Source: Opitutaceae bacterium (GTDB taxonomy: Bacteria > Verrucomicrobiota > Verrucomicrobiia > Opitutales > Opitutaceae). Taken from it: a DNA stretch of 64,000 nt. Where the stretch lies: the NCBI GenBank assembly GCA_018402455.1, contig JAGYIG010000001.1, positions 148,164 through 212,163 on the forward strand. Direction: 5' to 3'. Position 1 is the first letter of the stretch. Each line of letters starts with the position of its first letter. This document shows positions 1-64,000 of the stretch, piece by piece. Under the pieces are notes generated by a model. The model made no database searches and was not told the origin of the DNA. It was given only the letters and a program-made list of their open reading frames with translations. The position numbers and the translations under genes are program-made.

Positions 1-844
1 CACCACCAGGCGCTCCCGTTCGTTGTCGGTATCGGCGATAAACGACTCATCGCTGCGCTGGCCCAGAAAGGTGGTCGCCAGACTGGTGTCGCGGGGGCGC
101 CCCACCACCAGCAGCCGTTGCCCGATCGCAAACGTGTCTTCGGATCCGAGCGGGAACAGACGGCCGTCGCGCACCACGCGCGAAATCTGACACGAGTAGC
201 CGGCGAGGATGCCCTCATCAATCCGGCGCCCCACCAGATTGGAGTTGGTCACTTCGACCAGCACGTTTTGCACCCCTTGGGTGGCGGTGGCGATGTCTTC
301 GGCGGCCTGTTCACCGGGGTCGGGCTTGAGCAGACGCGGCACCAATTGCACGAACAACACCACGCCGATCACCCCCAGCGGATGGGCGATGCCGTAGCCG
401 ATGGCGACCGCTTGGGCGGTGGCCCCCTGCCTTCCGAGAGGCCGCCGCCAAGGCCGGGGGTGCTGGGTGAGCGCGCCGGCAAAAGACCGACACTGAGGTC
501 GGCGGGCAGTTCAAACAGCCGGCCCAATCCCCGGTGCCAGGACCGCGCCACTGGCCACGATCACAAACTGCTTATGAGGCCCCCCTTCGCGGGCCAGGGC
601 GGGAAAAACGGGGCCCCCCGCGCCGATGCCGACACAGTAGACGAAGAGGGCCAAACCGGAAATTGCCCACGCCGCCGGGAATATCGAGACCGAGATGCCC
701 GAACGCCAGCAGGGCCATGAACAGCACGCCCGAACTGCCGAGATTGATGCCCTGGATCGTGATGCCACCCAGCAGTAGCCCGGCACCGATGATGGTGAAC
801 AGCGCGATGAGCGGATTGCCAAAGACGATTTCCAGAATGTGCAT
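1..844 (-). pseudogene. AspT/YidE/YbjL-family transporter (TrkA-C domains), multiply frameshifted, runs off the window
   Basis: N-terminus MHILEIVFGNPLIALFTIIGAGLLLGGITIQGINLGSSGVLF (572..844 ORF) continues in another frame as GLALFVYCVGIGAG (511..1008 ORF); the reverse strand at 1-135 reads FAIGQRLLVVGRPRD...DTDNERERLVV. The indels may be sequencing errors. Confidence 0.7.
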
Positions 845-992
845 GGTTGAGTGGATCGGTCCGATCGAAACGGGAACTGTCTCCGGAACCTGCGCGAAAC
901 CGCCGCGGTGGGCAAACGATTCCGCGCTGGCGGCGAGCGGTTGGAGCGACGCGTTAAACTGACGCGGCCCTGCGGCGGCCCTTGGTGGAAGG

Positions 993-2030
993 ATGACACA
1001 ACGACCATTGGGTTTTGAATTATGTCGGCACGGGCATGATCGCGGAGTGCACGCTCAGGCCATCAACGCGGTGGACGGCGCCACCTTGATCGGGGTGGTC
1101 AGTCGCGATGCCGAGCGAGGACGGGATTTCACGGCCCTTCACGGTGGGCACCCCTCGTGGCGACCTCGGTCGAGGAGCTGGTCGCCCACGAGGCGGTGTG
1201 AGGGTCTGTATCAACACCCCGAGCGGCGCCCACCTGGAACCGGCGCTGGCCGCCATCGCGGCGTGGGTAAACACGTCGTGATTGAAAACCTCTCGAAATC
1301 ACCACCGCCCGGGTCGATGCCCTGTTACGCGGCGGCGCAAGCCGGCGTGAAGGTCGCCCCTGATTTTTCAGCAGCGCTTCAGTGAAGGCGCCCAAGCCCT
1401 GAAAGCGCCGTGGAGGCAGGACGCTTCGGGCGGCTGACTTCGGCGGGTTGCTACGTGAAGTGGTTTCGCGAGGAGTCTTATTATACGGGTTCAGCCTGGA
1501 AGGGCACCCAACGCCATGACGGCGGGGGGTGCGGTGATGAACCAAGGCATTCACGGCGTGGATTTGCTGCAGTGGTTGGCGGACTGCCGGAGCTGGTTTC
1601 GGCCTTCACCACGCGACGGGTCCATCAGGGATCGAAGTTGAGGACACCGCGGTGGCGAGCCTGGGTGCTTTCCCAGTGGTGCCCTGGCACCATTGAAGCG
1701 ACTCACGGCAGCTTGGCCTGATGGGCCATGCGCATTGAACTGTGTGGCGAGAAGGGGTCGGCGGCTGGAGGATGGGGTGACTACGGAGGGACCTTTCACA
1801 TTGATCCCGCCGACGCCGCCATCCGGGGAGAGGCGGCGACCGGGTCCGGGGCCGCCAATCCGGGCGGTATCTCGATCGAAGGCCATCGGCGGCAGATTGC
1901 CGATCTCTTACCGCGGTGCGCGAGGACTGCCGTTGAAGATCGCAGGACCGATGCCCGCAACGCCGTGGCCCTGATCAACGCACTCTTACGCCTCAGCCGC
2001 CAGCGCCGTGGACCCGAACCGGTGTCCTGA
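993..2030 (+). pseudogene. Gfo/Idh/MocA-family oxidoreductase, multiply frameshifted
   Basis: Pieces in different frames: MTQRPLGF.., HAQAINAVDGATLIGVVSRD, KHVVIE, GRFGRLTSAGCYVKWFREESYY..WKGT..DGGG, MRIELCGEKGSA, EGHRRQIAD. Together they make one ~340-aa member of this family. Confidence 0.75.
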
Positions 2031-2091
2031 ATCCAAGGTCAAATCAACGCCCTGGTCAGGGTCCCCCGCACTCCCGGCAACGTCTCAGTGC

Positions 2092-2129
2092 CCCCGGAAC
2101 TTGTCATCTCCTAGATGCATGTTCCGGGG
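2092..2129. terminator. Hairpin between convergent genes (possible terminator)
   Basis: ccccggaac ... gttccgggg with an inner catct/agatg stem; no clear U-tract. Confidence 0.35.
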
Positions 2130-2138
2130 AGGGAGCGT

Positions 2139-3089
2139 TCAGCGCAGGCGGTAGCGGATGACGGGGGGCTGTTTTGCCTCGGTGGTGAGCAAGAGCGTGG
2201 CGCCGTCCTCGTCGAAGCAGAGGGCTTCGGATTGCGGCAGGCCTTTGACCGGCAGGCGCTCGGGGGTGCCGCTAAAAACGTCGGCCCAGGATTGATCGGC
2301 TTCGCGGTGATAGAGGTAGACGTTGCCGTAGGTCAGCACGGCTGCGCTGCGCTGATCCGGACTGATATCAAACGCGGTCACTTGGGAGCGGAATTGACCG
2401 AGCCGGCCCGGGAGGGCGCGTTCCGCTGGCGTGGGGGGGATGATCCCCGACAGGGGCGTCGATTTGACCGCGACGAGGGGAGGGTCGTCGGCGGTCTGGT
2501 TCAGGTTGAGCGGCAGGGTATACAAGACCGGCGGCTCGGTGCGTTTCGAGATCAGGAGAATTTGGCGATTGGGTCCATCCACCGCCACGCCCTCACAATC
2601 CCGCGGGCCATCTTCGTAGCGGAACCGGATGACCGAAGTCGCCGGTAGCTGGAGGCGGGTTTGAGGGGCGAGGGTGCTGAGATCGGGTTCGGGCAGCAGG
2701 TAGAGGGTGGTGTCGTGCCGAACGGCGTGGTTGTCGCCGACGTCGGCGATCAGGAGCCAGGGTTCGCCGTCGATTTCGAACCGGGCCAGGTCCTCCCAGT
2801 CGCGGGCGGTGGCATGGGTAATCTCGAGGAGGGCGAGCGTCTCGCCGGTGGGTCCCACCGCGAAGAGACGGGGGTCATCGCCACTGTCATTGTGCATCCA
2901 AAGCACCCCGGGTTGGCGGCGGGAGCCGACCATACCGCTGATCTCATCCAACCGGCCGTCCTGGATCGTCATCACCGTTTCGGGTGGCTCGTAGGCGTGG
3001 GAGCGGGGCGGAAGGGTGGAACAACCGACCCACAGCAGGGCGCCAAGCGGCAGGAATCGAAGAGCAGAGCGTTTCAAGATTCGAACCAA
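2139..3089 (-). CDS. Putative lipoprotein, probable beta-propeller (SdiA-regulated/NHL-like) fold
   Basis: 316-aa ORF; signal-like N-terminus ending LLWVGC; repeated acidic motifs HNDSGD, DWEDLA, ADVGDN, DCEGVA, QSEALCF. Confidence 0.55.
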   Translation of the reverse strand: MVRILKRSALRFLPLGALLWVGCSTLPPRSHAYEPPETVMTIQDGRLDEISGMVGSRRQPGVLWMHNDSGDDPRLFAVGPTGETLALLEITHATARDWEDLARFEIDGEPWLLIADVGDNHAVRHDTTLYLLPEPDLSTLAPQTRLQLPATSVIRFRYEDGPRDCEGVAVDGPNRQILLISKRTEPPVLYTLPLNLNQTADDPPLVAVKSTPLSGIIPPTPAERALPGRLGQFRSQVTAFDISPDQRSAAVLTYGNVYLYHREADQSWADVFSGTPERLPVKGLPQSEALCFDEDGATLLLTTEAKQPPVIRYRLR

Positions 3090-3176
3090 AGGGGTGCATG
3101 GGGACGAGGCAAGTCGGAGCGATGGGGGGGCGCTTTGTATTTTGCATTTGCGGTCAATCCTCCGAAAGTGGGGCCC

Positions 3177-4115
3177 ATGTGTGCCGCCACTCCTCTGGTT
3201 TTCCGTCGCTTGATGAACGAAATTGGCTCGGTCGATGCCGTGGGGGTGGAGGAGCGCGTGGCCAAGTATACGACCCGTTCGATCAAGACGGCGTCCAAAG
3301 TGGCGGGTCTGAAGTTGGCGGTTTCGATGGTGGATCTCACCACCTTGGAAGGAAAGGACACGCCGGGGAAGGTGCGGGCCTTATGCGCGAAGGCGATCCG
3401 GCCGCATGACGATTTGGATTGTCCGGCGGTGGGGGCGGTTTGCGTGTATCCCTCCATGGTCCCGCACGCGCGGGCGGCGTTGGGGGACAATTCTCCCGTG
3501 AACATCGCCTCGGTGGCGACGGCGTTTCCCAGCGGGCAGGCGCCGCTGCGCACGCGGTTGGCGGAGGTGAGGGCGGCGGTGGCCGCCGGCGCCGATGAGA
3601 TCGACATGGTGATCAACCGCGGGGCCTTTCTGGCGGGGGACTACAACCGGGTGCAGGATGAAATCGCGGCGGTGGTCGAGGCCTGTGGTGACGCCACCCT
3701 CAAGGTGATTCTCGAAACCAGCGAGCTGGAAACCTACGATCACATTCGGGCGGCTTCCTTTCTGGCCCTGCGGGTGATCAGGCCAGGGGACTTCATCAAA
3801 ACCTCCACCGGCAAAACCGGCGCCAACGCGACGTTGGCCAACAATCAGGTCATGCTCGAAGCGATCCGGGACCACTATTTTGCCACCGGCGATGCGATGG
3901 CGATGAAACCGGCCGGCGGGATCAAATCCGCCAAGCAGGCGCTCCACTTTCTCGTCGCGGTGAAGGAGACCCTGGGCGATGCGTGGCTGAATAATCGCCG
4001 TTACCGTTTTGGCGCCTCGTCGCTGCTCAACGACCTGCTGCGGCAGTTGGTCAAGATGGAGACCGGCGCCTATCCGGCCCCCTACGCTTTCAGTGAGGCG
4101 GCGGGCACGTATTGA
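3177..4115 (+). CDS. deoC: Deoxyribose-phosphate aldolase
   Basis: Motifs VDLTTLEG, AVCVYP, DEIDMVINRG, LKVILET, DFIKTSTGK, KPAGGIK, RFGASSLL; start chosen at ATG 3177 (ATG 3213 also possible). Confidence 0.93.
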   Translation: MCAATPLVFRRLMNEIGSVDAVGVEERVAKYTTRSIKTASKVAGLKLAVSMVDLTTLEGKDTPGKVRALCAKAIRPHDDLDCPAVGAVCVYPSMVPHARAALGDNSPVNIASVATAFPSGQAPLRTRLAEVRAAVAAGADEIDMVINRGAFLAGDYNRVQDEIAAVVEACGDATLKVILETSELETYDHIRAASFLALRVIRPGDFIKTSTGKTGANATLANNQVMLEAIRDHYFATGDAMAMKPAGGIKSAKQALHFLVAVKETLGDAWLNNRRYRFGASSLLNDLLRQLVKMETGAYPAPYAFSEAAGTY

Positions 4116-4147
4116 ACGATCGGGGACGCGCGGCGCGGGCCTGACGC

Positions 4148-4522
4148 TTAGCCGCGGGTCTCTTTCAGCAGCCGTTTTACCAAGATCCCCAACTCGTGCA
4201 GGGGCGCACTCTTGTTGTGGTAGGCATTGATTTTTCCCGACAGCTTTTCGTCGACGGTTTGTTCATCGAACCACACCCCGGTGAGGAGGATGACCGGAAC
4301 GTCCGGCAGCTTTTGGCGGAGTTCCGTCACCAGAATGAGCCCGTCGGATTTTTCCAATTGCAGATCGGTGAGGATCAAGTCGGGGGGATGATCGACGACG
4401 GCTTGTTTGGCTTCACGGGGGTTCTTGGCGCGCACGACGTGGTAGCCTTCGATGCTAAGATACTCATCGAGCAGGTTCAGAATGACGTCTTCGTCATCGA
4501 TGGTGAGGATGGTGGTTTTCAC
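4148..4522 (-). CDS. Single-domain response regulator (receiver only)
   Basis: ILTIDDED, PDLILTDLQL (phospho-acceptor Asp), VILLTG, YHNK; GTG start at 4522. Confidence 0.88.
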   Translation of the reverse strand: MKTTILTIDDEDVILNLLDEYLSIEGYHVVRAKNPREAKQAVVDHPPDLILTDLQLEKSDGLILVTELRQKLPDVPVILLTGVWFDEQTVDEKLSGKINAYHNKSAPLHELGILVKRLLKETRG

Positions 4523-4539
4523 GGCGGGAGTCGGTGGGT

Positions 4540-5670
4540 TTAGCGGGAGGTGATGCGGAGCGTCACGACGCCGCCGACGATGTGGTCCTGGTCGCGCAGC
4601 GGGTAGAGGCTGAGCAGGACGGGAAGGGTGGAGCCTTGGGCGGTTTTGACGGTGGCGGCCTGATCGATCAGGTCCTGGCCGACCCGCAGCGCCGTCTCGA
4701 CCGGATCGAGCGGAGCGGAGGAGTCGCCCTCTCCCGTGACGAGCACGAGATCGGACAACGGTTGATCCACCAATTCGGTGGCGGTGCGCCCGGCCAGGCG
4801 TTCGGTCGCGGGATTGAGGCGGGAGATATTGAGGGCGCGGGTGATCACGACCACCGGACTGGCCACGCTGGCGATGATGAGCTGATTGTAGCGAAGCTGA
4901 TGGTCCAAGGCCTCCGCCTTCCAACGGCTTTCGAGATTTTCGGAGCGGAGTTCATTGTTACGCTGGGCCAGTTCGGCGGTGCGGGCGCGCACCCTGGCTT
5001 CGAGGTCTTCATTGGCGCGCGCCAGCAGCTCGGTTTCCCGTTTGCGGGCCTGCAGGTCGTCGCGAATGAACCAACCGGCGGCGATGAGGACCAGGAGGTT
5101 GAGTCCGGCGCTGACGTAAAGGGTGGTGCGGGCCTGCAGGTCTTGTTCGAAGGCGATGCGGTCGCGCTCCCGCAACAGGTCCTGTTGTCGACTGATGATG
5201 CGTTGGGCCAGGCGAGTCACCTCCAGATCCGCGCCTTCCGGATCGGAGCGCAGTTGGGCCTGCACATCGGCGCGGTCGCCCGCGCGGGCTGCCGCCAGCA
5301 GGCGCCGGGCACGATCCGCCCGGGCCAGCAACGCGTCGGCCAACTCCGTGAGGCGGGCGGTTTCGTCCGGGTCCGCCCCGGCCAGCGCCTGGGCAAATTC
5401 CAGATGCTCGGCGAGATCCGCGAAGGCATGTTGAAACGCGACCTCCTGCGCCGGGCTGTTGCTCAGCAGGTAGGCGTGCAGCGCGCCGTCGGCGGAGCTG
5501 CTTGCGGCCACGGTGGCGCCAATTTCCGCCATGTAGGCGTGGGTGTGGTTCACCCATTCGGCGGATTTCTTGGCCCGCTGCAAATTCTGTATCGAGTATA
5601 TCAATACGCCGATCAGACTGACGGCGAGGAGGCCAAACAGGATTAGGACGATGCGAAATGTTTTATCCAT
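4540..5670 (-). CDS. Membrane sensor: TM-CHASE3-TM-coiled coil-PAS, no kinase or cyclase output domain
   Basis: N-terminal TM, WVNHTH CHASE3 signature, second TM (LYVSAGLNLLVLIAAGWFI), LEARVRARTAEL coil, PAS (VVVITRALNISRLNPATERLAG...GGVVTLR), then stop. Confidence 0.8.
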   Translation of the reverse strand: MDKTFRIVLILFGLLAVSLIGVLIYSIQNLQRAKKSAEWVNHTHAYMAEIGATVAASSSADGALHAYLLSNSPAQEVAFQHAFADLAEHLEFAQALAGADPDETARLTELADALLARADRARRLLAAARAGDRADVQAQLRSDPEGADLEVTRLAQRIISRQQDLLRERDRIAFEQDLQARTTLYVSAGLNLLVLIAAGWFIRDDLQARKRETELLARANEDLEARVRARTAELAQRNNELRSENLESRWKAEALDHQLRYNQLIIASVASPVVVITRALNISRLNPATERLAGRTATELVDQPLSDLVLVTGEGDSSAPLDPVETALRVGQDLIDQAATVKTAQGSTLPVLLSLYPLRDQDHIVGGVVTLRITSR

Positions 5671-5687
5671 GGGACAGGCGGAAAGGG

Positions 5688-6338
5688 CTAATCAACCAGC
5701 AGGGGGTTGGGCCGGGCGGTGGCCTTGCGCGGTGGCGGATCGTGGCGGGGATCCTCCACCCGCACCACCCGGGCGGTGATGCGTTTGCGGGGGTCTTCGT
5801 AGGAGAATTCGTATTCGAAGGCGGCCGTCCAGTTGGCGTTCAGGGATCGGGCCACTTTTTCGGCGATGTCGCGCAGGGCCGGACCCGAGCGGGTGAGGGT
5901 GAAGAAGACATCGCGGTTGTTGAAGTCGAGGTAGGCCCGGGACTCGGTCACGTAGCAGACCGCGTGAGACGTCAGGCCCACGAGGCGCACATGCACCAGC
6001 CGAGTCTCGAATCCCTTGGGTGCGAGCACGTCGTCCGCCAATGAGGCATGGTCATCACAATCGCCGCGGCGGTTGCGCAGAAACTCGTCCGGGGGCTGGA
6101 CGTAGTGAAACAACTCGTAGTCGAAATCGGCGAACAGGCGGCTGAACGCTTTAGGTGTCAGATCCGGGTCCTGATGGAGTTGATGCCGCGTCAAACCGGC
6201 TGCCGACAACGGCCAGATCATGATCCCGAGGAGGAGCCACCGGAGGAATCGGCGGGTGCTTCCGGCCCTGGCATCCCCCGTTCCCCGTCCCGAGGAGGAC
6301 GGCGAGGGCGACGCAGGTGCTGGGCGGTGGGGTTTCAT
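5688..6338 (-). CDS. Exported transglutaminase-like (Cys-His-Asp) protein
   Basis: Hydrophobic signal/TM WLLLGIMIWPLSAAG; GDCDDHA (Cys), SHAVCYV (His), YLDFNN (Asp). Confidence 0.7.
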   Translation of the reverse strand: MKPHRPAPASPSPSSSGRGTGDARAGSTRRFLRWLLLGIMIWPLSAAGLTRHQLHQDPDLTPKAFSRLFADFDYELFHYVQPPDEFLRNRRGDCDDHASLADDVLAPKGFETRLVHVRLVGLTSHAVCYVTESRAYLDFNNRDVFFTLTRSGPALRDIAEKVARSLNANWTAAFEYEFSYEDPRKRITARVVRVEDPRHDPPPRKATARPNPLLVD

Positions 6339-6554
6339 GAAAGGGCGGAAGCTCGCGACGGGGGTGGGGAAATTGAGCGAAATCGGGAGCGGACAGCAGC
6401 GTCCGACCCCGGACCTTAGGGCAAACGATCGGGGAGGGGAACGCATTTATGCGGGTCGGAATCATCCCCTGCCGGGATGAGCGGGGCTTTGCCTTGTGGT
6501 TTGGCGGCACTTGTCGGAGAGTGGCGCCGATCCTCGATTTTCCCGTTTACCGCC

Positions 6555-8057
6555 ATGCCTGTTGTTTCAAAAAAATCGTCGGCCCGGGCCCCACGCCGAC
6601 GCGTCGAACCTGAACTCATTTTCGGTGACCTTTGGGAGTTTGATCCCGCGCCGGAATCGGCCGATCCCAAGCTGCGGGCGAGCTACGGACTCTTTATAGG
6701 GGGCAAGTTCGTCGCGCCCCAAAGTGGCCGCACGTTCACCTCGATCAATCCGGGCACGGGTCAGCCGTTGGCGGAGATTGCGCTCGCGGGTTCGGCGGAG
6801 GTGGACGCCGCCTACCGGGCAGCGACCAAGGCTTTTTCGCCCTGGGCCCGACTCCCGGGGGCCGAGCGGGGGAAATACCTCTACCGCATTGCCCGCATCC
6901 TGCAGGACCGGGCTCGTGAATTTGCCGTGGCCGAGACCCTCGATGGGGGCAAGCCGATCAAGGAATCCCGCGACTTCGACGTGCCCATGGCGGCGGCGCA
7001 TTTTTTCTACCATGCCGGCTGGGCGGATAAATTGGCCTACGTGTTTCCCGGCGCCACGCCGCAACCGCATGGGGTGGTGGGTCAGGTCATCCCCTGGAAT
7101 TTTCCTTTGTTGATGCTGGCGTGGAAGATCGCGCCTGCGCTGGCGACCGGTAACACCGTCGTGCTCAAGCCCGCCGAGACCACCTCGATCACCGCCCTGA
7201 AATTCGCCGAAGTGCTACAGGAGGCGGGCCTGCCGGCCGGGGTGGTCAATATCGTGACCGGCGCGGGGGAAACGGGGGCGGCGGTGGTGAACCACCCCGC
7301 GGCGGCGAAGGTTGCATTCACCGGGTCCACCGAGGTGGGCAAACGGATCATGCGCTCCACGGCCGGCACCGGCAAAAAGCTCACCCTCGAACTCGGAGGC
7401 AAGGCGGCCAATATCGTCTTCGAAGACGCCCCGTTGGATCAGGCGGTTGAGGGCATCGTGAATGGGATTTTCTTCAATCAAGGCCACGTCTGCTGCGCGG
7501 GTTCGCGCCTGCTGGTGCAGGAAAGCATCGCCGCGGGCGTGCTGCAGCGGCTGCGCCACCGGGTGCAGGTCCTGCGGGTGGGCAACCCGATGGATAAGAA
7601 CACCGATATCGGGGCGATCAATTCGCGGGAGCAGTTGGACCGGATTACGGCGCTGGTGAAGGCGGGCGTGGCGGAAGGCGCGGAGATGTTTCAGCCTCCG
7701 ATCGCCCTGCCCCGGCAGGGCTACTATTTCCGTCCGACCCTGTTCAGCGGGGTGGAGCAGAGCCACCGCATCGCCCGGGAGGAGATCTTTGGTCCCGTGC
7801 TCTCCATCCTCACCTTCCGCACGGTCGCCGAGGCCGTCGAGAAGGCCAACAACACCGCCTACGGTCTGAGTGCCGGGGTGTGGACCGAGAAGGGCTCGCG
7901 CATTCTCAAGCTGAGCACGGAGCTGAAGGCGGGCGTCATTTGGGCCAACACCTTCAACAAATTTGATCCCACGTCACCGTTTGGTGGATACAAAGAATCC
8001 GGCTTCGGCCGGGAAGGCGGCAAACAGGGCCTCGCCGACTACGTCAAACTCACCTGA
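6555..8057 (+). CDS. NAD-dependent aldehyde dehydrogenase (deoC-associated, full length)
   Basis: IPWNFP, LKPAE, FTGSTEVG, LELGGK, FFNQGHVCCAGSR, EEIFGPV, FGGYKESGFGREGG. Confidence 0.93.
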   Translation: MPVVSKKSSARAPRRRVEPELIFGDLWEFDPAPESADPKLRASYGLFIGGKFVAPQSGRTFTSINPGTGQPLAEIALAGSAEVDAAYRAATKAFSPWARLPGAERGKYLYRIARILQDRAREFAVAETLDGGKPIKESRDFDVPMAAAHFFYHAGWADKLAYVFPGATPQPHGVVGQVIPWNFPLLMLAWKIAPALATGNTVVLKPAETTSITALKFAEVLQEAGLPAGVVNIVTGAGETGAAVVNHPAAAKVAFTGSTEVGKRIMRSTAGTGKKLTLELGGKAANIVFEDAPLDQAVEGIVNGIFFNQGHVCCAGSRLLVQESIAAGVLQRLRHRVQVLRVGNPMDKNTDIGAINSREQLDRITALVKAGVAEGAEMFQPPIALPRQGYYFRPTLFSGVEQSHRIAREEIFGPVLSILTFRTVAEAVEKANNTAYGLSAGVWTEKGSRILKLSTELKAGVIWANTFNKFDPTSPFGGYKESGFGREGGKQGLADYVKLT

Positions 8058-8082
8058 GGCGGAGCCACTCCGCCGCGTTTTT
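8058..8082 (+). terminator. Intrinsic-terminator-like hairpin after the ALDH gene
   Basis: GGCGGAG-CCA-CTCCGCC followed by GCGTTTTT. Confidence 0.5.
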
Positions 8083-8083
8083 G

Positions 8084-8535
8084 AACCACGAATGGACACG
8101 AATAAACCCGAATTAGAGAATGACCTGTTACACGGTGATTTGGTGTATCGTGTCGTGGGCTGTTGTTTTGAAGTGATGAAGGAGATGGGGCATGGATTGC
8201 ATGAAAAGCCTTATGAAAATGCCTTGGTCATTGCTTTTGATGATGCCGGGTTGCCGGTTAATCAGCAGCAGATTTACCCCATCACTTTCAGGGAGCAAAA
8301 AGTGGGAGAGTATATCCCTGATCACATCGTTGATAGTGCGATCGTGGTGGACACCAAGGTAGTGGATAGGATTGGCGACCACGAACGCGGGCAGATGCTC
8401 AACTATCTCCGCATCACCGGCCTCTGGGTCGGCTTAATCGTAAATTTCAAACACGCCAAACTAGAGTGGCAGCGTGTTGTTCTATAACCTGATTTACCTG
8501 AGTTGATTTGAGTAAATTCGTGTCCATTCGTGGTT
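8084..8535. mobile_element. Putative mobile cassette: 20-bp inverted repeats bracketing a GxxExxY gene
   Basis: AACCACGAATGGACACGAAT at 8084-8103 and its exact reverse complement at 8516-8535, both with outer T/A tracts; interior visibly lower in GC than its neighbours. Confidence 0.6.
8092..8487 (+). CDS. GxxExxY protein (PD-(D/E)XK nuclease superfamily)
   Basis: GHGLHEKPYENAL (GxxExxY), YIPD..VVDTK, GQMLNYL, GLIVNF; 131 aa; the ATG lies inside the left inverted repeat. Confidence 0.9.
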   Translation: MDTNKPELENDLLHGDLVYRVVGCCFEVMKEMGHGLHEKPYENALVIAFDDAGLPVNQQQIYPITFREQKVGEYIPDHIVDSAIVVDTKVVDRIGDHERGQMLNYLRITGLWVGLIVNFKHAKLEWQRVVL

Positions 8536-8547
8536 AAAAAGAAACTC

Positions 8548-9420
8548 ATGCCTAGACTGACTATTTCCAAGACGCCCAAGTGTTATGTCGGGGGTAAGTT
8601 CATTCGCTCCGAGAGTGGGCGCACGTTTCCGTTGCACGATGCGACCGGCGCCTTCTTCGCGCACGTGCCGCAATGCACGCGCAAGGATGTGCGCAACGCC
8701 GTCGAAGTTGCCGCCCGGGCTGGCGCCGGCTGGGCGGCCCGTTCCGCCTACAACCGGGGGCAGATCCTCTACCGTCTCGCCGAGATGCTCGAGCCGCGGA
8801 CCAAAGAGCTCGTCGAGGCCTTGAAGTTGAACGGCCTGCCCTCCGCCGCGGCGAAGGCCGAGGTGGTGGCCACCATCGACCGCGTGGTGCACTACGCCGG
8901 ATGGGCCGACAAGTATGAGCAGCTGCTGGGCAACGTGAACCCGGTGGCCTCCCCGCATTTCAACTTCACCGTCACCGAGCCCATGGGGGTGATTGGTATC
9001 GTGGCGCCGGATGACTCGCCTTTGCTGGGCCTGCTCACCTGCATCCTGCCGGCCATCACGGCGGGCAACAGTGTCGTGGTCATCACGGCCGAGACCGCGC
9101 CCTATCCGGCCATCGCCTTGGGCGAGATGTTGGCGACGAGTGATCTGCCCGGCGGGGTGGTGAACCTGCTCACCGGTTTCCGCCAGGAGATGGTGCCGAC
9201 CCTCGCCACGCATGCGCACCTGAGGGCCATCGGGGGCGTGGTCGATTCCGCCGACCGCAAGATCCTCGAAATCGGCGCGGCGGAAAGTGTGAAACGGGTC
9301 AAGGTGCTCAACGCGGTGCCCCCGCTCGATTGGTATGCCGGCGACGGCCCTCAAGCCTCGCTCTACGCCATTCAGGATTTTTTGGAATACAAGACCACCT
9401 GGCACCCGGTGGGCGCCTAG
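8548..9420 (+). CDS. Truncated aldehyde-dehydrogenase-family protein (NAD-binding and oligomerisation parts only)
   Basis: KTPKCYVGGKFIRSESG, YAGWADK, EPMGVIGI, LPGGVVNLLTG, EYKTTWHP; lacks ELGGK, the catalytic Cys segment and EEIFGP; 290 aa. Confidence 0.85.
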   Translation: MPRLTISKTPKCYVGGKFIRSESGRTFPLHDATGAFFAHVPQCTRKDVRNAVEVAARAGAGWAARSAYNRGQILYRLAEMLEPRTKELVEALKLNGLPSAAAKAEVVATIDRVVHYAGWADKYEQLLGNVNPVASPHFNFTVTEPMGVIGIVAPDDSPLLGLLTCILPAITAGNSVVVITAETAPYPAIALGEMLATSDLPGGVVNLLTGFRQEMVPTLATHAHLRAIGGVVDSADRKILEIGAAESVKRVKVLNAVPPLDWYAGDGPQASLYAIQDFLEYKTTWHPVGA

Positions 9421-9462
9421 GCTTCGCGGGTGAGGCGGCAGTCTTACCGTCGCGTCGCGGTG

Positions 9463-10323
9463 CTAGCCGTAGAACAGCGTCGACCAGCGCCCCTGTTCGA
9501 TCATCTCGGCTTTGACGGCCTCCCAGACTTCGAGGGTGCCGGCAGCATCGGTGAACACTTGGTCGAGGTCCTCTTCCAGCCGGGACAGCCCGGAAATATA
9601 GACGTGAGTCTTGGGGTCTTGGATCAGGTCCCACGCCTCGGCGGCGTTGTCCGCGATGGTGGAGGAGATATCAACCGGCACGTCGAAGTGCGGGCGCGGG
9701 CTGAGCGCCTCAAACGCCTTGAACGTGGCCTCGTCGTAGTAGGTCGCGAGGTCACCGTTCTTGTCGTTGAGGTAGAGCAAGTCCATGCCGGTCTTGGCGC
9801 CGTAAAAGAGACGGATCTTACCCTGCCATTCCTGACGGTCCTCGTAGATGTGTTTGAGGAAGGCGCGGAACGGGGCGATGCCGGTGCCGACACCGATCAT
9901 GAGCAGATTGCAGGTGGGGTCCCGGGGCGGCATGAAGTGCCGTCCGTAGGGACCGGTCATCCGGATTTGGTCGCCGGGTCGGGCATCGCAAAGGTGATGG
10001 GAGACCACCCCGGGGTGCCGTTCGCCACTGATGTCATCAATGAGGAAGCACCGGCGCACGCAGAGGGAAATCTCGGCGGCATCCTCGGCTTCTCCCCGGC
10101 GGGAGCTGGCGATCGAGTAGAGGCGCAGGTAGTTCTCGTTGCCAAAAACGGGCGGCGCCTCGACGAGCACGCCGACGCTCTGGCCTTCGATGAATTGGAA
10201 TGACGGATGATGGATGCGCAGGTTGATGTGGCGGACCTCATCGGTGTTTTCGTCGGTGATCCTTTCGGACTTCGTGACGGTCGCGGTGAAAGGGTTGCTG
10301 ATGTCGTATTCGGTGAGTTTCAT
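9463..10323 (-). CDS. Ferredoxin-NADP+ reductase (plant-type FNR fold)
   Basis: RLYSIASS, SLCVRR, GVVSHHLC, MTGPYG, GTGIAPFRAFL, LFYGAK, YISG. Confidence 0.88.
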   Translation of the reverse strand: MKLTEYDISNPFTATVTKSERITDENTDEVRHINLRIHHPSFQFIEGQSVGVLVEAPPVFGNENYLRLYSIASSRRGEAEDAAEISLCVRRCFLIDDISGERHPGVVSHHLCDARPGDQIRMTGPYGRHFMPPRDPTCNLLMIGVGTGIAPFRAFLKHIYEDRQEWQGKIRLFYGAKTGMDLLYLNDKNGDLATYYDEATFKAFEALSPRPHFDVPVDISSTIADNAAEAWDLIQDPKTHVYISGLSRLEEDLDQVFTDAAGTLEVWEAVKAEMIEQGRWSTLFYG

Positions 10324-10568
10324 AACAGGTCTTTCTCGGTCGAGGCGGAGGTTTGAGGGGAGGATTTAAAGGCTTTGAGCAGTTTCTTTTTCGGGCACTG
10401 GTTGGTGTCGCGGCACAGGCAGATCAGGCTGCAGCCGCCGCCCTCCTCGCGGGCGGGCCCCAGCTCGGCGTGGCGCGCGGCGAAGCGGCGGGCGGCCTGC
10501 TGCACCAGGATCCAGCCCAGCAGGGCCAGGAAGATCAGGGCGATGGCAATGAGGGTGTTGAGGATCAT
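10320..10568 (-). CDS. Small single-TM protein with Cys cluster
   Basis: 82 aa; N-terminal TM, GGGCSLICLCRDTNQC; stop overlaps the FNR start (ATGA); starts 4 nt after the rnfA stop. Confidence 0.65.
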   Translation of the reverse strand: MILNTLIAIALIFLALLGWILVQQAARRFAARHAELGPAREEGGGCSLICLCRDTNQCPKKKLLKAFKSSPQTSASTEKDLL

Positions 10569-10572
10569 GGCA

Positions 10573-11154
10573 TTAACCTCCCAATCCGGCGAAGCCCATG
10601 AAGGTGAGGGACAGCAGTCCGGCGATCATCAGGCTGAGAGCAGCCTGGGTGACGGTGTCGGGCACGTCGGCGAGTTCGAGTTTCTCGCGCAGCCCGGCCA
10701 TGAGGACGAGGGCGAGGGTGAAGCCGGCGCCGGCGCCGAGGCTGAAGGCGAGGCACTGGGTGAAGTCGTATTCCCGGTTCGTCTGAAACAGCGCGAGACC
10801 GAGGATGGCGCAATTGGTGGTGATCAACGGCAGGAAGATGCCGAGGGTCCGGAACAGGGCCGGGCTGAATTTTTTGACAAACATCTCCACCAGTTGCACC
10901 GCCGAGGCGATGACCGCGATGTAGCTGATCAGACGCAGGAACTCCAAGTCGAAGCGCACCAGCAGGTGGTTGATGCCGAAGGCGCAAACCGAGCTCACGA
11001 GCATGACAAAGATGACGGCCAGGCCCATGTTCCAGGCGGTCTTCACCTTGCCGGAAACGCCGAGGAACGGGCACAGCCCGAGGAACATCGCCAGGACGAA
11101 ATTATTGATCAAAAACGCGTTGAGGAAAATGAAGGCGTGGGAGTCAGGCGACAT
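10573..11154 (-). CDS. rnfA: Rnf complex subunit A
   Basis: NNFVLAMFLGLCPFLGVS, LGIFLPLITTNCAILG, GLREKL, SLTFMGFAGL. Confidence 0.93.
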   Translation of the reverse strand: MSPDSHAFIFLNAFLINNFVLAMFLGLCPFLGVSGKVKTAWNMGLAVIFVMLVSSVCAFGINHLLVRFDLEFLRLISYIAVIASAVQLVEMFVKKFSPALFRTLGIFLPLITTNCAILGLALFQTNREYDFTQCLAFSLGAGAGFTLALVLMAGLREKLELADVPDTVTQAALSLMIAGLLSLTFMGFAGLGG

Positions 11155-11794
11155 GGGATTCCTCCGGTTTGGCCGCGGTGCGGCGTTTGCGAATCAGCGC
11201 GAACAGGAACAGCCAACCGGCCAGGGCGAAGAAGCCGCCCGGAGGCAGGGCAAAGACGGCCCACGGCTGGAAGCTCGCCCCAAAAAGCTCGAAGCCGAAC
11301 AGGGAGCCGAAGCCCAGAACCTCGCGCACCACGCCGAGGCAGAGCAGGGCGAGGGTGAAGCCCACGCCCATGCCCAGCGCGTTGACGAATGCGTTGGTCA
11401 CCGGGTTCTTCGAGGCATAGGACTCGGCCCGGCCGAGAATCACGCAATTGACCACGATCAACTGAATGAACGCCCCGAGCGCGCGGTGCAGGTCCAGACT
11501 GATGGCCTGGATCGCGTAGTCCACGATCGTGACAAACGTGGCGATGATGATGATGTAGCAGGCGATCCGCACCTGCTTGGGAATGATCTTGCGTAACAAC
11601 GAAACCAATACGCCGGAGCAGAGCAGGACAAAGGTGGTGGCCAGGCCCATGGCGAGGGCGTTGGTGGCGGTGTTGGTCACCGCCAGCACGGGGCACAGGC
11701 CGAGCAACATGACAAAGACCGGGTTTTCCTTCCAGACCCCCTGGGTGAAGGTCGCGAGGGAGAGGGTCTCGGGGGCGCGGGGATCGGTGGCCAT
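11144..11794 (-). CDS. rnfE: Rnf complex subunit E
   Basis: WKENPVFVMLLGLCPVLAVT, FIQLIVVNCVILGRAE, VREVLGFG, PPGGFF. Confidence 0.93.
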   Translation of the reverse strand: MATDPRAPETLSLATFTQGVWKENPVFVMLLGLCPVLAVTNTATNALAMGLATTFVLLCSGVLVSLLRKIIPKQVRIACYIIIIATFVTIVDYAIQAISLDLHRALGAFIQLIVVNCVILGRAESYASKNPVTNAFVNALGMGVGFTLALLCLGVVREVLGFGSLFGFELFGASFQPWAVFALPPGGFFALAGWLFLFALIRKRRTAAKPEESHVA

Positions 11795-12489
11795 TACTCG
11801 TCTCCTTTCCGGGGGGTTAACAGGTGTTGATTGGCGATCAGGGTGGGCAGCATGGCTTGCGCGCTGGTGTTGAGGGCGTTGCCGACCGCGGCGGAGGTGA
11901 TGGTGGCGCCGGAGATGCCATCGATTTCCCAAGCGTTCACCTTGCGACCATTTTTGACCGTGGTGATGGGGTGGGCCAGCGCATCACCGGCGGCGTTGAG
12001 GCTCGCATCGAGTGGGTTGAAGTTCTCTTGGAAGGCGTCGTCGCTCTCGACCTTGTCGCCGATGCCCGGGGTCTCGGAGCTCTGCAAGACGGTGAAGCCG
12101 AGGATGCCCTGTTGAGCGGGATCGTAGGCGTAGAGAATGCGCACCACGTCCTGGTAGCCCCGGGCGGATCCCTCCATGGCGACCCCGACCAGCTGATGGT
12201 CGGCATCGTAGCCGGCGAAGACGTTGGCCTCGGCAAACTGCTCGGCGGGGAGGGGCGTGAGGGCATTTCCCTCGAGTCGGAAATTGGCGTGGGCCGTCGC
12301 GGTGGGGAGCACCTGAAAGATGGCGCGTTCCAGGGCGGCCTGCTGGTTCTTTTTGATGACCGGGGCGGTGACCTGGTAGGTGACGGCCACCAACAGTCCC
12401 GAGATCACGGCGATGGCGGCGAGCGCGGTGATCAGTTTGCGGCTGCTGGGCAGGGCCGGAGCCGGGGGGGGAGGGAAGGCGTCGCTCAT
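11794..12489 (-). CDS. rnfG: Rnf complex subunit G (FMN-binding)
   Basis: N-terminal TM, GYQDVVRIL, ETPGIG, DGISGATITS flavinylation motif. Confidence 0.9.
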   Translation of the reverse strand: MSDAFPPPPAPALPSSRKLITALAAIAVISGLLVAVTYQVTAPVIKKNQQAALERAIFQVLPTATAHANFRLEGNALTPLPAEQFAEANVFAGYDADHQLVGVAMEGSARGYQDVVRILYAYDPAQQGILGFTVLQSSETPGIGDKVESDDAFQENFNPLDASLNAAGDALAHPITTVKNGRKVNAWEIDGISGATITSAAVGNALNTSAQAMLPTLIANQHLLTPRKGDE

Positions 12490-13541
12490 GCGGCGCCTTT
12501 CTTTTTGGGCGCTCCGTAGCGCCGCGGTTGGGTCAGACTGCTGATGAGCGGGGAGCAAGCGTTGGCCAGCAGGATGGCATACATGATCCCTTCGCTGAGT
12601 CCGCCGAACAGCCGAATGATGATGGTGATGAAACCGATCAATCCCCCGTAGATCCACACCCCGAGGGGCGTCACCGGGGACGCCACCATATCAGTGGCCA
12701 TGAAGACCGCGCCGAGCATCAGCCCGCCGGAGCAGAGCATGAAGAGGGGGCCGGGATACTTGTCCCCGTCGATGAGGTAAAAGACCAGGGTGGTGAGGGC
12801 GGCCACGACGAGCACGCTGATCGTCACCCGCACCTCCATCATGCGGCGATAGACGAGGTAGGCGCCGCACAGGAGAATGAGCAAGGCGGAGGTTTCGCCG
12901 GCGGAACCGGCGGTTGAACCCAACAACAGTTGCAGGGAGTCGGTCGGGACCTGTTCGAACTTCATCAACGCCAGCGGGGTCGCGCCGGAAAAGCCGTCGG
13001 GGGCCACGACCTCCAGCCACGGCTGGATCGATTCGGGCCGCAGGAAGGGCAGGGTGAACGTCGAGGGGATGAACGAGGTGAAGCGGTCGGGCGCCAGAAT
13101 GGGCACCCATGTGGTCATCGGCGCGGTGAACGCGGCTTGGGCGAAGGCCCGCCCGATCAGGGCCGGGTTCATGACGTTGTAGCCGAGGCCGCCGAAGAAC
13201 AGCTTGCCGAGTCCGACCCCCGCGACGGAGGCGACCATGGCCATCCACAGGGGAAATCCCGGCGGCAGGGTGAGGGCGAGGAGCAGGCCAGTGATGGTCA
13301 CACTCCAATCGTTGACCGTGGTCGGCCGGTGCGACCAGCGGCAGACCAGATGTTCGACCGCGATACACGTGCCCACGCAGACCAGCACGAGCGCGAGCAC
13401 ACTGATCCCGAACTGGTAGATCGAGAACGCGACGATCGGGAGCAGCGCATAGACGACGTTGCGCATGATCACGTCGACCGTGGGGGTTTCGCGCAGGTGC
13501 GGTGAAGTCCGCAATACGACGTGGTGTCCGGTGGTGCTCAT
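12486..13541 (-). CDS. rnfD: Rnf complex subunit D
   Basis: TSPH, KLFFGGLGYNVMNPALIGR, DGFSGATPL flavinylation motif, GSAGETSA, GAVFMATD. Confidence 0.93.
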   Translation of the reverse strand: MSTTGHHVVLRTSPHLRETPTVDVIMRNVVYALLPIVAFSIYQFGISVLALVLVCVGTCIAVEHLVCRWSHRPTTVNDWSVTITGLLLALTLPPGFPLWMAMVASVAGVGLGKLFFGGLGYNVMNPALIGRAFAQAAFTAPMTTWVPILAPDRFTSFIPSTFTLPFLRPESIQPWLEVVAPDGFSGATPLALMKFEQVPTDSLQLLLGSTAGSAGETSALLILLCGAYLVYRRMMEVRVTISVLVVAALTTLVFYLIDGDKYPGPLFMLCSGGLMLGAVFMATDMVASPVTPLGVWIYGGLIGFITIIIRLFGGLSEGIMYAILLANACSPLISSLTQPRRYGAPKKKGAA

Positions 13542-14911
13542 GAGGCGGCGGCCCTTTCTCGCGCGGCTTGTTCGCGCAGACTGGATTTGGCGATGCGGAA
13601 GTATTGCACCAGCGGGATGCCGCTGGGGCAGACGTAGCTGCAGCAGCCGCACTCAAAACAGTCCATCAAGTGGAAGTCGCCCTGCATCTCCTCGTAGCGG
13701 TGCTTGTGGGCGAGCTTGCCGAGCTGGGAGGGGTTGAGGTGCATCGGACACGCGGCCACGCACTGGGCGCAACTGATGCACGGGTAGCTCACGGCGTCCC
13801 GCTGCTGCTGCTCGAGGATCTGCTCTGTCAACACCAGCAGTCCGCCCGAACCCTTGGTCATGGGCACGGCCAGTGACGCCACCGAGCCGCCCATCATGGG
13901 CCCGCCCATGATCAGGCAATTGGAGGTGCCGGTGAAACCGAGTTGTTTAAGAATGAAGCCAACGGGGGTGCCGATCGGCACGAGGTAGTTGCCCGGTTTT
14001 TCGATGCCCGGTCCGGTCACGGTCACGACGCGTTCGATGACCCCGCGGCTGTGCGGAAACAGGGCTCCGAGCTCGGCGGTGGACGCGACGTTGAACACGC
14101 CGAGACCGACGGATGACGGGAAATTGCCGGAGGGGATTTCGACGCCCATCAGGGCCTTGGCCAACATCTTCTCGGCGCCTTGCGGATACTTGGTGGGCAC
14201 GGCCTGCACGGAGATCGGGCCGTCGGTCGGCAGGTGGGCCTGAATCGCGGCCACGGCGTCCATTTTGTTCTCCTCCGTGCCGATAATCGCGCGCTCCGCG
14301 CCCAGCGCCTTCATCAGGATCTTGGTGCCGCGGATCAGGTCCTCCGGATACTCCAACATCACGCGATGATCGGTGGTGAGAAACGGTTCACACTCGCAGC
14401 CATTGATCAGCACGGTGTGGACGTGGTGGCCTTGCGGGGGCGAGAGCTTCACGTGGGTGGGAAAGGCGGCGCCGCCGAGGCCGACCAGTCCCGTGTCCTG
14501 CACCGCTTGGACGATGGCCTTAGGCTCCATCGTGGTGTAGTCGCGGGGGGCGTCGTAGCGCACCTCCTGGCTGTCGCCGGGATAGACCTCGAGGAGGATG
14601 GACGGCGTGCGCGGCCCCTTGGCGGTGGGCATCAGTTCGATGCGTTTGATGCGTCCGGTGGCGGGGGCATGCAACGGCACCGACATAAAACCGTTGGCCT
14701 TGGCAATGGGTTCGCCGCGCACGACCTCCTGACCGGGATGCACCAGCGACTCCGAGGGGGCCCCGAAGTGCTGCGACAGGGGCAGCACCAACTCCGGCGC
14801 GAACGGCAACCGACGGATCGGCAGGTGCGCGGTGAAGTGCTTGTTCTCCGCGGGATGAATCCCGTGGGAGAACGTGCCGCTCGGGCGCAGGAATTTCAGG
14901 AGATCGAACAC
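13538..14911 (-). CDS. rnfC: Rnf complex subunit C
   Basis: FSHGIHP, LPLSQHFGAP, GLVGLGGAAFPTHVK, INGCECEPFLTTD, CISCAQCVAACP, CFECGCCSYVCP. Confidence 0.94.
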   Translation of the reverse strand: MFDLLKFLRPSGTFSHGIHPAENKHFTAHLPIRRLPFAPELVLPLSQHFGAPSESLVHPGQEVVRGEPIAKANGFMSVPLHAPATGRIKRIELMPTAKGPRTPSILLEVYPGDSQEVRYDAPRDYTTMEPKAIVQAVQDTGLVGLGGAAFPTHVKLSPPQGHHVHTVLINGCECEPFLTTDHRVMLEYPEDLIRGTKILMKALGAERAIIGTEENKMDAVAAIQAHLPTDGPISVQAVPTKYPQGAEKMLAKALMGVEIPSGNFPSSVGLGVFNVASTAELGALFPHSRGVIERVVTVTGPGIEKPGNYLVPIGTPVGFILKQLGFTGTSNCLIMGGPMMGGSVASLAVPMTKGSGGLLVLTEQILEQQQRDAVSYPCISCAQCVAACPMHLNPSQLGKLAHKHRYEEMQGDFHLMDCFECGCCSYVCPSGIPLVQYFRIAKSSLREQAARERAAAS

Positions 14912-14942
14912 GATTTAGTTAGAGCCGAAAGGATGAAACGGG

Positions 14943-15128
14943 TTTGAACCACTGCCGAGCGAAGCGACACCCGCGGAACGGAGAGACAAGGCAATGGACA
15001 CGAATGGCTCCGCTACCGCTACGCGATGGAACGGCTGCCAGTTGAATTCTCTCTCTTGCAAGAACGCGGTGGAGTGGTTCAGCGCCGAACGGTAGTGAGG
15101 CATATTCGTGTCCATTCGTGGTTAAAAA
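14943..15128. repeat. Gene-less (MITE-like) copy of the GxxExxY inverted-repeat element
   Basis: ATTCGTGTCCATTCGTGGTT+AAAAA at 15104-15128 is identical to 8516-8540; the opposite arm is TTTGAACCAC (14943-14952) plus AATGGACACGAAT (14993-15005), split by a 40-nt insert. Confidence 0.75.
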
Positions 15129-15141
15129 ACAGCGCGGTTGG

Positions 15142-18100
15142 TTACTGGAATTTTTCCGCGCGCTTGATGAGCTTGGCGGCGTCCTTTTCGTGGGGGTCGG
15201 CGGGGGTGCCGGGGTGGATGCATTTGCCGGTGCACTTTTCCGCCGCGCGAACGATGTCCTTGAACGGTCCGCCCTTCGGATCCTTTACGAACGCCTTCTT
15301 GTCGCTGTCGTAGGCAAAGATCTTCGGGTTGATGTTGGTGCATTCGTCGCAGGCGGTGCACTCGCTTTGGTCGATCCAAGCGGGTTCGAACCCGGCGGCC
15401 GGAGCCGCGGGGGCCGTCGCCGGGGCCGCGCCGTTGGCAGGAGCGGCTTCCAGCAGGGGAGTCACGCCACCATCGCCAGCCAGCATGGCCATGAGCCCTT
15501 GCGCCAGTTTCTGGGCGGTTTCACTGCGAACCTGTTGGGCGATTTGTTCGGGGTCGACCTTGCCGGTGAGACCGGCGAGACCGCGGAGCGTCCGCCAGTA
15601 GTCGCGGCGTTCCTCGGTGGAGCGCACGATTTCCTGAGCGACCAGCACGCGAACGAGATGGTTCTGCTTGTTCACCGACCAGATGTAGGGGAACCGGCCT
15701 TCGCGATCGTCGGCCGCGAGGTCGATGAATTCGGCGAGGGGCAGCATATTGTCGTTCCAGGTGTCGGGCGGAGCGACGCGGAAGTGCTTGCGGAAGCGGC
15801 CTTCCTGCACCGCGAAGTCGGCGAACGTCATCGGGATCTCCATCTGCTGGGGCGTGCCGTCCTCGTCGAGATAGCTGAGCTGGTAGCTGGGCCAGTCCTC
15901 ATCGATGGCGGGATTGCCCTCCAGCTCGATGCACTCGGCCCACGACTCGCCGGCATCGGGATCGAAGCGGAAGAGCGGATAGGCGCGCGATTCGGTGGCC
16001 ATCTTGCTGCGGAAGGCGGTGGAGTCGTCCGGCACCCCGTGTTCGGGCTGACACACCGCGTAGATGCTGAACAGGGCGGGGCGACGGGAGTTGATGCCGT
16101 CGATGTAGCCCTCGATCAGGTGGGTGACGTTGGCTAGGCTGCCCTGCATGATGAAGGCGGTGCGGTGGGCGGCACCGATGAGCGCCATCTCCTTGCGGGT
16201 CTCGGTCTTGCCCTTCCACGCCTTGCCGTAGGGGGCCATGTCGGAGACCTGACCGATGAAGCCCGAGGTGCAGGCCTGACCCCCGGTGTTGGAATACACC
16301 TGCGTATCCATCACGAAGATCTTGATCGGGCGCCCGGTCATGAGCGCGCGGGAGACGTTCTGGAAGCCGATGTCGAACATGGCGCCGTCGCCGCCGACCG
16401 CGACCACCGGTGGGCTGAGCAGGTATTCCTCGTCCGTGAAGCTTTCCCAATTGAAAACCTCGAGCGATTTTTGGATCGCGCGGAAATCGGTGTCGCCCGC
16501 GATTTCGGCCTCGGCCATGCGGATGGCTTTGAAGCCATCGGCCATTTTGCGCATGTGGCCCTCAAAGATACCGAGGGACACCGAAGCGGCGTCCTGGAAC
16601 AGGTGGTTGGACCACGGGAACGGATATGGATTGTAGGGGAACGAGCCGCCGTAGATGGACGAACACCCGGTGGCGTTCATGAAGCCCAGATGGGCGCGGC
16701 CGGTGTGGGTGATGCCCTCTTCGTAGCGCCATTTGAGGTCCTTCAACTGCGCGAGCAGGTCACTCATCCAAGTGAGCCATTCCTGATCGAGCGGGGTGCC
16801 GGCCTTGCCCTCGTCGAGGGCTCCGGCGAGGTCGGACAGCTTGAGGTCACGATCGCCGCTGCGGCCGAGCACGGCCTTGAGGGCGGACGGATCGCTCACA
16901 TCAAACGTATCGGCCAGCTTGGCCTTCAGGTGGGTCTCGAGTTTGGCGATCAAGGTCCCGAGATATTCGACGTGGGTTTTCACGCGCCGCTGCATCAGCG
17001 CGGTGATCGTGCTGGTGAAGAGGTGCAGGACGGATTTTTCGCCGCAACCGGTGCAGGCGCCGTCGCCGCAGCTGATGGACGAGTAGACCGATTTGTCCAT
17101 GAGCATGGTCTCGAGGGCACCGATCTTTTCGTCGATGTCGTCGATCCGCATGAAGTCCTTGGTCGTGGTCGGCAGGTCCAGCCAGTAGTCCCATTCCTTT
17201 TCCAGCTTCGCGACCGATTGGGGCGTTTGCGGGATGGTGGTAAGGGCGTTGTCATCGCAGACATCCACGCAGAGCATGCAACCCTTGCAGGTGTAGGGAT
17301 TGATGGTGATGGCGTAGAGCCCGCCGGCTCCGGCCGCGACCTTCTCGCGTTGGTCGAAGTAAGGTTTGGTGAAGGCGAATTTGAATTCCCCCATCTCCTC
17401 GCGGAACCATTCGAATTCCTGAATCAAGGTGGCCTGATCGGCGCTGGTTTCGGCGATGGTATCGGAGATCGCGTCCACCAGCAGCGGGCCGACATCGAGG
17501 CTCGGGCCCGAGCGGTTGCCGTTCACGCCATGGGCGGCGGCGCGGAGTTTCTTTTCCACCGTGCGCACGGCCTTGGGTAGCAAGGTGACCTCGTGGCCGG
17601 CCTTTTTGACCCGCTTGATGGTGGCCTCGAAGGCGGCGGAGACCGAGCAAGCCAGACCGGGAATGGCGCTGTCGGGGCAGACCGTGAAGCACTCGCTGCA
17701 GGCCGTGCATTTGGACGGATCCCACACCGGGTGGTTGAACCGGATCTGGGTCATGTTCCGATACAGTCCGGTGTTGGCCGGGATGAGCCCCATGGCGGCA
17801 AACGGATCGGTGATGTGATCGTTGGGCTTGCCGCCCAGATAGAAGCTGCCGGTCTGTTCCCAGAACCGGTGCGTGTCCGTCATGGCATCGTCGCTCTGGG
17901 CGATGCGCTTGAGCATGAGCGGCAGGTTGGTGCGCTGTTTGGGCGAAGCGGCGACGGGGGCGCTGATCGCCATGTTTTCCAGCTTCACGATCTCGTCGAA
18001 CCCGCGTCGCACGACGCGGATGTTGTCCTCGACCACGCGGGCGCCCTTGCTGCCGAATTTTTTCTCAATCTGGTCGTGGATCGCCTTGAAGAGGCTCTCC

Positions 18101-20061
18101 TCGGTGAAGTTAGCGGACTCCATCAGATTGGAGGCGGCGAAGAAGGCGCCCTGGAAGGCGATGCCCTGCATCCGGAAGCGCAGCTCCTCATCGGAGGCCT
18201 CCTCGCGGGCAATTTTGAAGCCATCAACGTAGACGACCTTGATCTCGTTTTCGTTCATGAATTTCTGGGCGGCGATGGGGAAGGAGTTCCACACCGCTTC
18301 CGGCGAATCGAGTTCGCTTTGGATGATGAACGTGCCGCCCTTCTTCAGACCGGACAACGGGTTGGAGTGGCTGAAGACGTTGGGGTCGGGTGAGAGCACC
18401 GTGTCGACGAACATGTATTCGCAGTTGATGCGGATCGGTTCGGGGGCGGCGGACAGGTAGTAGGTGGTGGGCTGCCCCTTTTTCTCGGAGCCGTATTTGG
18501 GGTTGGCCTTGATATCGAAGCCGAGGAGTTCGTTGAGGGTGACGGCGAGGTTCTTGCCCGTGGTGATGGCGCCCCAGCCGCCGACGGAGTGCATGCGCAC
18601 GGTGATGGCGCCCTTGGGGAGCAGGTTCGGGTTCTCGCTGCCGCGCACGGCCAAGTGGGCGACGTGCGGGTATTTTTCGAGCAGGTTCTGCTGGTGGATC
18701 TCGTTCTTCGGCGACGGGTTGTCGTAGAGGAAGTCGATCGAAAGGTAGAAGAATTTCCGCTTGGCGCCGCCGGGCAGCATGTTCTCCACCGCGCCGATCA
18801 GGGCCTCGGGCTGGAGGTCCCGGCTGCCGAGGCCAAAGGAAGAGGAGTAGAGGGGTGGCATGTCGCCGGGCTTCGAGTAGCAGGCGTATTTGGGGTAGGG
18901 CGTCTCGCCCTTGGTCATGCCGTTTTCCAAGCACTTGCTCAGAGCGGCCCGCACCTCGCGAATGACCGGCAGGTCTTCGGCCAGGGGTTGGTCGGTGCGC
19001 TCGGGAATGACGACGCCCTTGCGGCCCTTGAGGATGGGGCCGAGCAAGTCGCCCGGGAACGGACGATACATGGTGAGCTCGACCACGCCAACCTTCACTC
19101 CGCGGGTTTCGCGGAGGTAATCGACCACGGCCTCGGCGGTGCCGATCACGCTGCCCATCGCGAGGATGAGGTAGTCGGCATCATCGCATTGGTAGGTCGA
19201 GATCCGACTGTATTTGCGGCCGGTCAACTCCGCGTATTCCGCCATGCACCGGTCGGTGATATCGGCGATGTGGTCGAAGAAGTAGGGCCGCTGCGCCGCG
19301 ACGGACTGCATGTAGGCATCCTGATTTTGGGCGGAGCCGGAGAGGACGGGATTATCGACGTCCCAGAGAATCGGGACCCGGCGGCGTTGTTTGCCGTAGA
19401 GCATTTCCTGCCCCGGCGTGGGGCTGGCGATCATGTCGTCGGGCCGGCCCAGGTATTCCGCGATGAGGTCGCGCTCGGGCACGAGCAGGGTTTCGATCAG
19501 GTGCGTGGTGAGGAAGCCGTCCTGCCCGACCGCGCCGGGGGTGAGGGTGAGCTCGGCGATCTTGCGGGAGATGAGGTTGAGGTCGGCCGCGGCCTGACCG
19601 TTCTTGCCCAACACCTGGAAGAAGCCGGTGTCGTCCATGAGGTGGTAGTCATCATGGGCGGCGTGCACGTTGAGGGTGGACTTGGTGATGGCGCGGCAAC
19701 CGACGTTGAGCAGGTAGGGCAGGCGCTTCCCCACGGCACCGTAGAGCGATTCGTGCATGTAGGCGATGCCCTGACCGGAGGAGAAGTTCGAAGCGCGCAG
19801 GCCGCTCATGGACAGGCCGGCGGTGACCCCGGCGGCGGCGTGCTCGCCCTCGGGCTCGATGAAGATCAGCGGATGATCGGAGATGTTGCGGTGTCCCCGG
19901 GCGGTTTCCTCGGCCCAATACTCACCCATTTGGGTGGAGGGGGTGATGGGATAGGCCCCGGCGGCATCGCTTGACTCCCGTTCGCACATGATGACGACGG
20001 TGTTTCCATCCATCGCCGCGGGAATTCCGGGATACTTCACAGTGGTTTTTTGGCTTACCAT
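15142..20061 (-). CDS. nifJ: Extended pyruvate(2-oxoacid):ferredoxin oxidoreductase, NifJ/PFOR type, 1639 aa
   Basis: YPITPST, VGGWGAITTGK, YGSEKKG, CTACSECFTVCP, CKGCMLCVDVC, CTGCGE, NATGCSSIYG, GGDG..DIG, DTQVYSNTGGQ, plus a C-terminal ferredoxin CTACDEC...CTGKCIHP. Confidence 0.9.
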   Translation of the reverse strand: MVSQKTTVKYPGIPAAMDGNTVVIMCERESSDAAGAYPITPSTQMGEYWAEETARGHRNISDHPLIFIEPEGEHAAAGVTAGLSMSGLRASNFSSGQGIAYMHESLYGAVGKRLPYLLNVGCRAITKSTLNVHAAHDDYHLMDDTGFFQVLGKNGQAAADLNLISRKIAELTLTPGAVGQDGFLTTHLIETLLVPERDLIAEYLGRPDDMIASPTPGQEMLYGKQRRRVPILWDVDNPVLSGSAQNQDAYMQSVAAQRPYFFDHIADITDRCMAEYAELTGRKYSRISTYQCDDADYLILAMGSVIGTAEAVVDYLRETRGVKVGVVELTMYRPFPGDLLGPILKGRKGVVIPERTDQPLAEDLPVIREVRAALSKCLENGMTKGETPYPKYACYSKPGDMPPLYSSSFGLGSRDLQPEALIGAVENMLPGGAKRKFFYLSIDFLYDNPSPKNEIHQQNLLEKYPHVAHLAVRGSENPNLLPKGAITVRMHSVGGWGAITTGKNLAVTLNELLGFDIKANPKYGSEKKGQPTTYYLSAAPEPIRINCEYMFVDTVLSPDPNVFSHSNPLSGLKKGGTFIIQSELDSPEAVWNSFPIAAQKFMNENEIKVVYVDGFKIAREEASDEELRFRMQGIAFQGAFFAASNLMESANFTEESLFKAIHDQIEKKFGSKGARVVEDNIRVVRRGFDEIVKLENMAISAPVAASPKQRTNLPLMLKRIAQSDDAMTDTHRFWEQTGSFYLGGKPNDHITDPFAAMGLIPANTGLYRNMTQIRFNHPVWDPSKCTACSECFTVCPDSAIPGLACSVSAAFEATIKRVKKAGHEVTLLPKAVRTVEKKLRAAAHGVNGNRSGPSLDVGPLLVDAISDTIAETSADQATLIQEFEWFREEMGEFKFAFTKPYFDQREKVAAGAGGLYAITINPYTCKGCMLCVDVCDDNALTTIPQTPQSVAKLEKEWDYWLDLPTTTKDFMRIDDIDEKIGALETMLMDKSVYSSISCGDGACTGCGEKSVLHLFTSTITALMQRRVKTHVEYLGTLIAKLETHLKAKLADTFDVSDPSALKAVLGRSGDRDLKLSDLAGALDEGKAGTPLDQEWLTWMSDLLAQLKDLKWRYEEGITHTGRAHLGFMNATGCSSIYGGSFPYNPYPFPWSNHLFQDAASVSLGIFEGHMRKMADGFKAIRMAEAEIAGDTDFRAIQKSLEVFNWESFTDEEYLLSPPVVAVGGDGAMFDIGFQNVSRALMTGRPIKIFVMDTQVYSNTGGQACTSGFIGQVSDMAPYGKAWKGKTETRKEMALIGAAHRTAFIMQGSLANVTHLIEGYIDGINSRRPALFSIYAVCQPEHGVPDDSTAFRSKMATESRAYPLFRFDPDAGESWAECIELEGNPAIDEDWPSYQLSYLDEDGTPQQMEIPMTFADFAVQEGRFRKHFRVAPPDTWNDNMLPLAEFIDLAADDREGRFPYIWSVNKQNHLVRVLVAQEIVRSTEERRDYWRTLRGLAGLTGKVDPEQIAQQVRSETAQKLAQGLMAMLAGDGGVTPLLEAAPANGAAPATAPAAPAAGFEPAWIDQSECTACDECTNINPKIFAYDSDKKAFVKDPKGGPFKDIVRAAEKCTGKCIHPGTPADPHEKDAAKLIKRAEKFQ

Positions 20062-20125
20062 TTTTCGAGGGGGTTAAGTGTTGAGTGATAAAAGGGGAGC
20101 GGGGGGCGGAGTGGCCGGGGGAGGG

Positions 20126-20995
20126 TCAGGCGGTGGGATCGACGGGCAGAGCTTCTTTGCGGATGATGCGCTTGGCGGCGGCGCCCTTTTCGACGGTGTG
20201 GTCCTGCAGCCAGACGATTGCGCCGGTGGGGCAGCGTTGAATGGGCAGTTTCGAAGCGAGCGCGTTTTTGGTGTAATCCACGGTCGCGAGATTGTTTTTG
20301 ATGGTGATGAGGCCCCCCGGGGCGTCGGCCACGCAGCGAGCGCAGCCCGTGCACCCGACCTCGCAATCCGCCAGCACCTCGTCGCCTTCGGCGAGGCTCT
20401 TGCAGGCGACCCAGAGGCGGTGACTCACGGGTTGGAGCGAGAAGAGGTTGAGGGGGCAGGCGACGACGCAGTCGTTGCAGGCGACACACTTGTCCTCGTC
20501 CACGACCGGCAGGCCGTTGCGGTCCATGGTGATGGCATCGAAGTCACAGGAGACCTCGCAGTCGGCCAGTCCGAGACAGCCCCACGAGCAGGCCTTGCCG
20601 CCGCCGCCGGCCGCGACCGCGGCCCGACAACTTTGCAGGCCGTGGTAGGCCGAGCGCATGCGGGCGACATGGTTGCCACCGGCGCAGGCGAGGCGGGCGA
20701 CCTTCTTTTCCTCATTGCCGAGCTCCACGCCCAAAAAATCGGCGATAAACGCCGACATTGCTGGGGGGCTTACGGTGCACTGGGCGGGATTGGCCTTCCC
20801 TGCGACGCAAGCTTCGGCAAAGGCCCGGCAACCCGGGCAACCACAGGCTCCGCAGTTGGTTTTGGGGAGCATCTCCTCGACGTCATCGATCCGCGGGTCC
20901 TCGGCCACGAACAGCCGTCGGTTCGCCAGCGTCAGAATCACCGCCAACGTCAGCCCGAGTCCTCCCATGAAGAGGAGGGCGCCGGTGAGGTTCAT
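20126..20995 (-). CDS. rnfB: Rnf complex subunit B (polyferredoxin)
   Basis: N-terminal TM, LPKTNCGACGCPGC, CSWGCLGLADCEVSC, CVACNDCVVACP; start at ATG 20995 or GTG 21013. Confidence 0.9.
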   Translation of the reverse strand: MNLTGALLFMGGLGLTLAVILTLANRRLFVAEDPRIDDVEEMLPKTNCGACGCPGCRAFAEACVAGKANPAQCTVSPPAMSAFIADFLGVELGNEEKKVARLACAGGNHVARMRSAYHGLQSCRAAVAAGGGGKACSWGCLGLADCEVSCDFDAITMDRNGLPVVDEDKCVACNDCVVACPLNLFSLQPVSHRLWVACKSLAEGDEVLADCEVGCTGCARCVADAPGGLITIKNNLATVDYTKNALASKLPIQRCPTGAIVWLQDHTVEKGAAAKRIIRKEALPVDPTA

Positions 20996-21040
20996 GAGCG
21001 ATGCGGGGATCACGGCAGGAGGACGTTTAATCCATTAACT

Positions 21041-22057
21041 TTAACTGAGGGGAAATTGGGGGGTGCGGGTCAGGCGGTTCGCCTTGTCGACGAACAGGGC
21101 GTCGACCCCGGGCAGGCTTTCGACGAGCGCGCGGCCGTGGTCGGGGCCCATCAGAAAAACGGCGGTGGAAAGCGCGTCGGCTTCCAGTGCGGTGGGGGCC
21201 ATCACGGAGACGCTGGCCAGCGCGGTGGGCGAGTGGCCGGTGCGGGGGTCGAGCAGGTGGTGTTCGGAAAAATCGGCGGCAAAGGTGGTTTCGTAGTCGC
21301 CGGACGTGGCGAGGCAGCGGTCGGCGAGGGCGGCGACGCCGAGCAGGCTGGCGGGCTGGCGCGGATCCTTGAGCCCGATCGACCAGTGATCCTTCCGGGC
21401 GGGCAGGCCGACGGTGCCGATTTCGCCGCTGTCGATCAGCGCGTGGGCGACGCCCGCCTCGCGCAGGGCGTGACCGGCGGCATCGGCAGCCAAGCCTTGG
21501 GCGATGCCGTTGAGGGTGATGGCCATGTGGGGTTGAGCAAACCGGATGGCGGCGGTGGAAACGCTCACCTGTCGCCAGTCCACCCGGGGCAGGGTGGCCG
21601 CCAGGGCTTGGGCCGAGGGCAGGGTGCCCTGCGCGGCCGCGTCATGATAGAGGGACCACAGGGGTTGCACGGTGACGTCGAAGGCACCGTCCGATTGGCG
21701 CGACAGGTCGGCGGCGCGCTCCAGCACGCGCACGAGCGCGGGGTCGGGATTTGTCAGGAAGCCGTCGCGATTGAGCCGACTGATTTCGCTCTCTGGGCGG
21801 TAGAGACTCATGACGTGCTCGACGTGATCGATGGCGGCGAATGCCCGGGCGATGGCGAGATCCGCCGTCGCCGGGTTTGCATGAAACGCCGTGATCGAAA
21901 TGTCGGTGCCAAGCGCGCGGCCGTAGCGGGTCAATTTAGCAAGTTGGGCGGCCCCGGGGGAGCCGCCCAAAAGCGCATATTTTGTTCCAAAGTGGGCGCC
22001 CACGGCCCCGAGGGCGGTGGCACCGAGCGCATAAGAAATGAATTTGCGACGTCTCAT
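21041..22057 (-). CDS. apbE: FAD:protein FMN transferase (ApbE), twin-arginine-like leader
   Basis: MRRRKFIS leader, GAFDVTV, TLNGIAQG, ATSGDYE, HLLDPRTG, ADALSTA. Confidence 0.92.
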   Translation of the reverse strand: MRRRKFISYALGATALGAVGAHFGTKYALLGGSPGAAQLAKLTRYGRALGTDISITAFHANPATADLAIARAFAAIDHVEHVMSLYRPESEISRLNRDGFLTNPDPALVRVLERAADLSRQSDGAFDVTVQPLWSLYHDAAAQGTLPSAQALAATLPRVDWRQVSVSTAAIRFAQPHMAITLNGIAQGLAADAAGHALREAGVAHALIDSGEIGTVGLPARKDHWSIGLKDPRQPASLLGVAALADRCLATSGDYETTFAADFSEHHLLDPRTGHSPTALASVSVMAPTALEADALSTAVFLMGPDHGRALVESLPGVDALFVDKANRLTRTPQFPLS

Positions 22058-22281
22058 GAGAGTGAACCTCGAACAGTTGCAGGAGGGTCCCGGCCGAAAC
22101 CGGATGAACTGACAGGTCGCATCTTAGAGGTTCCGGCCGCGGCAGCCTAATCACATCCTGCCAAAACTGTGTCACTTCGTTGGGAATCTTAACGGGGTCC
22201 CGATCCGGCCGCGGCGGGGTTCCGCTCCGGGATTTTAGCCTATCAGGGTGACGAAACCCGGGATCCGATCCGCGCCGGGTT

Positions 22282-22295
22282 GGTGAAAATTCACC
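22282..22295. promoter_or_regulatory. Palindrome GGTGAA-AA-TTCACC in the divergent apbE/oxidoreductase intergenic region
   Basis: Symmetric 6-2-6 AT-rich site; cognate regulator unknown. Confidence 0.3.
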
Positions 22296-22477
22296 CATTA
22301 AAACGACTGCTCTGCTTCATTTTATTCGCGGCTGCCGTCCGGCCACGCAGGGTGGGGTTTCGCTCCCGACCTTCGTTTATTCCCGCTGATGGCTGCGCCT
22401 TTCACCCTTACCCCCCCGATCCCTTGAGCCGACCTCGGAGCTGGCGGGGCAGGCGGCGGGGAGTTTTAAATGAGGTG

Positions 22478-23401
22478 ATGAGTGATGCGGAAATCAAAAT
22501 CGGGATCATTGGCTTGGATTCGAGCCACGCGGTCCAGTATGCCAAATTGCTCCACGAATCGGACCCTTCGCACCACGTGGCGGGCGGGCGGATGGTGGCG
22601 GCTTATGCGGGCGGTTCGCCGGACTGGGAGCTGAGCCACGGCCGCGTGGCCGGGTTTCGCCGCGAGTTGGAGCAGGGGTTTGCCATTCCGGTGGTGGACA
22701 CGATCGCCGAAGTCGTGGCGGCGGCCGATGCCATCATGATTCTGACCATCGACGGTCGGGTGCACCTTGAGCAGTTCACCGCAGTCGCCGCGGCGGGCAA
22801 ACCGGTCTATATCGACAAGCCGCTCACTGCGACGGCGGCCGAGGCCCGTCAACTGGCTGCGGTCGCGGCGAACACGGGCACGCGGGTGTTCTCCTCATCG
22901 GTGTGGCGCTACGCGGTCGGATTCCAGGAAGCGATGGCGGCGCTGGTGGGACCCGCCCGCCACCTGTCGTTGCACGGGCAGTGGCCGGAGCATCCCGGCC
23001 TTCACGGCTGGACGTGGTATGGGATTCACCAAGTGGAAATGCTCTACGCGGCGCTCGGCGCGGGATGCCAACGGGTCTCCGCCGTGCGGGACGGTGCCGC
23101 TGAAGTGATCACCGGATTCTGGTCGGGCGGGCGGACCGGCACCATCGCCACCAATCACGATGAGGAGCTGACCTATGGTGGTTGGGTGGCCGATGCTGCG
23201 GCCACCCACGCCATCGAAGTGAAGGACACCCTGCAGGACCGCTATGCGGCGTTTTTGCGCGGACTGCTGGCGTTTTATCGGGGGGAGCCCGCCCCGGTGG
23301 CGCTGGCCGAAACGATTGAAACCATCGCGTTCATGGAAACCGCGTGGCGCAGTCGCGCGCAGGGAGGTGGGCTCTTGGATTTGCCGGGAACGACGGTATG
23401 A
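22478..23401 (+). CDS. Gfo/Idh/MocA-family oxidoreductase
   Basis: KIGIIGLDSSH, GKPVYIDKP, FSSSVWRY, WYGIHQVEML. Confidence 0.88.
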   Translation: MSDAEIKIGIIGLDSSHAVQYAKLLHESDPSHHVAGGRMVAAYAGGSPDWELSHGRVAGFRRELEQGFAIPVVDTIAEVVAAADAIMILTIDGRVHLEQFTAVAAAGKPVYIDKPLTATAAEARQLAAVAANTGTRVFSSSVWRYAVGFQEAMAALVGPARHLSLHGQWPEHPGLHGWTWYGIHQVEMLYAALGAGCQRVSAVRDGAAEVITGFWSGGRTGTIATNHDEELTYGGWVADAAATHAIEVKDTLQDRYAAFLRGLLAFYRGEPAPVALAETIETIAFMETAWRSRAQGGGLLDLPGTTV

Positions 23402-23447
23402 AACGGGTCTTAATGGGCCCAACGGAATCAAATTTTTGATCCTGAAG

Positions 23448-24290
23448 TTATAGATCGTTCCGGGTTGGGGGTGGCGCCTCGCTCGCGTCGGCATGCCAGA
23501 GTTCCTCGAGGACTGCCATGGCGGGATCGGTGGCGTCGTTGCGCTGCTGGCCGAGCCAGGGCTTGTGACCCGCGAAATGCAGCAGACGGCAGTCCGGCAA
23601 TCCGGCGGTGTCGGCGTAGTTTTTCTTGATCAGATTGTAGGCTGGCGGGAGCAGATCGACCTCGATCCGATCGGCATGGATCCATTTGTTCAGAATCCCT
23701 TGGTCGCCGGCATTGTAGCCTCCCCGACCCGGATGGGTGCGTGCGATCTCCTGCAGGCGGGCGATGGTGGAGGCCCCTTGGAGGGCACGGCCGATCGAGA
23801 GGACCCCACTGTTGATCTCGTGCGGATGGCCCCGGTAGGCGCGGGTTTTCCGGAAGCCGGTATCCACGGCTGCCCGGAGCGGAAGGGTTCCGGATTCGAG
23901 CAGGGCGGGGGCTTCCCGCAAACAGAGGATATCGCTGTCGAGGAAGAGGTTTCGCTCAAAGCCGAAGTCGCCGAAGGCCTCGAATTTAAAAAACGTCCGG
24001 GCGTGTCGCTGGGAACGCCGTTGGCGGTAGGGCCGGATGTCAGCGTAGGGCGCGGGGTCAATGAGGATGCGTCGGTGACCATGGGCGCGCAGAAACGGAT
24101 CACTGAGTGCCTCCGCTTCCGCGCTCAGGACGATGATCGGGCGTGGCGCGTGGTGCCGGTTCCACGACGCAATCAGCCGCCGGGTGCCCGGGAGGTAGAG
24201 CGTGTCGGTGAGCACCACGAGGCAGAGGTCAGATGGGGTGGGACCGGGTTCCAAGCAGGTAGGAATGCCGAGCCGCCGGCGCCCTGACAA
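23448..24290 (-). CDS. Glycosyltransferase family 8 protein
   Basis: FLDSD (DxD), INSGVL, GDQGILN, YNL, LHFAGHKPW; start uncertain. Confidence 0.85.
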   Translation of the reverse strand: MSGRRRLGIPTCLEPGPTPSDLCLVVLTDTLYLPGTRRLIASWNRHHAPRPIIVLSAEAEALSDPFLRAHGHRRILIDPAPYADIRPYRQRRSQRHARTFFKFEAFGDFGFERNLFLDSDILCLREAPALLESGTLPLRAAVDTGFRKTRAYRGHPHEINSGVLSIGRALQGASTIARLQEIARTHPGRGGYNAGDQGILNKWIHADRIEVDLLPPAYNLIKKNYADTAGLPDCRLLHFAGHKPWLGQQRNDATDPAMAVLEELWHADASEAPPPTRNDL

Positions 24291-24394
24291 GCGACGAGCG
24301 GCAAGCCCGGCTCGGACCGGCGGTAATTTTGCGTCCCTCTCGGTTGATTTGGCGATCGCGCCCGTCTAGCGTGGGGCAGATGTCAGGAATACGG

Positions 24395-24673
24395 ATGCAA
24401 TCCTTTCTAAACGGTCGGCGGGTCAAAAATCCATTGGTTCGGATGTTGTTTGGGCTGATCGGATTGGTGGTCGTCCTCGGGTTGGTGGCGGGGTTGGTCA
24501 TCGTCGCGCTGCCGTTGGCCCTCGCCGCGGTGGTGGTGGGCGGATTGGCGGCGGCGATTCTGCCGCGACTTCGCGTGCGTCGGGCGGCCCCTCCGACCGC
24601 CTCACCGCCGCCTCGTCGGTCGGGCAACATGAAGCGGGTAGAACCGATTGAGCCGCCCCGGACGCTGAGCTGA
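24395..24673 (+). CDS. Small membrane protein (two hydrophobic segments)
   Basis: [40 protein letters not shown]; no family recognised. Confidence 0.55.
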   Translation: MQSFLNGRRVKNPLVRMLFGLIGLVVVLGLVAGLVIVALPLALAAVVVGGLAAAILPRLRVRRAAPPTASPPPRRSGNMKRVEPIEPPRTLS

Positions 24674-25174
24674 TGGCGCCGTAGTCGCGCAGCTCGCTTG
24701 GGCCTACCGACGGATTCGAAGCGTGATTCGCCCCACCCCGGTCGCCGGGAGCTTCGGAAGTCGTGAAGGCTTTGACCGTTGCCAGACGGTTCGCCTTTTC
24801 TGCCCTCTTTGATTTGGCCCGGCGGAGATACTTCCGCCGCCCGCAGTCGCCAAACTTTGGAGTTGGTCTACTACACCGACCGCGCTCTAACCGAAGAGGT
24901 CGCCTGCGCAGCCTACCAAAAGAAGCCGCACGAGTCCCTCCACAAGCCGCAGGTAAGATTTAATGGCGCAGGCTGGTGGGAAGGGGCAGGTTGGAGAACA
25001 GGTTTGCCGGTGGCTCGGTGGCTCAATCAGGAGAAGGGGTCACGTCGGAAAGTGTGAATGACGCCCCGGGTTTCATTCACCATTTTACGCCGCTGCCCCG
25101 GGTAGGCGCTGGAGGCAGAAAAAGGGGTCATTCCGTAATTCTTACAATGGTGGCTTCAACGCCGATTTGGGTTC

Positions 25175-25215
25175 GAACCGGAGAGATAGGTAACACTTGA
25201 ACCGGAGAGATAGGT
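25175..25215. repeat. 17-bp direct repeat x2 resembling an IS end
   Basis: GAACCGGAGAGATAGGT at 25175-25191 and 25199-25215; the first copy continues AACA (reverse strand TGTTACCTATCTCTCCGG). Confidence 0.5.
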
Positions 25216-25278
25216 TACGGATTGGAAACCCAAGCCAATGGGGTCAAACTTTTAATCTTGCAGTTGGGGCAAGGCTAC

Positions 25279-25375
25279 GCCCACTCCGATGCGGACCTTT
25301 GATGCGGACCAGACGGAGCTGGTCCCTCCCGGCTGCGCCCACTCCGATGCGGACCAGACGGAGCTGGTCCCTCCC
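25279..25375. repeat. Two tandem REP-like hairpins inside the left-end segment
   Basis: GATGCGGACCAGACGGAGCTGGTCCCTCCC at 25301-25330 and 25346-25375 (stem GGACCAG/CTGGTCC; GGAG tetranucleotide on the reverse strand). Confidence 0.75.
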
Positions 25376-25600
25376 AGTTGGGGTATAGCGGTTGGCTTAG
25401 GCGGCCGTTTGATCGTAGCGGCGGCGGGCATCATAGACGACGGGTTTGAGCTCCGTCGGCAGGGGATAGACCGTAATCAGGCGGAGCTCGTCCGGGGTCT
25501 CTCGGCCGATGCGGCAGGCTCGATTCAGCTCCTGGGGCCCAGACGGATGGGGTCAAACTTTTAATCTTGCAGTTGGGGCGAAGCGAGCGACGGTGGGGGC

Positions 25601-26584
25601 ATGGCTCGCAAACTCCGTTCGAACAAAGAGGGTGGACTTTACCACGTATTAAATCGGGGGAATTACCGCAGTAGGATTTTTGAGGACGACCAGGCAAAGG
25701 AGGCTTTTGTGAAGGCGTTGTTCGAGGCGTGCGATCGGGCCGGGTGGGTGCTGCACGCCTACGCCATCATGCGCAACCACTACCATCTGGCGCTGGAGAC
25801 CCCACGAGGAAACCTGAGCGAGGGCATGCGGTGGTTGCAGAGTGTCTTTGCCAACCGTTTCAACCGATTTCATGGCGAGGGTGGCCACCTGTTTCAGGGG
25901 CGGTTCAAGAGTCTGGCGGTGGAGGACCTTTCGCACTTGGCCCGCGTCTGCCACTACCTTCATCTCAATCCGGTTCGCGCCGGAATTTGTGAGGTGGGGC
26001 AGTTGTCCGAGTATGCCTGGACAAGTTTGCGTTATCTGAACCAGCCGCGGGAACGGCCGGGGTTTCTGCAATTGGGGACCTGCCTGCAGGGAGCCGGAAA
26101 ACTGGCCGACACCAAACGGGGGCGGGAAAAATATCTGGACTACCTGACCTGGCTGGCCGCCGACGTCGGGGCGCAAAAGGAGCTGGCGTTTGAAAAGATG
26201 AGCCGGGGATGGGCGATTGGGACCGAAGGCTTCGTCCGGGTATCGACCTTGGACGAGACGCAAAAGCGATCGTTGACGCAGTTGAGCGGAACGGAGGCTC
26301 GTTTGGCGCGGGAGGCGCGGTGGGGGGAACTGTTGGCGGCCTGCCTGCGGGCGTCGGGTCACACCGTGGATGAGGTGCCGAAAAGTCCGAAGGGGGCGGA
26401 CTGGAAAGTGGCGATTGCGACGGTGCTGAAGGTCAGGGAAATGGCCCGAAACGGCTGGATCGCCGAACAACTCGGCATGGGAACCTTGACCGGGGTGAGT
26501 CGTTACACCGCGGAGTGTTTGCGGGGCGAACGCGAGGAGGCGGATCGAATCTACCGGGAGATAACTGCAAGATTAAAAGTTTGA
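25601..26584 (+). CDS. Y1 (HUH) tyrosine transposase, REP-associated (RAYT)-like, with C-terminal extension
   Basis: YHVLNRGN, MRNHYHL (HUH), GHLFQGRFKS, YLHLNPVRAG (catalytic Tyr helix), WTSLRY. Confidence 0.9.
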   Translation: MARKLRSNKEGGLYHVLNRGNYRSRIFEDDQAKEAFVKALFEACDRAGWVLHAYAIMRNHYHLALETPRGNLSEGMRWLQSVFANRFNRFHGEGGHLFQGRFKSLAVEDLSHLARVCHYLHLNPVRAGICEVGQLSEYAWTSLRYLNQPRERPGFLQLGTCLQGAGKLADTKRGREKYLDYLTWLAADVGAQKELAFEKMSRGWAIGTEGFVRVSTLDETQKRSLTQLSGTEARLAREARWGELLAACLRASGHTVDEVPKSPKGADWKVAIATVLKVREMARNGWIAEQLGMGTLTGVSRYTAECLRGEREEADRIYREITARLKV

Positions 26585-26613
26585 CCCCATTGGTTTGGGG
26601 TTAAGCCTGCCGC

Positions 26614-27030
26614 ATGATGAAAGTAACCCGAGGTCAAATCGTTGCGAGAGGGCTCATGTGCCGTTGCCCGAATTGTGGGGGGCGCACCCTCTTCCAAGAG
26701 GGGAAATACTTCCGTATCAGTGAGGATTGTTCGCAATGCGGCATGCCGATTGATCGGGATCGGGACGAAGGGGGGTATCTTTGGGCTTTGACGCTCAATT
26801 ATGGGGTCACCGTGGTGTTGTATCTGGTGCCGTTGTTGTTGCTGTATGTCTTCGGGGTGATTTCGGGGTTGGTGGCGATTATTGCGGCGGGGATCGGGGC
26901 GATTTTAGTGCCTGTATTCCTCTATCGTCCGTCGCGGAGTTGGTGGTTGATGAACTACTATTTTTTCCTGCCTCACCACCTGCCGGCCAATCGGCGGAAA
27001 CTGGCCGACAACGAAGACGCCAACACCTGA
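26614..27030 (+). CDS. DUF983-like membrane protein with Zn-ribbon
   Basis: RGLMCRCPNCGGRTLF..CSQCG followed by two TM segments and RPSRSWW. Confidence 0.75.
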   Translation: MMKVTRGQIVARGLMCRCPNCGGRTLFQEGKYFRISEDCSQCGMPIDRDRDEGGYLWALTLNYGVTVVLYLVPLLLLYVFGVISGLVAIIAAGIGAILVPVFLYRPSRSWWLMNYYFFLPHHLPANRRKLADNEDANT

Positions 27031-27132
27031 TGCCCGGCAACGGTTCCGGGGGCGATCATCGCCAGATTCGGACGGGGTGAACTTTCTGCTTCCGTTTTGA
27101 GCAAGGCTACCTACGGTCTGCCCTCCCAGTCA

Positions 27133-27222
27133 GGAGAGATGGCAGAGTGGTCGAATGCGTTTGACTCGAAATCAAATTTACCGGCAACGGTAACGGGGGT
27201 TCGAATCCCTCTCTCTCCGCCA
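27133..27222 (+). tRNA. tRNA-Ser (anticodon CGA)
   Basis: Acceptor GGAGAGA/TCTCTCC, D-arm GCAGAGTGGTCGAATGC, anticodon stem TTTGA-CTCGAAA-TCAAA, long variable arm, GGTTCGAATCC, 3' GCCA. Confidence 0.96.
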
Positions 27223-27303
27223 CTTTTGCCAAGGCCTCGGATGGCTCGCCAGGGATGCAGAACCAGGCTTCGGATGGCCCGGGGCTGAACCGGGTGGGAC
27301 GGT

Positions 27304-29517
27304 TTAGGGCTCGGGGGGCGGCTCGGCGGTGTCGGCCAGTCGGGCGTTGCGGTCGCGGTGGTTGGTGACGGCGATGAAGTAGTTTTGCACGGAGAAGGCC
27401 GGGGTGTCCGCCGTTCGTGCCACCCGGCGATAGGCCCCGTTGGGCTGCAACTCGCGGGCATTTTCGTTGTCCTGCAACTCCATGGGGAAGAGCTCATGCG
27501 AGATCCACGCCCGCGCGGCGGGGTCATCGACCGGAAACACCACTTCGATGCGCCGAAAGAAGTTGCGGGGCATCCAGTCGGCACTGCCGCAGTAGATGGC
27601 GGGTTCCCCGTCACTGTTTTCGAAATAAAAGGCCCGGATGTGCTCCAGGTAGCGTCCGACAATGCTGCGCACCCGTATGTTGTCGCTGAGCCCGCGCACG
27701 CCGGGCACGAGGCAGCAGATGCCGCGGATGATGAGGTCGATTTTCACGCCGGCCCGGGATGCGGCGTAGAGATGGTCGATGGTGGCCTTGTCCACCAGCG
27801 AGTTCATCTTGGCCATGATGCGCGCGGGTTTGCCGGCGGCGGCATTGGCGGCCTCGTGGTCGATCAATTCGATCAAACGCGAGTGCAGGTTAAAGGGCGC
27901 GACCAGCAGCCGTTCGAACGCGGGCTCGCGGCTGAAACCGGTGAGCGTGTTGAAGATGTTGGCGACATCTTCGGTGATATCGGAACGGGAGGTGAAGAGG
28001 CTGAGGTCGGTGTAGAGGCGGGCCGTCTTGGGGTTGTAGTTGCCGGTGCCCAGGTGGACGTAGCGCTTGAGCTTGCCGTCCTCGCGGCGCACCACGAGGG
28101 AGCACTTGCAGTGCGTTTTGTGGCCGACCAAGCCGTAGACGACATGGACGCCGGCTTCCTCCAACTGCCGGGCCCATTGGATGTTGTTGGCCTCGTCGAA
28201 ACGCGCTTTGAGCTCCACCAGGGCGGTGACCTGTTTGCCGCGGCGGGAGGCTTCGATCAAGGCGCGCACGATGGGCGAATCACCGCTGGTGCGGTAGAGG
28301 GTCTGCTTCATGGCGAACACCTGTGGGTCCCGGGCGGCGTGTTCGACGAACTCGACGACGGGGGTGAAGGCGTCGTAGGGGTGGTGCAGCATCACGTCCT
28401 GCTGCCGGAGGGTGGCAAAAGGCGAGACCCCGGAGGGCAGTGCCGGGGAATGGGCCGGCGTGAACGGCGGGTATTTGAGGTCGGGGCGATCGATGTCGGT
28501 CAGGTTCATCAGCCGCAGGAGGTTCAAGGGGCCGTTGAGCCGGAACACGTATTCGTGGGACAACTCCAGGTGGTCGCACAGGGTGGTGAAAATCTCGTCG
28601 TTCACGCCCTGTTCGATTTCCAGGCGCACGGCGGCGCCCCGGCGAAGGTTGAGCAGCTCTTTCTCGATGGTTTTGAGCAGGTTCTCCGCCTCTTCCTCAT
28701 CGATGTAGAGGTCGCTGTTGCGCGTGACTCGGAAGGCGTGAGCGCCGTTCAGCCGGTAGCCCGGGAAGAAGGCGTCGGCGCACAGTTTGATCATCTCGCT
28801 CAGGAAGATATAGGTGTGTTCCTTGGCCTCTTCCGGATTCATCCGCACGAGGCGGGGCAGGATGCGGGGCACCGGGAGCAGGGCCGCCTGCCGCTCCACC
28901 TCGGGCGTCGAAGGGTCGTCCAAGGAGACGATGACGTTGAGGGTCTTGTTGCCGAGTTGGGGGAAGGGATGGGACTGGTCCAGCCCGAGGGGGGTGAGGA
29001 CGGGAAAGACCTGCTCTTCGAAATACTGTTTCACCCAGACCAGCTCGGAGGCACTGAGCTCTTCGGCGGACTTGAAAATGATGCCCTCGGCGGCCAGGGC
29101 CGGGACGAGCTCCTCCTGCCAGGCGCGGTAGAGGTCGTCCACCAGCGAGCCCACCACGGAATGGATGCGGCGCAATTGTTCGAGGGGGCCGAGCCCGTCC
29201 ATGCCGGCCTTGTTGACCCCGTTGTCGACCTGCTGGATCAAACCGGCGACGCGGATTTCGAAGAACTCGTCGAGGTTCGAGCAGACGATGGCCAAAAATT
29301 TGACGCGTTCCAGCAGGGGGACATGGGCGTCGTGCGCCTGCTCGAGCACCCGGCGGTTGAAGGCCAGCCACGACAGCTCCCGATTGAAATAGGCGGCGTT
29401 GGAGGGGCGGGTGTGCCGTTCGACCCTCGAGGATGAGGTGCGCGGGTATTTGATTCCCTGGCGATTGACCGGGGGAAGGCTGGCGGCAACGGCGCGGGAT
29501 GTCGGGCGGGTGGGCAT
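27304..29517 (-). CDS. ppk1: Polyphosphate kinase 1
   Basis: [81 protein letters not shown]. Confidence 0.96.
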
Positions 29518-29622
29518 GGATCTAAAAAAGGTTGCCAGCCTATCATGCCCCGTCCTCAAAACCACCCTTTTTGATCGATATCAGCCCAAATTTAACCTTC
29601 CCGCCATGGGGCAAGCGTGGGC

Positions 29623-30171
29623 TCAGCTCAGGTGGGCGGCCAAGGCTTGGCGCAATTTTTCCCGCGCCCGGTAGAGCCGAGTTTCCACCGCTTTGGCGGA
29701 GGTGCCGATGATCTGGGCCACTTCCTCATGCGAGAGGTGGTGGTAGGTGGCGAGGATGATGGGCTCCCGGAGGGAGAGGGGCAGAGCCGCAATGGCCGCG
29801 CGCACCGCCGCGGCCTGTTCGGTCGCCTCCGAATCGCTGGCGGGGGTCTGGGCGGTAGTGGATTCGGGGGCAGCATCAAGCGGCTGATGGGCGTGGCGCT
29901 GCCGCTGCCGCAAAAGGTCGCGCAGCTGGTTGAGCGCGATCTGAAACATCCACGTGCTGAAGGTCCGACGCGGGTCGAACCGTGAGGCGTGGCGAAACAC
30001 CCGCACGAAGGTCTCTTGGGCGAGGTCGTTGGCGTCGGCATCGGAGAGACCGTGACGCATCAAGTAGCCGCGCAAGCGCACCTGCCAACGCTCCATCAAC
30101 GCGTCCAGCGCGGAGGCTTCCCCCCCTTGCAGCCGTCGCATGTCGGCCCGGTCCTGGTCCACTTCGGTCAT
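29623..30171 (-). CDS. ECF RNA polymerase sigma factor
   Basis: DLAQETFVRV, FSTWMFQIALN, AIAALP, EEVAQIIG, VETRLYRAREKL. Confidence 0.92.
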   Translation of the reverse strand: MTEVDQDRADMRRLQGGEASALDALMERWQVRLRGYLMRHGLSDADANDLAQETFVRVFRHASRFDPRRTFSTWMFQIALNQLRDLLRQRQRHAHQPLDAAPESTTAQTPASDSEATEQAAAVRAAIAALPLSLREPIILATYHHLSHEEVAQIIGTSAKAVETRLYRAREKLRQALAAHLS

Positions 30172-30605
30172 CTCAAGTCGAAGGGGCTTTCGTGGCTATG
30201 GGCGCTGAGCAGCGGGGTGATGGTCTCCAAGTAGCGGCGGCCTTGGTCCGGCGTCATGACAGCGGCGACCGATTCCAGGTGAGCCCGCGTGGCGGAGTGA
30301 CACCGTTGTTTGAGCTCCGCCAGTTCGCGCTCCGCTTTGGCCTGGGCGGCGGGGTCGGTGGCTTGGGCGACGGCCTGTTGAGCCTCCATCACCTCCATGC
30401 AGTGGGCTTCGCAGACCGGCCGGTAGGCCTCGTGCAGCGCCTGCACGGCGTCCGCTTGGCTGGGGGAGAGCTTGAACTCTTCAATCAACCAAGTGACCTC
30501 GTCCGCGGTGGTGGCCGTCGCGGAGAAGCGCTGAGCCACGAAAAAGGCCAGTCCTCCGGCGACGAGGGCGATGGTCAGGGTGCGGAGGAGTTCGGCGGGC
30601 TTCAC
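30168..30605 (-). CDS. Membrane-anchored periplasmic heavy-metal-sensor-like protein (CnrX/Spy-CpxP-like helical hairpin)
   Basis: N-terminal TM; LSPSQ and MTPDQ motifs; putative ligands HEAY..CEAHCM and CHSATRAH. Confidence 0.7.
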   Translation of the reverse strand: MKPAELLRTLTIALVAGGLAFFVAQRFSATATTADEVTWLIEEFKLSPSQADAVQALHEAYRPVCEAHCMEVMEAQQAVAQATDPAAQAKAERELAELKQRCHSATRAHLESVAAVMTPDQGRRYLETITPLLSAHSHESPFDLR

Positions 30606-30895
30606 GGATGGTCGGTATGGTCCACCAGGCGAATCGGATCGATACTCCGGGCATAGACATCGGCCATGGTCTGATCCTTCTGACGGTCTCCCAGCGACGT
30701 GCCAGCGAGGGTTCCTGCCACGATGGCCAACGAGGCGGCCAGCGGCAGGGCGGCCGGGAAACGCCACCAATGGGCGGCGCGCTGGTCTCGGTCGCCGGCC
30801 AACCGCTGGCGCACCTGCCGGGCAAAGTCGGGCTGCGCCGAAGGCTGCGGGTGCCACGTCTGCAGCAGAGGGTCGAGAGGATCCGGTTGACTCAT
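30602..30895 (-). CDS. Putative membrane anti-sigma factor (CnrY-like position and size)
   Basis: 97 aa; DPLDPLLQTW..PDFARQVRQRL cytoplasmic part, one TM, YARSIDP tail; overlapping stop/start links to the next two genes. Confidence 0.6.
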   Translation of the reverse strand: MSQPDPLDPLLQTWHPQPSAQPDFARQVRQRLAGDRDQRAAHWWRFPAALPLAASLAIVAGTLAGTSLGDRQKDQTMADVYARSIDPIRLVDHTDHP

Positions 30896-30937
30896 GCAGG
30901 GTGATACGTGGCAGGGCGGCGGATCCCTTGCAAATTT

Positions 30938-31387
30938 TCAAAACCACCGGCGGGTGCGGCGGCAGTAGTCCTGATAGTCGCGCCCGAAACGCTGCTGCAA
31001 GGCGCGCTCCTCCCACGCGATGACGCTCACGTTGATCCCCACCACAAACACCGGCACCGCCACCCACGGCCAGAGGTGCCCGGTGCTCAACGCGATGCCG
31101 CTCAGGAGGATGGATTCCGCCAGATAGATGGGATTGCGACTCAGGCGGAAGACGCCGGAGTCGATCAAGCGGTTCGAGTGGTCGGCAAACGGCAGAATCG
31201 TCGTGTGGTGGCGGTGAAAACTCCACCCGGCCACCGCCATGAGCGTGATCCCCAGCCCGATCAGGGCGGCGCCAGCCGGCCGCCAGGCCAGCAAGGGCTC
31301 CAGCGGACTCGGGGCATTGCGGACCAGCACCCATTGGCCACAGACCAGCACGAGAAACCAAATTGGAGGGTAGAGGCGGAACGACAA
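30938..31387 (-). CDS. Isoprenylcysteine carboxyl methyltransferase (ICMT/PEMT) family membrane protein
   Basis: LIDSGVFRLSRNPIYL, EERALQQRFGRDYQDYCRRTRRW. Confidence 0.88.
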   Translation of the reverse strand: MSFRLYPPIWFLVLVCGQWVLVRNAPSPLEPLLAWRPAGAALIGLGITLMAVAGWSFHRHHTTILPFADHSNRLIDSGVFRLSRNPIYLAESILLSGIALSTGHLWPWVAVPVFVVGINVSVIAWEERALQQRFGRDYQDYCRRTRRWF

Positions 31388-31504
31388 AAGGAGGGTTGTT
31401 TAACAGTGAGGGAGAATTTTTGTCAGTCCGAATTGAGTGCGGCCGCGAAAAGTGAAACGGTTCTCGAAACGGGGGGCGCGTTTCTGGTCCCCTTTGCTAC
31501 CCCT

Positions 31505-34203
31505 ATGTTCCCTAAACGCTTCTGTCCACTTCCGTGGTCTTCCCGGCTATGGCCCCTGTTGGGGGTCGTGGTGGGCGGGGCCCTGGCCCCGCTCGGCGCG
31601 GCGGATATCGCGACGGCGGACGAGCCCTTGTTGACGAGTTTTCGGGCCGAGATGGCGAAGGTGTTGGATGAATACTGCTACGACTGCCACGGTTTTGGCA
31701 TGGCGGAGGGAGGGGTGACGCTGGACGAATTCAGCAGTGACGCGGATTTGCAGGACCACGACTTGTGGCTGGCCGTGCTGAACAACGTGCGCAAAGGCAT
31801 CATGCCGCCGGCGGAGGAGTTTCAACCCACCCAGGCCGAACGCGATCGCATGGCCCGTTGGATCAAAGACACGGCATTCGCCCTCGACCCCGCCCGGCCG
31901 GATCCGGGTCGCATCACGCTGCGCCGGTTGAATCGGGTGGAATACGAGAACACGATTCGGGATTTGATGGGGGTCGATTTCGATGCGGAAAACGAATTTC
32001 CGGCCGATGATTCCGGCCATGGCTTTGATAACATCGCCGACGTTTTGACGGTCTCGCCCATGTTGTTGGAGAAGTATCTCGACGCCGCGCAGACGATCGT
32101 CAAAGCGGCCGTGCCGCAGCAGCCTCTGGTGGTGGCGGAGCAGTGGCGACCCGGTCGTGAGTTTACCTCGTTGGTGGAGATCCCCCCGGCCGCCCCGGCG
32201 CCGGAGACGATGGGGGAGGAGGGGGATGCGGCGGCGAGCGGCCCGCGCGCCCCGATGCCGAGGTCTGGCAGGCCGGTCGGCCGGGCCGGAACCATTTGCA
32301 GCTTTCGTATTACCAGCCCGCGCGGGTCGGCCAGACCCTCACGGCTGCGCACGCCGGCGACTACGAAGTGGAACTCGATCTGCAACTGGTCGAACGCTAC
32401 GTGGACAACCAGTTTGACCTCAACGAGGCCGACCTGGTGTTTAAAATCAACGATCAAGTCGTGCACGAGCGCCGACTGGTGCGGGAAGGGTGGCAATCGG
32501 TCAAAGTCGTGGTGGCGAGCCCCCTCGCACCGGGCTCCCACGACGTGGTGGTGGAGCTCTATCCGCGCATCCCCGCGCAGCCCAAGGTCCGGGATTTGGG
32601 GGTCCGGATCAATCACGTGGTGTTGCGCGGCCCCATGGCGCGGGAGCACTGGGTGACCCCGGCCCGTTACGCCGAAACGTTTCCGCGGCCAGTGCCGGAG
32701 ACGGAGGCGGCGCAGGATGCCTACCGGCGGGAGCTGCTCGGCGCGTTCGCCACCAAGGCGTATCGCCGACCGGTGGCGGCCTCGACGGTGGATGCGCTGG
32801 TGGACGTTGCCCGGGGGGTGTCGGCCCAGCCTGGCAGCACGTTTGAGCAAGGGGTGGCACAAGCGATGGTGGCGGTGCTGGCCTCCCCGGGATTTTTATT
32901 CCGGGAAGAGAGTATCGCGGGCGAGTTCGCCGCGGGCACGATCGCGGCGGTTGACGAGTTCGCCCTGGCCTCGCGCCTGTCCTACTTCCTCTGGTCCTCG
33001 ATGCCCGACGACACGTTGTTCGCCTTGGCTGCGGCCGGCGAATTGCGGGCCAATTTGCCGGCCCAAGTCGCCCGGATGCTGGCGGATCCTCGCTCGGGCC
33101 AATTGGTCGAAAATTTCGCCGGCCAATGGTTGCAGGCACGGGACGTGGTGACGGTGCCGATTCAGGATTTTGATGTGCACCTCCGGGAAAATCGGGACCC
33201 GGAGCTGCTGGCGGCGTATCAAACTTTTCGCGACCTCAGTTTGATTCCCCGGTCCGAGCGCTCGCCCGAGCAAGTCGAACGCCGCTCGGCCGCGCTCGAG
33301 ATCGTTCGCGGCGGCTACCGCTCGGATTACCCGCGGTTGAGCGGGGACCTGCGCGAAGCCATGCAACGGGAGACGGAGCTCTACTTTGATCACATCCTGC
33401 GCGAGGACCGCAGCGTGATTGAACTGCTCGACAGCGATTACACCTTCCTGAACGCGGATCTGGCGGAGCATTACGGGCTAGAGTCGCTGGGTATCGAAGG
33501 GGAGGAACTCCAAAAAGTCACCCTGCCGGAGGACAGTGTGCGGGGAGGGGTGCTGACCCAAGGCACCGTGCTGTTGGTCACCTCCAACCCCACCCGGACC
33601 TCGCCGGTGAAACGCGGGGTCTTTATCCTCGAAAACATTTTGGGCGCCCCGCCACCGCCGCCGCCGCCCAATATCCCGGGGCTGGAAGATGCCGTGACCG
33701 CCGAGGAGCTGGGCAAACTTTCGCTGCGGGAAACCCTGGCGCTGCACGCCAGCGAGCCCACCTGCGCCTCCTGCCACCAGCGCATGGACCCGCTCGGGCT
33801 CGCGCTCGAGAGTTTCAACGCCATGGGCAAGTTCCGGGAAGAGGAGATGAACCTGCCGATCGAAACCGAAGGGCGGCTCATTTCCGGCGAGTCCTTCACG
33901 GACATCCGGGAGCTCAAACGCATCCTCGCCCACGAACGGCGCGACGATTTCCTGCACACCCTGGTGGAAAAAATGCTCACCTACGCGCTGGGGCGCGGGA
34001 TGGAGTATTATGACATCGTGACCATCGACCAAATCGTCGACCGACTGGAGGCGAACGAATTCCGCATGTCGGCTTTGATCGAGGGCATCGTGGCCTCGGC
34101 CCCTTTTCAACAAACCCGCGTCGTTCAATCCGCGGTGGCAGAATCCCTGCTGGTGAACGATCGTCCCTCCGTTACCCTCACCCGTCCCCCTCCCGCCCCA
34201 TGA
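31505..34203 (+). CDS. Planctomycete cytochrome c plus DUF1587/1592/1595/1588/1585 multidomain protein, one -1 frameshift near 32250
   Basis: YCYDCHG, LRRLNRVEYENTIRDL, FALASRLSYFLWSSMPDD, FAGQWL, SPVKRG, CASCHQRMDPLG, TYALGRG; the frames join as SGPRAP-DAEVWQAG if one C is added to the C4 run at 32250-32253. Confidence 0.8.
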
Positions 34204-35591
34204 AAACACCCGCCGATTCCGAACTTCGTCGTCACCTGCAATCCATGAGCCGTCGGCACTTTCTGCGCGGGGTCGGCGCCACCCTGGCCGTGCCCACCTT
34301 CGCGTCGCTCATGCCGTCAAAAATGCTGGCAGCGACCCACGCACTGGAGACCGCGACCACGGCCACGGGCGCCCCCCTCCGCACGGCCTTTGTCACGTTT
34401 CCCAACGGCGCGATTCCCGACCAATGGTGGCCCACGGGTGGGTCGGCGAATTTTGCCTTGAGTGAATCGCTCAAAGCCCTGGAGCCCGTGCGTGACCAGG
34501 TGCAGATCTTCGCGGGGCTGGACCATGCCAATGCCAATCCGGGCAAGGATGGCGCCGGCGACCATGCCCGCGGCAACGGGGTGTTTCTCACCGGGGTGCG
34601 TCTCAACAAAAGTGCCACCGATATCAGGGCGGGCATTTCGATCGACCAAGTCATCGCGCAGGACATCGGGCACCTGACCCGGTTTCCCTCCCTCGAACTG
34701 ACCTGCGACGAACGGCGCACGTCGAAGGTGTGTGATTCCGGCTACTCCTGCGCCTACCAATACAATATCTCATGGCAGGACGCCTCCACGCCCATGACGG
34801 CGGAGCGGGATCCCCGCCTGGTGTTTGAGCGCCTCTTCGGGGCAGGGGAACACGGTCGGCGCTCGCAGAACGCGCAGCAGCGCATGGCCGACCGCCGGTC
34901 GGTGCTCGACTTCGTCATGGCCGATGCCCGCCGCATGAATCGTCAACTGGGCCACGACGATCAGGAGAAACTCGATCAGTATCTCACGGGCGTGCGGGAT
35001 GTGGAGTCCCGGATCCAACGCGCCGAACAATTTGGCCCGACGGTCGATCCCGCCGTCGAGACACCCGAAGGCATTCCCGAGTCCCGTGCCGAATATGTGA
35101 GGATCATGTATGACCTGATGTTGTTGGCGTTTAAGACCGATTCCACCCGCGTCGCGACGTTTGTCCTGGCCCACGACGGCGACAACCGCTCCTTCAGCGA
35201 GATCGGGATCAACGAAGGCCACCACGACCTCTCGCATCACCGGAATCGCGAGGATCGCATCGCCAAGGTCGCGGCCATCGACAAGTGGTATGTGGAGCAG
35301 TTTTCCGCCTTCCTGCAGCGGATGGACGAGACCGAGGATGTGGACGGCAATTCACTGCTCTTCAACTCGCGCATCGTTTACGGCAGCGGCAACGCGGACG
35401 GCAATCGGCACACCCACGAAAACCTGCCCGTGCTCCTCGCGGGTGGGGGTGGCGGCCAACTGCAGGCCGGGCGCTTCGTGTCCCATGGCCAGACGCCGAT
35501 GAGCAACCTTTTCCTCACGCTGGCCGATCAAGTGGGCGTGCAGGGGCTGGGACGCTTTGGTGATTCCACCGGCCGGCTCACGAACGTTTGA
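34200..35591 (+). CDS. DUF1552 domain-containing protein (Tat-like leader)
   Basis: SRRHFLRG, FPNG, GDHARG, SIDQ, FPSLEL, CDSGYSCAY, HHDLSHH, NLPVLLAGG. Confidence 0.9.
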   Translation: MKTPADSELRRHLQSMSRRHFLRGVGATLAVPTFASLMPSKMLAATHALETATTATGAPLRTAFVTFPNGAIPDQWWPTGGSANFALSESLKALEPVRDQVQIFAGLDHANANPGKDGAGDHARGNGVFLTGVRLNKSATDIRAGISIDQVIAQDIGHLTRFPSLELTCDERRTSKVCDSGYSCAYQYNISWQDASTPMTAERDPRLVFERLFGAGEHGRRSQNAQQRMADRRSVLDFVMADARRMNRQLGHDDQEKLDQYLTGVRDVESRIQRAEQFGPTVDPAVETPEGIPESRAEYVRIMYDLMLLAFKTDSTRVATFVLAHDGDNRSFSEIGINEGHHDLSHHRNREDRIAKVAAIDKWYVEQFSAFLQRMDETEDVDGNSLLFNSRIVYGSGNADGNRHTHENLPVLLAGGGGGQLQAGRFVSHGQTPMSNLFLTLADQVGVQGLGRFGDSTGRLTNV

Positions 35592-35626
35592 TCGACCGCC
35601 CCCGCGAATACGACGGGATTAAAATT

Positions 35627-36592
35627 ATGCTACCCCGATCGATCCGGTTCTTCGTTGTTGTGCTCGTGGCCACGCTGCCGCTGCGGGCCGGGTTGGAAAT
35701 CCGCACGGACGGGCTGGAGTTGGGCCCGGATTCGCTGGTGCAGGACGGCGTGCCTGCGGGCCAGTTACAGGGCCCGTTCGAGTTTCGCAGTGGCATCATA
35801 AAAAACACGGTGCGCCGATACTGGGTCTATGTGCCTTCGGGGTATGACCCGGCGGAGCCCGCGAATGTGTTGGTCTGGCAGGATGGGCAAAGGGCGGTCC
35901 ACCCGCGGGGTTCTCTCCGGGTGCCCAACGTGCTCACCAACTTGATCCATGACGGGTCGATCCCGCCCACCATCGGGATCTTCATCACCCCCGGAAACAC
36001 CAGTGCGCACTATCCCGATGACCTGGGCATGAGTAATCCCAACCACCGCTGGCAGGAATACGATGTCCTCACCCCGGACTACGCCCGGATGCTCATTGAG
36101 GAGATTCTGCCAATGGTGGGGGCGGACTACAACCTGACCGATGATCCCGCCCGCCGCGCCATCGGGGGCACGAGCAGTGGCGCCATTTGCGCCTTCACCG
36201 TGGCCTGGCACTACCCGGATGCGTTTCGCAACGTCATCAGCTTCATTGGCAGCTACGTTTCAATCGGAGCGCGACCACCGGCGGACGATCCCTCCGGTCA
36301 GTGGAGCGCGGGAGGGCAGGACTATCCGGCGTTGATTCGCCGAAGCCCGCCCAAGCCCCTGAAGATCTTTTTTCAAGACGGATCCAATGACTTGGACAAC
36401 CGCTGGGGCCACTGGTTTTTGGCGAACCAGCAGATGGTCAAAGCCCTGCACTATGCCAACCGGGCGGCCGATGAGGCGAGTCTCGCGGGACCGAGGTTCG
36501 AAGAGAAACACGTCTGGACTGATGGCGCTCACTCGGATGACCACGGTGGCGCCCTCTTGCCCGAGGCGTTGCGGTGGATCTGGTCGGATTGA
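35627..36592 (+). CDS. Secreted alpha/beta-hydrolase esterase (enterochelin esterase/CE1-like)
   Basis: YWVYVP, VWQDG, AIGGTSSGAICAF (GxSxG), QDGSNDLDN, GAH. Confidence 0.85.
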   Translation: MLPRSIRFFVVVLVATLPLRAGLEIRTDGLELGPDSLVQDGVPAGQLQGPFEFRSGIIKNTVRRYWVYVPSGYDPAEPANVLVWQDGQRAVHPRGSLRVPNVLTNLIHDGSIPPTIGIFITPGNTSAHYPDDLGMSNPNHRWQEYDVLTPDYARMLIEEILPMVGADYNLTDDPARRAIGGTSSGAICAFTVAWHYPDAFRNVISFIGSYVSIGARPPADDPSGQWSAGGQDYPALIRRSPPKPLKIFFQDGSNDLDNRWGHWFLANQQMVKALHYANRAADEASLAGPRFEEKHVWTDGAHSDDHGGALLPEALRWIWSD

Positions 36593-36634
36593 GTCGGCGG
36601 CTGCCGCAACCTCAACCCGGCCCCCGCAGGCTCG

Positions 36635-37138
36635 TCATTTCGTTTTAACAAAAAAGTAGGTCCCGATGTTGTTGGCTCCGGGCCCCAGTGCACTCGGTTG
36701 GACTTTGTAGATACGCAGCTCCATGGCGGACCCGTCAGCGGCCGGCTTCATGAGGAACGAGTAGAATTCGTCGTTGTTCTTCGCGAGGCGGAAAACGGCG
36801 TAGCCGTTTTGGTGAGAGAAGCCGTTCTGCGGTCCCCAACGGGACTTTGAAATCTCCGTGCCGCTCGGGTTGCGGGTGATGATTTCCAACCAATCATCCC
36901 AGTCGGTGATCTCCACAGTCTCGGTGAGGGCATAATTCATCAGCCCAATATCAGGATTAAATTCCAAGCCCAGCAAGGCGTGCAGGGACACCTCCGGCGG
37001 GTTGACCGAGGCGTCCGCGGTCACCATGGTGCCCTTGTCTGCATAGGTGCCCGAAATATTAGCGGCGGTCGCGACTGATGCTCCCCACAGGGTCAACAAT
37101 CCGAGCGTGATAACGGATTTTAAACGGAGGGTTTTCAT
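36635..37138 (-). CDS. Hypothetical secreted protein
   Basis: Signal-peptide-like MKTLRLKSVITLGLLTLWGASVATA; 167 aa; natural composition. Confidence 0.65.
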   Translation of the reverse strand: MKTLRLKSVITLGLLTLWGASVATAANISGTYADKGTMVTADASVNPPEVSLHALLGLEFNPDIGLMNYALTETVEITDWDDWLEIITRNPSGTEISKSRWGPQNGFSHQNGYAVFRLAKNNDEFYSFLMKPAADGSAMELRIYKVQPSALGPGANNIGTYFFVKTK

Positions 37139-37278
37139 AAGGATGAACCTACTGAATTCGCCTAACCCGGGCAAGTGAAGCGGTCCGATTTTGGAGGGAA
37201 ACCGCGCTTCGAGCATTTGCCGAAAAACGGTGGCCCGGTTTGGGGCCAGTGACCTCGGCACCAGTCCGGCCACGCTGC

Positions 37279-37355
37279 CGCAGCGGGCGGCGTCAAGCGC
37301 CGCCCCTACGCATGGCACCGTGCACCGCCCCTACGCATGGCACCGTGCACCGCCC
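37279..37355 (-). repeat. GTAG-type REP (family B) with 25-bp tandem duplication
   Basis: Reverse strand GTAG-GGGCGGCG-CTTGA-CGCCGCCC (37285-37309); CCGCCCCTACGCATGGCACCGTGCA repeated at 37300-37324 and 37325-37349. Confidence 0.8.
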
Positions 37356-37426
37356 GCCGCGGCGACCCTTTCGTTGCGCTCAATTGTGGCGTTCCCCAGT
37401 GGGCCAGGGATTAAATAAAAAATGCT

Positions 37427-38332
37427 TTAGAGCTGTTCGTCGATGAGGTCGGCAAATGCCTCGATGTCCGTCGCCTCCATCGGACCTTGCCGTTGCAGCC
37501 ACTGGACGTAGGCGACGAGCAAATCGATTTCGGCGGGACGGAGAATTTCGGCGTAGCCCGGCATGGGAATCGCCTGCGCGTCGAAGTAGTTTTGCGCCAG
37601 ACCGCCCAGCAGCCCGGACTCGATGGCGCGCCCGCGCCCGTGCTCGATCCAATGGCGGATTTCCGCCGGGTCGCCCCCCGCCGTGAGCTTTAGAAAATCA
37701 TCGCCCTGAAAGCCGGGGATGTAGCCCTTGAACGACGCCGGATTGTCGATGCGGCCCTGACCCAATTCGCCGTGGCACTGGTAACAACCGACCTGGCGGG
37801 AAAGCCGATCACCCAGCAGGACGAGCTCGCCCTCCTCGAGCGCGGCGACCTCGTCCGCGGTGAGGTCGGGCATGTCCTCATCGATATTATCGTAACCCTG
37901 AAAGCCCTTGATGCCGACGGCCAAAGCCCACGCGGCGATGTCCTTGATCTCCGCGGCATTGAAGTGGCCGTCGTCCCCGTAGGCCGGCATCTGCATCAAC
38001 AAGTCTTGGTGCCGCGCGCGTTTGCTGTCGGGCACCCCGTGAGTGACCCACGTGATGATTGATTCGGCCGAGTGTTCCTCTTCCCAGATCGGGGCGATCC
38101 CGGTGGGTTGCCACCCGGAATCGCTCAACCGAAAGTTGGCCCGGGGGTCATCGATGCTGGAGCCGTGACAGGCGGCGCAGCCCGCGGCGGTGGCCAGCAC
38201 GGCTCCGCGCGAGACGGGGGAGGACTCCGGCTTGGTTTCCACGCGGTAAAACCAAGTTATTCCCACAATGAAGGCCGCGACGAAGCCAACGGCGACAGGA
38301 AGGGCAACACGAGATTTCACGAGGGAAGGCAC
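37427..38332 (-). CDS. Dihaem c-type cytochrome, membrane anchored
   Basis: N-terminal TM; CAACH and CYQCH; QMPAY and PMPGY Met-ligand motifs. Confidence 0.88.
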   Translation of the reverse strand: MPSLVKSRVALPVAVGFVAAFIVGITWFYRVETKPESSPVSRGAVLATAAGCAACHGSSIDDPRANFRLSDSGWQPTGIAPIWEEEHSAESIITWVTHGVPDSKRARHQDLLMQMPAYGDDGHFNAAEIKDIAAWALAVGIKGFQGYDNIDEDMPDLTADEVAALEEGELVLLGDRLSRQVGCYQCHGELGQGRIDNPASFKGYIPGFQGDDFLKLTAGGDPAEIRHWIEHGRGRAIESGLLGGLAQNYFDAQAIPMPGYAEILRPAEIDLLVAYVQWLQRQGPMEATDIEAFADLIDEQL

Positions 38333-38441
38333 GGCGGTCTACCCTGCGCGAAGCCTGCGTGAGGGTAAAGCCTGTCATGAAGGTTTCCTCGCGTCCAAGT
38401 CCCGGGCCCTTCGCGACAGCTACCATGGGGTGGTAAACGTT

Positions 38442-38777
38442 TCAACGATCGCGGAAGAACCGGAGTTCGGCCTCCAAGTGTTCGACCTTGCGCCAGAGCT
38501 CGCAGAGCAAACGGAGGGCGGCGGGGTGCAGCCTCATCCGTTGCCGAAAATGTTCGAAGCGGCGCAGTTCGTAGAGCTGGTCATCATCGAATGCGGGCTC
38601 GCGTGCCGGATCGGCCAGCGCCGGGCCGAATATTCCGAGCCGACAATAGTGCCGCAGTCGGGCGGGATGCATCCCCGCGATGCGGGCGGCTTCCTCCAGC
38701 GGGTGCACCGCCGGGGCCGCCTCTTCCCGACTGATTAAGATCAACGCATACCGAGAATTTGATGCCGTCTCTTTCAT
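38442..38777 (-). CDS. cbpM: CbpM/MerR-like chaperone modulator
   Basis: HTH-like [22 protein letters not shown]; overlaps the cbpA stop. Confidence 0.65.
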
Positions 38778-39712
38778 GCGTCTTTTCTCGGTTTGAAGGT
38801 GGAGAGCGTGGCGAGCTGTTGCCACAGTGCCTGTTCCTCGGCGGAGACCGGTCGGGGGGTGTGCACCCGCGTGGTTGCGTAGATATCGCCCCGGGTGCCG
38901 TCATCCCGGCGCAGTCCCAATCCCCGCAGACGCAATCGGCTGCCCGCTTCCGTGCCAGGGGGCACACGCAACGACATGAGCCCATCGAGGGTGGGGATCC
39001 GGGCCCGGATGCCCAACACCGCTTCCCACGGAGCGAGGTCCAAATCACAATGCAGGTCCGCTGCTTGCACCGTGAAATCCGGGTGCCGAGCCAGCCGCAC
39101 CCGCAGGTAGAGATCGCCGGGCGCGGCCCCGCCGTAACCCGGGCTGCCCTGGCCGGCCAGGCGGATGCGTTTGCCCTCCCGCACGCCCGCCGGGATTTTG
39201 ACTTGGTAGGTGTCGGTGCGCTCGGCGTGGCCGTCCATGCTCGGTCGTCGCAACGTGAGCTTGCGGGTCGCCCCGGTGAGGGCTTCGTTCAGCGTGACGA
39301 GGAGATCGGCCTCGACGTCCTGACCGGGATGGGTGAAGGCCCTCCCGTCCGCAAAGCCACGACCATCCGGGTCAGCCCGGGTCCGAAACTCGCCGCCACC
39401 ACCGGCGAAATACGATTCGAAGAAATCACTGAAGCCCGTCCCGCTGAACTCCACCTCGGGTTCGCGCGGAGGGGCCGCTTGGTGGCCGGGCTGCCATTGC
39501 GCCCCCAGTTCATCGTAGTGCTGCCGTTTGATCGGATCCGACAGCACCTCGTAGGCCTCGTTGAGCTCCTTGAATTTTGCTTCGCCAGCGACCTTGTCCT
39601 GCGCCACATCGGGATGGTGAATCCGGGCGAGCTTGCGGAACGCCAGTTTGAGGGCCGCCGGGGTGGCGGTGCGCGTTACTCCCAAGGCCTGATAGTAGTC
39701 TTGAAATTGCAC
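38774..39712 (-). CDS. cbpA: Curved-DNA-binding DnaJ homologue (class II, no Zn finger)
   Basis: [58 protein letters not shown]. Confidence 0.88.
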
Positions 39713-39730
39713 CGGGGGGAGTCCGTGTTG

Positions 39731-41206
39731 TCAGACCATGGCGTCGAGGACCCGATCGAGGCAGACGGTGGCAAAGCGGGTGGCGTGATCGGACACGGCG
39801 TAGGGAATGATGAGTTCGCGGTTGTGCCGCAGCATGCCGCAGGAATAGACGACATTGGGCACGTAGCCCTCGCGCTCGTCTTCGCGCGGAGTGATCAAGG
39901 GTGACTCGAGCCGCCCGATCACCTTGGTCGGGTCGTCGCGATCGAGCAGGAAGGCGCCGATGGAATATTTGCGCATCGACCCGACGCCGTGGCTGAGCAC
40001 CAGCCATCCCCTTTCGGTTTCGATGGGGGAACCGCAGTTGCCGATTTGCACGAATTCCCACGGGTAGGTTGGCTTGAGAATCAGGGTGGCGGAGCGCCAG
40101 AAGTGAAGGTCCTCGGAAAACATTAGAAAGATGTTTTCGTTGTCCTGGCGGGAGATCATCGCGTAGCGGCCATCGATTTTGCGCGGGAACAACGCCATGC
40201 CCTTGTTCTTGATGGCGGCCCCGCCCAGCGTGATGAACTTGAAGTCGAGGAAGTCGGAGGTCTCTAGCAACTGCGGGTGGGTGGCGCGCCCGTCGTAGGC
40301 GGTGTAGGTGGCGAAGTAGGAACGCGTGTCGTCGTCGTGCTGGAACTGCACGAAGCGCGCGTCCTCGATGCCGTTGGTTTGGGTGGGGGAGCGCGGGAAG
40401 ATGACCCGCTCCGACATCTGGTAGTCCGCCGGGAAGCGGACCTGGTAGTTGGAGTGGGCGAGATTAAGGATGGCTTGGGAAGACGTGGCGGAACCGCTCA
40501 GCTCGCCGTTGATCAACTGATTTTGCACAAAGGCAATGGCCGCCTTGAGCTCGGCCAGCGTGAACGTCTCCTTCAACGCGGCCAGAGTGTGGCGGGTGAA
40601 TTCGCCGGCGAAACCCAGCTCGGCCAATTGGCGGGCGAACCGGGATTTGAGGTAGGGCGCGTCCCGCACCGGGTGCGGCTCCGTGACAAAGCTGCTGGGC
40701 GTGTTCATCACGATGACGTTGTCCGCATCGACCACTCCGGTCCGGAAGGTGATGGAGGAGATGTGCCCCTCACCGGTGGCGCGCAGGCTGAGTACGAAGC
40801 GGGTCGATCCGGCCGGGAGCTCCGACTGGTTGGGGTGGGCCACGATGGACGGATTAAAAAGCGCGGCAGCCTCCAGCGAGTATTCGTGCGTGAAATACGA
40901 ACCGATGGTGAGTTTGCGGGCCTCACTGAGTTCGCGGTCGGTCAACAGGTGGGGCCGCATGAACTCGAAGCGTTCCATAAAGATCTCCTTGGTCTTCTGG
41001 TGGCGGTTGGCGAACTCGGCCAGCACCTGCGCCAACAGGTGTTCGATTTCGGTCTCCGACAGGGCGAGCAGTCGGGCAATGATTTTCAGAATCCGTTGCT
41101 CGGTGGCCGGTGCGAAGGGCCGGATGAGCACGCGCCGGTGATCGGGATTGATGAAGATATCGGTGCGGTTAACGACCGGGCAGAGCGGCAGGGGGGACGG
41201 TTTCAT
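39731..41206 (-). CDS. Glycoside hydrolase family 130 protein with long N-terminal extension
   Basis: ALFNPS, SLRATGEGHISS, GIEDARF, YFATYTAYDG, NKGMALFP, GNCGSPIET, GYVPNVVYSCG. Confidence 0.85.
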   Translation of the reverse strand: MKPSPLPLCPVVNRTDIFINPDHRRVLIRPFAPATEQRILKIIARLLALSETEIEHLLAQVLAEFANRHQKTKEIFMERFEFMRPHLLTDRELSEARKLTIGSYFTHEYSLEAAALFNPSIVAHPNQSELPAGSTRFVLSLRATGEGHISSITFRTGVVDADNVIVMNTPSSFVTEPHPVRDAPYLKSRFARQLAELGFAGEFTRHTLAALKETFTLAELKAAIAFVQNQLINGELSGSATSSQAILNLAHSNYQVRFPADYQMSERVIFPRSPTQTNGIEDARFVQFQHDDDTRSYFATYTAYDGRATHPQLLETSDFLDFKFITLGGAAIKNKGMALFPRKIDGRYAMISRQDNENIFLMFSEDLHFWRSATLILKPTYPWEFVQIGNCGSPIETERGWLVLSHGVGSMRKYSIGAFLLDRDDPTKVIGRLESPLITPREDEREGYVPNVVYSCGMLRHNRELIIPYAVSDHATRFATVCLDRVLDAMV

Positions 41207-43541
41207 AAAGGGTGACCTCCGGGCTCGCGGGCTGGTCGGCGAACGCGGCCAGCTCGTTGTGCATGATCTGGAGTTCGGCGCGGGCCAGCTGGAACGCCAG
41301 GGTGGATTCAGCCCCTTGGTTTTCGTTCACTCGGTCGGCGTGCAAGGCGTCCCGGCAGCCGCCGCTCTTGGTATCGTAGAGCATCAGCGCGAGATCGTTG
41401 CGGCCGATAAACCATTCGAACACGACATGGGCACGATCGAGCCAGACCGAGTCGGCGGTGGTGCGGAAGGCTTCCAGACAGGCCGACACGGTGGCCTGCA
41501 CTTCGACCGGTTGTTGATCGAAGAAGGCGCGGGTGCCGTTGCGATGGCAGAAGCCGTCCGACCCGATGGGTTGGAAGATGCCCTCGGGCGAGGTCTGGAT
41601 CTCGATCAGCCAGCTTAACGCCCGCAGACCGGTCTCCGTCACCTCCGGCTGTTGGTTGGCGTGGCCGCATTGGATCAGGGCGTGAGGCAGCCGGGCGTTG
41701 TCGTAGGTGGCGTCATCGGCCAGCCATTGCCAATCGTCCCGGGCGTGGTCGGCGAAGCGTGCCATCAGCCGGTCCGCCAGCAGGGTTCGGATCCGCTGGG
41801 CTTCAGCGTCATCGGAGCGATGACGCAGGTAATCGTGGATGCCCAGCAAGGTGAAGGCCCAGGTGCGGGGGTGGCCCAAGTCAACGGCCGCCGGCAACGC
41901 AGCGGCGAACAGCTGATTGGTGAGCAAGCGGCAGCCGCGATCGCGGGAGCGGCCGCTGCACACCCCGAGGGCCCACAAGGCCCGCCCGTGGGAGTCTTCC
42001 GAGCCCTGGGTTTCGAGCCAGCGCCGGTCGTAGCTCATGAAGTTGCGGAACCGGCCGGTGGCGGGGTTGAACGCGTAGGCGAGGAAAGCGGTGTAGGTGG
42101 TGGTGAGGGCGGCGATCGCGGGCAGCGTCTCGCCCAGTTGCGTCCAGTGCAGCATCAGCATGAGGGCCCGGGCATTGTCGTCGGTGCAGTAACCGTGGTT
42201 GTAGTTAGGAAGTGAATACAACGCGTGCTGAAGCATCCCGGTGGAGTCGCTCATCCGTAGCACGTGGTCCGGATTGAATTTGGGCAGGTGCATCGGGGCC
42301 TCGGCGAGGGTGCGCACCAGCAGCGACCGCCGTTGGGTATCGGCATACACGGCGTGCGCGGTGGCGAAGCTCTGTCGATAGTGGATAGCGGAGCGGCTCC
42401 ACACCATGTCACGGCCGGCGCGGTAGGCCTGCTGGCGCAGGGCGAGGCGGCGGGGTTCGTCGCGCAGCAGGTCGCACACCTCCCGGGCAATCGCCTCGTG
42501 GTCGCCAAAGGGCACCAACACCCCCTGGCCGTCGGCGAGGAGTTCAAGGGCGTGCCAGTAGGGCGTGGAGATCACCGCCTTACCGGCGCCAAACGCGTAG
42601 GCGAGCGAGCCGGAGACGATCTGTTGCTCGTTTTGGTAGGGGGTGATGTAGACGTCGGCGGCGCCGATGAAGTCCTGCAGTTCGGGCAGGTCGACGTAGC
42701 GGTTGTAGAAGATGACGTTCGGCTCGACGCCGTTGGTTTTGGCCAGGCGCTCCAGCCCGAGGCGGTAGGCCTCGCCGTGTTCGCGCACCAGGTTCGGGTG
42801 GGTCGCCCCCAGGATGAGGTAGACCGCCTGCGGAAACTCGGCGATGATCCGAGGCAGGGCGTTGAGCACCTGCTCGATGCCTTTGTTGGGGGAGAGCAAT
42901 CCGAAGGTGAGCAACACCGGACGATCGTCCACCGCAAACAGGGTTTTGAAGCGATCGGGCTCCTCGAAGGGCCCGTCGTGGATCCCATGCGCGATGATGT
43001 CGATTTGATCGGCGGGCGCGTGATAGACCTCGCGTAAAAACTGGTGGGCTCGCTGGGTCATGACCACCAGCCGGGCGGAGACCTTGATCAGGGCGGCCAT
43101 CACCCGCCGCTGCTCGGGATCGGGTTCCGCCAGAACGGTGTGCAGGGTGGTGACCACCGGCATTTTCAGGGTGCGCACCAGGGCCAGAATGTGGCCGCCG
43201 GCGCTGCCGCCGAAGATCCCGAATTCATGCTGCAGGCACACCACGTCGAACTTCGATTGGTTGAGCAGTTCGGCCGCGCGTTCGTAGCTGGAAATGTCTT
43301 GCTCGTTGATTTCGAAGATGACCTCCGGGGGGTAGGTGTGGCTGGCCACGCCGTCGTCCACGGCGATGACTTTGCCTCCGGTGACACCGCCGGAGGCAAC
43401 CACGGACCGACGCAGGTCCTCCGTAAACGTCGCGATGCCGCACTGGCGGGGCGGATAGCTGCCGATGAAGGCGACTTTGAGGGCGTTCTGCGGGTGGCGC
43501 GGACGTGAGGGCGGAGCGGTCAGGGAGGAGGAAGTTAACAT
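41169..43541 (-). CDS. GT4 glycosyltransferase fused to a C-terminal six-hairpin-glycosidase-like domain
   Basis: YPPRQCGIATF, LQHEFGIFGG, TTLHT, FGLLSPNKG, SGSLAYA; C-terminal GMLQHA, YCTDDNARA, EDSHGRALWALG, YDNARL, NQGAEST. Confidence 0.85.
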   Translation of the reverse strand: MLTSSSLTAPPSRPRHPQNALKVAFIGSYPPRQCGIATFTEDLRRSVVASGGVTGGKVIAVDDGVASHTYPPEVIFEINEQDISSYERAAELLNQSKFDVVCLQHEFGIFGGSAGGHILALVRTLKMPVVTTLHTVLAEPDPEQRRVMAALIKVSARLVVMTQRAHQFLREVYHAPADQIDIIAHGIHDGPFEEPDRFKTLFAVDDRPVLLTFGLLSPNKGIEQVLNALPRIIAEFPQAVYLILGATHPNLVREHGEAYRLGLERLAKTNGVEPNVIFYNRYVDLPELQDFIGAADVYITPYQNEQQIVSGSLAYAFGAGKAVISTPYWHALELLADGQGVLVPFGDHEAIAREVCDLLRDEPRRLALRQQAYRAGRDMVWSRSAIHYRQSFATAHAVYADTQRRSLLVRTLAEAPMHLPKFNPDHVLRMSDSTGMLQHALYSLPNYNHGYCTDDNARALMLMLHWTQLGETLPAIAALTTTYTAFLAYAFNPATGRFRNFMSYDRRWLETQGSEDSHGRALWALGVCSGRSRDRGCRLLTNQLFAAALPAAVDLGHPRTWAFTLLGIHDYLRHRSDDAEAQRIRTLLADRLMARFADHARDDWQWLADDATYDNARLPHALIQCGHANQQPEVTETGLRALSWLIEIQTSPEGIFQPIGSDGFCHRNGTRAFFDQQPVEVQATVSACLEAFRTTADSVWLDRAHVVFEWFIGRNDLALMLYDTKSGGCRDALHADRVNENQGAESTLAFQLARAELQIMHNELAAFADQPASPEVTLYETVPPAALPGR

Positions 43542-43609
43542 CAGGAGAGGCCCCCCGCGGTGCGAGCGGAGGCGTTGCGGATCTTGCGCGTGTTAAGGCC
43601 TGAATCGCC

Positions 43610-43680
43610 ATGGGGTGATACCCTACTTGCAGCGCGGGGCGTGACGTTTGGCTGCAGCGAGGGGTAGGGATAGACCCCAT
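43610..43680. promoter_or_regulatory. Pair of inverted 17-bp candidate operator sites in the GT4/dodecin divergent promoter
   Basis: ATGGGGTGATACCCTAC (+, 43610-43626) and ATGGGGTCTATCCCTAC (-, 43664-43680). Confidence 0.5.
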
Positions 43681-43777
43681 GGGCAGGGCGCGGACGTAGG
43701 TCCACCCTCGTTGCTGCCGCCCTCACTGAAGAGACCAACGCGGGTCGTCCCTCCGGTGGTTAATCCCTGCTTATTTT

Positions 43778-44002
43778 ATGAAAGACCTCACTGTTTACAA
43801 AACCATCGAAATCACCGGCACCTCCGCCTCTTCCATTGAAGAGGCGCTGAATCAGGGCATTAAGCGCGCCAATCGAAGTGTCAAAAACATGAGTTGGTTT
43901 CAACTGATCGAAACGCGCGGCAACATCGTCAAGGGCAAGGTGCACCACTGGCAGGTAACGATGAAAATCGGCTTCGCCTTGGTCGATGCGGACGAGAAAT
44001 GA
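43778..44002 (+). CDS. Dodecin (flavin-binding)
   Basis: VYKTIEITGTS..SIEEA, WFQLIETRG, WQVTMKIGF. Confidence 0.93.
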   Translation: MKDLTVYKTIEITGTSASSIEEALNQGIKRANRSVKNMSWFQLIETRGNIVKGKVHHWQVTMKIGFALVDADEK

Positions 44003-44113
44003 TTCGACCCGCCTAAGGCCCGCCCTTTCCGAGCAGGACGGGTCGCCCGGCGGTGTCAATGAACCCTCGGCGCCTTCGTCTTCGGGGTCGATGTCAGCCC
44101 AAAACTCAAGGTC

Positions 44114-44605
44114 GTGATGAAACGTAGCCTGATCAATCTAACCGTCGATCTGATCGCGGCCGTCAGCTTGGGGTTGATGGTCGTCACCGGATATATTTTG
44201 CGGTTCCCGTTGCCGCCGGCCACCAACCGCAGTGCGGCGTTGTGGGGCATGTCGCGGCATGAGTGGGGCACCGTTCACGCGTGGGCGGGCGCCGGCTTAT
44301 TGGGGGTGCTCGGGCTCCACGTCATCCTCCACTGGGATTGGATATTTGCCACCATCCGTCGCCGGTTTACCGGCACCCCGGCCGCCCCCACGGCGCGGCG
44401 GCGAGCCGGGGTGATCGCGATCGTGGTGGCTCTGGTGGTCGGCGGGCTGTTCGCCTGGGTGGCTCAAAGCAGCGTGCGGGAGCGGGAAAGTGCCCCCCGG
44501 CATTCGCCCCGCGGTCTGGGGCCATCCCGTGAGCCAGACGTCGGCCAGACGGCAACTCCCGATGGAGTGAAGAACCCATATCCCGAGACCTACCCCAAAC
44601 CTTAG
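44114..44605 (+). CDS. DUF4405-like (cytochrome b-like) membrane protein
   Basis: TGYIL..WGMSRHEWGTVHAWAG..LHVILHWDW. Confidence 0.8.
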   Translation: MMKRSLINLTVDLIAAVSLGLMVVTGYILRFPLPPATNRSAALWGMSRHEWGTVHAWAGAGLLGVLGLHVILHWDWIFATIRRRFTGTPAAPTARRRAGVIAIVVALVVGGLFAWVAQSSVRERESAPRHSPRGLGPSREPDVGQTATPDGVKNPYPETYPKP

Positions 44606-44609
44606 GGTG

Positions 44610-44684
<75 letters not shown>

Positions 44685-44700
44685 TGAACAAACTCCCCCG

Positions 44701-45072
44701 ATGCCGATCACATGCTTGGAAGAAAATAGCGGTGAGCTGCTGGCGATCTACGTTTCGGGGAAACTGACGGTGGAGGACTACGAGCAGTTGGGGCCGCAAT
44801 TTGAGCGACTCGTGAGCGAACATGGGACCCTGCGCGTGCTGTTTGACATGACTGATTTTCACGGCTGGACGGCCAGCGCGCTCTGGTCGGACACCAAATT
44901 TGCCCTGCATCATTTTAAGGACATCGAGCGGCTCGCGATGGTGGGGGACAAGAGGTGGCAGGAGGGGGTGGCCGTGTTTTGTCGGCCCTTCACCCGGGCG
45001 AAAGTACGTTACTTTGACCATGCCGATGGGGTCGATGGCCGCCGTTGGCTGAAGGATTCCTGCGCCGATTGA
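44701..45072 (+). CDS. SpoIIAA-like (STAS/SEC14) protein
   Basis: SGKLTVEDY, LRVLFDMTDFHGW, ALWSD.KF, IERLAMVGDKRWQ, VRYF. Confidence 0.88.
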   Translation: MPITCLEENSGELLAIYVSGKLTVEDYEQLGPQFERLVSEHGTLRVLFDMTDFHGWTASALWSDTKFALHHFKDIERLAMVGDKRWQEGVAVFCRPFTRAKVRYFDHADGVDGRRWLKDSCAD

Positions 45073-45164
45073 TTCGTCATGAAGAGCCGATCGCTAATCT
45101 GCCCCCCGGAGGGCCCCGGCGGGCGGGGACGGCGGGCCCCGGCTCGATGTCCCCCCGCGGCGTT

Positions 45165-46154
45165 ATGAGTGGGGGAGCCGCTCTCCAGTCACCGAGAGAG
45201 GCCGTGCTGCCGGTGCCGGCCACGACCAACGATGCCAGGGTTCTGAAATGCCTGCAGCAATCGAAGTTGTTTGCCGACTATCGGGAAGCGTTTGAATCCG
45301 TCACGGGGTTTCCCCTCGTGCTGCGCGCGGCCGGATCCTTTCAGGTACCGTTGGCCGGCTCGGAGCGCGCGAATCGGTTTTGCACCCTGATGACGCAGGC
45401 CAACAAAACCTGTTCGGCCTGCCTGCAATTTCAACAGCGCACGGAGGACGCGGCCACCGTCCGGCCGCAAACCCTGACCTGCGCGGCGGGGCTCAGCGAG
45501 ACGCTGGTGCCCGTGCGGGTGGGGCAGCGGGTTTTAGGCTACTTGCAAACGGGACAAGTGTTTCTCACCCGACCCGCGAAGAACCGGCTGGACCGGTTCT
45601 TGAACACCCATGCCGAGGGGGTCACGGACGCGGCAGGTGCGGAGATCCGGGTCGCGTATTTTCACACCCGATCCGTCAAACCCGTCCACTATGAGGCGGT
45701 CGTGCGCCTGCTGGAGATTTTTGCCGAGCATCTGGGAAGCGTCAGCAATCAGTTGTTCACCAGCCGGAGCAGCCGGGAAGCTCCGCTCGTGACCAGAGTT
45801 CGCGCTTTCATTGCCGAGCACCAGGAGGAGGTTCTCCACCTCATTGACGTGGCGCGGGCCGTGAGCATGAGCCCGTGCTATTTTTGCAAGCGGTTCAAAC
45901 GGGAGACCGGGCTCACCTTTACCGAGTATTTGGCGCGGGCACGCATCGAGGCGGTGAAACGCCTGCTGCAAAACGAGCACGTTCGGGTGAGCGAGGCGGC
46001 CTTTGCCGCCGGCTTCCAATCGCTCTCCCAGTTTAACCGCGTGTTTCGGAAAGTGGCCGGAGAGTCCCCGACTGCCTTCCGGGCGCGATTGCCCCGCTGG
46101 GCACCTCGCCCAATGCGTTCCACCCCGACCCGACGCCGGGTTACGGGGGGGTAA
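45165..46154 (+). CDS. AraC-family regulator with PocR-type ligand-binding domain
   Basis: AFESVTGFPL, NRFC..C..C, CAAGLSETLVPV; C-terminal YFCKRFKRETG, VSEAAFAAGFQSLSQFNRVFRK. Confidence 0.9.
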   Translation: MSGGAALQSPREAVLPVPATTNDARVLKCLQQSKLFADYREAFESVTGFPLVLRAAGSFQVPLAGSERANRFCTLMTQANKTCSACLQFQQRTEDAATVRPQTLTCAAGLSETLVPVRVGQRVLGYLQTGQVFLTRPAKNRLDRFLNTHAEGVTDAAGAEIRVAYFHTRSVKPVHYEAVVRLLEIFAEHLGSVSNQLFTSRSSREAPLVTRVRAFIAEHQEEVLHLIDVARAVSMSPCYFCKRFKRETGLTFTEYLARARIEAVKRLLQNEHVRVSEAAFAAGFQSLSQFNRVFRKVAGESPTAFRARLPRWAPRPMRSTPTRRRVTGG

Positions 46155-46405
46155 CGTCACCAAGGAAATAAGATACCACGGGGTGGTCAGGTGAATGAAA
46201 GGTTCCAACCTGGCCACCCGTTAGGAAGGAATCCAACGCTCCGAACCGCAGCCCGTCGAAAAGGGTTCTCCAAGGCATCAAATCCACGGAAGCCAAGCCG
46301 TAACGGCAGAAGCTGGGAAGCGATGTGCATACGGTGGTGGCGCCGTTCGCTGGCACCTCAGCGTGGCTCGTCCGGAGCGTCCCGGTGCCGGTCCCCCAGA
46401 CAGCG

Positions 46406-46422
46406 GCAGGGGAAGACCCCAT
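46406..46422 (-). promoter_or_regulatory. Candidate operator upstream of the PRC-barrel gene
   Basis: ATGGGGTCTTCCCCTGC on the minus strand, similar to the 43664-43680 site. Confidence 0.45.
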
Positions 46423-46556
46423 AGCAAGCGGGAGTCCCCGGGTGCATGATGGCTTTCGACCCGAAGTCACGCCGCGTCACGCCGCGGAAAATCCAGCCAA
46501 CAGCCGGTTACCCCGATGTCACCGGCCCGCCCAAGAATCCGACCGTCCTCAATCTC

Positions 46557-47285
46557 ATGCTCCAAAACATAAAATCCCTCGAGGGCCTCAAGCTCTCCGC
46601 TCAAGATGGTGAAATCGGTCACGTCGCCGACTTTTATTTCGACGACACATCCTGGGCCATTCGCTACCTCGTCGCCAACACAGGCCCCTGGCTCACGGGT
46701 CGCATGGTCTTAATCTCTCCTCATTCGCTCGGGCGCCCGCTGGCCGACGATAAAAAATTCCAAGTCAACCTCAGCCGGCAGCAGATCGAGGACAGCCCGT
46801 CAATCTCCGCCGACATGCCGGTTTCCCGTCAATACGAATTCGATTACTACCGTTATTACGGTTGGCCGGTTTATTGGTATGGCAACGGGGGGTTATGGGG
46901 GACGAGCACGTCGCCGGCGATGCTCCCCTTTTCCCCACAAGAGCGCGAAGCCGCGCAATCCCGCGGGGATAGCGAAGCCGATCACCTGCGCAGCACCAAA
47001 GCCGTTACCGGCTACGCGCTGCAGGCAACCGATGGAGAAATCGGTTCGATCAGCGGTTTCCTGGTGGACGACGAAAGTTGGCACGTGGGCAAGCTCATCG
47101 CTGACACCGGACACTGGTATAACGGCAATGACATCCTCATCCCGACCGCCAAGATCGAGCGCATCAGCTACGAAGAGTCGAAGGTGTATGTGAGTCTCAG
47201 TCTGGCCGATTTGAAAGCTACTGGGGAAAACGAAGTCGCCACCGCGGGGCCGCATCCCTCGGCCGTCGCCGAGGACGGAAGCTAA
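46557..47285 (+). CDS. Tandem PRC-barrel domain protein
   Basis: AQDGEIGHVADFYFDDTSWAIRYLV; YYRYYGWPVYW; HLRS; ATDGEIGSISGFLVDDESW. Confidence 0.88.
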   Translation: MLQNIKSLEGLKLSAQDGEIGHVADFYFDDTSWAIRYLVANTGPWLTGRMVLISPHSLGRPLADDKKFQVNLSRQQIEDSPSISADMPVSRQYEFDYYRYYGWPVYWYGNGGLWGTSTSPAMLPFSPQEREAAQSRGDSEADHLRSTKAVTGYALQATDGEIGSISGFLVDDESWHVGKLIADTGHWYNGNDILIPTAKIERISYEESKVYVSLSLADLKATGENEVATAGPHPSAVAEDGS

Positions 47286-47325
47286 CCGGACCCCCTTGGT
47301 GGGAGCGGGGTGGAGACGCTGCTCA

Positions 47326-47390
47326 GGTTGACCCCGAAAGACACGAAGCCGTCAGCCTGGAGCGGCGGTTTCGGCGAAACCGCCCTACCT
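47326..47390 (-). repeat. GTAG-type REP (family A) joined to a TTCGTG-type motif
   Basis: Reverse strand GTAG-GGCGGTTTC-GCC-GAAACCGCC..GCTGACGGCTTCGTGTCTTTCGGGGTCAACC. Confidence 0.85.
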
Positions 47391-48096
47391 TGGGGTGGGT
47401 AGGGTCGTTGCTTGACGACGACCGACGACTGCCTCTTTGCCGCAGTCCTGATTCAGTCCGCGCTTCGGGCTCGCGGCTGTCAAATTGGGCAAGATCGTGC
47501 TCACCACCGGAAAACTCATGATGGCCAATCCTGCTCTTCTCTCTCGCTCAACCCTCCTGCGCGCTGCGGCAGGGGGACTCCTGTTGGCCGTTGCCACCCT
47601 CCTGTTTGGTCAGGGCATGGGCGTCGTTTTGGCCTCAATGAAGACACCATCAAATCACGATTGAGGCCGATGCCAGCGCGGTCATGGCGACGGTCTACGA
47701 AGGTGACGAGATCGCGGTCGGGCGGTCGGCTAAATCCTGGACCTACATGAAGCGGGCGCATCGGCACGCGGAGGGATGGGCACCACGGCCGTTGCCCTGA
47801 TCACCAAGCAGCCTCGTCGGCGCGTCACCTCGGTCCACCTTGGTCATCAGCTTAGTGCTGGGGTGCTGGAGGCTTGGGCTATCTGATTTCTCTCTGGATG
47901 TGGGCCGGACTTCGAGCGCCGGCCATGGGCGGCACCGGTGCCGCCAAGGAGTCCTCGCTTGGCTGGCTTCATGCCTTCTTCCGGGGATTTGTCCTCGCGA
48001 CGATTGCCGTCTTTATCCGGTCCTGTGGGGGGCATCGCGGGCCGGAGCTGCGGAGCAGTGGGCGGGAATGACCAGCAGTGGGCAAGGTGACTGGAT

Positions 48097-48340
48097 CAGC
48101 GATCCCGGCAATGAACCCCGCTCACCCGCCGCAGCGGGCGGCCGTCAAGCGCCGCCCTACGCATGGCACCCGTGGCCTCACCGATGCACTCAGGTAGGGC
48201 GGCTTCGCCGAAACCGCCGCTGCGGGGCTGACGGGTGCTACCGTCCGCGCCCGTCAGCCCGCACCGGGATCAGCGATCCCAACACCAACCCGCCCACTCC
48301 GCCGCAGCGGGCGGCGTCAGCGCTGCCCCTACGCGTGCAC
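48097..48340. repeat. BIME-like mosaic: REP-B (-), REP-A (+), REP-B (-)
   Basis: B copies at 48136-48160 and ~48309-48332, A copy at 48194-48218; flanks CAGCGATCCC..CCGCAGCGGGCGG duplicated. Confidence 0.8.
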
Positions 48341-48597
48341 CCGCGCCCCCGCCACGGCGACCCCTTCGGCTGGGGTAGCATAACGCCCCATAGTCGGGGG
48401 AATCGGGGAGGGTTATGCTGGGGGTGGCCCTAGTTCCCTCCAGTGATTTTACCACCCCTCCAGATCTCCATTCTTCCATCCGCTCCGCCGCGGCTGCGGG
48501 TTTTTTTATCGCATCGCCCGGCGCCCGCAAGGTCGGTGATCGATCCCGCGCGCCGCCCCGCCTCAATCGAGTCCCCTGTTTCCTCCCCCCCCCTTTT

Positions 48598-48927
48598 ATG
48601 ACTTCACCCTCCCACGACAAAATCTCTCAAGCAGCCTGGCAACTTTGGCAGAACCGCGGTTGTCCCACTGGTTGCGATATCGAAATCTGGCTGGACGCCG
48701 AGCAGAACCTGATCACAAACCCGACCGACGCCTCGACGACGCCAAAATCCGGGGCCCCTCCCGGCCGGGAGAACCACCTGTCGCCCGCTCAGATGGAACA
48801 GAATGCGATTCTGCTGGATGGGCAAAAAGCCGAAGCCCGCGCCCCTCAGTCCCCCCAGCACTCCAGCCCGACGGTCAAGCCTCCCCAGAGCGGCAAGCCG
48901 CTCTGGCCCCAACCGCAATCTTCCTGA
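48598..48927 (+). CDS. DUF2934 domain protein
   Basis: HDKISQAAWQLWQNRGCP.G.DIEIWLDAE followed by a low-complexity tail. Confidence 0.82.
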   Translation: MTSPSHDKISQAAWQLWQNRGCPTGCDIEIWLDAEQNLITNPTDASTTPKSGAPPGRENHLSPAQMEQNAILLDGQKAEARAPQSPQHSSPTVKPPQSGKPLWPQPQSS

Positions 48928-49068
48928 GGCTGCCTCGCGCCGACTCGCGGGATACGGCGCACCAGGTGCGGGTGCGGGCCGGGTACCTTTTCGGTAGGCG
49001 CGTTCCCCACTCCCCCCCGCAACCCAGACCCGTTCACCGCTGGTCCTCCCGCTCTTCCCGTTGTCCCC

Positions 49069-50106
49069 ATGAAACAGACCAAGACCCTCAATCGCCGCTT
49101 TGTGCTGGCCGAACGGCCCGTCGGTTTTCCGACCCCCCAAGCCTGGGCGCTCGAAACCGTCAATGTGCCGTCGCCTCAAGCGGGTGAAATGTTGCTGCGG
49201 ACCGAGTTCCTATCCCTTGACCCCTACATGCGGGGCCGCATGAGCGAGGCCCCGTCCTACGCGCCGCCGCTCAAGATTGGCGACGTGATGGTGGGCGGAA
49301 CCGTGGCGCGGGTGGAACGTTCGAGCCTTGATGGTTTTCAGCCGGGGGACTGGGTTCTCAGTGCGAATGGCTGGCAGGATTACGCGATATCGGATGGGCA
49401 GGGAATCACGGCGCTCGGCCGGGCTCCGGCGCATCCGTCGTGGGCCTTGGGCATCACGGGGATGCCGGGATTCACGGCGTGGGCCGGTCTCAAGGAAATC
49501 GGCCAGCCCCAAGCGGGGGAAACCCTGGTGGTCGGCGCGGCGACGGGACCCGTGGGCGCCACCGTCGGCCAGATTGGGAAGCTGCTGGGTTGCCGGGTGG
49601 TCGGCATCGCGGGCGGATTCCGCAAGTGCGAGTATGCGGTCGTGACGCTGGGGTTGGACGTCTGCCTGGACCACCGCGTCTCCGACTTCAGTCAAGCGTT
49701 GGCGGCGGCAACACCGTCCGGCATCGATGTGTATTTCGAGAGTGTTGGTGGCAAGGTTTTTGACGCGGTGTTGCCGCGGCTCAACACCGGCGCCCGGGTG
49801 CCGGTCTGCGGGCTCGTGGCGCACTACAACGACACTCGTCTGCCCGATGGCCCAGATCGATTAAGTTTCCTGATGGGCGAAATCCTCCGGAAGCGCATCA
49901 CGCTGCGCGGCTTCATCATTTTTGAGGATTTCGGGCCGTTGTATCCGACCTTCCTCACCGAGATGGCGGGCTGGATAAAGGCCGGGAAAATCCACTACCG
50001 CGAGGAAAGGGTGGAGGGCTTGGAACAGGCTCCCGCCGCCTTCATCGGCCTGCTGCAAGGGGACAATTTTGGCAAATGTGTGATCTGCGTCGGCCCGAAA
50101 AAATAA
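49069..50106 (+). CDS. NADP-dependent oxidoreductase (CurA/prostaglandin reductase, MDR family)
   Basis: LSLDPYMRGRM, GWQDY, GMPGFTAWAGL, GATVGQIGK, GIDVYFESVGG, GDNFGK. Confidence 0.92.
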   Translation: MKQTKTLNRRFVLAERPVGFPTPQAWALETVNVPSPQAGEMLLRTEFLSLDPYMRGRMSEAPSYAPPLKIGDVMVGGTVARVERSSLDGFQPGDWVLSANGWQDYAISDGQGITALGRAPAHPSWALGITGMPGFTAWAGLKEIGQPQAGETLVVGAATGPVGATVGQIGKLLGCRVVGIAGGFRKCEYAVVTLGLDVCLDHRVSDFSQALAAATPSGIDVYFESVGGKVFDAVLPRLNTGARVPVCGLVAHYNDTRLPDGPDRLSFLMGEILRKRITLRGFIIFEDFGPLYPTFLTEMAGWIKAGKIHYREERVEGLEQAPAAFIGLLQGDNFGKCVICVGPKK

Positions 50107-50122
50107 CCCCATACCCCCCGTT

Positions 50123-50803
50123 ATGAACGTTCTCCTCATTTTAACCTCTCACGACCGGCTGGGTGACACCGGCAAAAAGACCGGCTTCTGGCTGGAAGAG
50201 TTGGCGGCACCCTATTACGTCCTACTCGATGCCGGCGCGACCCTCACCTTGGCTTCTCCGGCCGGTGGGCAGCCCCCGCTCGATCCCCAGAGCGACGTGG
50301 CCGCGGCTCAAACCGAGGCCACGCAGCGCTTCAAAAAAGACGACAAAGCGCAGCGGGCGCTGGCTCACACGACCAAGTTGGCGGAAATCGATCCCGACGG
50401 ATTTGACGCCGTCTTCTATCCCGGCGGACACGGGCCGCTGTGGGATTTGGCGGAGAACGCCGACAGCCAGCGCATCATTGAAATCTTTATCACGGATGGC
50501 CGTCCGCTCGCCGCGGTGTGCCACGCACCGGCGATCTTCCAGCACACCAAGGGGATCGACGGAAAATCGTTGGTCTCGGGTCGGCGGGTGACGGGGTTTT
50601 CCAATACCGAAGAGGCGGCGGTGGGCCTTGCTGAAGTAGTTCCGTTTCCCGTTGAAGACCTGCTCAAGGCAAATGGAGGGCTCTACACCAAAGGCCCGGA
50701 TTGGGCATCGCATGTGGTCGTGGATGGTAATCTTGTGACCGGTCAGAATCCCGCTTCATCCGCCGCGGCCGCGAGGGCGCTCCTTAAGCTGCTGGGGGGG
50801 TAG
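50123..50803 (+). CDS. DJ-1/PfpI (Hsp31-like) family protein
   Basis: TGFWLEELAAPY, FYPGGHGPLWDL, AVCHAP, TGFSNTEE, VTGQNPAS. Confidence 0.92.
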   Translation: MNVLLILTSHDRLGDTGKKTGFWLEELAAPYYVLLDAGATLTLASPAGGQPPLDPQSDVAAAQTEATQRFKKDDKAQRALAHTTKLAEIDPDGFDAVFYPGGHGPLWDLAENADSQRIIEIFITDGRPLAAVCHAPAIFQHTKGIDGKSLVSGRRVTGFSNTEEAAVGLAEVVPFPVEDLLKANGGLYTKGPDWASHVVVDGNLVTGQNPASSAAAARALLKLLGG

Positions 50804-50954
50804 GCCAGTTACAGGTCACCCGGTGGCTGGATTCGGTGAGCGGGGAGGAGGTGTGTGATCCAGCGCCGGGAACGGCGGCGGCCTTTCCCCTCGGGGGAAG
50901 GCCAGCCTTGATTAGGTGTCGCGTCTGGCGACTGGCGGAGTAGGCGTGGAAGTA

Positions 50955-52178
50955 ATGTCGAACCCGCCTCCCCCGCGCGTGCTCATCGTGACCATGAAAA
51001 AGTGGTGGTTGGGCGTGGCGCGACTGCCGATGGCCTTGCGGGAGGCGGGATTCGAAGTGGCGGCGTGGTGCCCCGACGAATCATTCATCGCCAAGTCCGG
51101 CGGACTGGCCCGCCACTATCCCTGGCAAACGGAAGCCAACTGGCATTGGGAGCTCTTGCGCATCGTGGCGGATTGGGACCCCCGTTTGGTTATCCCCGCC
51201 GATGAAACGTTGGCGGTTTATTTGCGCAAGTTGGCCCGGGGCAGCGGCGGTCTGCGGCGCGAGGATCGGCGAATGCGTTGCATCCTGCGCGAGTCATTGG
51301 GGCACCCACGACGTTCCGCCGCGCTGGATGGCAAGATTCAGTTGCAGGCTCTGGCGCGCTCGCTGGGGATCCGGACGCCGGATGACCACGTGTTTCGTTC
51401 GCCTGACGCCGCGGTGGTTCACGGGCATGCGTTCGGCTGGCCGCTGGTGCTGAAAGACGAATCCGCCGCGGGCGGGCGCGGCGTGGCGATTTGCCCCAAT
51501 GAAGCGGCTTTGCGGACGGCCTGGGCGCAATGGAACGCCGACCGACCAAGTCGCTCGCTCAAAGCGCGCCTGCGCGAGTGGATCAAAGATCCGCGGGCGG
51601 CGCTGGCGGGCCCGCGGCGATCGGTGCAGCGTTTTATCTCGGGCCGGCCCGCGTTCCACGCGGTGGTGGCGTGGCAGGGCCGTCGCCTGGGGGGAATCAC
51701 CGCGGTGGTCGAAGTGGCCAACCCGCCGGTCACCGGGCCGAGCTGTGTGGTCAGAATCAAGAATCTGCCCGAGATCAGCGAGGCCAGTGAGAAACTGGTG
51801 GAGGCGACGGGAATGACGGGATTTGCGGGCTTCGATTTCATGGTCGAGGACGGCACGGATCAGGCCTACCTGCTGGAGTGCAATCCGCGACCGACGCCGG
51901 TTTCGCACCTGCAGGCGCCCGTGGCCGCCAACCTCTGTCGCCGGTTGCATACCGCAATGGCGGGGGAGGAGCCGGTCGGGGAGGAGTCGTTTCCGGAGCA
52001 GCTTCTGGTGCTTTTTCCACAAGAGCTGCTGCGCGATCCCGCCAGTGCCTACCTGCCGCAAGCCCGGGTCGATTATCCGGCCACAGACCCGGCGTTGGTC
52101 GCGGCCCTCAAGGCGCACTACCCGGAGCTCAGTCAGGCAATGGCCGGGCAACGGGCGTGCTTTCCGCCCGACGCTTGA
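50955..52178 (+). CDS. ATP-grasp domain protein, substrate unknown
   Basis: VIPADE, GWPLVLKDESAAGGRGVAIC, VQRFISG, TGFAGFDFM, YLLECNPRP. Confidence 0.8.
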   Translation: MSNPPPPRVLIVTMKKWWLGVARLPMALREAGFEVAAWCPDESFIAKSGGLARHYPWQTEANWHWELLRIVADWDPRLVIPADETLAVYLRKLARGSGGLRREDRRMRCILRESLGHPRRSAALDGKIQLQALARSLGIRTPDDHVFRSPDAAVVHGHAFGWPLVLKDESAAGGRGVAICPNEAALRTAWAQWNADRPSRSLKARLREWIKDPRAALAGPRRSVQRFISGRPAFHAVVAWQGRRLGGITAVVEVANPPVTGPSCVVRIKNLPEISEASEKLVEATGMTGFAGFDFMVEDGTDQAYLLECNPRPTPVSHLQAPVAANLCRRLHTAMAGEEPVGEESFPEQLLVLFPQELLRDPASAYLPQARVDYPATDPALVAALKAHYPELSQAMAGQRACFPPDA

Positions 52179-52209
52179 AGCGCCGGGGCCGGCTCCGCGC
52201 GGCGGGCCC

Positions 52210-53583
<1,374 letters not shown>

Positions 53584-54044
53584 GATGCAAAAGGTAGGGC
53601 AAGTGCTCTCCGAAAGCAAAAGTCCCGTTGCTTCCGGTTGCCGCCTTGCTGGCGGACGGGGGTCTTCGCCCCATAGACGGCCGGGCGGAGATGGCCGAAT
53701 ATCCGGACGATGCAGATTTCAGCCCACGCCGGTCATCACGGCCCGATCTCGGGCCCGGATCCTGGCAGCGGGCGCGGGGTTTCGCACCCCCTGACCAACC
53801 CACGGCTGATCTTTGTATGAGTGACACCAGCGCCAGCTTAAGCCGGAAGATTTCGGTGGCCGGTGATCCCCAGTCCGTCGTCCGCACCATGAAGGCCTTG
53901 GCGGCATCGAGCATCGGCCAATATAAAAAATGGGAGGGCGCTACCGACCGCCCCGCCAACGGCTGCTGCCCCGCGATGGGGCGGGGCAGACGGAATGCGT
54001 CCGATCGATCCTAGCGCGGCGGACCCCGGAAGCCGGTTGATTTT

Positions 54045-54914
54045 ATGAAGAAAAAAATAGACCCCAGTGCCCACCGGGTGCGGCCCGGTGAAACGGTGGA
54101 CCTCGCGCAGCGACCGACTCACGTGAAATCCGTTTACGACTCCAAAAAAGCGTATCGACGGATGCTCGCGAAGCGGGTCGATGAGCTGAGCGATTTGCAG
54201 CGACTGCACTACGCCTCCAACCAGCACTCCTTGTTGCTGATCTTTCAGGCCATGGATGCGGCCGGCAAGGACGGGGCGATTCGCCATGTGATGTCGGGGG
54301 TGAACCCGCAGGGGTGTCAGGTCTTCAGTTTCCAGCAACCCAGTGCCGAGGAGCGGGAGCACGATTTTCTCTGGCGCACGAACAAGCGACTGCCGGAGCG
54401 CGGCCGCATCGGGATTTTTAATCGCTCCTATTACGAGGAAGTGCTGGTGGTGCGGGTCCATCCGGAGCTCCTGCGCGCACAGGGATTGACCGCTGAGGGG
54501 ATCGCCGGGCGGTCCATTTGGGAGGATCGGTTCCAATCGATCACGGAGATGGAGGCGCACCTGCACCGCAGCGGCACCCGGGTGCTCAAGTTCTTCCTGC
54601 ACCTGTCGAAGGCGGAGCAACGCGAGCGGTTTCTGGCCCGGATTGATGAACCGGACAAGAACTGGAAATTCAGTTTAGCGGATGTCGCGGAGCGACAACG
54701 ATGGGATGATTATCAGCGGGCGTATGAAGCCTGCTTGAGCGCCACCAGCACGGAGGATTCGCCGTGGTATGTCATCCCGGCCGACGACAAAAAGAATGCG
54801 CGCCTGCTCATCTCCCAAGTCATCGTCGATTCCCTGCAGGCGCTGAAGCTGCGTTACCCCAAGGTCAGCGTGGCGCGGCGCCGGGAACTCCGCGAGCTGC
54901 GCGAGCAGCTGTGA
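54045..54914 (+). CDS. ppk2: Polyphosphate kinase 2 family (class III-like)
   Basis: [58 protein letters not shown]. Confidence 0.92.
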
Positions 54915-54926
54915 GCCCGACAATCG

Positions 54927-55988
54927 TCAGGCGAAGACGCGTTCGGAGCCCGCGGCATAGCGCCCCTGGACGGCGAGAGCGTTGAACCGCGCCCGCTTGA
55001 GCAACTCGGCTTGCGCCGGAACCACGTTGGCGGCATCGCCCGCCCAAACTTGGAGGGCCGCGTCCTGCAACGCCCGGCCAAAGGAGAAGCTGAGGGTCCA
55101 GGGCGGGTTGTCGTAGCGGCAGATCTCGTTGAGACGCTCCGTGGCGTCGACGTCGTTTTGCCCGCCGGAAAGGAACACGATGCCGGGCACGTTGGCGGGC
55201 ACCACCTGTTGCAGCACGTGCAGTGTGGTCTCGGCAATCTCGGTCGAGGTCACCGCCTGCCCGCAGTCCTCGCCCGGCAGGATCATGCCCGTCTTGAGCA
55301 ACATGCCATCGAGCGCGACCCGATGTTCGTCGAGGCGGGCGAACACGGTTTGGACCACACCGCGGGTGATGTGGCCGCAACGGTCCAGCGTGTGACCACC
55401 GGCCATGAGGACCTCCGGTTCGACGATGGGCACGAGACCGGCTTCCTGACTGGTGGCCGCGAAGAGCGCGAGGATGCGGGCGTTGGTTTCGATGGCGGTG
55501 GCGCTGGGCAACCCGTCGCCGATGGCAAATGTCGCCCGCCACTTGGTGAAGCGGGCGCCGCGCGCGGCGTAGTCGGCGAGGCGGGCTCGCAGGTTGTCCA
55601 GGCCCCGCGTGGTCGTCTCGCCGGGGAAGGCGGGGAGCGCGCGCGTGCCGGTGTCGACTTTGACCCCGGGAATGATGCCGTGCCGAACCAGGGCAGACGG
55701 CAGCAAGGTGCCATCGGCGATGGGCTGGGAAAGGGTTTCCTCGAAGAGGATCATACCGCTGATGGCGTCGCCGAGCTCGGGGGTGGTGGCCAGCAGCTCG
55801 CGGTAGGCGTAACGGTTCTCCCGCGTGAAGGGAATATCGTGGGCGGCGAAGCGACGCCCAAGGGTCCCAAAACTTTCGTCGGCCGCCAGGATGCCCTTGC
55901 CCGGATCGACCAGCGCGCGGGCGGTGGATTGGAGGACAGTCAGAAACGGGGGAACCGGAGTCATGGAGGAGGGAAGGGGAGCGCTCAC
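54927..55988 (-). CDS. Fructose-bisphosphate aldolase class I
   Basis: GKGILAADES, ILFEETL, GVKVDTG, GARFTKWR, PIVEPEV, LLKTGM, FLSGGQ, LSFSFGRALQ. Confidence 0.94.
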   Translation of the reverse strand: MSAPLPSSMTPVPPFLTVLQSTARALVDPGKGILAADESFGTLGRRFAAHDIPFTRENRYAYRELLATTPELGDAISGMILFEETLSQPIADGTLLPSALVRHGIIPGVKVDTGTRALPAFPGETTTRGLDNLRARLADYAARGARFTKWRATFAIGDGLPSATAIETNARILALFAATSQEAGLVPIVEPEVLMAGGHTLDRCGHITRGVVQTVFARLDEHRVALDGMLLKTGMILPGEDCGQAVTSTEIAETTLHVLQQVVPANVPGIVFLSGGQNDVDATERLNEICRYDNPPWTLSFSFGRALQDAALQVWAGDAANVVPAQAELLKRARFNALAVQGRYAAGSERVFA

Positions 55989-56207
55989 GCGTTCATCGCC
56001 GCGAGTTGACGCTCGCCGTCGGATTCACCGGTCAGTTCCCGTTTGGCCTGTTCGTAGTCGGACTGGGCGATGGTCGGGGGCGCGGGGAGAAAAGGCGAAT
56101 GGGATGGGTTTGGCATGGGTGAATTTTGAGGAAGAACCGGCCTTGGGACTATGGGGTCTTAGCCCCGGTGGCGCGGCTGCGGTTGGGGTTGGAAACGTGG
56201 AGGGTGG

Positions 56208-56250
56208 GCCGTCGGCCTGGAGCGGCGGTTTCGGCGAAACCGCCCTACCT
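56208..56250 (-). repeat. GTAG-type REP (family A)
   Basis: CCTGGAGCGGCGGTTTCGGCGAAACCGCCCTACCT, near-identical to 47348-47390. Confidence 0.88.
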
Positions 56251-56252
56251 CC

Positions 56253-56576
56253 TTAGACCGTGGCGATGGCGGCGGAGGGGGCGTTGGTTTGCACGGAGGC
56301 CATGCCGACTTGGGCGGCCGCCTCGGAGGCATACATCTGACTCTTGCCGATGACCTCGCCGTTTTGAGCCTTGAGCACAAAATAGGGTTCGCCCGCGGTG
56401 GAGACCTTGTGCTCAAAGTTTTCGGCGTGGGGTCCGTTGAGCTGCACCGATGTGATGCCGGCCAGGGCGGACTGATTCTGTTCGTAAACCTGACTGGTGA
56501 GAATCACCTCATGGTTCTCCGCCTTCAGGTTGAAGATGAACTTGGCGTTGGTGGTCGGGCTGATTAGGTAGGACAT
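56253..56576 (-). CDS. YegP/DUF1508 tandem-repeat protein
   Basis: FNLKAENHEVILTSQVY and FVLKAQNGEVIGKSQMYASE. Confidence 0.9.
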   Translation of the reverse strand: MSYLISPTTNAKFIFNLKAENHEVILTSQVYEQNQSALAGITSVQLNGPHAENFEHKVSTAGEPYFVLKAQNGEVIGKSQMYASEAAAQVGMASVQTNAPSAAIATV

Positions 56577-56638
56577 TTTTTTGACGGGGGACGACGACAA
56601 GCAGAGCGACCGAGGGGCCGCGCTCGAGCGCGCAGTGA

Positions 56639-57070
56639 TCAGGGGGCGATTTGGTTGAAGGCGGTCTGCACGCGCTGCCACGCCGCGGCGGTTTCGGCCT
56701 TGGTGTGGGCCCAGGTTTCGGACGTGCTGGTGCGGGCGGCGGCCAGTTGGACTTTCAACGCGGCGCGGGCGGCCTTGAATTCCGTGACGGTCGCTTCGCG
56801 GGCCGGGGCGGTCGCCGCCGGGACCTTTTCGAGTTTGGCCTCGAGGGCAGTTCCCATCCGGTCCATCGAGGCGGCGAACTCATCGCGTTGCTCGAAGGTG
56901 TAGCCTTTGATCTGCTCCCATGAGTCCGCGGCGATTTGTTTGGCTTCAGCCGCCACTTCTTTCGTTTCTTGGACGACGGATTCAGCCGAGTCTTTTTGGA
57001 AGCAAGCAGAGAAGAGCAAGGTGGTGGGGCTCAACGCGGCGATGAGGAGAAAGGAGGGCGTGATTTTCAT
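56639..57070 (-). CDS. Helical lipoprotein, probably stress-associated
   Basis: Lipobox LFSA-C; Ala/Lys/Glu-rich helices; WEQIKGYTFEQRDEF. Confidence 0.7.
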   Translation of the reverse strand: MKITPSFLLIAALSPTTLLFSACFQKDSAESVVQETKEVAAEAKQIAADSWEQIKGYTFEQRDEFAASMDRMGTALEAKLEKVPAATAPAREATVTEFKAARAALKVQLAAARTSTSETWAHTKAETAAAWQRVQTAFNQIAP

Positions 57071-57293
57071 GGATGGATAATGGGCTGAACAGTGGGGCCG
57101 GGGAGCCGCAAAGGCGACTGGCACGGGGGTGGGGCCTGCGGCCATCCTACCTGCGGTGGGGTGCTCCCGATATGGGGTGTTCAGGGTAGGGTCCTCACCC
57201 GGTACGGGGACCCCATGCCTCTGGCGCGTCCGGCCAAAATCCACGGCGGGATCGACCCTCGGCCGTCCCGCCCCGCCAACGGAAAGCGGGCAA

Positions 57294-57980
57294 TCAGATC
57301 AAGGTGACCTGCACGCCACTCTCGATAATGCCATGTGACATGGCGTAGCGGGTCAGCCCCGCGGTCTCATGGATGTTGAGCTTATCCATCAAATGCTGCC
57401 GGTGCTTTTCGACCGTCTTAATGCTGATGCCGAGCAGGCCGGCGGCCTGTTTGTTGGCCTGGCCCTCGGCGACCAATTGCAGGACTTCCATCTCGCGCGA
57501 GGTCAGGCGGGCACTGTTTTGCTTGGCCAAACCATCGCGGTCGCGGGACCGCCTTTGCTTGTCCATCAATCGCCGTGCGATGGTGGGGCTGTAAAAGGTC
57601 TTCCCTGCCGCGACCTGATGGATGGCCTTGGTCAGCACCTCCGCGGAAGTCTGTTTCTCCAGAAAACCCATGGCTCCCACTGTGGCCGTGCGCTCAACAT
57701 ACTCGTCGTCGCTGTGGGCGGAAAGGATCAGCACCCGGGCCGCGGGGTTGTGAGCCAGGATTTGTTGCGTGGCCACGAGGCCGTTGAGTTCGGGCATGGC
57801 GATGTCCATGAGGATGACATCGGGCTTGAGGGCGGCGGTCATTTCCACGGCGGCTCGACCGGTTTGAGCCTGTCCGACGACGACGCAATGGCCTTCCGCT
57901 TCCAGCAAGGTGCGCAGGCCCTCGCAGACCACGGCGTGGTCTTCGGCGAGCAGCACGGTAATCTTTCGGCCGGGGTTCAC
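57294..57980 (-). CDS. NarL/FixJ-family response regulator (REC plus LuxR HTH)
   Basis: VLLAEDH, DVILMDIAMP, LILSAH, FLEK, LTSREMEVLQLVAEG, ISIKTVEKHR. Confidence 0.94.
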   Translation of the reverse strand: MNPGRKITVLLAEDHAVVCEGLRTLLEAEGHCVVVGQAQTGRAAVEMTAALKPDVILMDIAMPELNGLVATQQILAHNPAARVLILSAHSDDEYVERTATVGAMGFLEKQTSAEVLTKAIHQVAAGKTFYSPTIARRLMDKQRRSRDRDGLAKQNSARLTSREMEVLQLVAEGQANKQAAGLLGISIKTVEKHRQHLMDKLNIHETAGLTRYAMSHGIIESGVQVTLI

Positions 57981-59116
57981 GTGCGCTCCTCCGGTGGAAA
58001 TGGCATCTCGGCGAGCACGGTGGTGCCCTCGCCCTGAGCGGATTCGATGAGCAAGGTGCCCCCCACCATCTCCAGCCGTTCCCGCATACCCAACAGACCC
58101 AGCCGGGCGTGCGCCTTGGTCGACTGCACCTGCTGCACCTTGAATGACTTGCCGTTATCGTGGATTTTCATGCGGACCACGTCGGGAAGCTGGGTGATAC
58201 TCACATTGATCAAGGTCGCCTTGGCGTGGCGGGCGACATTGGTGAGCGCCTCCTGCGCCACGCGGTAGAGCACGATGCGCTTGACGCTCGGCATCTTCTC
58301 CACCCCGGCAAAGGCCGTCAGGCGGATACGGATCTGTCGCCGGGCGGAAAGCTTTTTCATGAAGACCTGCAGGGCCGGAATGAGCCCCAGGTCATCCAGG
58401 GCGGCGGGCCGCAGGTCGCGGGCAAACTGGTGCACCGCATTGACGGATTTTTCCACCAAGTGCTGCGTGCTCGCGATTTTCTTTTGAAAGGCCTTGGTGC
58501 CGAGCTCCGCCGCCTTGCCCAGCGCCGCGAGCTCGACATTGATTCCGACTAGGATCTGCACGACTTCATCGTGCAACTCCCGGCTGATTTCGAGTCGCTC
58601 GTTCTCTTGGGCGGAGAGCATTTGGTGGGTCAGGCTGCGTAGTTTTACCTGCATGAATTGGGATTGCTGGAGCAATCGCTGGTAGCGCTCATTTCCCTCC
58701 TTGAGGGCCGCTTCGCTGGCTTGGCGCCGCTTGACCTCGCGAGAAAGCTGGCGGTTGCCCCGGGCCAATTCCTTGGTGTGCAGGTGCAGGTGGGAGGTTC
58801 GCTCCTCGATTTGTTTGAGCGATTCCCGGACCGCAATGTGTTCCCGCTCCAACGGCACAAGGACTTCGGCGAAGAATCGACCGGTGCGCAACTGCAGGCC
58901 ATTGCCCGTTTTGGCAAAATCGTAGTCTGGCGCCAGTGCCACCAGTGCCTGCTCGTGGATTCGGGCCAGGGCCAGAATCTCGCAGTCGGCGGCCAGAGCC
59001 TCGCGGCCTAGGGCTCGAGCGGCTGCCACACCCCGGGACCGGGGAGCATCGAGCTGATCCCGTAGGGCATTGCGATAGCGCCGCGCCAGCTCCGGGGGCT
59101 TCTTGGTTTGTTTCAT
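57977..59116 (-). CDS. Soluble HisKA_3 sensor kinase with RsbU N-terminal-like domain
   Basis: No TM; N-terminal YRNALRDQL..ARALGREALA..LARIHEQAL; QENERLEISRELHDEVVQ, LDDLGL, YRVAQEALTNVARHA, DNGKSF, GLLGMRER. Confidence 0.85.
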   Translation of the reverse strand: MKQTKKPPELARRYRNALRDQLDAPRSRGVAAARALGREALAADCEILALARIHEQALVALAPDYDFAKTGNGLQLRTGRFFAEVLVPLEREHIAVRESLKQIEERTSHLHLHTKELARGNRQLSREVKRRQASEAALKEGNERYQRLLQQSQFMQVKLRSLTHQMLSAQENERLEISRELHDEVVQILVGINVELAALGKAAELGTKAFQKKIASTQHLVEKSVNAVHQFARDLRPAALDDLGLIPALQVFMKKLSARRQIRIRLTAFAGVEKMPSVKRIVLYRVAQEALTNVARHAKATLINVSITQLPDVVRMKIHDNGKSFKVQQVQSTKAHARLGLLGMRERLEMVGGTLLIESAQGEGTTVLAEMPFPPEERT

Positions 59117-59240
59117 GCTGTCGTCGAGGGGGCGATAAATCCTGCAATGCTCCGACCGGAATCAGACGTTCAGTCGGGGCTCCGCAGCGGATACCGCCTC
59201 CATCTGGTATATAATAGACCCTGAAAATCGGGAAATAGCG

Positions 59241-59257
59241 ATGGGGTATACACCTAA
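59241..59257 (+). promoter_or_regulatory. Candidate operator upstream of the kinase/regulator operon
   Basis: ATGGGGTATACACCTAA, similar to the 43610 site. Confidence 0.4.
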
Positions 59258-59695
59258 CTCGTCTTTATATTAGAGCGACCCCGGAGGAAGATACGGTCGT
59301 CGCCGCGGAGTCCAGTTCCCTTGGCCGTCGCCCAACGGGCACAGCGGGACGGGGAGGGGGTGGGCGCAACCACCTGAACGCAAACGTATTACCGGACCTT
59401 GCTTGGGGGCGCCAGGGTGGAGGCCCCAAGCGCTCCGAACGAATGGGAGTTTTTCGCGCCGGTAAATCCGTCCGATTACCCCCTTCCATGGCGGTAACCG
59501 AACCCATACGTCGTTGCTCTCGTGCTCGGGCGCGCAAAACGGCGCTGACGACGCCAGGATCGACGTCTGCTTGGCGTGAGGTCCCGGCAGGGTTTGGCTT
59601 TCCCTAGCATTTACCTTCTTTAGGGTAGCGCCGGTGTCTGGACTAGCGGACAACGGTGTCCCCGCTTCGTGCCCCAACCCCAACTCCCTCCGCAT

Positions 59696-61165
59696 ATGAC
59701 CTCTGCTGCGAAACGATTCTGCCCCGGCGCCCTGCTGGCGGCCGCCTTGTTCACCCTGCCGCTGACCGGGGGGGGCCATCCCGGTCCCGCTGAAACGCTT
59801 GCGTCGGAGCGTCCCCGGATCCTCGTGCTCACCGACATGGGCGCGGATCCTGATGACGAACAGTCCCTGGTGCGCCTGCTGCTGTATGCCAACCAGATCG
59901 ATATCACCGGCATCGTCGCCACGACTTCCTGTTGGCACCAGAATTCGATCCGGCCGGACTTCATTCACACCATTCTGGATGCCTACGAGCAGGTGCAACC
60001 CAACCTCCTCCTGCACGAGTCCGGTTATCCTTCGGCCGATGAGCTCCGCGCCCGGGTTAAGCACGGCATTCCCCAGTATGGCATGACTGGCGTGGGCGAG
60101 GACATGGACACGGCGGGGTCGGATTGGATCATCCAAGTTCTGGAGGAAGACGACGACCGCCCCCTGTGGATCTCGGTCTGGGGTGGCCCCAATACCCTGG
60201 CCCAGGCCCTGCACAAAATCGATCGGACCAAATCGGCCGCGGAGGCGAAGCGGCTGCTGGCCAAGCTGCGTATTTACACCATCTCCGACCAGGACGACAG
60301 CGCGGCTTGGATCCGCCGGACTTTCCCGGACCTGTTCTACATCGTCACGCCGGGGGATGACTATGGTCAGGCCACGTGGATCGCGATCAACAACGTCATC
60401 AACGGCATCGATAACACCACGGTGAGCAACCGCTGGCTCGCGGAGCATATTCAGCAAGGACACGGTCCGCTGGGGGCCGCCTATCCCGATGTGGCTTGGG
60501 GGTTCGAAGGCGACACACCGGCCTTTCTCGGGGTGATTCCGAACGGCCTGAACGTGCCCGACCAGCCCAACTGGGGCGGGTGGGGCGGACGGTATGAGCT
60601 GAGCATGCCGGACTTTGCCTCCATCGGCGAGGGCAGTTCCATCGTCGAACGCGAGCCGGTGACCCGCCCGATCTGGACCGATGCCTCCGACACGCACACC
60701 CCGTATCTACCCAGCGAATACAAACGTGCGGTCGAGCGGCACGAGCAGAGTTTCTCCGGCAACCAGGTCACCCTGTGGCGTTGGCGGGATGATTTTCAAA
60801 ATGACTTTGCCGCCCGCATGGACTGGTGCACGCAAACTTACGCCGAGGCCAATCACCCGCCCGTGCCGCACCTGAATCATCCGGCTGAGCTCACGGTCAA
60901 GTCTGGCGAGCAAGTCACCCTCGATGCGTATGGCAGCAGCGACCCCGACGGCGACAGCATCAGCTACCTGTGGTTTCACTACCCGGAAGCCGGCACCTAC
61001 GATCAGTTGATCACCACCGGTGGCGCGGAGAATGCCGACCGCTTCGGCTTCACGGCTCCGGTGGTCGACGAGGAAGTCACTGCTCATTTCATTCTGAAGG
61101 TGACCGACAAAGGCACCCCGGCGCTGTCCCGGTATCAGCGGGTGATTGTGACCGTGACCCCGTAG
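59696..61165 (+). CDS. DUF1593 (nucleoside-hydrolase-like) secreted protein with C-terminal Ig/PKD-like domain
   Basis: VLTDMGADPDDEQSLVRLLLYAN, WGGPNTLAQAL, SDQDD, EGDTP, WGGWGGRY, DFAARMDW, SSDPDGD. Confidence 0.88.
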   Translation: MTSAAKRFCPGALLAAALFTLPLTGGGHPGPAETLASERPRILVLTDMGADPDDEQSLVRLLLYANQIDITGIVATTSCWHQNSIRPDFIHTILDAYEQVQPNLLLHESGYPSADELRARVKHGIPQYGMTGVGEDMDTAGSDWIIQVLEEDDDRPLWISVWGGPNTLAQALHKIDRTKSAAEAKRLLAKLRIYTISDQDDSAAWIRRTFPDLFYIVTPGDDYGQATWIAINNVINGIDNTTVSNRWLAEHIQQGHGPLGAAYPDVAWGFEGDTPAFLGVIPNGLNVPDQPNWGGWGGRYELSMPDFASIGEGSSIVEREPVTRPIWTDASDTHTPYLPSEYKRAVERHEQSFSGNQVTLWRWRDDFQNDFAARMDWCTQTYAEANHPPVPHLNHPAELTVKSGEQVTLDAYGSSDPDGDSISYLWFHYPEAGTYDQLITTGGAENADRFGFTAPVVDEEVTAHFILKVTDKGTPALSRYQRVIVTVTP

Positions 61166-61222
61166 CGCGGGCACGAGTCCAGGAGTCCGATCGACCCGAA
61201 GAATGCGGCGGAGAGGCAGGTG

Positions 61223-61327
61223 GCGGGCTTCGTCAAGCGAAGCCCCTACCTCATGAGGTAGGGCGGTTTCGCCGAAACCGCCGGCTGCGGGCTGACGGCT
61301 TCGTGGCTTTCGTGTCATTCGTGGTTC
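61223..61327. repeat. Back-to-back REP doublet plus TTCGTG triplet
   Basis: REP-B-like (-, 61224-61249, loop CTTGA), palindromic junction CCTACCTCATGAGGTAGG, REP-A (+, 61258-61282), then TTCGTGGCT-TTCGTGTCA-TTCGTGGTT (61300-61326). Confidence 0.85.
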
Positions 61328-61395
61328 ACCCAAGGCGTGCCTCAACCGTCGCCGCCGCGGGCGTGGGGGGGGCATTTACTGTTGCAACCCGTCCT

Positions 61396-62889
61396 CTACG
61401 GGAGACGGGTGCGGCCCATGAGGAAACGATCACAGGCCCGGGCGGCGCCGCGACCTTCGTTGATCGCCCAAACGACCAGGCTTTGGCCGCGGCGCATGTC
61501 ACCGGCGGCGAACACCCCCTTCACGTTGGTGGTGTATTTATCGAAAGGGGCCGCCACGTTGGACCGGGCATCGGTGGCGAGTCCGAGTTTTTCGATCAGC
61601 GTCTCTTCCGGTCCCAGAAAGCCCATGGCGAGCAGCACGAGGTCGGCTTTGATAGTGCGTTGGGAACCGGGCACGTCGCGGGGAGACATCCGTTTGTTGG
61701 TTTCGTCCAACACCCACTCGACGCCCTTGATTTCCAGTTCGCGGACCGCGCCGTCGTCGTTGCCAATCATGCGCTTGGTGGTGACGAGGTAGTCCCGGGG
61801 GTCGGCGCCTTGGAGGGCGTGGGCTTCTTCCTGGCCGTAGTCGACTTTGAAGGTGCGGGGCCACTCCGGCCAGGGGTTGCTGGGCGTGCGCTCACCGGGC
61901 GGTTTGGCCATGATCTCGAGCTGCACCACACTGGCGCAGCCTTGGCGCAGCGACGTGCCCACGCAGTCGGTGCCGGTATCGCCGCCGCCGATCACCACGA
62001 CGTGTTTCCCCTGCGCGTCGATCGCCGGGCGCGTCTCGTCAAAGTCGTGGTCGAGCAGCGACCGGGTGTTGGTGGTGAGGAACTCCATGGCGAAATGCAC
62101 GCCCTTGAGGTTGCGGCCTTCGATGGGCAGATCGCGGGGCTTCGTCGCGCCGCAGCAGAGCACCGTGGCATCGAACGTGGCGCGGATGTCCGCGATGTCG
62201 TAGGTGACCCCAATGTGCGCTTCGGTCACAAAGGTGACTCCTTCGTCCCGCATGAGGTTCACGCGCCGATCAACGATCTCACGCTTGTCCAACTTCATGT
62301 TGGGAATCCCATACATGAGCAGTCCGCCGATGCGGTCCGCACGCTCGAAGACGGTGACCTCATGCCCGGCCTGATTAAGCTGGTCGGCGCAGGAAAGACC
62401 CGCGGGGCCGGAGCCGATCACGGCGACTTTTTTACCGGTCCGTTGGCTCGGGGGTTGCGGCGGCAACCAACCTTCCTCCCAGCCCCGGTCGATGATGGAA
62501 CACTCCATGTTCTTGATCGTGACGGGCGGTTCGATGACCCCGAGGACACAGGACCCCTCGCAGGGGGCCGGGCAGACCCGACCGGTGAATTCGGGGAAGT
62601 TGTTGGTCTTGCGCAGGCGGTGCAACGCGTCCTGCCACCGGCCGCGGTAGACGAGGTCGTTCCACTCGGGAATCAGATTGTTGATGGGACACCCGCTGGC
62701 CACGCCGGAGAGGGTCATCCCGGTGTGGCAGTAGGGCGTGCCGCAGTCCATGCAGCGGGCGGCTTGCGTCGATACCGCGGAGTCGTCGCGTTCGGCGTGC
62801 ACCTCCTTCCAGTCCTTGATCCGTTCGATGGGATCACGGTTGGGGATCGGTTGGCGTTGGTATTCGAGGAATCCGGTGGGCTTGCCCAT
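61396..62889 (-). CDS. gltD: Glutamate synthase small subunit
   Basis: [85 protein letters not shown]. Confidence 0.96.
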
Positions 62890-62938
62890 GATGATAGAAA
62901 ATGAAGGGGTTAAAGGGGAGGGCGGGGCGTCGGCGGGA

Positions 62939-64000
62939 TCAGTGGCCGGCTTTCACGTTTTCTTCGAAGGCGGCCTGAATGGCTTCGTCGCCTTGGAGGC
63001 CTTTGCTCTCGGCTCGGGCGATGGCGTTGAGGACCCGCTCGTAGTCGGTCGGCAGCACCTTGATGAAGCCGGGCAGCCAATCGTCCCAGGCGCTCAAGAT
63101 GGCCGTGGCCCGCACACTGCCGGTCAAAGCGACGTGACGCTCCAACCGCGCGCGGACGGCGGCAATTTCTTCGTTGTCGCATTCGATGAGTCGATAGACG
63201 CCGACCATGGCGGGATTGAGGCGCTGGCTGACGAAGTCGCCGACCTCGTCCAACACGTAGGCGGTGCCGCCGGACATGCCGGCCGCAAAATTCCGGCCGG
63301 TGGTGCCGATACAAATGACCTCGCCGCCGGTCATGTATTCACAGCCATGGTCGCCGACCCCCTCGATGACGGCTTTGACGCCGCTGTTGCGCACACAAAA
63401 GCGTTCGCCCGCCATGCCGGCGAGGAAGGCCTCACCGGAAGTGGCGCCATAGAAGGCGGTATTGCCGGTAATGATGTTTTCGCAGGCGACAAACGGCGCG
63501 ACTCTGGGCGGATACACCACGATGGTGCCGCCGGAGAGGCCCTTGCCGCAGTAGTCGTTGGTATCGCCCTCGACCGTGAGGGTCATGCCCCGGGGGCAGA
63601 AGGCGCCGAGGCTTTGGCCCGCCGAGCCGCTGAACTTCAATTGGATGGTGTCCGGAGGCAGCCCCTCGCCGCCGTGGCGGCGGGAGATCTCGGCGCCGAC
63701 CATGGTGCCCACCACGCGGTTGGTGTTGGTGATGGGGTATTCGCCGGTGACCTTTTCGCCGCGCTCGATGGCGGGGCGGCAGGCGGCGAGGAGATCGGTG
63801 TGGTCGAGGGCCAGCTCCAAGCGGTGATCCTGAGGCTGCGAGCAGTAGGTGCCGACCGCGGGGCCGGTGGCGGGCCGGTAGAGGATCTTGGAATAGTCGA
63901 CGCCCTTGGCCTTCCAGTGGTCGATGGCATCCCGCATTTCGAGGTGTTCTACCTTGCCCACCATTTCGTTGATCGTGCGGTAACCGAGGCGCGCCATGAT
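62939..64000 (-). CDS. gltB: Glutamate synthase large subunit, C-terminal part (gene extends beyond the window)
   Basis: [66 protein letters not shown]. Confidence 0.96.

What the first reader, a model, noticed from the sequence alone, without database searches (positions are those of the whole stretch)
8078..8540. GxxExxY nuclease cassette bounded by perfect 20-bp inverted repeats: candidate minimal mobile element
Seen: AACCACGAATGGACACGAAT (8084-8103) and its exact reverse complement (8516-8535), each with an outer T5/A5 tract, enclose only a 131-aa GxxExxY gene that is visibly lower in GC. The left repeat supplies the start codon (MDTN). The unit lies just after a terminator-like hairpin, 26 nt after one stop codon and 12 nt before the next start, so no ORF is broken. 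Established: GxxExxY proteins are PD-(D/E)XK-fold proteins of unknown function. Inference: a ~450-bp selfish element mobilised by a nuclease that is neither DDE nor HUH. In mRNA the repeats would form a 20-bp stem looping out the gene, like rRNA intervening sequences cut by RNase III, which could keep the host operon functional.
Basis: partly seen in the sequence, partly recalled or inferred. Interest (0 to 1): 0.82.

Follow-up and report, generated by a model that had tools for sequence, protein, structure and literature searches.

The report
Repeat-armed GxxExxY nuclease gene cassette
A small nuclease gene of unknown function, wedged between two aldehyde-dehydrogenase genes of an Opitutaceae bacterium, is the gene-carrying copy of a family of hairpin repeats scattered through the genome; this points to a nuclease-and-repeat partnership that I could not find described for this protein family.

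Summary

**What it is.** The 131-aa gene is a compact RecB/Cas4/lambda-exonuclease-like PD-(D/E)XK nuclease with an intact active site, under strong purifying selection. Its two arms each carry three CACGAAT units spaced 10 nt apart. The same arms bound about 20 gene-less foldbacks of roughly 90-135 bp in intergenic spacers of this genome.

**Genus-wide (17 genomes).**
- 56 of 67 GxxExxY genes have such arms, against 0 of 52 neighbouring genes.
- The CACNNAT repeat family is abundant only where this cassette is present. Its dominant variant (GAAT, GGAT or AGAT) matches the cassette's own arms in 7 of 9 genomes, with one further tie.
- Arms are better conserved than the gene.

**Not a fresh insertion.** The cassette has sat in the DeoC-ALDH1-ALDH2 operon across Opitutaceae. 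It occupies either of two spacers, and other cassettes or foldbacks replace it at the same boundaries. I found no target duplication and no sign of self-transposition.

**RNA-stem idea.** It gets no support: arm mismatches show no G-U bias and cluster in the spacers between units.

**Closest analogues.** REPIN-RAYT and Ssn-NTS, which use different nuclease folds.

The scan has noted this architecture many times on other DNA.

The parts
6477..8057 (+). Upstream host gene ALDH1 (aldehyde dehydrogenase, 526 aa); context, not part of the element
   Evidence: PF00171, 542 bits. Orthologous flank in 19 relatives.
8058..8077 (+). Left spacer with a terminator-like hairpin GGCGGAG-CCA-CTCCGCC (8058-8074) plus GCG
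   Evidence: Found by the consensus scan. The hairpin is not conserved in relatives. The spacer is 76% identical to L104, like the flanking gene and unlike the cassette.
8078..8113 (+). Left arm: T5 run, G, then three units 10 nt apart. These are CACGAAT at 8087-8093, CACGAAT at 8097-8103 and CCCGAAT at 8107-8113. The arm contains the perfect 20-mer 8084-8103 and the start codon at 8092.
   Evidence: The T run precedes the arm in 9 of 10 complete gene-less copies. The arm is 89-94% identical to relatives L105 and L106, whose gene is only 73% identical.
8092..8487 (+). GxxExxY / PDDEXK_3 gene, 131 aa. Motifs: G35xxE38xxY41, P76-D77, D87-T-K89, Q101xxxY105.
   Evidence: Family matches. Motif conservation. 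AlphaFold2 pLDDT 90.9. Best PDB fold matches are lambda exonuclease, LHK-Exo, Cas4 SSO0001 and Hjc. dN/dS 0.03-0.14.
8506..8540 (-). Right arm, the inverted copy of the left arm. Units are ATTCGTG at 8516-8522 and 8526-8532, plus a degenerate third unit at 8506-8512. It contains the perfect 20-mer 8516-8535 and the A5 run 8536-8540.
   Evidence: The A run follows the arm in 9 of 10 gene-less copies.
8548..9420 (+). Downstream host gene ALDH2, a short (290 aa) ALDH-family protein; context, not part of the element
   Evidence: PF00171 positions 9-233 of 461. The 287-290 aa length is conserved in relatives.
14993..15129 (-). Gene-less foldback of the same repeat family, lying between an rnfC-like gene and the pyruvate:ferredoxin oxidoreductase gene. 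The full arm is at 15104-15123 plus an A run. The partner arm at 14993-15005 is truncated. Inner arms are GGCTCCGCTACCGCTACGC and its complement.
   Evidence: Folds as a hairpin, z = -3.1. The orthologous spacer is only 33 nt in G005 and holds a degenerate copy in G011.

Best explanation
The feature is the resident, gene-bearing 'master' copy of a foldback-repeat family.

**Shown.** A compact RecB/Cas4/lambda-exo-like PD-(D/E)XK nuclease gene lies between two inverted arms. Each arm has a T run followed by three CACGAAT units one helical turn apart. Gene-less elements with the same arms are scattered in intercistronic spacers.

**Inferred mechanism.**
1. Several protomers of the nuclease recognise the phased units, either on duplex DNA or on the folded-back single strand.
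2. The nuclease cuts at or near the arm boundary (T run | AACCAC).
3. Host replication or repair completes the event. PD-(D/E)XK nucleases characterised so far are hydrolases that form no covalent DNA intermediate (background knowledge, not tested here).
4. Gene-less foldbacks are thereby copied or maintained in trans, in the manner of REPIN-RAYT.
5. The gene-bearing copy itself almost never moves. It stays in one operon, occasionally shifts to the neighbouring spacer, or is swapped as a whole between lineages, probably through its conserved arms.

It is tolerated because it lands between cistrons and breaks no gene.
For: **Arms are specific to this gene family.** 56 of 67 genus GxxExxY genes have flanking inverted repeats scoring at least 12. 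None of 52 neighbouring ORFs and none of 67 shuffles do.

**Arms are built from units.** Units are spaced 9-10 nt apart in 67 of 79 cases. Arm-to-arm mismatches run at 8.0% inside units against 20.8% in spacers, p = 2e-8.

**Genome-level co-variation**, counting the AACCACnnATGGACACnnAT family:
- 13-195 copies in 10 of the 11 genus genomes with a cassette at this site.
- 0, 0, 0, 1, 8 and 9 copies in the six genomes without one.
- The commonest variant equals the cassette's own arms in 7 of 9 genomes; an eighth (G006) is a 96-to-95 tie.

The ACAGRAG family behaves the same way. Genomes with the cognate gene have 6-141 copies. Genomes without have 0-37. G000 has neither gene nor repeat.

**Co-decay.** G016's copy has lost D87 and Y105, its arms are degenerate, and the genome has 1 repeat copy. 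G012's site-0 gene has lost the same acid and also has degenerate arms.

**Arms outlast the gene.** The arm sequence is essentially identical in cassettes whose proteins are 66-73% identical to this one. Against L105 and L106 the arms are 89-91% identical and the gene 73%.

**Master and derivative in one genome.** In L112, an 87-nt gene-less foldback in DeoC|ALDH1 has 30-nt arms identical to those of the cassette 1.5 kb away, including a lineage-specific TTC spacer.

**The unit moves or is exchanged.**
- It occupies two alternative spacers of one operon.
- Flank and cassette trees conflict.
- G000 against L104: ALDH1 is 77.7% identical (dS 1.45) while the cassette is 96.1% identical (dS 0.12). 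The break falls at the arm.

**The protein is functional.** Catalytic residues are kept in 67-70 of 70 genus proteins and dN/dS is 0.03-0.14.

**Arm geometry depends on the cargo family.** Units are 9-10 nt apart for GxxExxY and 7 nt apart for four-helix-bundle cassettes. This argues that each protein reads its own arms.

**Clade-specific units across phyla.** Relatives of the C13-type protein in other phyla carry CACNGAG units on both sides in 8 of 25 loci, against 1 for the opposite-sense control.
Against: - No biochemical evidence exists that the protein binds or cuts the arms.
- No target duplication, excision scar or circle was seen.
- Gene-bearing cassettes are largely syntenic in the genus, and the highest identity between different sites is 75%. 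Movement is therefore rare or ancient.
- The CACAGAG repeat type does not track its gene. Genomes with the gene have 8, 41 and 31 copies; genomes without have 0-101.
- G010 has 37 ACAGRAG copies and no cognate gene.
- PD-(D/E)XK hydrolases are not known to carry out strand transfer (background knowledge).
- Four-helix-bundle genes, which have no nuclease fold, sit in the same kind of cassette with their own dispersed arrays. A nuclease is therefore not required for this architecture.
- The genomes compared are related, so the counts are not independent.
- The L104 discordance rests on one metagenome contig that ends in the right arm. It could be a chimeric join at the repeat.
Confidence: 0.45

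Rival explanations
1. An Ssn-like, host-serving nuclease. The protein is a site-specific, possibly single-strand-specific, nuclease that cuts at its cognate repeats. Its role would be to modulate recombination, incoming DNA or replication-associated hairpins. The repeats would spread by other means, and the gene sits between two of them as ssnA sits between NTS repeats.
For: - The architecture is that described for Ssn: a small single-domain nuclease gene flanked on both sides by its own dispersed hairpin repeats (PMC11893778).
- The gene is a long-term vertical resident under strong purifying selection.
- There is a single gene copy per arm type.
- Gene-less copies sit in intercistronic spacers.
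Against: - The fold is different: PD-(D/E)XK, not GIY-YIG.
- The repeat variant tracks the cassette's arms from genome to genome, and a foldback with identical arms lies next to the cassette in L112. This suggests that repeats are generated from the cassette rather than merely being cut.
- Persistently low GC and lineage-discordant exchange look more like a selfish element than a domesticated one.
- PADLOC gives no hit.
Confidence: 0.2
2. One reading: an autonomous ~450-bp transposon that recently inserted here and is cut out and pasted by its own nuclease acting as the transposase.
For: - Terminal inverted repeats with multiple phased sites, as at transposon ends.
- Presence/absence polymorphism and a second site in the same operon.
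- GC 8-17 points below the host.
- The cassette is 96% identical between genomes whose flank is 78% identical.
Against: - The cassette is old at this site: it is present in 11 of 19 relatives and across genera.
- It is as conserved as its flanks within the species (98.5%).
- No target duplication was found.
- There are never several gene-bearing copies of one arm type in a genome.
- PD-(D/E)XK hydrolases form no covalent intermediate for strand transfer (background knowledge).
Confidence: 0.15
3. An RNA-level element. In the operon transcript the arms pair, and the stem is cut (RNase III-like). This releases the small gene's mRNA and separates the host cistrons, as with rRNA intervening sequences.
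For: - The predicted RNA fold contains the 20-bp terminal stem (z = -4.3).
- Insertions are always between cistrons and usually between co-directional genes.
- Genes of the 23S-IVS protein family (TIGR02436) occupy the same kind of cassette in this genome.
Against: - There is no excess of G-U over A-C mismatches between arms (37 against 50), and 79 further mismatches are non-wobble.
- Mismatches concentrate in the spacers between units, so continuous pairing is not what is conserved.
- The arm sequence itself is nearly invariant across hosts.
- Repetition of a unit within an arm has no use for a stem.
- There is no Rfam match.
Confidence: 0.07
4. No functional link. REP-like foldbacks are recombination-prone, and the gene merely happens to lie in the loop of one of them.
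For: - Spacers in these genomes collect arms of many types.
- The CACAGAG repeats do not track their gene.
Against: - 56 of 67 against 0 of 52.
- Arm types follow protein clades, even across phyla.
- Arm geometry follows the cargo family.
- Loss of the catalytic acid goes with decay of the arms.
Confidence: 0.05

Closest known systems
REPIN-RAYT systems (REP doublets with their REP-associated tyrosine transposase; Bertels & Rainey 2011, PMC3116915; Di Nocera et al. 2013, PMC3733652)
   Same: - One gene per repeat family, flanked by its own repeats in inverted orientation.
- Tens to hundreds of gene-less hairpin-forming copies in extragenic space, mostly between co-directional or convergent genes.
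- The gene is inherited vertically, and the repeat population depends on its presence.
   Different: - The protein is a PD-(D/E)XK (RecB/Cas4-like) hydrolase, not an HUH/Y1 transposase.
- The arms are arrays of three 7-mers spaced 9-10 nt apart with T/A runs, not a GTAG-tagged palindrome.
- The start codon lies inside the arm.
- The association failed for one of the three repeat types tested.
Ssn-NTS (small GIY-YIG single-strand-specific nucleases flanked by the repeats they cut; Chenal et al. 2025, PMC11893778)
   Same: - A small single-domain nuclease gene bracketed by its cognate dispersed hairpin repeats.
- Many enzyme/repeat pairs with co-varying specificity.
- An IS-like gene architecture without a classical transposase.
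   Different: - The nuclease superfamily is unrelated.
- The repeat design differs (phased units).
- Activity, substrate (ssDNA or dsDNA) and biological role are untested here.
Insertion sequences and their MITEs with multi-site terminal inverted repeats
   Same: - Terminal inverted repeats.
- Gene-less short derivatives sharing the ends of a gene-bearing element.
- Intergenic location.
   Different: - No DDE, HUH, serine or tyrosine transposase.
- No target-site duplication.
- A single, syntenic gene-bearing copy.
- Only about 460 bp in all.
23S rRNA intervening sequences carrying a four-helix-bundle ORF (TIGR02436 family)
   Same: - A small ORF in the loop of a long inverted repeat, inserted without destroying the host transcript's function.
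- Members of that ORF family sit in analogous cassettes in this same genome.
   Different: - This cassette is in an mRNA spacer, not in rRNA.
- Its cargo is a nuclease.
- Arm mismatches do not behave like an RNA stem.
- The unit period differs: 9-10 nt against 7 nt.
Free-standing homing endonuclease genes
   Same: - A nuclease gene between host genes.
- Presence/absence at one site among relatives.
- Gene history discordant with the flanks.
   Different: - It carries its own inverted arms and has numerous gene-less copies.
- The 'empty' alleles are usually filled by other elements.
- No recognised homing-endonuclease family matches.

Membership tests
GxxExxY protein family (TIGR04256 / Pfam PF13366 PDDEXK_3) | Profile match above the curated cut-off over the full length | tested here: met
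   TIGR04256: 119.2 bits (cut-off 35), profile positions 2-116 of 116. PF13366: 110 bits (cut-off 22).
GxxExxY protein family (TIGR04256 / Pfam PF13366 PDDEXK_3) | GxxExxY motif and PD-(D/E)XK catalytic residues | tested here: met
   G35-L-H-E38-K-P-Y41, P76-D77, D87-T-K89 and Q101xxxY105. Across 70 genus proteins: G35, E38 and K89 in 70; D77 in 69; D/E87 in 67; Q101 in 68; Y105 in 67.
GxxExxY protein family (TIGR04256 / Pfam PF13366 PDDEXK_3) | PD-(D/E)XK fold | tested here: met
   AlphaFold2 pLDDT 90.9, ordered as helix-helix, five strands, helix, two strands. Foldseek top hits are lambda exonuclease, LHK-Exo, Cas4 SSO0001, ACE1 and Hjc, with TM about 0.5 normalised to the query. No solved homologue by sequence.
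REPIN-RAYT | Dispersed hairpin-forming repeats, with the gene flanked by its own repeats in inverted orientation | tested here: met
REPIN-RAYT | The gene encodes an HUH / Y1 (IS200/IS605-like) transposase | tested here: not met
   PF13366 is the only Pfam match, and the fold is PD-(D/E)XK.
REPIN-RAYT | The repeat population depends on the presence of the cognate gene | tested here: inconclusive
   Holds for the CACNNAT family and the ACAGRAG family. Does not hold for CACAGAG. The genomes are related, so counts are not independent.
Ssn-NTS | GIY-YIG cd10448 nuclease | tested here: not met
   No GIY-YIG match; the protein is PD-(D/E)XK.
Ssn-NTS | The gene is flanked 5' and 3' by its cognate dispersed repeat | tested here: met
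Ssn-NTS | Sequence-specific cleavage of single-stranded DNA at the repeat | not testable with these tools
   Needs purified protein.
IS / MITE (TIR transposon) | Terminal inverted repeats shared by gene-bearing and gene-less members | tested here: met
IS / MITE (TIR transposon) | Target-site duplication | tested here: not met
   0 of 10 complete foldbacks have a direct repeat of 2 nt or more at their ends. The flanks are a T run and an A run that extend the palindrome.
IS / MITE (TIR transposon) | A recognised transposase family, and several near-identical autonomous copies | tested here: not met
   There is one gene per arm type per genome. Different sites share at most 75% protein identity.
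rRNA-type intervening sequence | Located in rRNA, with a stem processed by RNase III | tested here: not met
   The location is an mRNA spacer. A stem is predicted, but mismatch patterns do not fit an RNA stem.

The most novel reading that the evidence does not exclude
GxxExxY nucleases define a widespread, so far undescribed class of mobile element. A RecB/Cas4-like hydrolase reads phased 7-mer units in its own arms and drives seamless, duplication-free copying of gene-less foldbacks, and rarely of itself, into intercistronic spacers. Four-helix-bundle (23S-IVS-type) cassettes would be a sister design with a different reader protein. Together they would explain where rRNA intervening sequences and many 'REP-like' repeats outside the Proteobacteria come from.
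Probability: 0.25. Interest if true: 0.85.

Novelty: new variant of a known kind. Interest (0 to 1): 0.7.

Why it matters
PF13366 / TIGR04256 is a very large family. This one query found more than 5,700 relatives, and the genus carries 1-7 copies per genome. No function has been assigned: the 2012 PD-(D/E)XK survey lists it as 'Unknown', and only three papers in the searchable library mention the name.

The data give the family a concrete, testable job: each protein is paired with a short DNA unit that can be read off its own flanks. If that holds, three things follow.
- It would add a third nuclease fold, after HUH RAYTs and GIY-YIG Ssn, to the repeat-associated nuclease systems that shape bacterial intergenic space.
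- It would explain hundreds of foldback repeats per genome in Verrucomicrobiota and other phyla.
- It could supply a catalogue of small nucleases with predictable sequence specificities.

The family-specific arm geometry (9-10 nt against 7 nt) also links these cassettes to the unexplained origin of rRNA intervening sequences.

Tried and rejected
**Target duplication or empty-site definition**
- The ALDH1|ALDH2 spacers of sister genomes share no alignable sequence apart from the outer flanks: G012 against G004, and G015 against G003.
- The second junction (rnfC|PFOR) has a 33-nt empty spacer in G005, but it is too diverged to place the ends.
- Ten complete foldbacks show no direct repeat.

**RNA-stem signature.** I looked for an excess of G-U over A-C mismatches and found none.

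**Known RNA families.** No Rfam match in 7000-16000.

**Defence-system membership.** No PADLOC match.

**Solved homologues by sequence.** None.

**Passive insertion into a REP.** Rejected on the control counts and on the link between protein clade and arm type.

**G000 and G004 cassettes as vertical sisters.** Not rejected by the AU test (p = 0.11), so I do not claim a replacement for that pair.

**The upstream hairpin plus T run as part of the element.**
- The hairpin is specific to G000.
- The T run belongs to the arm consensus.

- The look-up of sequencing runs: no RNA or read-level evidence, and no check of the L104 contig.
- The fetch from genomes and the genome search: I could not align the roughly 130 copies in G002 to look for young, near-identical foldbacks.
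Full report
**1. The observation**

The sequence is as described.
- AACCACGAATGGACACGAAT lies at 8084-8103 and its exact reverse complement at 8516-8535.
- A T5 run (8078-8082) and an A5 run (8536-8540) lie outside them. The complementarity continues imperfectly to 35 nt per arm.
- Each arm is three 7-mers spaced 10 nt apart. In the left arm these are CACGAAT at 8087, CACGAAT at 8097 and CCCGAAT at 8107.
- The only gene inside is 8092-8487, 131 aa. It scores 119 bits on TIGR04256 GxxExxY and 110 bits on PF13366.
- Its ATG lies inside the left arm, so the first residues MDTNK are a translation of the repeat units.
- GC falls to 0.45-0.50 against 0.62-0.71 outside.
- The element fills the gap between an aldehyde dehydrogenase gene (stop at 8057) and a short ALDH-family gene (start at 8548). 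It breaks neither.
- The 20-mer is far from chance. It occurs 3 times in the window against 0 in shuffles, and 21 times in the genome with up to 3 mismatches against 0 for the reversed control.

**2. A dispersed repeat family**

The window lies in a 3.67-Mb, 100-contig Opitutaceae (Verrucomicrobiota) assembly. Named relatives of the protein come from Synoicihabitans, Cephaloticoccus and Lacunisphaera. Genome G010 is Actomonas aquatica.

- Most other copies of the 20-mer form inverted pairs 100-135 nt apart with no gene between them.
- One such copy is in the window at 14993-15129.
- They fold as hairpins with z between -2.5 and -5.3.
- All but a few weak, 3-mismatch matches lie between genes. 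Many fill the gap between co-directional genes, with their ends 7-26 nt from the ORFs.
- In ten complete copies, T precedes the arm in 9 and AAAA follows it in 9. None has a direct target duplication.

**3. All GxxExxY genes of the genus are built this way**

G000 has three GxxExxY genes, each with different arms:

| Location | Flanking host genes | Arm units |
|---|---|---|
| Window (C1) | ALDH1 and ALDH2 | CACGAAT |
| C13 | gatA and gatB | CACAGAG |
| C8 | gyrB and gyrA | GCGAAG / GCAAAG |

- In 17 genomes of the genus there are 70 such genes.
- 56 of 67 testable genes have flanking inverted repeats scoring at least 12. None of 52 neighbouring ORFs and none of 67 shuffles do.
- There are about ten arm types.
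- Units are 9-10 nt apart in 67 of 79 spacings.
- The two arms of a cassette disagree 2.6 times more often in the spacers between units than inside units (20.8% against 8.0%, p = 2e-8).
- Among mismatches there is no excess of G-U over A-C (37 against 50).

What is conserved is therefore a set of phased sequence units, not a continuous stem. That pattern fits recognition by a protein better than an RNA helix.

**4. The protein**

- AlphaFold2 gives a confident model (pLDDT 90.9).
- Its nearest solved folds are lambda exonuclease, LHK-Exo, Cas4 SSO0001, ACE1 and the Hjc resolvase.
- E38, P76-D77, D87-x-K89 and the RecB-family QxxxY motif (Q101, Y105) are present.
- These residues are kept in 67-70 of 70 genus proteins.
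- dN/dS is 0.03-0.14.
- There is no PADLOC hit and no solved homologue by sequence.
- The two full-length genes that have lost the D/E87 acid both have degenerate arms: G016 at this site, and G012 at another site.

**5. History at this site**

The ALDH1|ALDH2 junction was recovered in 19 relatives:

| Content of the junction | Genomes |
|---|---|
| Cassette of this family; arms vary as CACGAAT, CACGGAT or CACAGAT, always on both sides | 11 |
| Gene-less foldback of about 205-219 nt with other arms (ACAGAAG type), abutting the same flank bases | G005, G011, G003 |
| Spacer of 22-27 nt | G018, G008 |
| One-sided CTGAAAG arrays | G012, G015 |
| A transporter gene | G024 |

- On the flank tree, a well-supported clade of seven close relatives needs at least four changes of state.
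- Sister pairs differ: G012 is empty while G004 has a cassette, and G015 has an array while G003 has a foldback.
- The cassette proteins fall into two lineages that do not follow the flank tree. The flank clade G006+G009+G010+G002 is rejected for the cassette at p-AU 4.8e-5. I chose this group after seeing both trees.

Metagenome and MAG relatives add detail:
- Cassettes 71-96% identical in protein to this one lie at ALDH1|ALDH2 in L104, L105, L106 and L112.
- Cassettes 66-73% identical lie one spacer upstream, at DeoC|ALDH1, in L108, L110, L114 and L115.
- The arms are almost identical in all of them.
- In L112 the DeoC|ALDH1 spacer holds an 87-nt gene-less foldback. Its 30-nt arms are identical to those of the cassette 1.5 kb downstream, down to a lineage-specific TTC spacer.
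- Within the G000 species (L195, L197, L198) the cassette and its flanks are equally conserved, at 98-99%.

Against L104 the picture is different:
- ALDH1 is 77.7% identical (dS 1.45) and the left spacer 76%. The cassette is 96.1% identical (dS 0.12).
- The break falls at the T run / arm start.
- On the ALDH1 tree L104 is sister to G003, not to G000.

This looks like a recent transfer of the cassette as a unit. However, L104 is a metagenome contig that ends inside the right arm.

Overall the cassette is an old resident of this operon that is occasionally shifted, lost, replaced or exchanged. It is not a fresh insertion.

**6. Link between the gene and the dispersed repeats**

Counts of AACCACnnATGGACACnnAT with up to 1 mismatch, split by variant:

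| Genome | Cassette arms | GAAT | GGAT | AGAT |
|---|---|---|---|---|
| G000 | GAAT | 11 | 1 | 1 |
| G002 | GAAT | 130 | 21 | 1 |
| G013 | GAAT | 17 | 2 | 0 |
| G010 | GGAT | 19 | 88 | 16 |
| G006 | GGAT | 95 | 96 | 4 |
| G009 | GGAT | 30 | 34 | 13 |
| G001 | AGAT | 4 | 2 | 42 |
| G014 | AGAT | 65 | 8 | 105 |

- The six genomes with no cassette at this site have 0, 0, 0, 1, 8 and 9 copies in all.
- G016 has a catalytically damaged copy with decayed arms, and 1 repeat copy.
- A one-sided Mann-Whitney test gives p = 0.001, but the genomes are related, so this overstates the case.
- Within the close clade the contrast is 13 and 26 copies with a cassette against 9, 8, 1, 0 and 0 without.
- The ACAGRAG type behaves likewise: 6-141 copies with a cognate gene against 0-37 without.
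- The CACAGAG type does not: 8, 41 and 31 copies with the gene against 0-101 without.

So the association holds for two of the three families tested.

Across phyla, relatives of the C13-type protein (48-61% identical) carry CACNGAG units on both sides in 8 of 25 loci. The opposite-sense control gives 1.

**7. A second cargo family**

- Genes of the four-helix-bundle family TIGR02436, the family first known from 23S rRNA intervening sequences, number 5 in G000 and 81 in the genus.
- They are also flanked by inverted unit arrays (22 of 32 score at least 12) and have their own gene-less dispersed copies.
- Their units follow each other every 7 nt (24 of 29 spacings), against 9-10 nt for GxxExxY.
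- The CTGAAAG arrays at the 'empty' ALDH junctions of G012 and G015 are arm types of such cassettes. So is the AATTCGTAAATCGTAAATCC stretch in the right spacer of L105, L106 and G015.
- G002 has seven GxxExxY genes and no four-helix gene, so the two families are independent.

This cuts two ways. A nuclease is not required for the architecture. Yet arm geometry depends on which protein is encoded, which argues that each protein reads its own arms rather than a common host factor reading all of them.

**8. Reading**

The best-supported explanation (about 0.45) is a cognate nuclease-and-repeat partnership in the style of REPIN-RAYT or Ssn-NTS.
- The nuclease binds the phased units.
- It cuts at the arms.
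- Gene-less foldbacks are copied or maintained in trans.
- The gene-bearing copy stays put and only rarely moves or is swapped through its conserved arms.

The anatomy, the enrichment, the co-variation, the conservation of the arms and the turnover at the site are shown. Binding, cleavage and the mode of copying are inferred.

Rivals:
- an Ssn-like host-serving nuclease (0.2);
- an RNA-processing element (0.07);
- no functional link (0.05).

**9. What is known**

- The 2012 PD-(D/E)XK survey lists PDDEXK_3 as function unknown.
- 'GxxExxY' occurs in three papers of the library, none about this architecture.
- The nearest published systems are REPIN-RAYT (PMC3116915, PMC3733652) and Ssn-NTS (PMC11893778). 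Both use other nuclease folds.

Earlier notes of this scan describe the same architecture on many other genomes. Later checks there confirmed the framing but priced the selfish-element reading low, because no movement had been seen.

This window adds:
- genome-by-genome co-variation of the repeat variant with the cassette arms;
- arms better conserved than the gene;
- exchange and relocation within one operon;
- a master/derivative pair in one genome;
- cargo-specific arm geometry.

**Verdict.** The feature is real and is a new variant of a known kind. Interest 0.7.

Noticed in passing
G000 contigs C13:20166-20474, C23:10098-10415, C15:40671-40991, C1:25791-26102, C39:3702-4022 (outside the window): Five four-helix-bundle genes (TIGR02436, the 23S-IVS protein family) sit in the same kind of arm-bounded cassette. 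Their units repeat every 7 nt instead of every 9-10 nt, and each has its own dispersed gene-less arrays.
   Followed up: partly
window 8548-9420: The downstream 'ALDH' is a conserved 287-290-aa protein covering only the N-terminal half of the aldehyde dehydrogenase domain (profile positions 9-233 of 461). It is always next to the full-length ALDH in Opitutaceae relatives, so the element has not truncated it.
   Followed up: partly
G000 C13:25396-25831 and C8:27285-27762: The other two GxxExxY cassettes of this genome lie between gatA and gatB and between gyrB and gyrA. These are housekeeping gene pairs that are usually adjacent.
   Followed up: partly
ALDH1|ALDH2 spacers of G012, G015, L105, L106, L108 (loci L037, L039, L105, L106, L108): The same spacer holds solo or paired arms of at least five different cassette types in different relatives: CACNNAT, ACAGAAG, CACAGAG, CTGAAAG and TTACGA. 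All abut the same flank bases, as if the spacer were a recurrent landing or replacement site.
   Followed up: partly
L098 (G015:C34:8511-9399) and L103 (G005:C57:37959-38290): G015 has two GxxExxY cassettes in tandem. G005 has a frameshifted, decaying copy.
   Followed up: no
All 19 cassette loci compared: The cassette gene's GC is 8-17 points below its flanks in every host, although synonymous sites between hosts are saturated. The low GC is therefore maintained and is not a sign of recent arrival.
   Followed up: no
L235 (G006:C2:235535-235981), the rnfC|PFOR spacer: In G006 this spacer holds about four tandem copies of a GC-rich unit of about 75 nt that is unrelated to the foldbacks.
   Followed up: no
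G016, several contigs (listing): Pairs of identical TTACAGGAGGGAACAGAGGAGAG / ...GAA matches 139 nt apart, on the same strand, recur on at least seven contigs. This suggests a larger multi-copy element that carries these units.
   Followed up: no

Follow-up and report, generated by a model that had tools for sequence, protein, structure and literature searches.

Small palindromic repeats occupy much of the intergenic DNA of bacteria. To our knowledge, a partner enzyme is known only for the REP sequences (RAYT) and, since 2025, for the NTS sequences (Ssn). The GxxExxY proteins form a very large family without known function. Several described systems serve here for comparison. One is that of the REPINs and the RAYT transposases (Bertels and Rainey 2011, PMC3116915; 2011, PMC3337134). 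Another is that of the Ssn nucleases and the NTS/SRM repeats, in which the cleavage of single-stranded DNA has been demonstrated (Chenal et al. 2025, PMC11893778). The last is the protective structure of the REP/BIME type that lies between malE and malF in the malEFG operon of E. coli (summarised in PMC5927463).

We examined a palindromic segment located between the PFOR and rnfC genes of an Opitutaceae genome. This segment is a gene-less, somewhat eroded copy belonging to a family of palindromic repeats in intergenic DNA. We hold it rather probable that the arms of this family have been multiplied and kept uniform by an activity linked to GxxExxY, and that the segment is a transcribed-through passenger. 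What is new from this locus is the allelic series of a single copy, a deletion stub, and a measured constraint on the arms.

Anatomy and history of the element in the PFOR–rnfC gap

The window, namely the whole stretch of 64,000 nt that was analysed, corresponds to positions 148164–212163 of contig C1 in an Opitutaceae assembly of 3.67 Mb in 100 contigs (hereafter G000). The PFOR–rnfC spacer is 230 nt long (14912–15141) and is the sole wide gap in the operon, the remaining genes of which overlap or abut. The features of the locus and of its gene-carrying sibling are as follows (G and L numbers denote other genomes and contigs).

8079–8540, plus strand: gene-carrying sibling, a GxxExxY cassette with identical arms (gene at 8092–8487), 6.6 kb from the PFOR–rnfC element
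13538–14911, minus strand: rnfC, 457 aa (TIGR01945, 484 bits), the downstream gene, with the start codon GTG
14915–15115, minus strand: ORF of 66 aa starting MDTN at the ATG of the arm, judged non-coding (no match in NCBIfam)
14943–15128, minus strand: the whole gene-less palindromic element, 186 nt, with a homologous element in L107, L122 and L121
14943–14952, plus strand: detached terminal word of the rnfC-side arm, TTTGAACCAC, at the position of the arm end that adjoins the G011 and L121 flanks
14953–14992, plus strand: 40-nt module interrupting the rnfC-side arm, containing GCGAAGCGAC and absent from the orthologous element of L121
14993–15031, plus strand: inner part of the rnfC-side arm, AATGGACACGAAT and a subterminal segment with GCTACCGCTACGC (nhmmer E = 2.6e-7)
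15032–15082, minus strand: variable interior (loop) of about 50 nt, about 60% identical to L121
15083–15103, minus strand: PFOR-side subterminal arm segment, 21 nt, of the family type with CTCACTACCGTTCGGC, which recurs in copies from G010 and other genomes
15104–15123, minus strand: core of the PFOR-side arm, the exact 20-mer AACCACGAATGGACACGAAT, with two CACGAAT heptamers 10 nt apart behind AAC
15124–15129, minus strand: T-run (on the transcribed strand) directly outside the PFOR-side arm, a feature near-universal outside the 65 arm ends collected
15142–20061, minus strand: PFOR, 1639 aa (TIGR02176 and PorA/B/C/D-type matches), the upstream gene

On the transcribed strand, the stop codon of PFOR is followed by 12 nt, six T and the 20-mer (15123 down to 15104), which is exactly the arrangement given in the earlier note, where the 20-mer with its A-tract was placed 18 nt after the stop; its orientation relative to transcription, as noted there, is the same as at the ALDH cassette. 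The 20-mer was found three times in the window without mismatch, at 8084 (+), 8516 (−) and 15104 (−), with an expectation of 0.00 from shuffled sequences. The former two occurrences (8084–8103 and 8516–8535; 0 mismatches) are both arms of the GxxExxY cassette. The borders of the 186-nt element are TTTGAACCAC (14943–14952) on one side and GTGGTT with the A-run (15118–15129) on the other.

The DNA of about 100 nt between the arms had been taken as unrelated. A variable loop does lie there, but about 20 nt beside each core are subterminal sequences that are conserved in the family and pair with each other; the core of the PFOR-side segment, CCTCACTACCGTTCGGC, is identical to that of L121 at 17 of 17 positions. 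Furthermore, the loop itself is not wholly foreign, as an 18-mer in it (15062–15079) matches the tail of the G000 GTAG REPs at every position.

The inner part of the rnfC-side arm (14993–15031) matches the family arm profile at positions 14–53 without the first 13 (nhmmer), and it pairs with the PFOR-side arm in the predicted fold. The opposite arm had been described as split by a 40-nt insert. In the alignment with L121, the 40-nt block breaks an arm that is continuous there, between AACCAC(G) and AATGG; since the arm of L121 is uninterrupted, the split-arm reading is correct. The detached word TTTGAACCAC, which reads GTGGTTCAAA on the transcribed strand (14952–14943) and lies 31 nt from the GTG start codon of rnfC, has a chance expectation of about 0.0005 per 70-nt stretch.

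The history of the copy can be followed in 13 versions of the junction, which were collected from whole genomes and metagenome contigs.

L107 (rnfC 99% identical): spacer of 230 nt; the G000 element with two base changes
L122: spacer of 240 nt; PFOR-side arm with one additional 10-nt heptamer unit
L121: spacer of 191 nt; the same element, fully colinear, with the rnfC-side arm uninterrupted
L111, L116 and eight identical contigs, and G011: spacer of 225 nt (167 nt in G011); degenerate arms, another interior, and a nested unrelated palindrome
L108–L110: spacer of 24 nt, closing in TTTAACCAC immediately 5′ of the GTG start codon
G005: spacer of 33 nt; no element, possibly a heptamer-like remnant (CCCACGCGAAT)
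G006: spacer of 445 nt; an array of GTAG REPs
G112, G171: spacer of about 200–260 nt; other palindromic repeats
G064: spacer of about 130–170 nt; no recognised repeat, weak structure (z −1.3)
G098: spacer of 8 nt; no repeat

In L108–L110, the terminal word of the rnfC-side arm is the sole remainder of the element. The 33-nt spacer of G005 was not accepted as a clean empty site, since the heptamer-like CCCACGCGAAT lies within it and the spacer may be a scar. In the tree of rnfC, the groups (G000, L107, L122), (L121, (L111, L116)) and (G005, (L108, G011)) were obtained, with a support of at least 95/96 for all three, and G006 falls outside. Because the element is found in three clades of this tree, it must have been inherited and predate the splits among them. 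The distance between L108 and G011 is only about 0.04 substitutions per site, so near that the element was presumably lost in L108 by a deletion that spared the terminal word. In addition, the two types of the interior are discordant with the gene tree, as would be expected if interiors had been replaced in place or had recombined.

Judged from the sequences compared, the copy entered the PFOR–rnfC gap before the three species-level clades split. Its later changes comprised whole 10-nt units, the 40-nt module and the replacement of the interior, together with the deletion down to the terminal word in one lineage. Across the junction versions, no fresh insertion at this site was seen; inheritance, remodelling and loss were all that was found. 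The spacer is accordingly far from invariant among relatives.

The repeat family and its association with GxxExxY genes

In G000, the arm was matched 21 times at up to 3 mismatches, while the reversed-pattern control gave 0 matches. These arms are grouped into about 12 gene-less inverted pairs (100–134 nt), a few single arms, and one gene-carrying copy. Among the Opitutaceae genomes sampled, 48 of the 61 contain the arm motif, with 0 to about 150 matches per genome. Thus, the paired copies that the earlier note expected elsewhere do exist, both in G000 and, as arm matches, in the family at large.

From the outside to the inside, the arm of the family consists of a T-run, AACCAC, heptamers at a 10-nt spacing (CACGAAT in G000), and a subterminal segment of about 20 nt that carries GTAG words, and two such arms are inverted around a variable loop. 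Both heptamers of an arm vary jointly between genomes (CACGAAT, CACGGAT, CGCGAAT and CACTAAT). The copies in G010, a genome of the same genus with about 110 arm matches and a cassette, are highly regular: a T-run, AACCACGRAT, GGACACGRAT and a subterminal segment of two related types are followed by a variable loop of 15–30 nt and then by the mirror image, which closes in an A-run. In an alignment of 18 copies, 18 arm base pairs were common to all, and 4 were changed on both sides. When G000 and G010 were taken together, 16 of the 25 copies were located between co-directional genes, and such between-gene copies typically reach within 0–50 nt of the flanking stop and start codons. A composite of a REP and an arm-like end was also observed in the window, at 61256–61328. 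The sequence CTGCCTCTC, which adjoins arm ends, was rejected as a part of the element, as it is no more frequent in the genome (33 occurrences) than the control (36). One occurrence simply forms the first codons of the following gene, yet about half of its copies adjoin hairpin repeats.

The constraint on the arms was estimated from the comparison between G000 and L121. The arms are identical at 85 of the 87 aligned positions, whereas the identity is 0.657 at the codon third positions of rnfC and the 3′ end of PFOR, about 60% in the loop, and about 68% in the 34 nt between the element and rnfC. The probability of obtaining at least 84 matches in 87 at p = 0.66 is 3e-12. Since the identity of the arms is far above that of the third positions, the arms are constrained in sequence, beyond mere pairing. 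On the other hand, the orthologous arms have decayed in G011 and L111, the other copies of which use CACGGAT and CACAGAT. Such constancy of the arms is what one would expect if a variant-specific protein recognises them, or if other copies homogenise them. An RNA stem under selection is a poorer fit, since compensated changes would be tolerated in it. Conserved arms would also fit a function for the host.

The 40-nt block that interrupts the arm in G000 has relatives. At other loci of four genomes of the genus (G001, G009, G012 and G016), a block of the same length was found at the same position in the arm, with an identity of 70–80%. Its origin as a copy of other DNA in G000 was rejected, as no match longer than 15 nt was found there. 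Its length equals four 10-nt units, and no unit structure was recognised inside. Two other copies in G000 have in common a different block, of 28 nt, at the same arm position. Together with the 10-nt unit of L122, these blocks indicate that the arms vary by segments added behind a constant terminal word. The border of the deletion in L108 is at the same place, right after AACCAC. This place may mark a cut site, a post hoc reading of few events.

The turnover at other sites was examined by comparing six of them, namely five further copies of G000 and the cassette site, with G011, G005 and G006. The relatives differ in state at five of these six. In one case, both G000 and G006 have a filled site, in opposite orientations and with different variants, and the site is short (19–20 nt) in G011 and G005. 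Another site is filled in all four genomes with a different heptamer in each. At the ALDH site, G000 and G006 have the gene enclosed by the arms; the element found there in G005 and G011 is gene-less, similar in architecture and built on another heptamer. No target-site duplication was found at the borders of filled and short alleles of the six sites, nor at the PFOR–rnfC junction. A clean empty site was not found either, and the short spacer of L108, and perhaps that of G005, resembles a scar left by deletion. It seems that occupied sites are used again or overwritten, and that gene-less forms arise at positions where other genomes have the gene. The earlier description of the element as a mobile, non-autonomous MITE-like derivative therefore holds in part: the element is a gene-less member of the family that bounds the cassette, but neither a new insertion at the site nor a target-site duplication accompanies it.

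The protein encoded in the cassette (131 aa; TIGR04256, 119 bits; PF13366, 110 bits) was modelled with a pLDDT of 90 as a minimal nuclease fold of the PD-(D/E)XK type. The solved structures nearest to the model are lambda-type exonucleases, Cas4 and the Hjc resolvase, all at a TM of about 0.5, and a sequence search of the PDB with the cassette nuclease gave no match. In the literature searched for GxxExxY and PF13366, there were only passing mentions and no biochemical data for any PF13366 protein; likewise, the literature searched held no published description of the heptamer-armed repeats of GxxExxY cassettes.

Several features connect this gene to the arms. One is that the sole gene of G000 flanked by CACGAAT arms is the PF13366 gene. 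Another is that the arm heptamers encode MDTNxHE, the conserved N-terminus of this GxxExxY subfamily, so that the gene and the arms evolve together. The last is that in all four genomes examined, the dominant gene-less variant is also the arm variant of a GxxExxY cassette in the same genome: CACGAAT in G000, CACGGAT in G010, CGCGAAT in G085 and CACAGAG in G058, the last of which contains 126 CACAGAG arms and zero CACGAAT. Heptamer arms were also found at about 23 of the 29 GxxExxY loci from other genera. G000 itself has two further GxxExxY cassettes. The second, between gatA and gatB, has CACAGAG arms and no gene-less copies; the third, between gyrB and gyrA, has 6-nt units of GCGAAG/GCAAAG, and tandem GCGAAG sites are found elsewhere in G000 (about a dozen, many of them in a recurring repeat context). 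Contigs with close GxxExxY homologues were seen to stop at the repeat or to be without the Rnf operon.

GxxExxY genes are present in 55 of the 61 Opitutaceae genomes, so presence or absence discriminates poorly. In G051, 7 arm matches were found and a GxxExxY gene was not detected, and in G073 and G032, where a cassette is present, only 3–4 arm matches were found, which indicates that a cassette does not imply amplification. We thus regard the tie between the arms and GxxExxY as an association.

The repeats might instead be multiplied by some other trans-acting enzyme, such as a Y1/RAYT-type transposase or host recombination or repair, with the GxxExxY gene as cargo in some copies. G000 does have about 12 homologues of Y1_Tnp and abundant GTAG REPs, and REPIN/RAYT is the established model for hairpin doublets (PMC3116915). 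The GTAG words in the subterminal arm segments, the REP-tail 18-mer in the loop, and the composite of a REP with an arm-like end also speak for such an enzyme. However, flanking is the signature of the RAYT–REP relation, and within 600 nt of the 12 Y1-transposase homologues of G000 no such arms were found. Moreover, the arm variant tracks the own GxxExxY cassette in 4/4 genomes, and the MDTNxHE N-terminus of that subfamily is encoded by the heptamers. We consider this explanation unlikely.

Under the reading that we prefer, in which the activity is linked to GxxExxY, the phased heptamers would be the binding sites of a variant-specific protein, most likely the GxxExxY nuclease. The activity of the nuclease would multiply the repeats, either by cutting followed by repair copied from other copies or by hairpin-based copying, and the identical activity would keep the arms uniform. 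A more specific form can be formulated, in which GxxExxY cuts near the constant AACCAC at the phased heptamers, the break is repaired from other copies, and old copies are overwritten in place; the system would then be a homing-like counterpart of REPIN/RAYT and Ssn/NTS that is driven by a PD-(D/E)XK protein. This form would explain the 85/87 arm identity across a third-position divergence of about 34%, the changes of whole units and modules and the replacement of the interior at orthologous sites, and arm decay restricted to lineages with another variant in use. The borders right after AACCAC, which are shared by the 40-nt module, the 28-nt module in two copies and the L108 deletion, would also be explained. 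We offer this specific form tentatively, as a doubtful possibility.

The element in the operon transcript

The earlier note had also suggested a role in the processing or the stoichiometry of the mRNA. A scan of 7800–15600 with the covariance models of Rfam 15 gave no match, a terminator scan of 14700–15400 gave no terminator-like site, and a promoter scan at the element gave no sigma-70-like promoter. On either strand, a T-run comes first, then the hairpin, then an A-run (here CAAA), the opposite order to that of an intrinsic terminator. Since there is no terminator-like or promoter-like site and this order is found on both strands, the element would be transcribed through within the operon, where it may form a putative long imperfect hairpin in the mRNA, of no evident use to the host.

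The predicted folding energies for the sense strand are −50.9 kcal/mol for the 136-nt core, −65.5 kcal/mol for the whole 186-nt element, and −69.8 kcal/mol for the 230-nt spacer. At the junction, the antisense strand folds better than the sense strand in G000, L121, L111, G011 and G112, and the sense strand is the better folder in 8 of the 16 operon-embedded copies. On account of this even split and of the better antisense folds in most lineages at the junction, a strand-specific RNA structure was rejected.

As the earlier note had stated, the repeat opens an ORF that starts with MDTN. In 9 of the 13 comparable copies, however, the MDTN-type frame from the arm ATG stops inside the element. It was rejected as a gene or as a device for translational coupling, because it has no family match and the frame is not kept open; it arises only because the arm contains an ATG. 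With no terminator, promoter or Rfam match, no bias to the sense strand, and no conservation of the MDTN frame, a role at the RNA level is unsupported, and a processing or stoichiometry role of the element in the mRNA appears mildly disfavoured.

One form of such a role would be a hairpin co-opted by the host, in which the RNA stem-loop after PFOR blocks 3′-to-5′ exonucleases or marks a processing site and the PFOR mRNA outlasts the rnfCDGEA part, as has its precedent in the malE–malF protective structure (PMC5927463). The position in the sole wide gap of an otherwise tightly packed operon agrees with this, as does the conservation of the arms far past the level of synonymous sites. Furthermore, at least four unrelated families of hairpin repeats are found at the junction in other lineages (GTAG REPs in G006, the palindromes in G112 and in G171, and the nested ones in G011 and L111), with fold z-scores of −5.5 to −14.9. 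This repeated occupation of the junction by unrelated hairpins would be the best argument for a host role. Against it stand the near-absent spacers of G098 (8 nt), L108 (24 nt) and G005 (33 nt), the z-score of only about −1.8 to −2.0 for the G000 spacer, and the lack of preference for the sense strand described above. The arms are, in addition, strictly identical in sequence instead of forming compensated pairs, and identical repeat families are found at many other junctions. We judge a co-opted hairpin to be quite improbable.

It is very improbable that the 10-bp-phased heptamers serve the host as a binding array for a DNA-binding protein, which could be a regulator or, by analogy with the BIMEs of E. 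coli, a factor of the nucleoid or gyrase type: direct repeats at one helical turn, the joint change of the paired heptamers of an arm between genomes and the strict conservation of the arm sequence would agree with it. Copy numbers, however, range from 0 to about 150 between genomes, and the variants are lineage-specific; copies are found within operons, in the gaps separating a stop from a start codon, and they flank a small nuclease gene at either end; and an orthologous site may be filled, empty or filled with another variant. Returning to the preferred reading, the operon transcript probably carries the element as a passenger, and a designed device for stoichiometry is improbable.

Comparison with known systems

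This locus is of value because a single copy can be followed through a series of alleles: with the arm intact, with one more unit, with a module inserted, with another interior, and reduced by deletion to a stub. These alleles reveal how such elements change in place while the arms are held constant, and they supply a concrete sequence for in vitro work. If it is true that GxxExxY is the partner of heptamer-armed hairpins, one and the same finding would account for a protein family and for a class of repeats that is widespread, and a new sequence-specific nuclease might become available.

The malE–malF structure resembles the present element in that a dispersed palindromic repeat, predicted here to fold into a stable stem-loop, sits between two cistrons, just downstream of the one whose product is required in larger amount. 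It differs in that the present element is without a bias of the transcribed strand and is absent or replaced in close relatives.

The likeness to MITEs is found in the short, gene-less form with terminal inverted repeats, in the many copies, and in the larger gene-carrying relative with the same ends. Target-site duplication is the classical hallmark of MITEs, whereas it is absent at the six sites compared. The partner gene here encodes a protein with a predicted PD-(D/E)XK fold and is not a known transposase gene, and the arms are conserved where the matching variant is in use, in contrast to decaying ones.

In form, the REPINs are the closest known system. Both have two inverted units around a short spacer, forming a hairpin of about 100–130 nt, and both are dispersed in extragenic copies, from tens to hundreds per genome, with one protein gene flanked by the same repeats; in both, single arms decay and the variants are lineage-specific. 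The differences are found in the gene and in the arms. The flanked gene here encodes a nuclease of the PD-(D/E)XK type (PF13366), whereas RAYT is a Y1 transposase of the HUH class, and 0 of the 12 Y1 homologues have arms. The arms here are arrays of 10-nt-phased heptamers in variable number, whereas the arm of a REPIN is a single REP hairpin.

The Ssn/NTS pairs differ from the present system in the fold of the nuclease, which is GIY-YIG in Ssn and predicted to be PD-(D/E)XK in GxxExxY, and in the repeat, since an NTS is a single hairpin of about 30 nt and a phased heptamer array is found here. In addition, cleavage has been demonstrated for Ssn only, and the nuclease role of GxxExxY is putative. 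Nevertheless, both systems have a small nuclease gene with a short hairpin-forming repeat at either end, of which many further copies are scattered over the genome, and the variants of the repeat co-vary with the nuclease. In the arrangement of gene and repeat, the Ssn/NTS pairs are thus the closest known system.

Unit number and interruption of the arms

The palindromic repeat in the PFOR-rnfC spacer is bounded by heptamer arms, that is, inverted, 10-nt-phased heptamers (CACGAAT in G000, the genome of the window) with AACCAC and a T-run. When the related contig L122 (955–1203) was compared with positions 15104–15133 of the window, its PFOR-side arm was found to carry one additional 10-nt heptamer unit (GGACTCGAAT, TCACACGAAT). 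The rnfC DNA of that strain is about 99% identical to that of the window (tree distance of about 0.01); therefore, the arm arrays change over short time scales by the gain or loss of entire units. Concerning the 40-nt module that interrupts the rnfC-side arm, two other copies of the element in G000 have an insert at the same position, in each case a homologous 28-nt block in one arm:
C57:108364–108513, copy with the 28-nt block
C35:95880–96030, copy with the 28-nt block
Since this block is common to the two copies, the interruption of an arm did not prevent the element from being copied.

Intermixed repeat families

The GTAG REP family, a separate hairpin repeat family of G000, and the heptamer-arm family are physically entangled. 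The tail of the GTAG REP repeats is GCGGTGGAGTGG, which is found at many sites genome-wide (e.g., C4:44123–44400), and the complementary word, CCACTCCACCGC(A)G, frequently borders the T-run of the heptamer arms on its outer side. An 18-mer of this tail is located at window positions 15062–15079, within the loop of the PFOR-rnfC element, and one composite of the two families was found:
Window 61256–61328, REP hairpin leading straight into an arm-like end, TTTCGTGTCATTCGTGGTT

Another word, CTGCCTCTC, occurs 5–15 nt past the ends of hairpin repeats that belong to several distinct families (e.g., C57:108514–108535 and the C24 repeats). About half of its 33 copies in G000 lie just beyond hairpin repeats, it is not over-represented overall genome-wide, and in one case it simply codes for the N-terminal residues of the gene that follows.

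Further GxxExxY cassettes

Two housekeeping gene pairs of G000 each host one additional GxxExxY cassette with its own arm unit:
C13:25399–25830 (locus L085), gatA-gatB pair, CACAGAG heptamers
C8:27278–27760 (locus L086), gyrB-gyrA pair, 6-nt GCGAAG/GCAAAG
Gene-less copies of the gatA-gatB cassette are absent from the G000 genome. Beyond the gyrB-gyrA cassette, about 12 more tandem GCGAAG sites exist, many of them in a recurring repeat context.

The PFOR-rnfC junction and PFOR length

Unrelated hairpin repeats occupy this intercistronic junction in three other genomes:
G006 (locus L019), GTAG REP array
G112 (locus L020), GGGGTCAAA-type repeat, present twice
G171 (locus L021), long perfect palindrome
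The fold z-scores at the repeat-filled junctions of other lineages range from −5.5 to −14.9. Either the junction is unusually tolerant of insertions, or structure is favoured there.

The PFOR of the window (15142–20061) has 1639 aa and is matched, below the cut-off, by TIGR02176 (1167 model positions). It is about 450 aa longer than the canonical NifJ, and this long form (1622–1641 aa) also occurs in relatives.

Follow-up and report, generated by a model that had tools for sequence, protein, structure and literature searches.

A 21-bp quasi-palindromic box, GGTAGGGTWACACCCCATRGC, recurs ahead of genes in a 21-kb block of the DNA analyzed here (64,000 nucleotides from an Opitutaceae bacterium; hereafter, the window). 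Judging from its setting, it is not a generic operator but the upstream portion of a promoter of fixed geometry, suited to class II activation. The protein most likely to dock at the box is a response regulator encoded next to its kinase in the same block. The two genes and the box probably make up a two-component class II stress switch, in which the regulator would bind the box and activate its own operon and the neighboring transcription units.

The box repeats are real. All of the 17-mers quoted in the first-pass annotation lie where it placed them, and they form the core of the longer box, which has dyad symmetry and RTRGGGT half-sites at an 11-bp spacing; a dimer of GerE-type helix-turn-helix domains would fit this symmetry and spacing. 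The annotation’s own pattern, RTGGGGYNNNNNCCYRC, matches the window three times, compared to 0.29 matches expected from shuffles. We then scored the DNA with a 21-column weight matrix whose input was limited to sites from other genomes; the seed matrix used to find those sites did contain the window’s own. When the 3.67-Mb assembly was ranked with this matrix, boxes of the block were the top five and seven of the 23 best matches, and nearly all other matches of at least 13 bits fell within coding sequence. There are only about seven good intergenic copies in the assembly, all of them 5′ of genes. At 18 bits or more, the window holds six matches; 200 dinucleotide-preserving shuffles averaged 0.03 and never gave more than one. 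Enrichment over background, which had been proposed as a check on the motif, was borne out. The matrix scan of the window also agreed with the earlier remark that full matches had not been noticed in the promoter regions checked to the left of 38 kb, as no good box was found there.

Table 1. Boxes, candidate −10 elements and associated genes in the block (positions are those of the window).
Feature	Position	Strand	Bits	−10 element	Predicted transcription start	Associated genes and remarks
Box 1, AGTAGGGTATCACCCCATGGC	43607–43627	−	28.5	candidate CAAGAT, 43580–43585 (2 nt off modal offset)		Best match in assembly; heads GT4-GH130-cbpA-cbpM operon (38442–43541, −)
Box 2, GGTAGGGATAGACCCCATGGG	43663–43683	+	22.4	CACCCT, 43703–43708	near 43715	Divergent from Box 1; heads dodecin gene (43778–44002), possibly also DUF4405 and SpoIIAA-like genes (Pfam assignments)
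Box 3	46405–46425	+	23.5	CATGAT, 46445–46450	near 46457	Heads PRC-barrel gene
Box 4	48374–48394	+	20.3	TATGCT, 48414–48419 (exact TAnnnT, modal offset)	near 48426	Heads DUF2934 gene (probably 48598–48927; Pfam match); curA, DJ-1 and ATP-grasp genes co-oriented downstream of it
Box 5	53657–53677	+	18.8	GAATAT, 53697–53702	near 53709	ATG at 53710, beside the predicted start, opens 36-aa ORF; PPK2 gene (54045–54914) downstream
Box 6	56148–56168	−	13.0	CAAAAT, 56123–56128	near 56116	Sequence read directly; ATG at 56116, exactly 7 nt past the −10, opens predicted leaderless 43-aa ORF (55985–56116); class I fructose-bisphosphate aldolase gene (54927–55988) next
Box 7	59238–59258	−	26.4	candidate TATTAT, 59211–59216	near 59204	Proposed autoregulatory box; heads operon of kinase (57977–59116) and regulator (57294–57980)
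Possible weak site	57169–57189	−	3.9	TAGGAT, 57144–57149 (exactly at modal offset)		Right half GAACACCCCATATC intact, left half degenerate; upstream of 143-aa gene (56639–57070) and YegP/DUF1508 gene (56253–56576)
Kinase–regulator pair	57294–59116	−				HisKA_3 kinase and NarL/LuxR-type regulator, presumed box reader (Pfam, translation)

Eight discrete sites had been claimed, and seven of them are supported (Table 1). The remaining one, near 48994 (48993–49013, plus strand; GTGGGGAACGCGCCTAC) and ahead of curA, was rejected as a box: it scores −1.1 bits, and a −10 is absent at the expected offset. The “several partial sites” described at 57156–57216 come down to a single half-box, the weak site of Table 1. 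The suggestion that the whole 21 kb shares the operator holds for the boxed units; it does not for fumC, curA-DJ-1-ATP-grasp and PocR-AraC, none of which has its own box in this genome according to the matrix scan. At three of the seven boxes, the −10 is poor or shifted. Because the ATG at 46446 falls within the −10 of Box 3, the true start of the PRC-barrel gene is probably at 46557.

In the relative G016, the orthologous GT4-GH130-cbpA-cbpM operon lies behind a divergent box pair, and the 17-mer core of Box 2 has an identical copy in that genome. The kinase–regulator pair of G016 is on a different contig from the box pair, which would count for action in trans. A box is also found ~1 kb upstream of the G016 class I aldolase gene; in the relative G006, this gene is in a box-headed unit. 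Also in G006, the PRC-barrel orthologue (241 aa) is likewise box-headed, PPK2 orthologues lie within box-headed units, and a full box precedes the orthologue of the 143-aa gene. Locus L023 and many others have the box-to-kinase layout of Box 7, with similar box-proximal sequence (CGCTATTT).

For a wider comparison, we used 80 loci (1.2 Mb) picked by their regulator orthologues (58–84% identity) from Opitutae, Verrucomicrobiae, Akkermansiaceae, Methylacidiphilales and one member of the Sedimentisphaerales. The matrix found 224–225 matches of at least 14 bits in these loci, and its reversed version found one. At least one box was present at 75 of the 80 loci, and 220 of 225 matches were intergenic. 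Where a gap lay between co-directional genes, 108 boxes pointed toward the downstream gene vs. 17 in the opposite direction. Conservation in orthologous promoters, another check that had been suggested, was evident in both the intergenic position and the gene-directed orientation of the box. As far as these loci indicate, the box regulon is phylum-wide and not peculiar to this block; the local gene content alone varies. Because the loci were chosen by the regulator, the local co-occurrence of box and regulator follows in part from that choice, for which the genome-wide pattern counts given below correct.

The −10 signal played no part in the box search. In the logo of the sites, T (.62), A (.69) and T (.83) stand at box positions 41, 42 and 46, and an exact TAnnnT occupies positions 41–46 in 105 of 220 sites, compared to 11 or fewer at any other shift. 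This housekeeping-type −10 lies 22 nt after CCCCAT. At this spacing, the dyad centre (position 10) falls near −43 and the box spans the −35 region, in which TTGACA is reduced to a T-n-G remnant. Consensus −35/−10 promoters did not occur above chance in the block. Class II activator-dependent promoters have a dyad centered about −41.5 to −43.5 at a fixed distance from a housekeeping −10, and the combination of a dyad near −43 and no −35 consensus is their classic layout. The box promoters have the same layout, of the lux-box type, with a dyad near −43 (as counted from predicted starts), a non-consensus −35 and a fixed −10 distance.

These data bear on the idea that the 17-mers resemble one another by chance in GC-rich DNA, or belong to a REP-like or mobile repeat family of the GTAG type, and play no part in promoters. 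The box does begin with GTAG, as do many REPs, and a true REP-like hairpin family, starting AGGTAGGGCGG, occurs in the same block (47348, 48192, 56208 and 61256). However, these hairpins differ in sequence from the box, lack the CCCCAT half, and lie 3′ of genes. REP/REPIN palindromes form stable hairpins, are mostly 3′ of genes, and number tens to hundreds per genome; there are ~7 boxes in this assembly, 5′ of genes and with one fixed −10 offset. Chance is excluded by the shuffle controls, and the box is kept across classes of the phylum ahead of varying genes. We therefore regard this explanation as extremely improbable, refuted as it is by shuffles, conservation, orientation, −10 offset and low copy number.

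The position of the box also admits a different mode of action, in which the regulator, once bound, would mostly repress or have a dual role by occluding the −35, with derepression upon dephosphorylation. A site that overlaps the −35 position could also repress; the T-n-G remnant of the −35 lies inside the box, and the polymerase and the regulator could therefore compete; and Box 5, which lies 38–74 nt ahead of the start of the divergent fumC, could interfere there. Nevertheless, we consider such repression unlikely. The missing −35 consensus and the dyad near −43 are those of an activator-dependent class II promoter, and the strict orientation (108 vs. 17) and single fixed offset are needed for recruiting polymerase, not for occluding it. 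Further, boxes on the operon of the regulator itself are consistent with positive feedback, a feature of other stress regulons.

What protein might read the box? The neighboring kinase and regulator genes overlap by 4 nt. The regulator has a canonical receiver domain (PF00072, 3.8e-28) whose translation includes the acidic pair E13-D14, the acceptor D59 (in LMDIAMP), S87 and K108, and a GerE/LuxR helix-turn-helix (PF00196, 1.1e-17, residues 158–213). By these domains and the adjacent HisKA_3 kinase, it is a NarL/FixJ (LuxR-type) response regulator. Its closest solved structures are VraR/LiaR, NarL and DevR, with VraR the best (E 7.5e-37). Among the NCBIfam equivalogs (NarL, NarP, UvrY/GacA, MctR, UhpA, EvgA, RcsB, FixJ and others), it fell below every cut-off; the best match was MctR, at 197.6 bits where 300 are required. 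The kinase is cytoplasmic and comprises PF07730 (HisKA_3) and HATPase_c, with no GAF or haem domains in Pfam searches. Its N-terminus has a weak RsbU_N-like match (24 bits, below the 25.5 cut-off).

The kinase–regulator operon is box-headed in ~41 of the 80 loci. Among 31 relatives, regulator and kinase orthologues were found in exactly the six genomes that have an excess of boxes (means of 5.5 vs. 0.88). Strict boxes averaged 3.4 in the regulator-positive members of 201 phylum genomes, compared to 0.5 in the others; three or more boxes were present in eight of 20 regulator-positive and three of 181 other genomes (Fisher 3e-7; kin are not independent). Several regulator-positive genomes had just 0–2 matches to the strict pattern, which catches a minority of boxes, and most had a genome-wide pattern match within ~15 kb of the regulator. 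In the main outlier, G184, regulator fragments lie at contig ends, next to its boxes. The first-pass annotation had at its center an undescribed stress regulon that the local kinase and NarL-type pair would control, and autoregulate, by means of a short inverted repeat. All comparative tests made here support this proposal: boxes are present at the regulator loci and at the heads of the pair’s operons, and per-genome counts track the regulator.

Could another factor read the box, be it a different transcription factor or an alternative sigma (e.g., ECF), with the kinase–regulator pair being only a member of the regulon? Co-occurrence alone cannot separate a regulator from a constantly co-regulated gene. 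Also, an ECF sigma gene is box-headed in 14 loci, and a 48%-identical ECF sigma is present elsewhere in this genome. However, none of the block’s boxes has an ECF sigma gene behind it. The other local regulators, PocR-AraC and MerR/CbpM, are not conserved around boxes elsewhere; only the regulator and its kinase always accompany them. Alternative-sigma promoters have two sigma-specific elements 16–19 nt apart and a −10 unlike TAnnnT. Here, the −10 is of the housekeeping, not the ECF, type; the 22 nt from CCCCAT to TAnnnT are too many for a −35/−10 pair of a sigma factor; and the box is a dyad. A promoter of the ECF or SigB type was rejected on these grounds, and we deem it quite improbable that any other factor is the reader.

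Regarding the genes behind the boxes, those in this block include families of the stress type (CbpA/M, dodecin, DUF2934, PPK2 and YegP; Pfam). Those in other genomes include BON/OsmY-like, DUF1328, DUF3309, DUF3185 and PRC-barrel proteins, an ECF sigma factor, KaiBC and a desaturase. This content fits a general stress set, the “stress” label being given by family reputation. In the switch that we favor, a stress or slow-growth signal would cause the cytoplasmic kinase to phosphorylate the regulator, a dimer of which would occupy the box and recruit housekeeping RNA polymerase in class II fashion. The outcome would be expression of the regulator’s own operon (positive feedback) and of six or seven neighboring transcription units: GT4-GH130-cbpA-cbpM, dodecin, the PRC-barrel gene, DUF2934, the small ORF with PPK2, the small ORF with class I aldolase and, perhaps, the 143-aa gene with YegP.

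A literature search located no publication on the box or the regulator switch, and no description of general stress response control in Verrucomicrobia, a group abundant in soils, fresh water and, with Akkermansia, the gut. The kinase–regulator pair and the box may be the master general-stress/dormancy switch of Verrucomicrobiota and neighboring PVC lineages, Akkermansia included. A large share of its transcripts would have no leader or almost none, and the Opitutaceae block would represent a compact “stress island” of patchy inheritance that also recruited carbon and polyphosphate enzymes (class I aldolase, PPK2, GT4-GH130). We judge this broader view to be about as likely as not. If it is true, a two-component class II activator would do the job performed elsewhere by SigB, RpoS or EcfG. 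The regulator, at 58–84% identity, and the almost invariant 21-bp box provide a testable handle on regulons across the phylum: one motif and one protein predict a whole regulon in any of its genomes, and box predictions cover transcription starts, leaderless small ORFs and corrected start codons (PRC-barrel and DUF2934 genes). Genetic work on these organisms could also make use of the box as a stress-inducible promoter part. The two-component, class II design is an ordinary one and introduces no new principle; the switch is therefore of value for the biology of a phylum that has been little studied.

The proposed switch resembles several known systems. Like DosR/DevR of Mycobacterium tuberculosis, it pairs a NarL-family regulator and a HisKA_3 kinase with a G3/C3-rich dyad box that is promoter-proximal and over the −35 region. 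Positive autoregulation (proposed here) and many small stress/dormancy proteins, often clustered near the regulator, are further similarities. However, the match to DevR (3c3w; E 1e-24) is weaker than those to VraR/LiaR and NarL, and the regulator is not a DevR orthologue. The kinase lacks the GAF and haem domains, and the phylum and gene set differ. The GGG and CCC cores of the Dev box (GGGACT-TT-AGTCCC type) are ~3 bp further apart than those of the Verrucomicrobia box. Membership in the DosR/DevR dormancy system was rejected on orthology, kinase domains and box spacing.

With LuxR/TraR promoters, the system shares a ~20-bp dyad that replaces the −35 at one fixed distance from a housekeeping −10 (the lux-box dyad is centered at about −42.5), and presumably, judging from this geometry, a GerE/LuxR-type helix-turn-helix dimer as the reader. 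LuxR/TraR proteins have an acyl-homoserine-lactone-binding domain and serve quorum sensing, whereas a phosphorylated receiver domain and a stress-type regulon would take their place here. NarL/NarP (with “7-2-7” sites) and LiaR/VraR belong to the same protein family as the regulator and, in a further likeness, act as phosphorylation-driven dimers on inverted heptamers; they differ in half-site (RTRGGGT here) and spacing, and NarX/LiaS have a membrane sensor in contrast to the cytoplasmic kinase of the block. Finally, the stress responses run by SigB (Bacillus), EcfG/PhyR (Alphaproteobacteria) and RpoS (Gammaproteobacteria) have similar kinds of targets, such as BON/OsmY-like, PRC-barrel, DUF1328, YegP, CbpA/M and small membrane proteins, and we count the RsbU_N-like N-terminus of the kinase as another likeness. 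While those responses use a replacement sigma, the one described here would employ a two-component activator and the housekeeping sigma.

The block of stress- and dormancy-associated genes in the window had been proposed, in a first-pass annotation, to share a 17-bp operator. All of the 17-mers quoted there were found in place, and the degenerate pattern describing them occurs above chance (three matches in the window vs. 0.29 expected from shuffles); assembly-wide, it has 24 matches, six of them fully intergenic, and three of those six lie in the block. Read toward the nearest downstream gene, the sites have GTRGGG-N5-CCCCAT in common. The gene calls in the block were likewise borne out by Pfam. 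The Opitutaceae (Verrucomicrobiota) assembly (G000; 3.67 Mb in 100 contigs, 62% G+C), in which the window spans C1:148164–212163, has a completeness of 91%.

Orthologues of the NarL/LuxR-type regulator and the HisKA_3 kinase encoded in the block were present in only six of 31 related genomes (G000, G006, G014, G016, G018 and G019). The intergenic gaps around them held many copies of the motif, some of which precede orthologues of block genes (PRC-barrel, DJ-1, the 143-aa gene with aldolase, PPK2 and the kinase). When the regulator protein was scanned against one genome per species, 80 loci were recovered at 58–84% identity, spanning Opitutae, Verrucomicrobiae, Akkermansiaceae, Luteolibacter, Methylacidiphilales and one Sedimentisphaerales MAG. 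A matrix from 25 seed sites, applied at a threshold of at least 14 bits to 1.2 Mb around these loci, gave 224 matches vs. 1 for the reversed matrix, upholding the expectation that the element is conserved near regulator orthologues. At least one match was present in 75 of the 80 loci, and 220 of 225 matches were intergenic. Where both flanking genes run in the same direction, 108 boxes pointed with them and 17 against. Culturable carriers include Horticoccus sp. 23ND18S-11 (locus L052), a Lacunisphaera strain and Akkermansia muciniphila.

Alignment of 220 sites with their flanks placed the box, GGTAGGGTWACACCCCATRGC, at positions 1–21 and revealed a second signal that had not been used in the site search: T (.62), A (.69) and T (.83) at positions 41, 42 and 46. 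Exact TAnnnT at positions 41–46 occurred in 105 of the 220 sites, with no more than 11 at any other shift. With positions 41–46 assigned to −12 through −7, the dyad would be centred near −43 (position 10, flanked by the half-sites GTAGGGT and ACCCCAT). The box would then overlap the −35 hexamer with its 3′ end (T-R-G-C), which keeps no more of TTGACA than its T and its G, and transcription is predicted to start near position 53. So assigned, box and putative −10 element are arranged as in class II activator-dependent promoters; consistent with that layout, consensus −35/−10 promoters were no more frequent in the block than in shuffles. Repression through the box would be the opposite reading and is the less likely one: no −35 element is present, the offset is fixed at one value and orientation is strict. 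Activation by the regulator is favoured on this promoter geometry.

In the window, boxes were scored with a matrix rebuilt from the 220 non-G000 sites only. The seven boxes (13.0–28.5 bits) include the top five matches in the assembly and account for seven of its top 23; nearly all of the remaining matches lie in coding sequence. Enrichment over background was confirmed, with six window matches of at least 18 bits vs. 0.03 in 200 dinucleotide shuffles. Two of the originally listed positions fared less well: the site at 48994, before curA, scored −1.1 bits and is not a box, and of the partial sites at 57156–57216 one half-box with a rightly placed TAGGAT stood while the remaining sites did not. 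No box of their own was found for fumC, curA-DJ-1-ATP-grasp or PocR-AraC, which may be co-transcribed with boxed neighbours.

Features of the block and of one further contig (C24), with predicted −10 elements
Feature	Position	Strand	Remarks
Box 1	43607–43627	−	before GT4-GH130-cbpA-cbpM; −10 candidate 2 nt beyond modal offset
Box 2	43663–43683	+	before dodecin; CACCCT at modal offset
Box 3	46405–46425	+	before PRC-barrel gene; CATGAT at modal offset
Box 4	48374–48394	+	before DUF2934; TATGCT at modal offset
Box 5	53657–53677	+	PPK2 side; GAATAT at modal offset
Box 6	56148–56168	−	aldolase side; CAAAAT at modal offset
Box 7	59238–59258	−	before kinase-regulator; −10 candidate 2 nt beyond modal offset
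MerR/CbpM-like, DnaJ/CbpA, GH130, GT4		−	Pfam
Dodecin, DUF4405, SpoIIAA-like (PF11964), PocR-AraC, PRC-barrel		+	Pfam
DUF2934, CurA-type reductase, DJ-1/PfpI, ATP-grasp, PPK2		+	Pfam
Class II fumarase, class I aldolase, YegP/DUF1508, 143-aa protein of no assigned family		−	Pfam
HisKA_3 kinase	57977–59116	−	Pfam; 4-nt overlap with the regulator gene that follows
Response regulator (receiver plus GerE)	57294–57980	−	Pfam
Small ORF, 36 codons	53710–53820	+	behind box 5
Small ORF, 43 codons	55985–56116	−	behind box 6
C-rich tandem tract	44610–44677		~7-nt units (ACCCCCG / ACCCTCA), between DUF4405 and SpoIIAA-like gene
REP-like hairpins, AGGTAGGGCGGTTTCGCCGAAACCGCC...	47348–47390, 48192–48234, 56208–56250, 61256–61298		3′ of genes
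801-nt interval	47391–48191		flanked by two REP-like copies as an inverted pair; no confident gene
Intergenic dyad CTGAGGTAAACACCTCATATT	C24:2049–2069	−	30 nt before gene

Other origins for the element were considered. A REP or mobile repeat is ruled out by low copy number, position 5′ of genes and the fixed −10 offset. The block's true REP-like hairpins form a separate family; they share GGTAGGG, which belongs to the box's left half, but have no CCCCAT half. Nor does a known RNA element fit, no Rfam family having matched within 38000–62000 of the window. Elsewhere in the 91%-complete assembly, we found no convincing box that would add members to the regulon: the C24 dyad reached 17.4 bits, yet its cores are GAGG/CCTC and no −10 stands where a box would have one; a related regulator may use it.

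The association between box and regulator was examined at several levels. Among the loci, the kinase-regulator operon is the commonest box-headed unit (28 kinase-first and 13 regulator-first), and the autoregulation proposed for the local pair thus has recurrent counterparts that would fit it. Genome-wide counts used the strict pattern GTRGGKNNNNRCCCCAT. Six regulator-positive relatives had 4, 4, 7, 8, 2 and 8 matches, compared with a mean of 0.88 in 25 regulator-negative relatives and ~0.3 for a reversed-pattern control (one-sided Mann-Whitney P = 2e-4, overstated because kin are non-independent). In a phylum sample of 201 genomes (completeness at least 90%), the 20 regulator-positive genomes averaged 3.4 matches and the rest 0.5; at least three matches were found in 8 of 20 vs. 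3 of 181 (Fisher P = 3e-7, again overstated by non-independent kin). The main outlier, G184, has 10 consensus boxes, and regulator fragments at contig ends adjoin boxes; background matches are partly the tRNA T-arm sequence GTGGGTTCGAGCCCCAT. Most regulator-positive genomes have some pattern match within ~15 kb of the regulator gene. The effect is consistent in direction at every level.

These data also bear on whether the box is read by a sigma factor or by a different transcription factor. Such a reader is unlikely: the regulator and kinase alone travel with the box, the −10 is of the housekeeping type with CCCCAT 22 nt away, and the box is a dyad. An alternative-sigma promoter was likewise discarded, given this spacing, the dyad symmetry and the housekeeping-type −10. 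The regulator is the favoured reader, and it would act in trans in G016, where a divergent box pair precedes the GT4-GH130-cbpA-cbpM orthologues on a contig distinct from that of the kinase-regulator pair. Pair and boxes together were seen in 4 of 17 genomes of the genus sample (G000 and G001–G016) and in 8 of 15 from other genera of the family.

Near regulator orthologues, box-headed genes encode BON/OsmY-like proteins (21), ECF sigma factors (14), ice-binding-like PEP-CTERM proteins (11), KaiC-KaiB (5), small membrane proteins (DUF1328, DUF3309, DUF3185 and DUF5670), PRC-barrel proteins, fatty-acid desaturase and phosphoketolase. The KaiC-KaiB operons behind a box, adjoining regulator orthologues (L024:6065–8157 and four other loci), hint at a KaiBC module linked to this two-component system in some Opitutaceae. 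Outside close relatives, block genes seldom recur within ±10 kb of regulator orthologues, and local content is therefore lineage-specific; the constant parts are the regulator, the box and the predicted autoregulation. Orthologues of the common targets BON, KaiC and ice-binding-like proteins were not found in the 91%-complete assembly, and the predicted regulon appears compact in this genome. Within this lineage, the block acts like an accessory stress island, inherited patchily.

Start codons behind boxes have two preferred distances, which are approximate because the loci were called with our own codon-bias caller: position 53 for the ATG of ECF sigma genes and about position 61 for that of BON-domain genes. 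The former would imply leaderless mRNA, which is plausible for box targets given that ~10% of starts in Akkermansia muciniphila were leaderless by Cappable-seq (PMC4782308). In the window, two −10 hexamers, CATGAT and TATGCT, enclose the first ATG of the PRC-barrel frame (46446) and that of the DUF2934 frame (48415), respectively. The probable starts of these proteins are therefore 46557 and 48598, of which the PRC-barrel one agrees with the 241-aa G006 orthologue. Automatic annotation would over-extend both. Transcription in the window is predicted to begin ~7 nt past the −10, near 43715, 46457, 48426, 53709, 56116 and 59204. ATGs 56116 and 53710 are at or adjoining the positions predicted in this way for boxes 6 and 5, and the 43-aa ORF at 56116 would be leaderless. 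This ORF has four homologues near regulator orthologues elsewhere, and in GTGA its stop codon overlaps what may be a GTG start for the aldolase gene.

The regulator's receiver domain is canonical (D59 within LMDIAMP), and its nearest solved structures are VraR/LiaR, NarL and DevR. As a candidate route for stressosome input, the kinase N-terminus scored 24.0 bits against RsbU_N, below the cut-off of 25.5; HATPase_c_2 matches were almost all within large kinases. Partner kinases upstream of the regulator (loci L023–L102) take two forms: a short cytoplasmic one of ~340–395 aa, with an N-terminal domain as in the window kinase (15 of 33), and a very large multidomain one of 1000–2000 aa. In G016, kinase and regulator occupy a single open frame.

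A full-text literature search found no published account of the regulator, box or regulon. In Methylacidiphilum fumariolicum, the LuxR-family regulator Mfum_790006 rose threefold, from 1760 to ~5000 RPKM, in chemostat cultures (PMC3404531). By mechanism, the system would belong with NarL-family two-component regulons with class II promoters. DosR/DevR is the closest analogue, although the regulator system falls outside that family by its membership tests, and the regulator reached none of the NCBIfam equivalog cut-offs. Lux-box promoters have the same class II layout as the box promoters described here, whose geometry is read from sequence.
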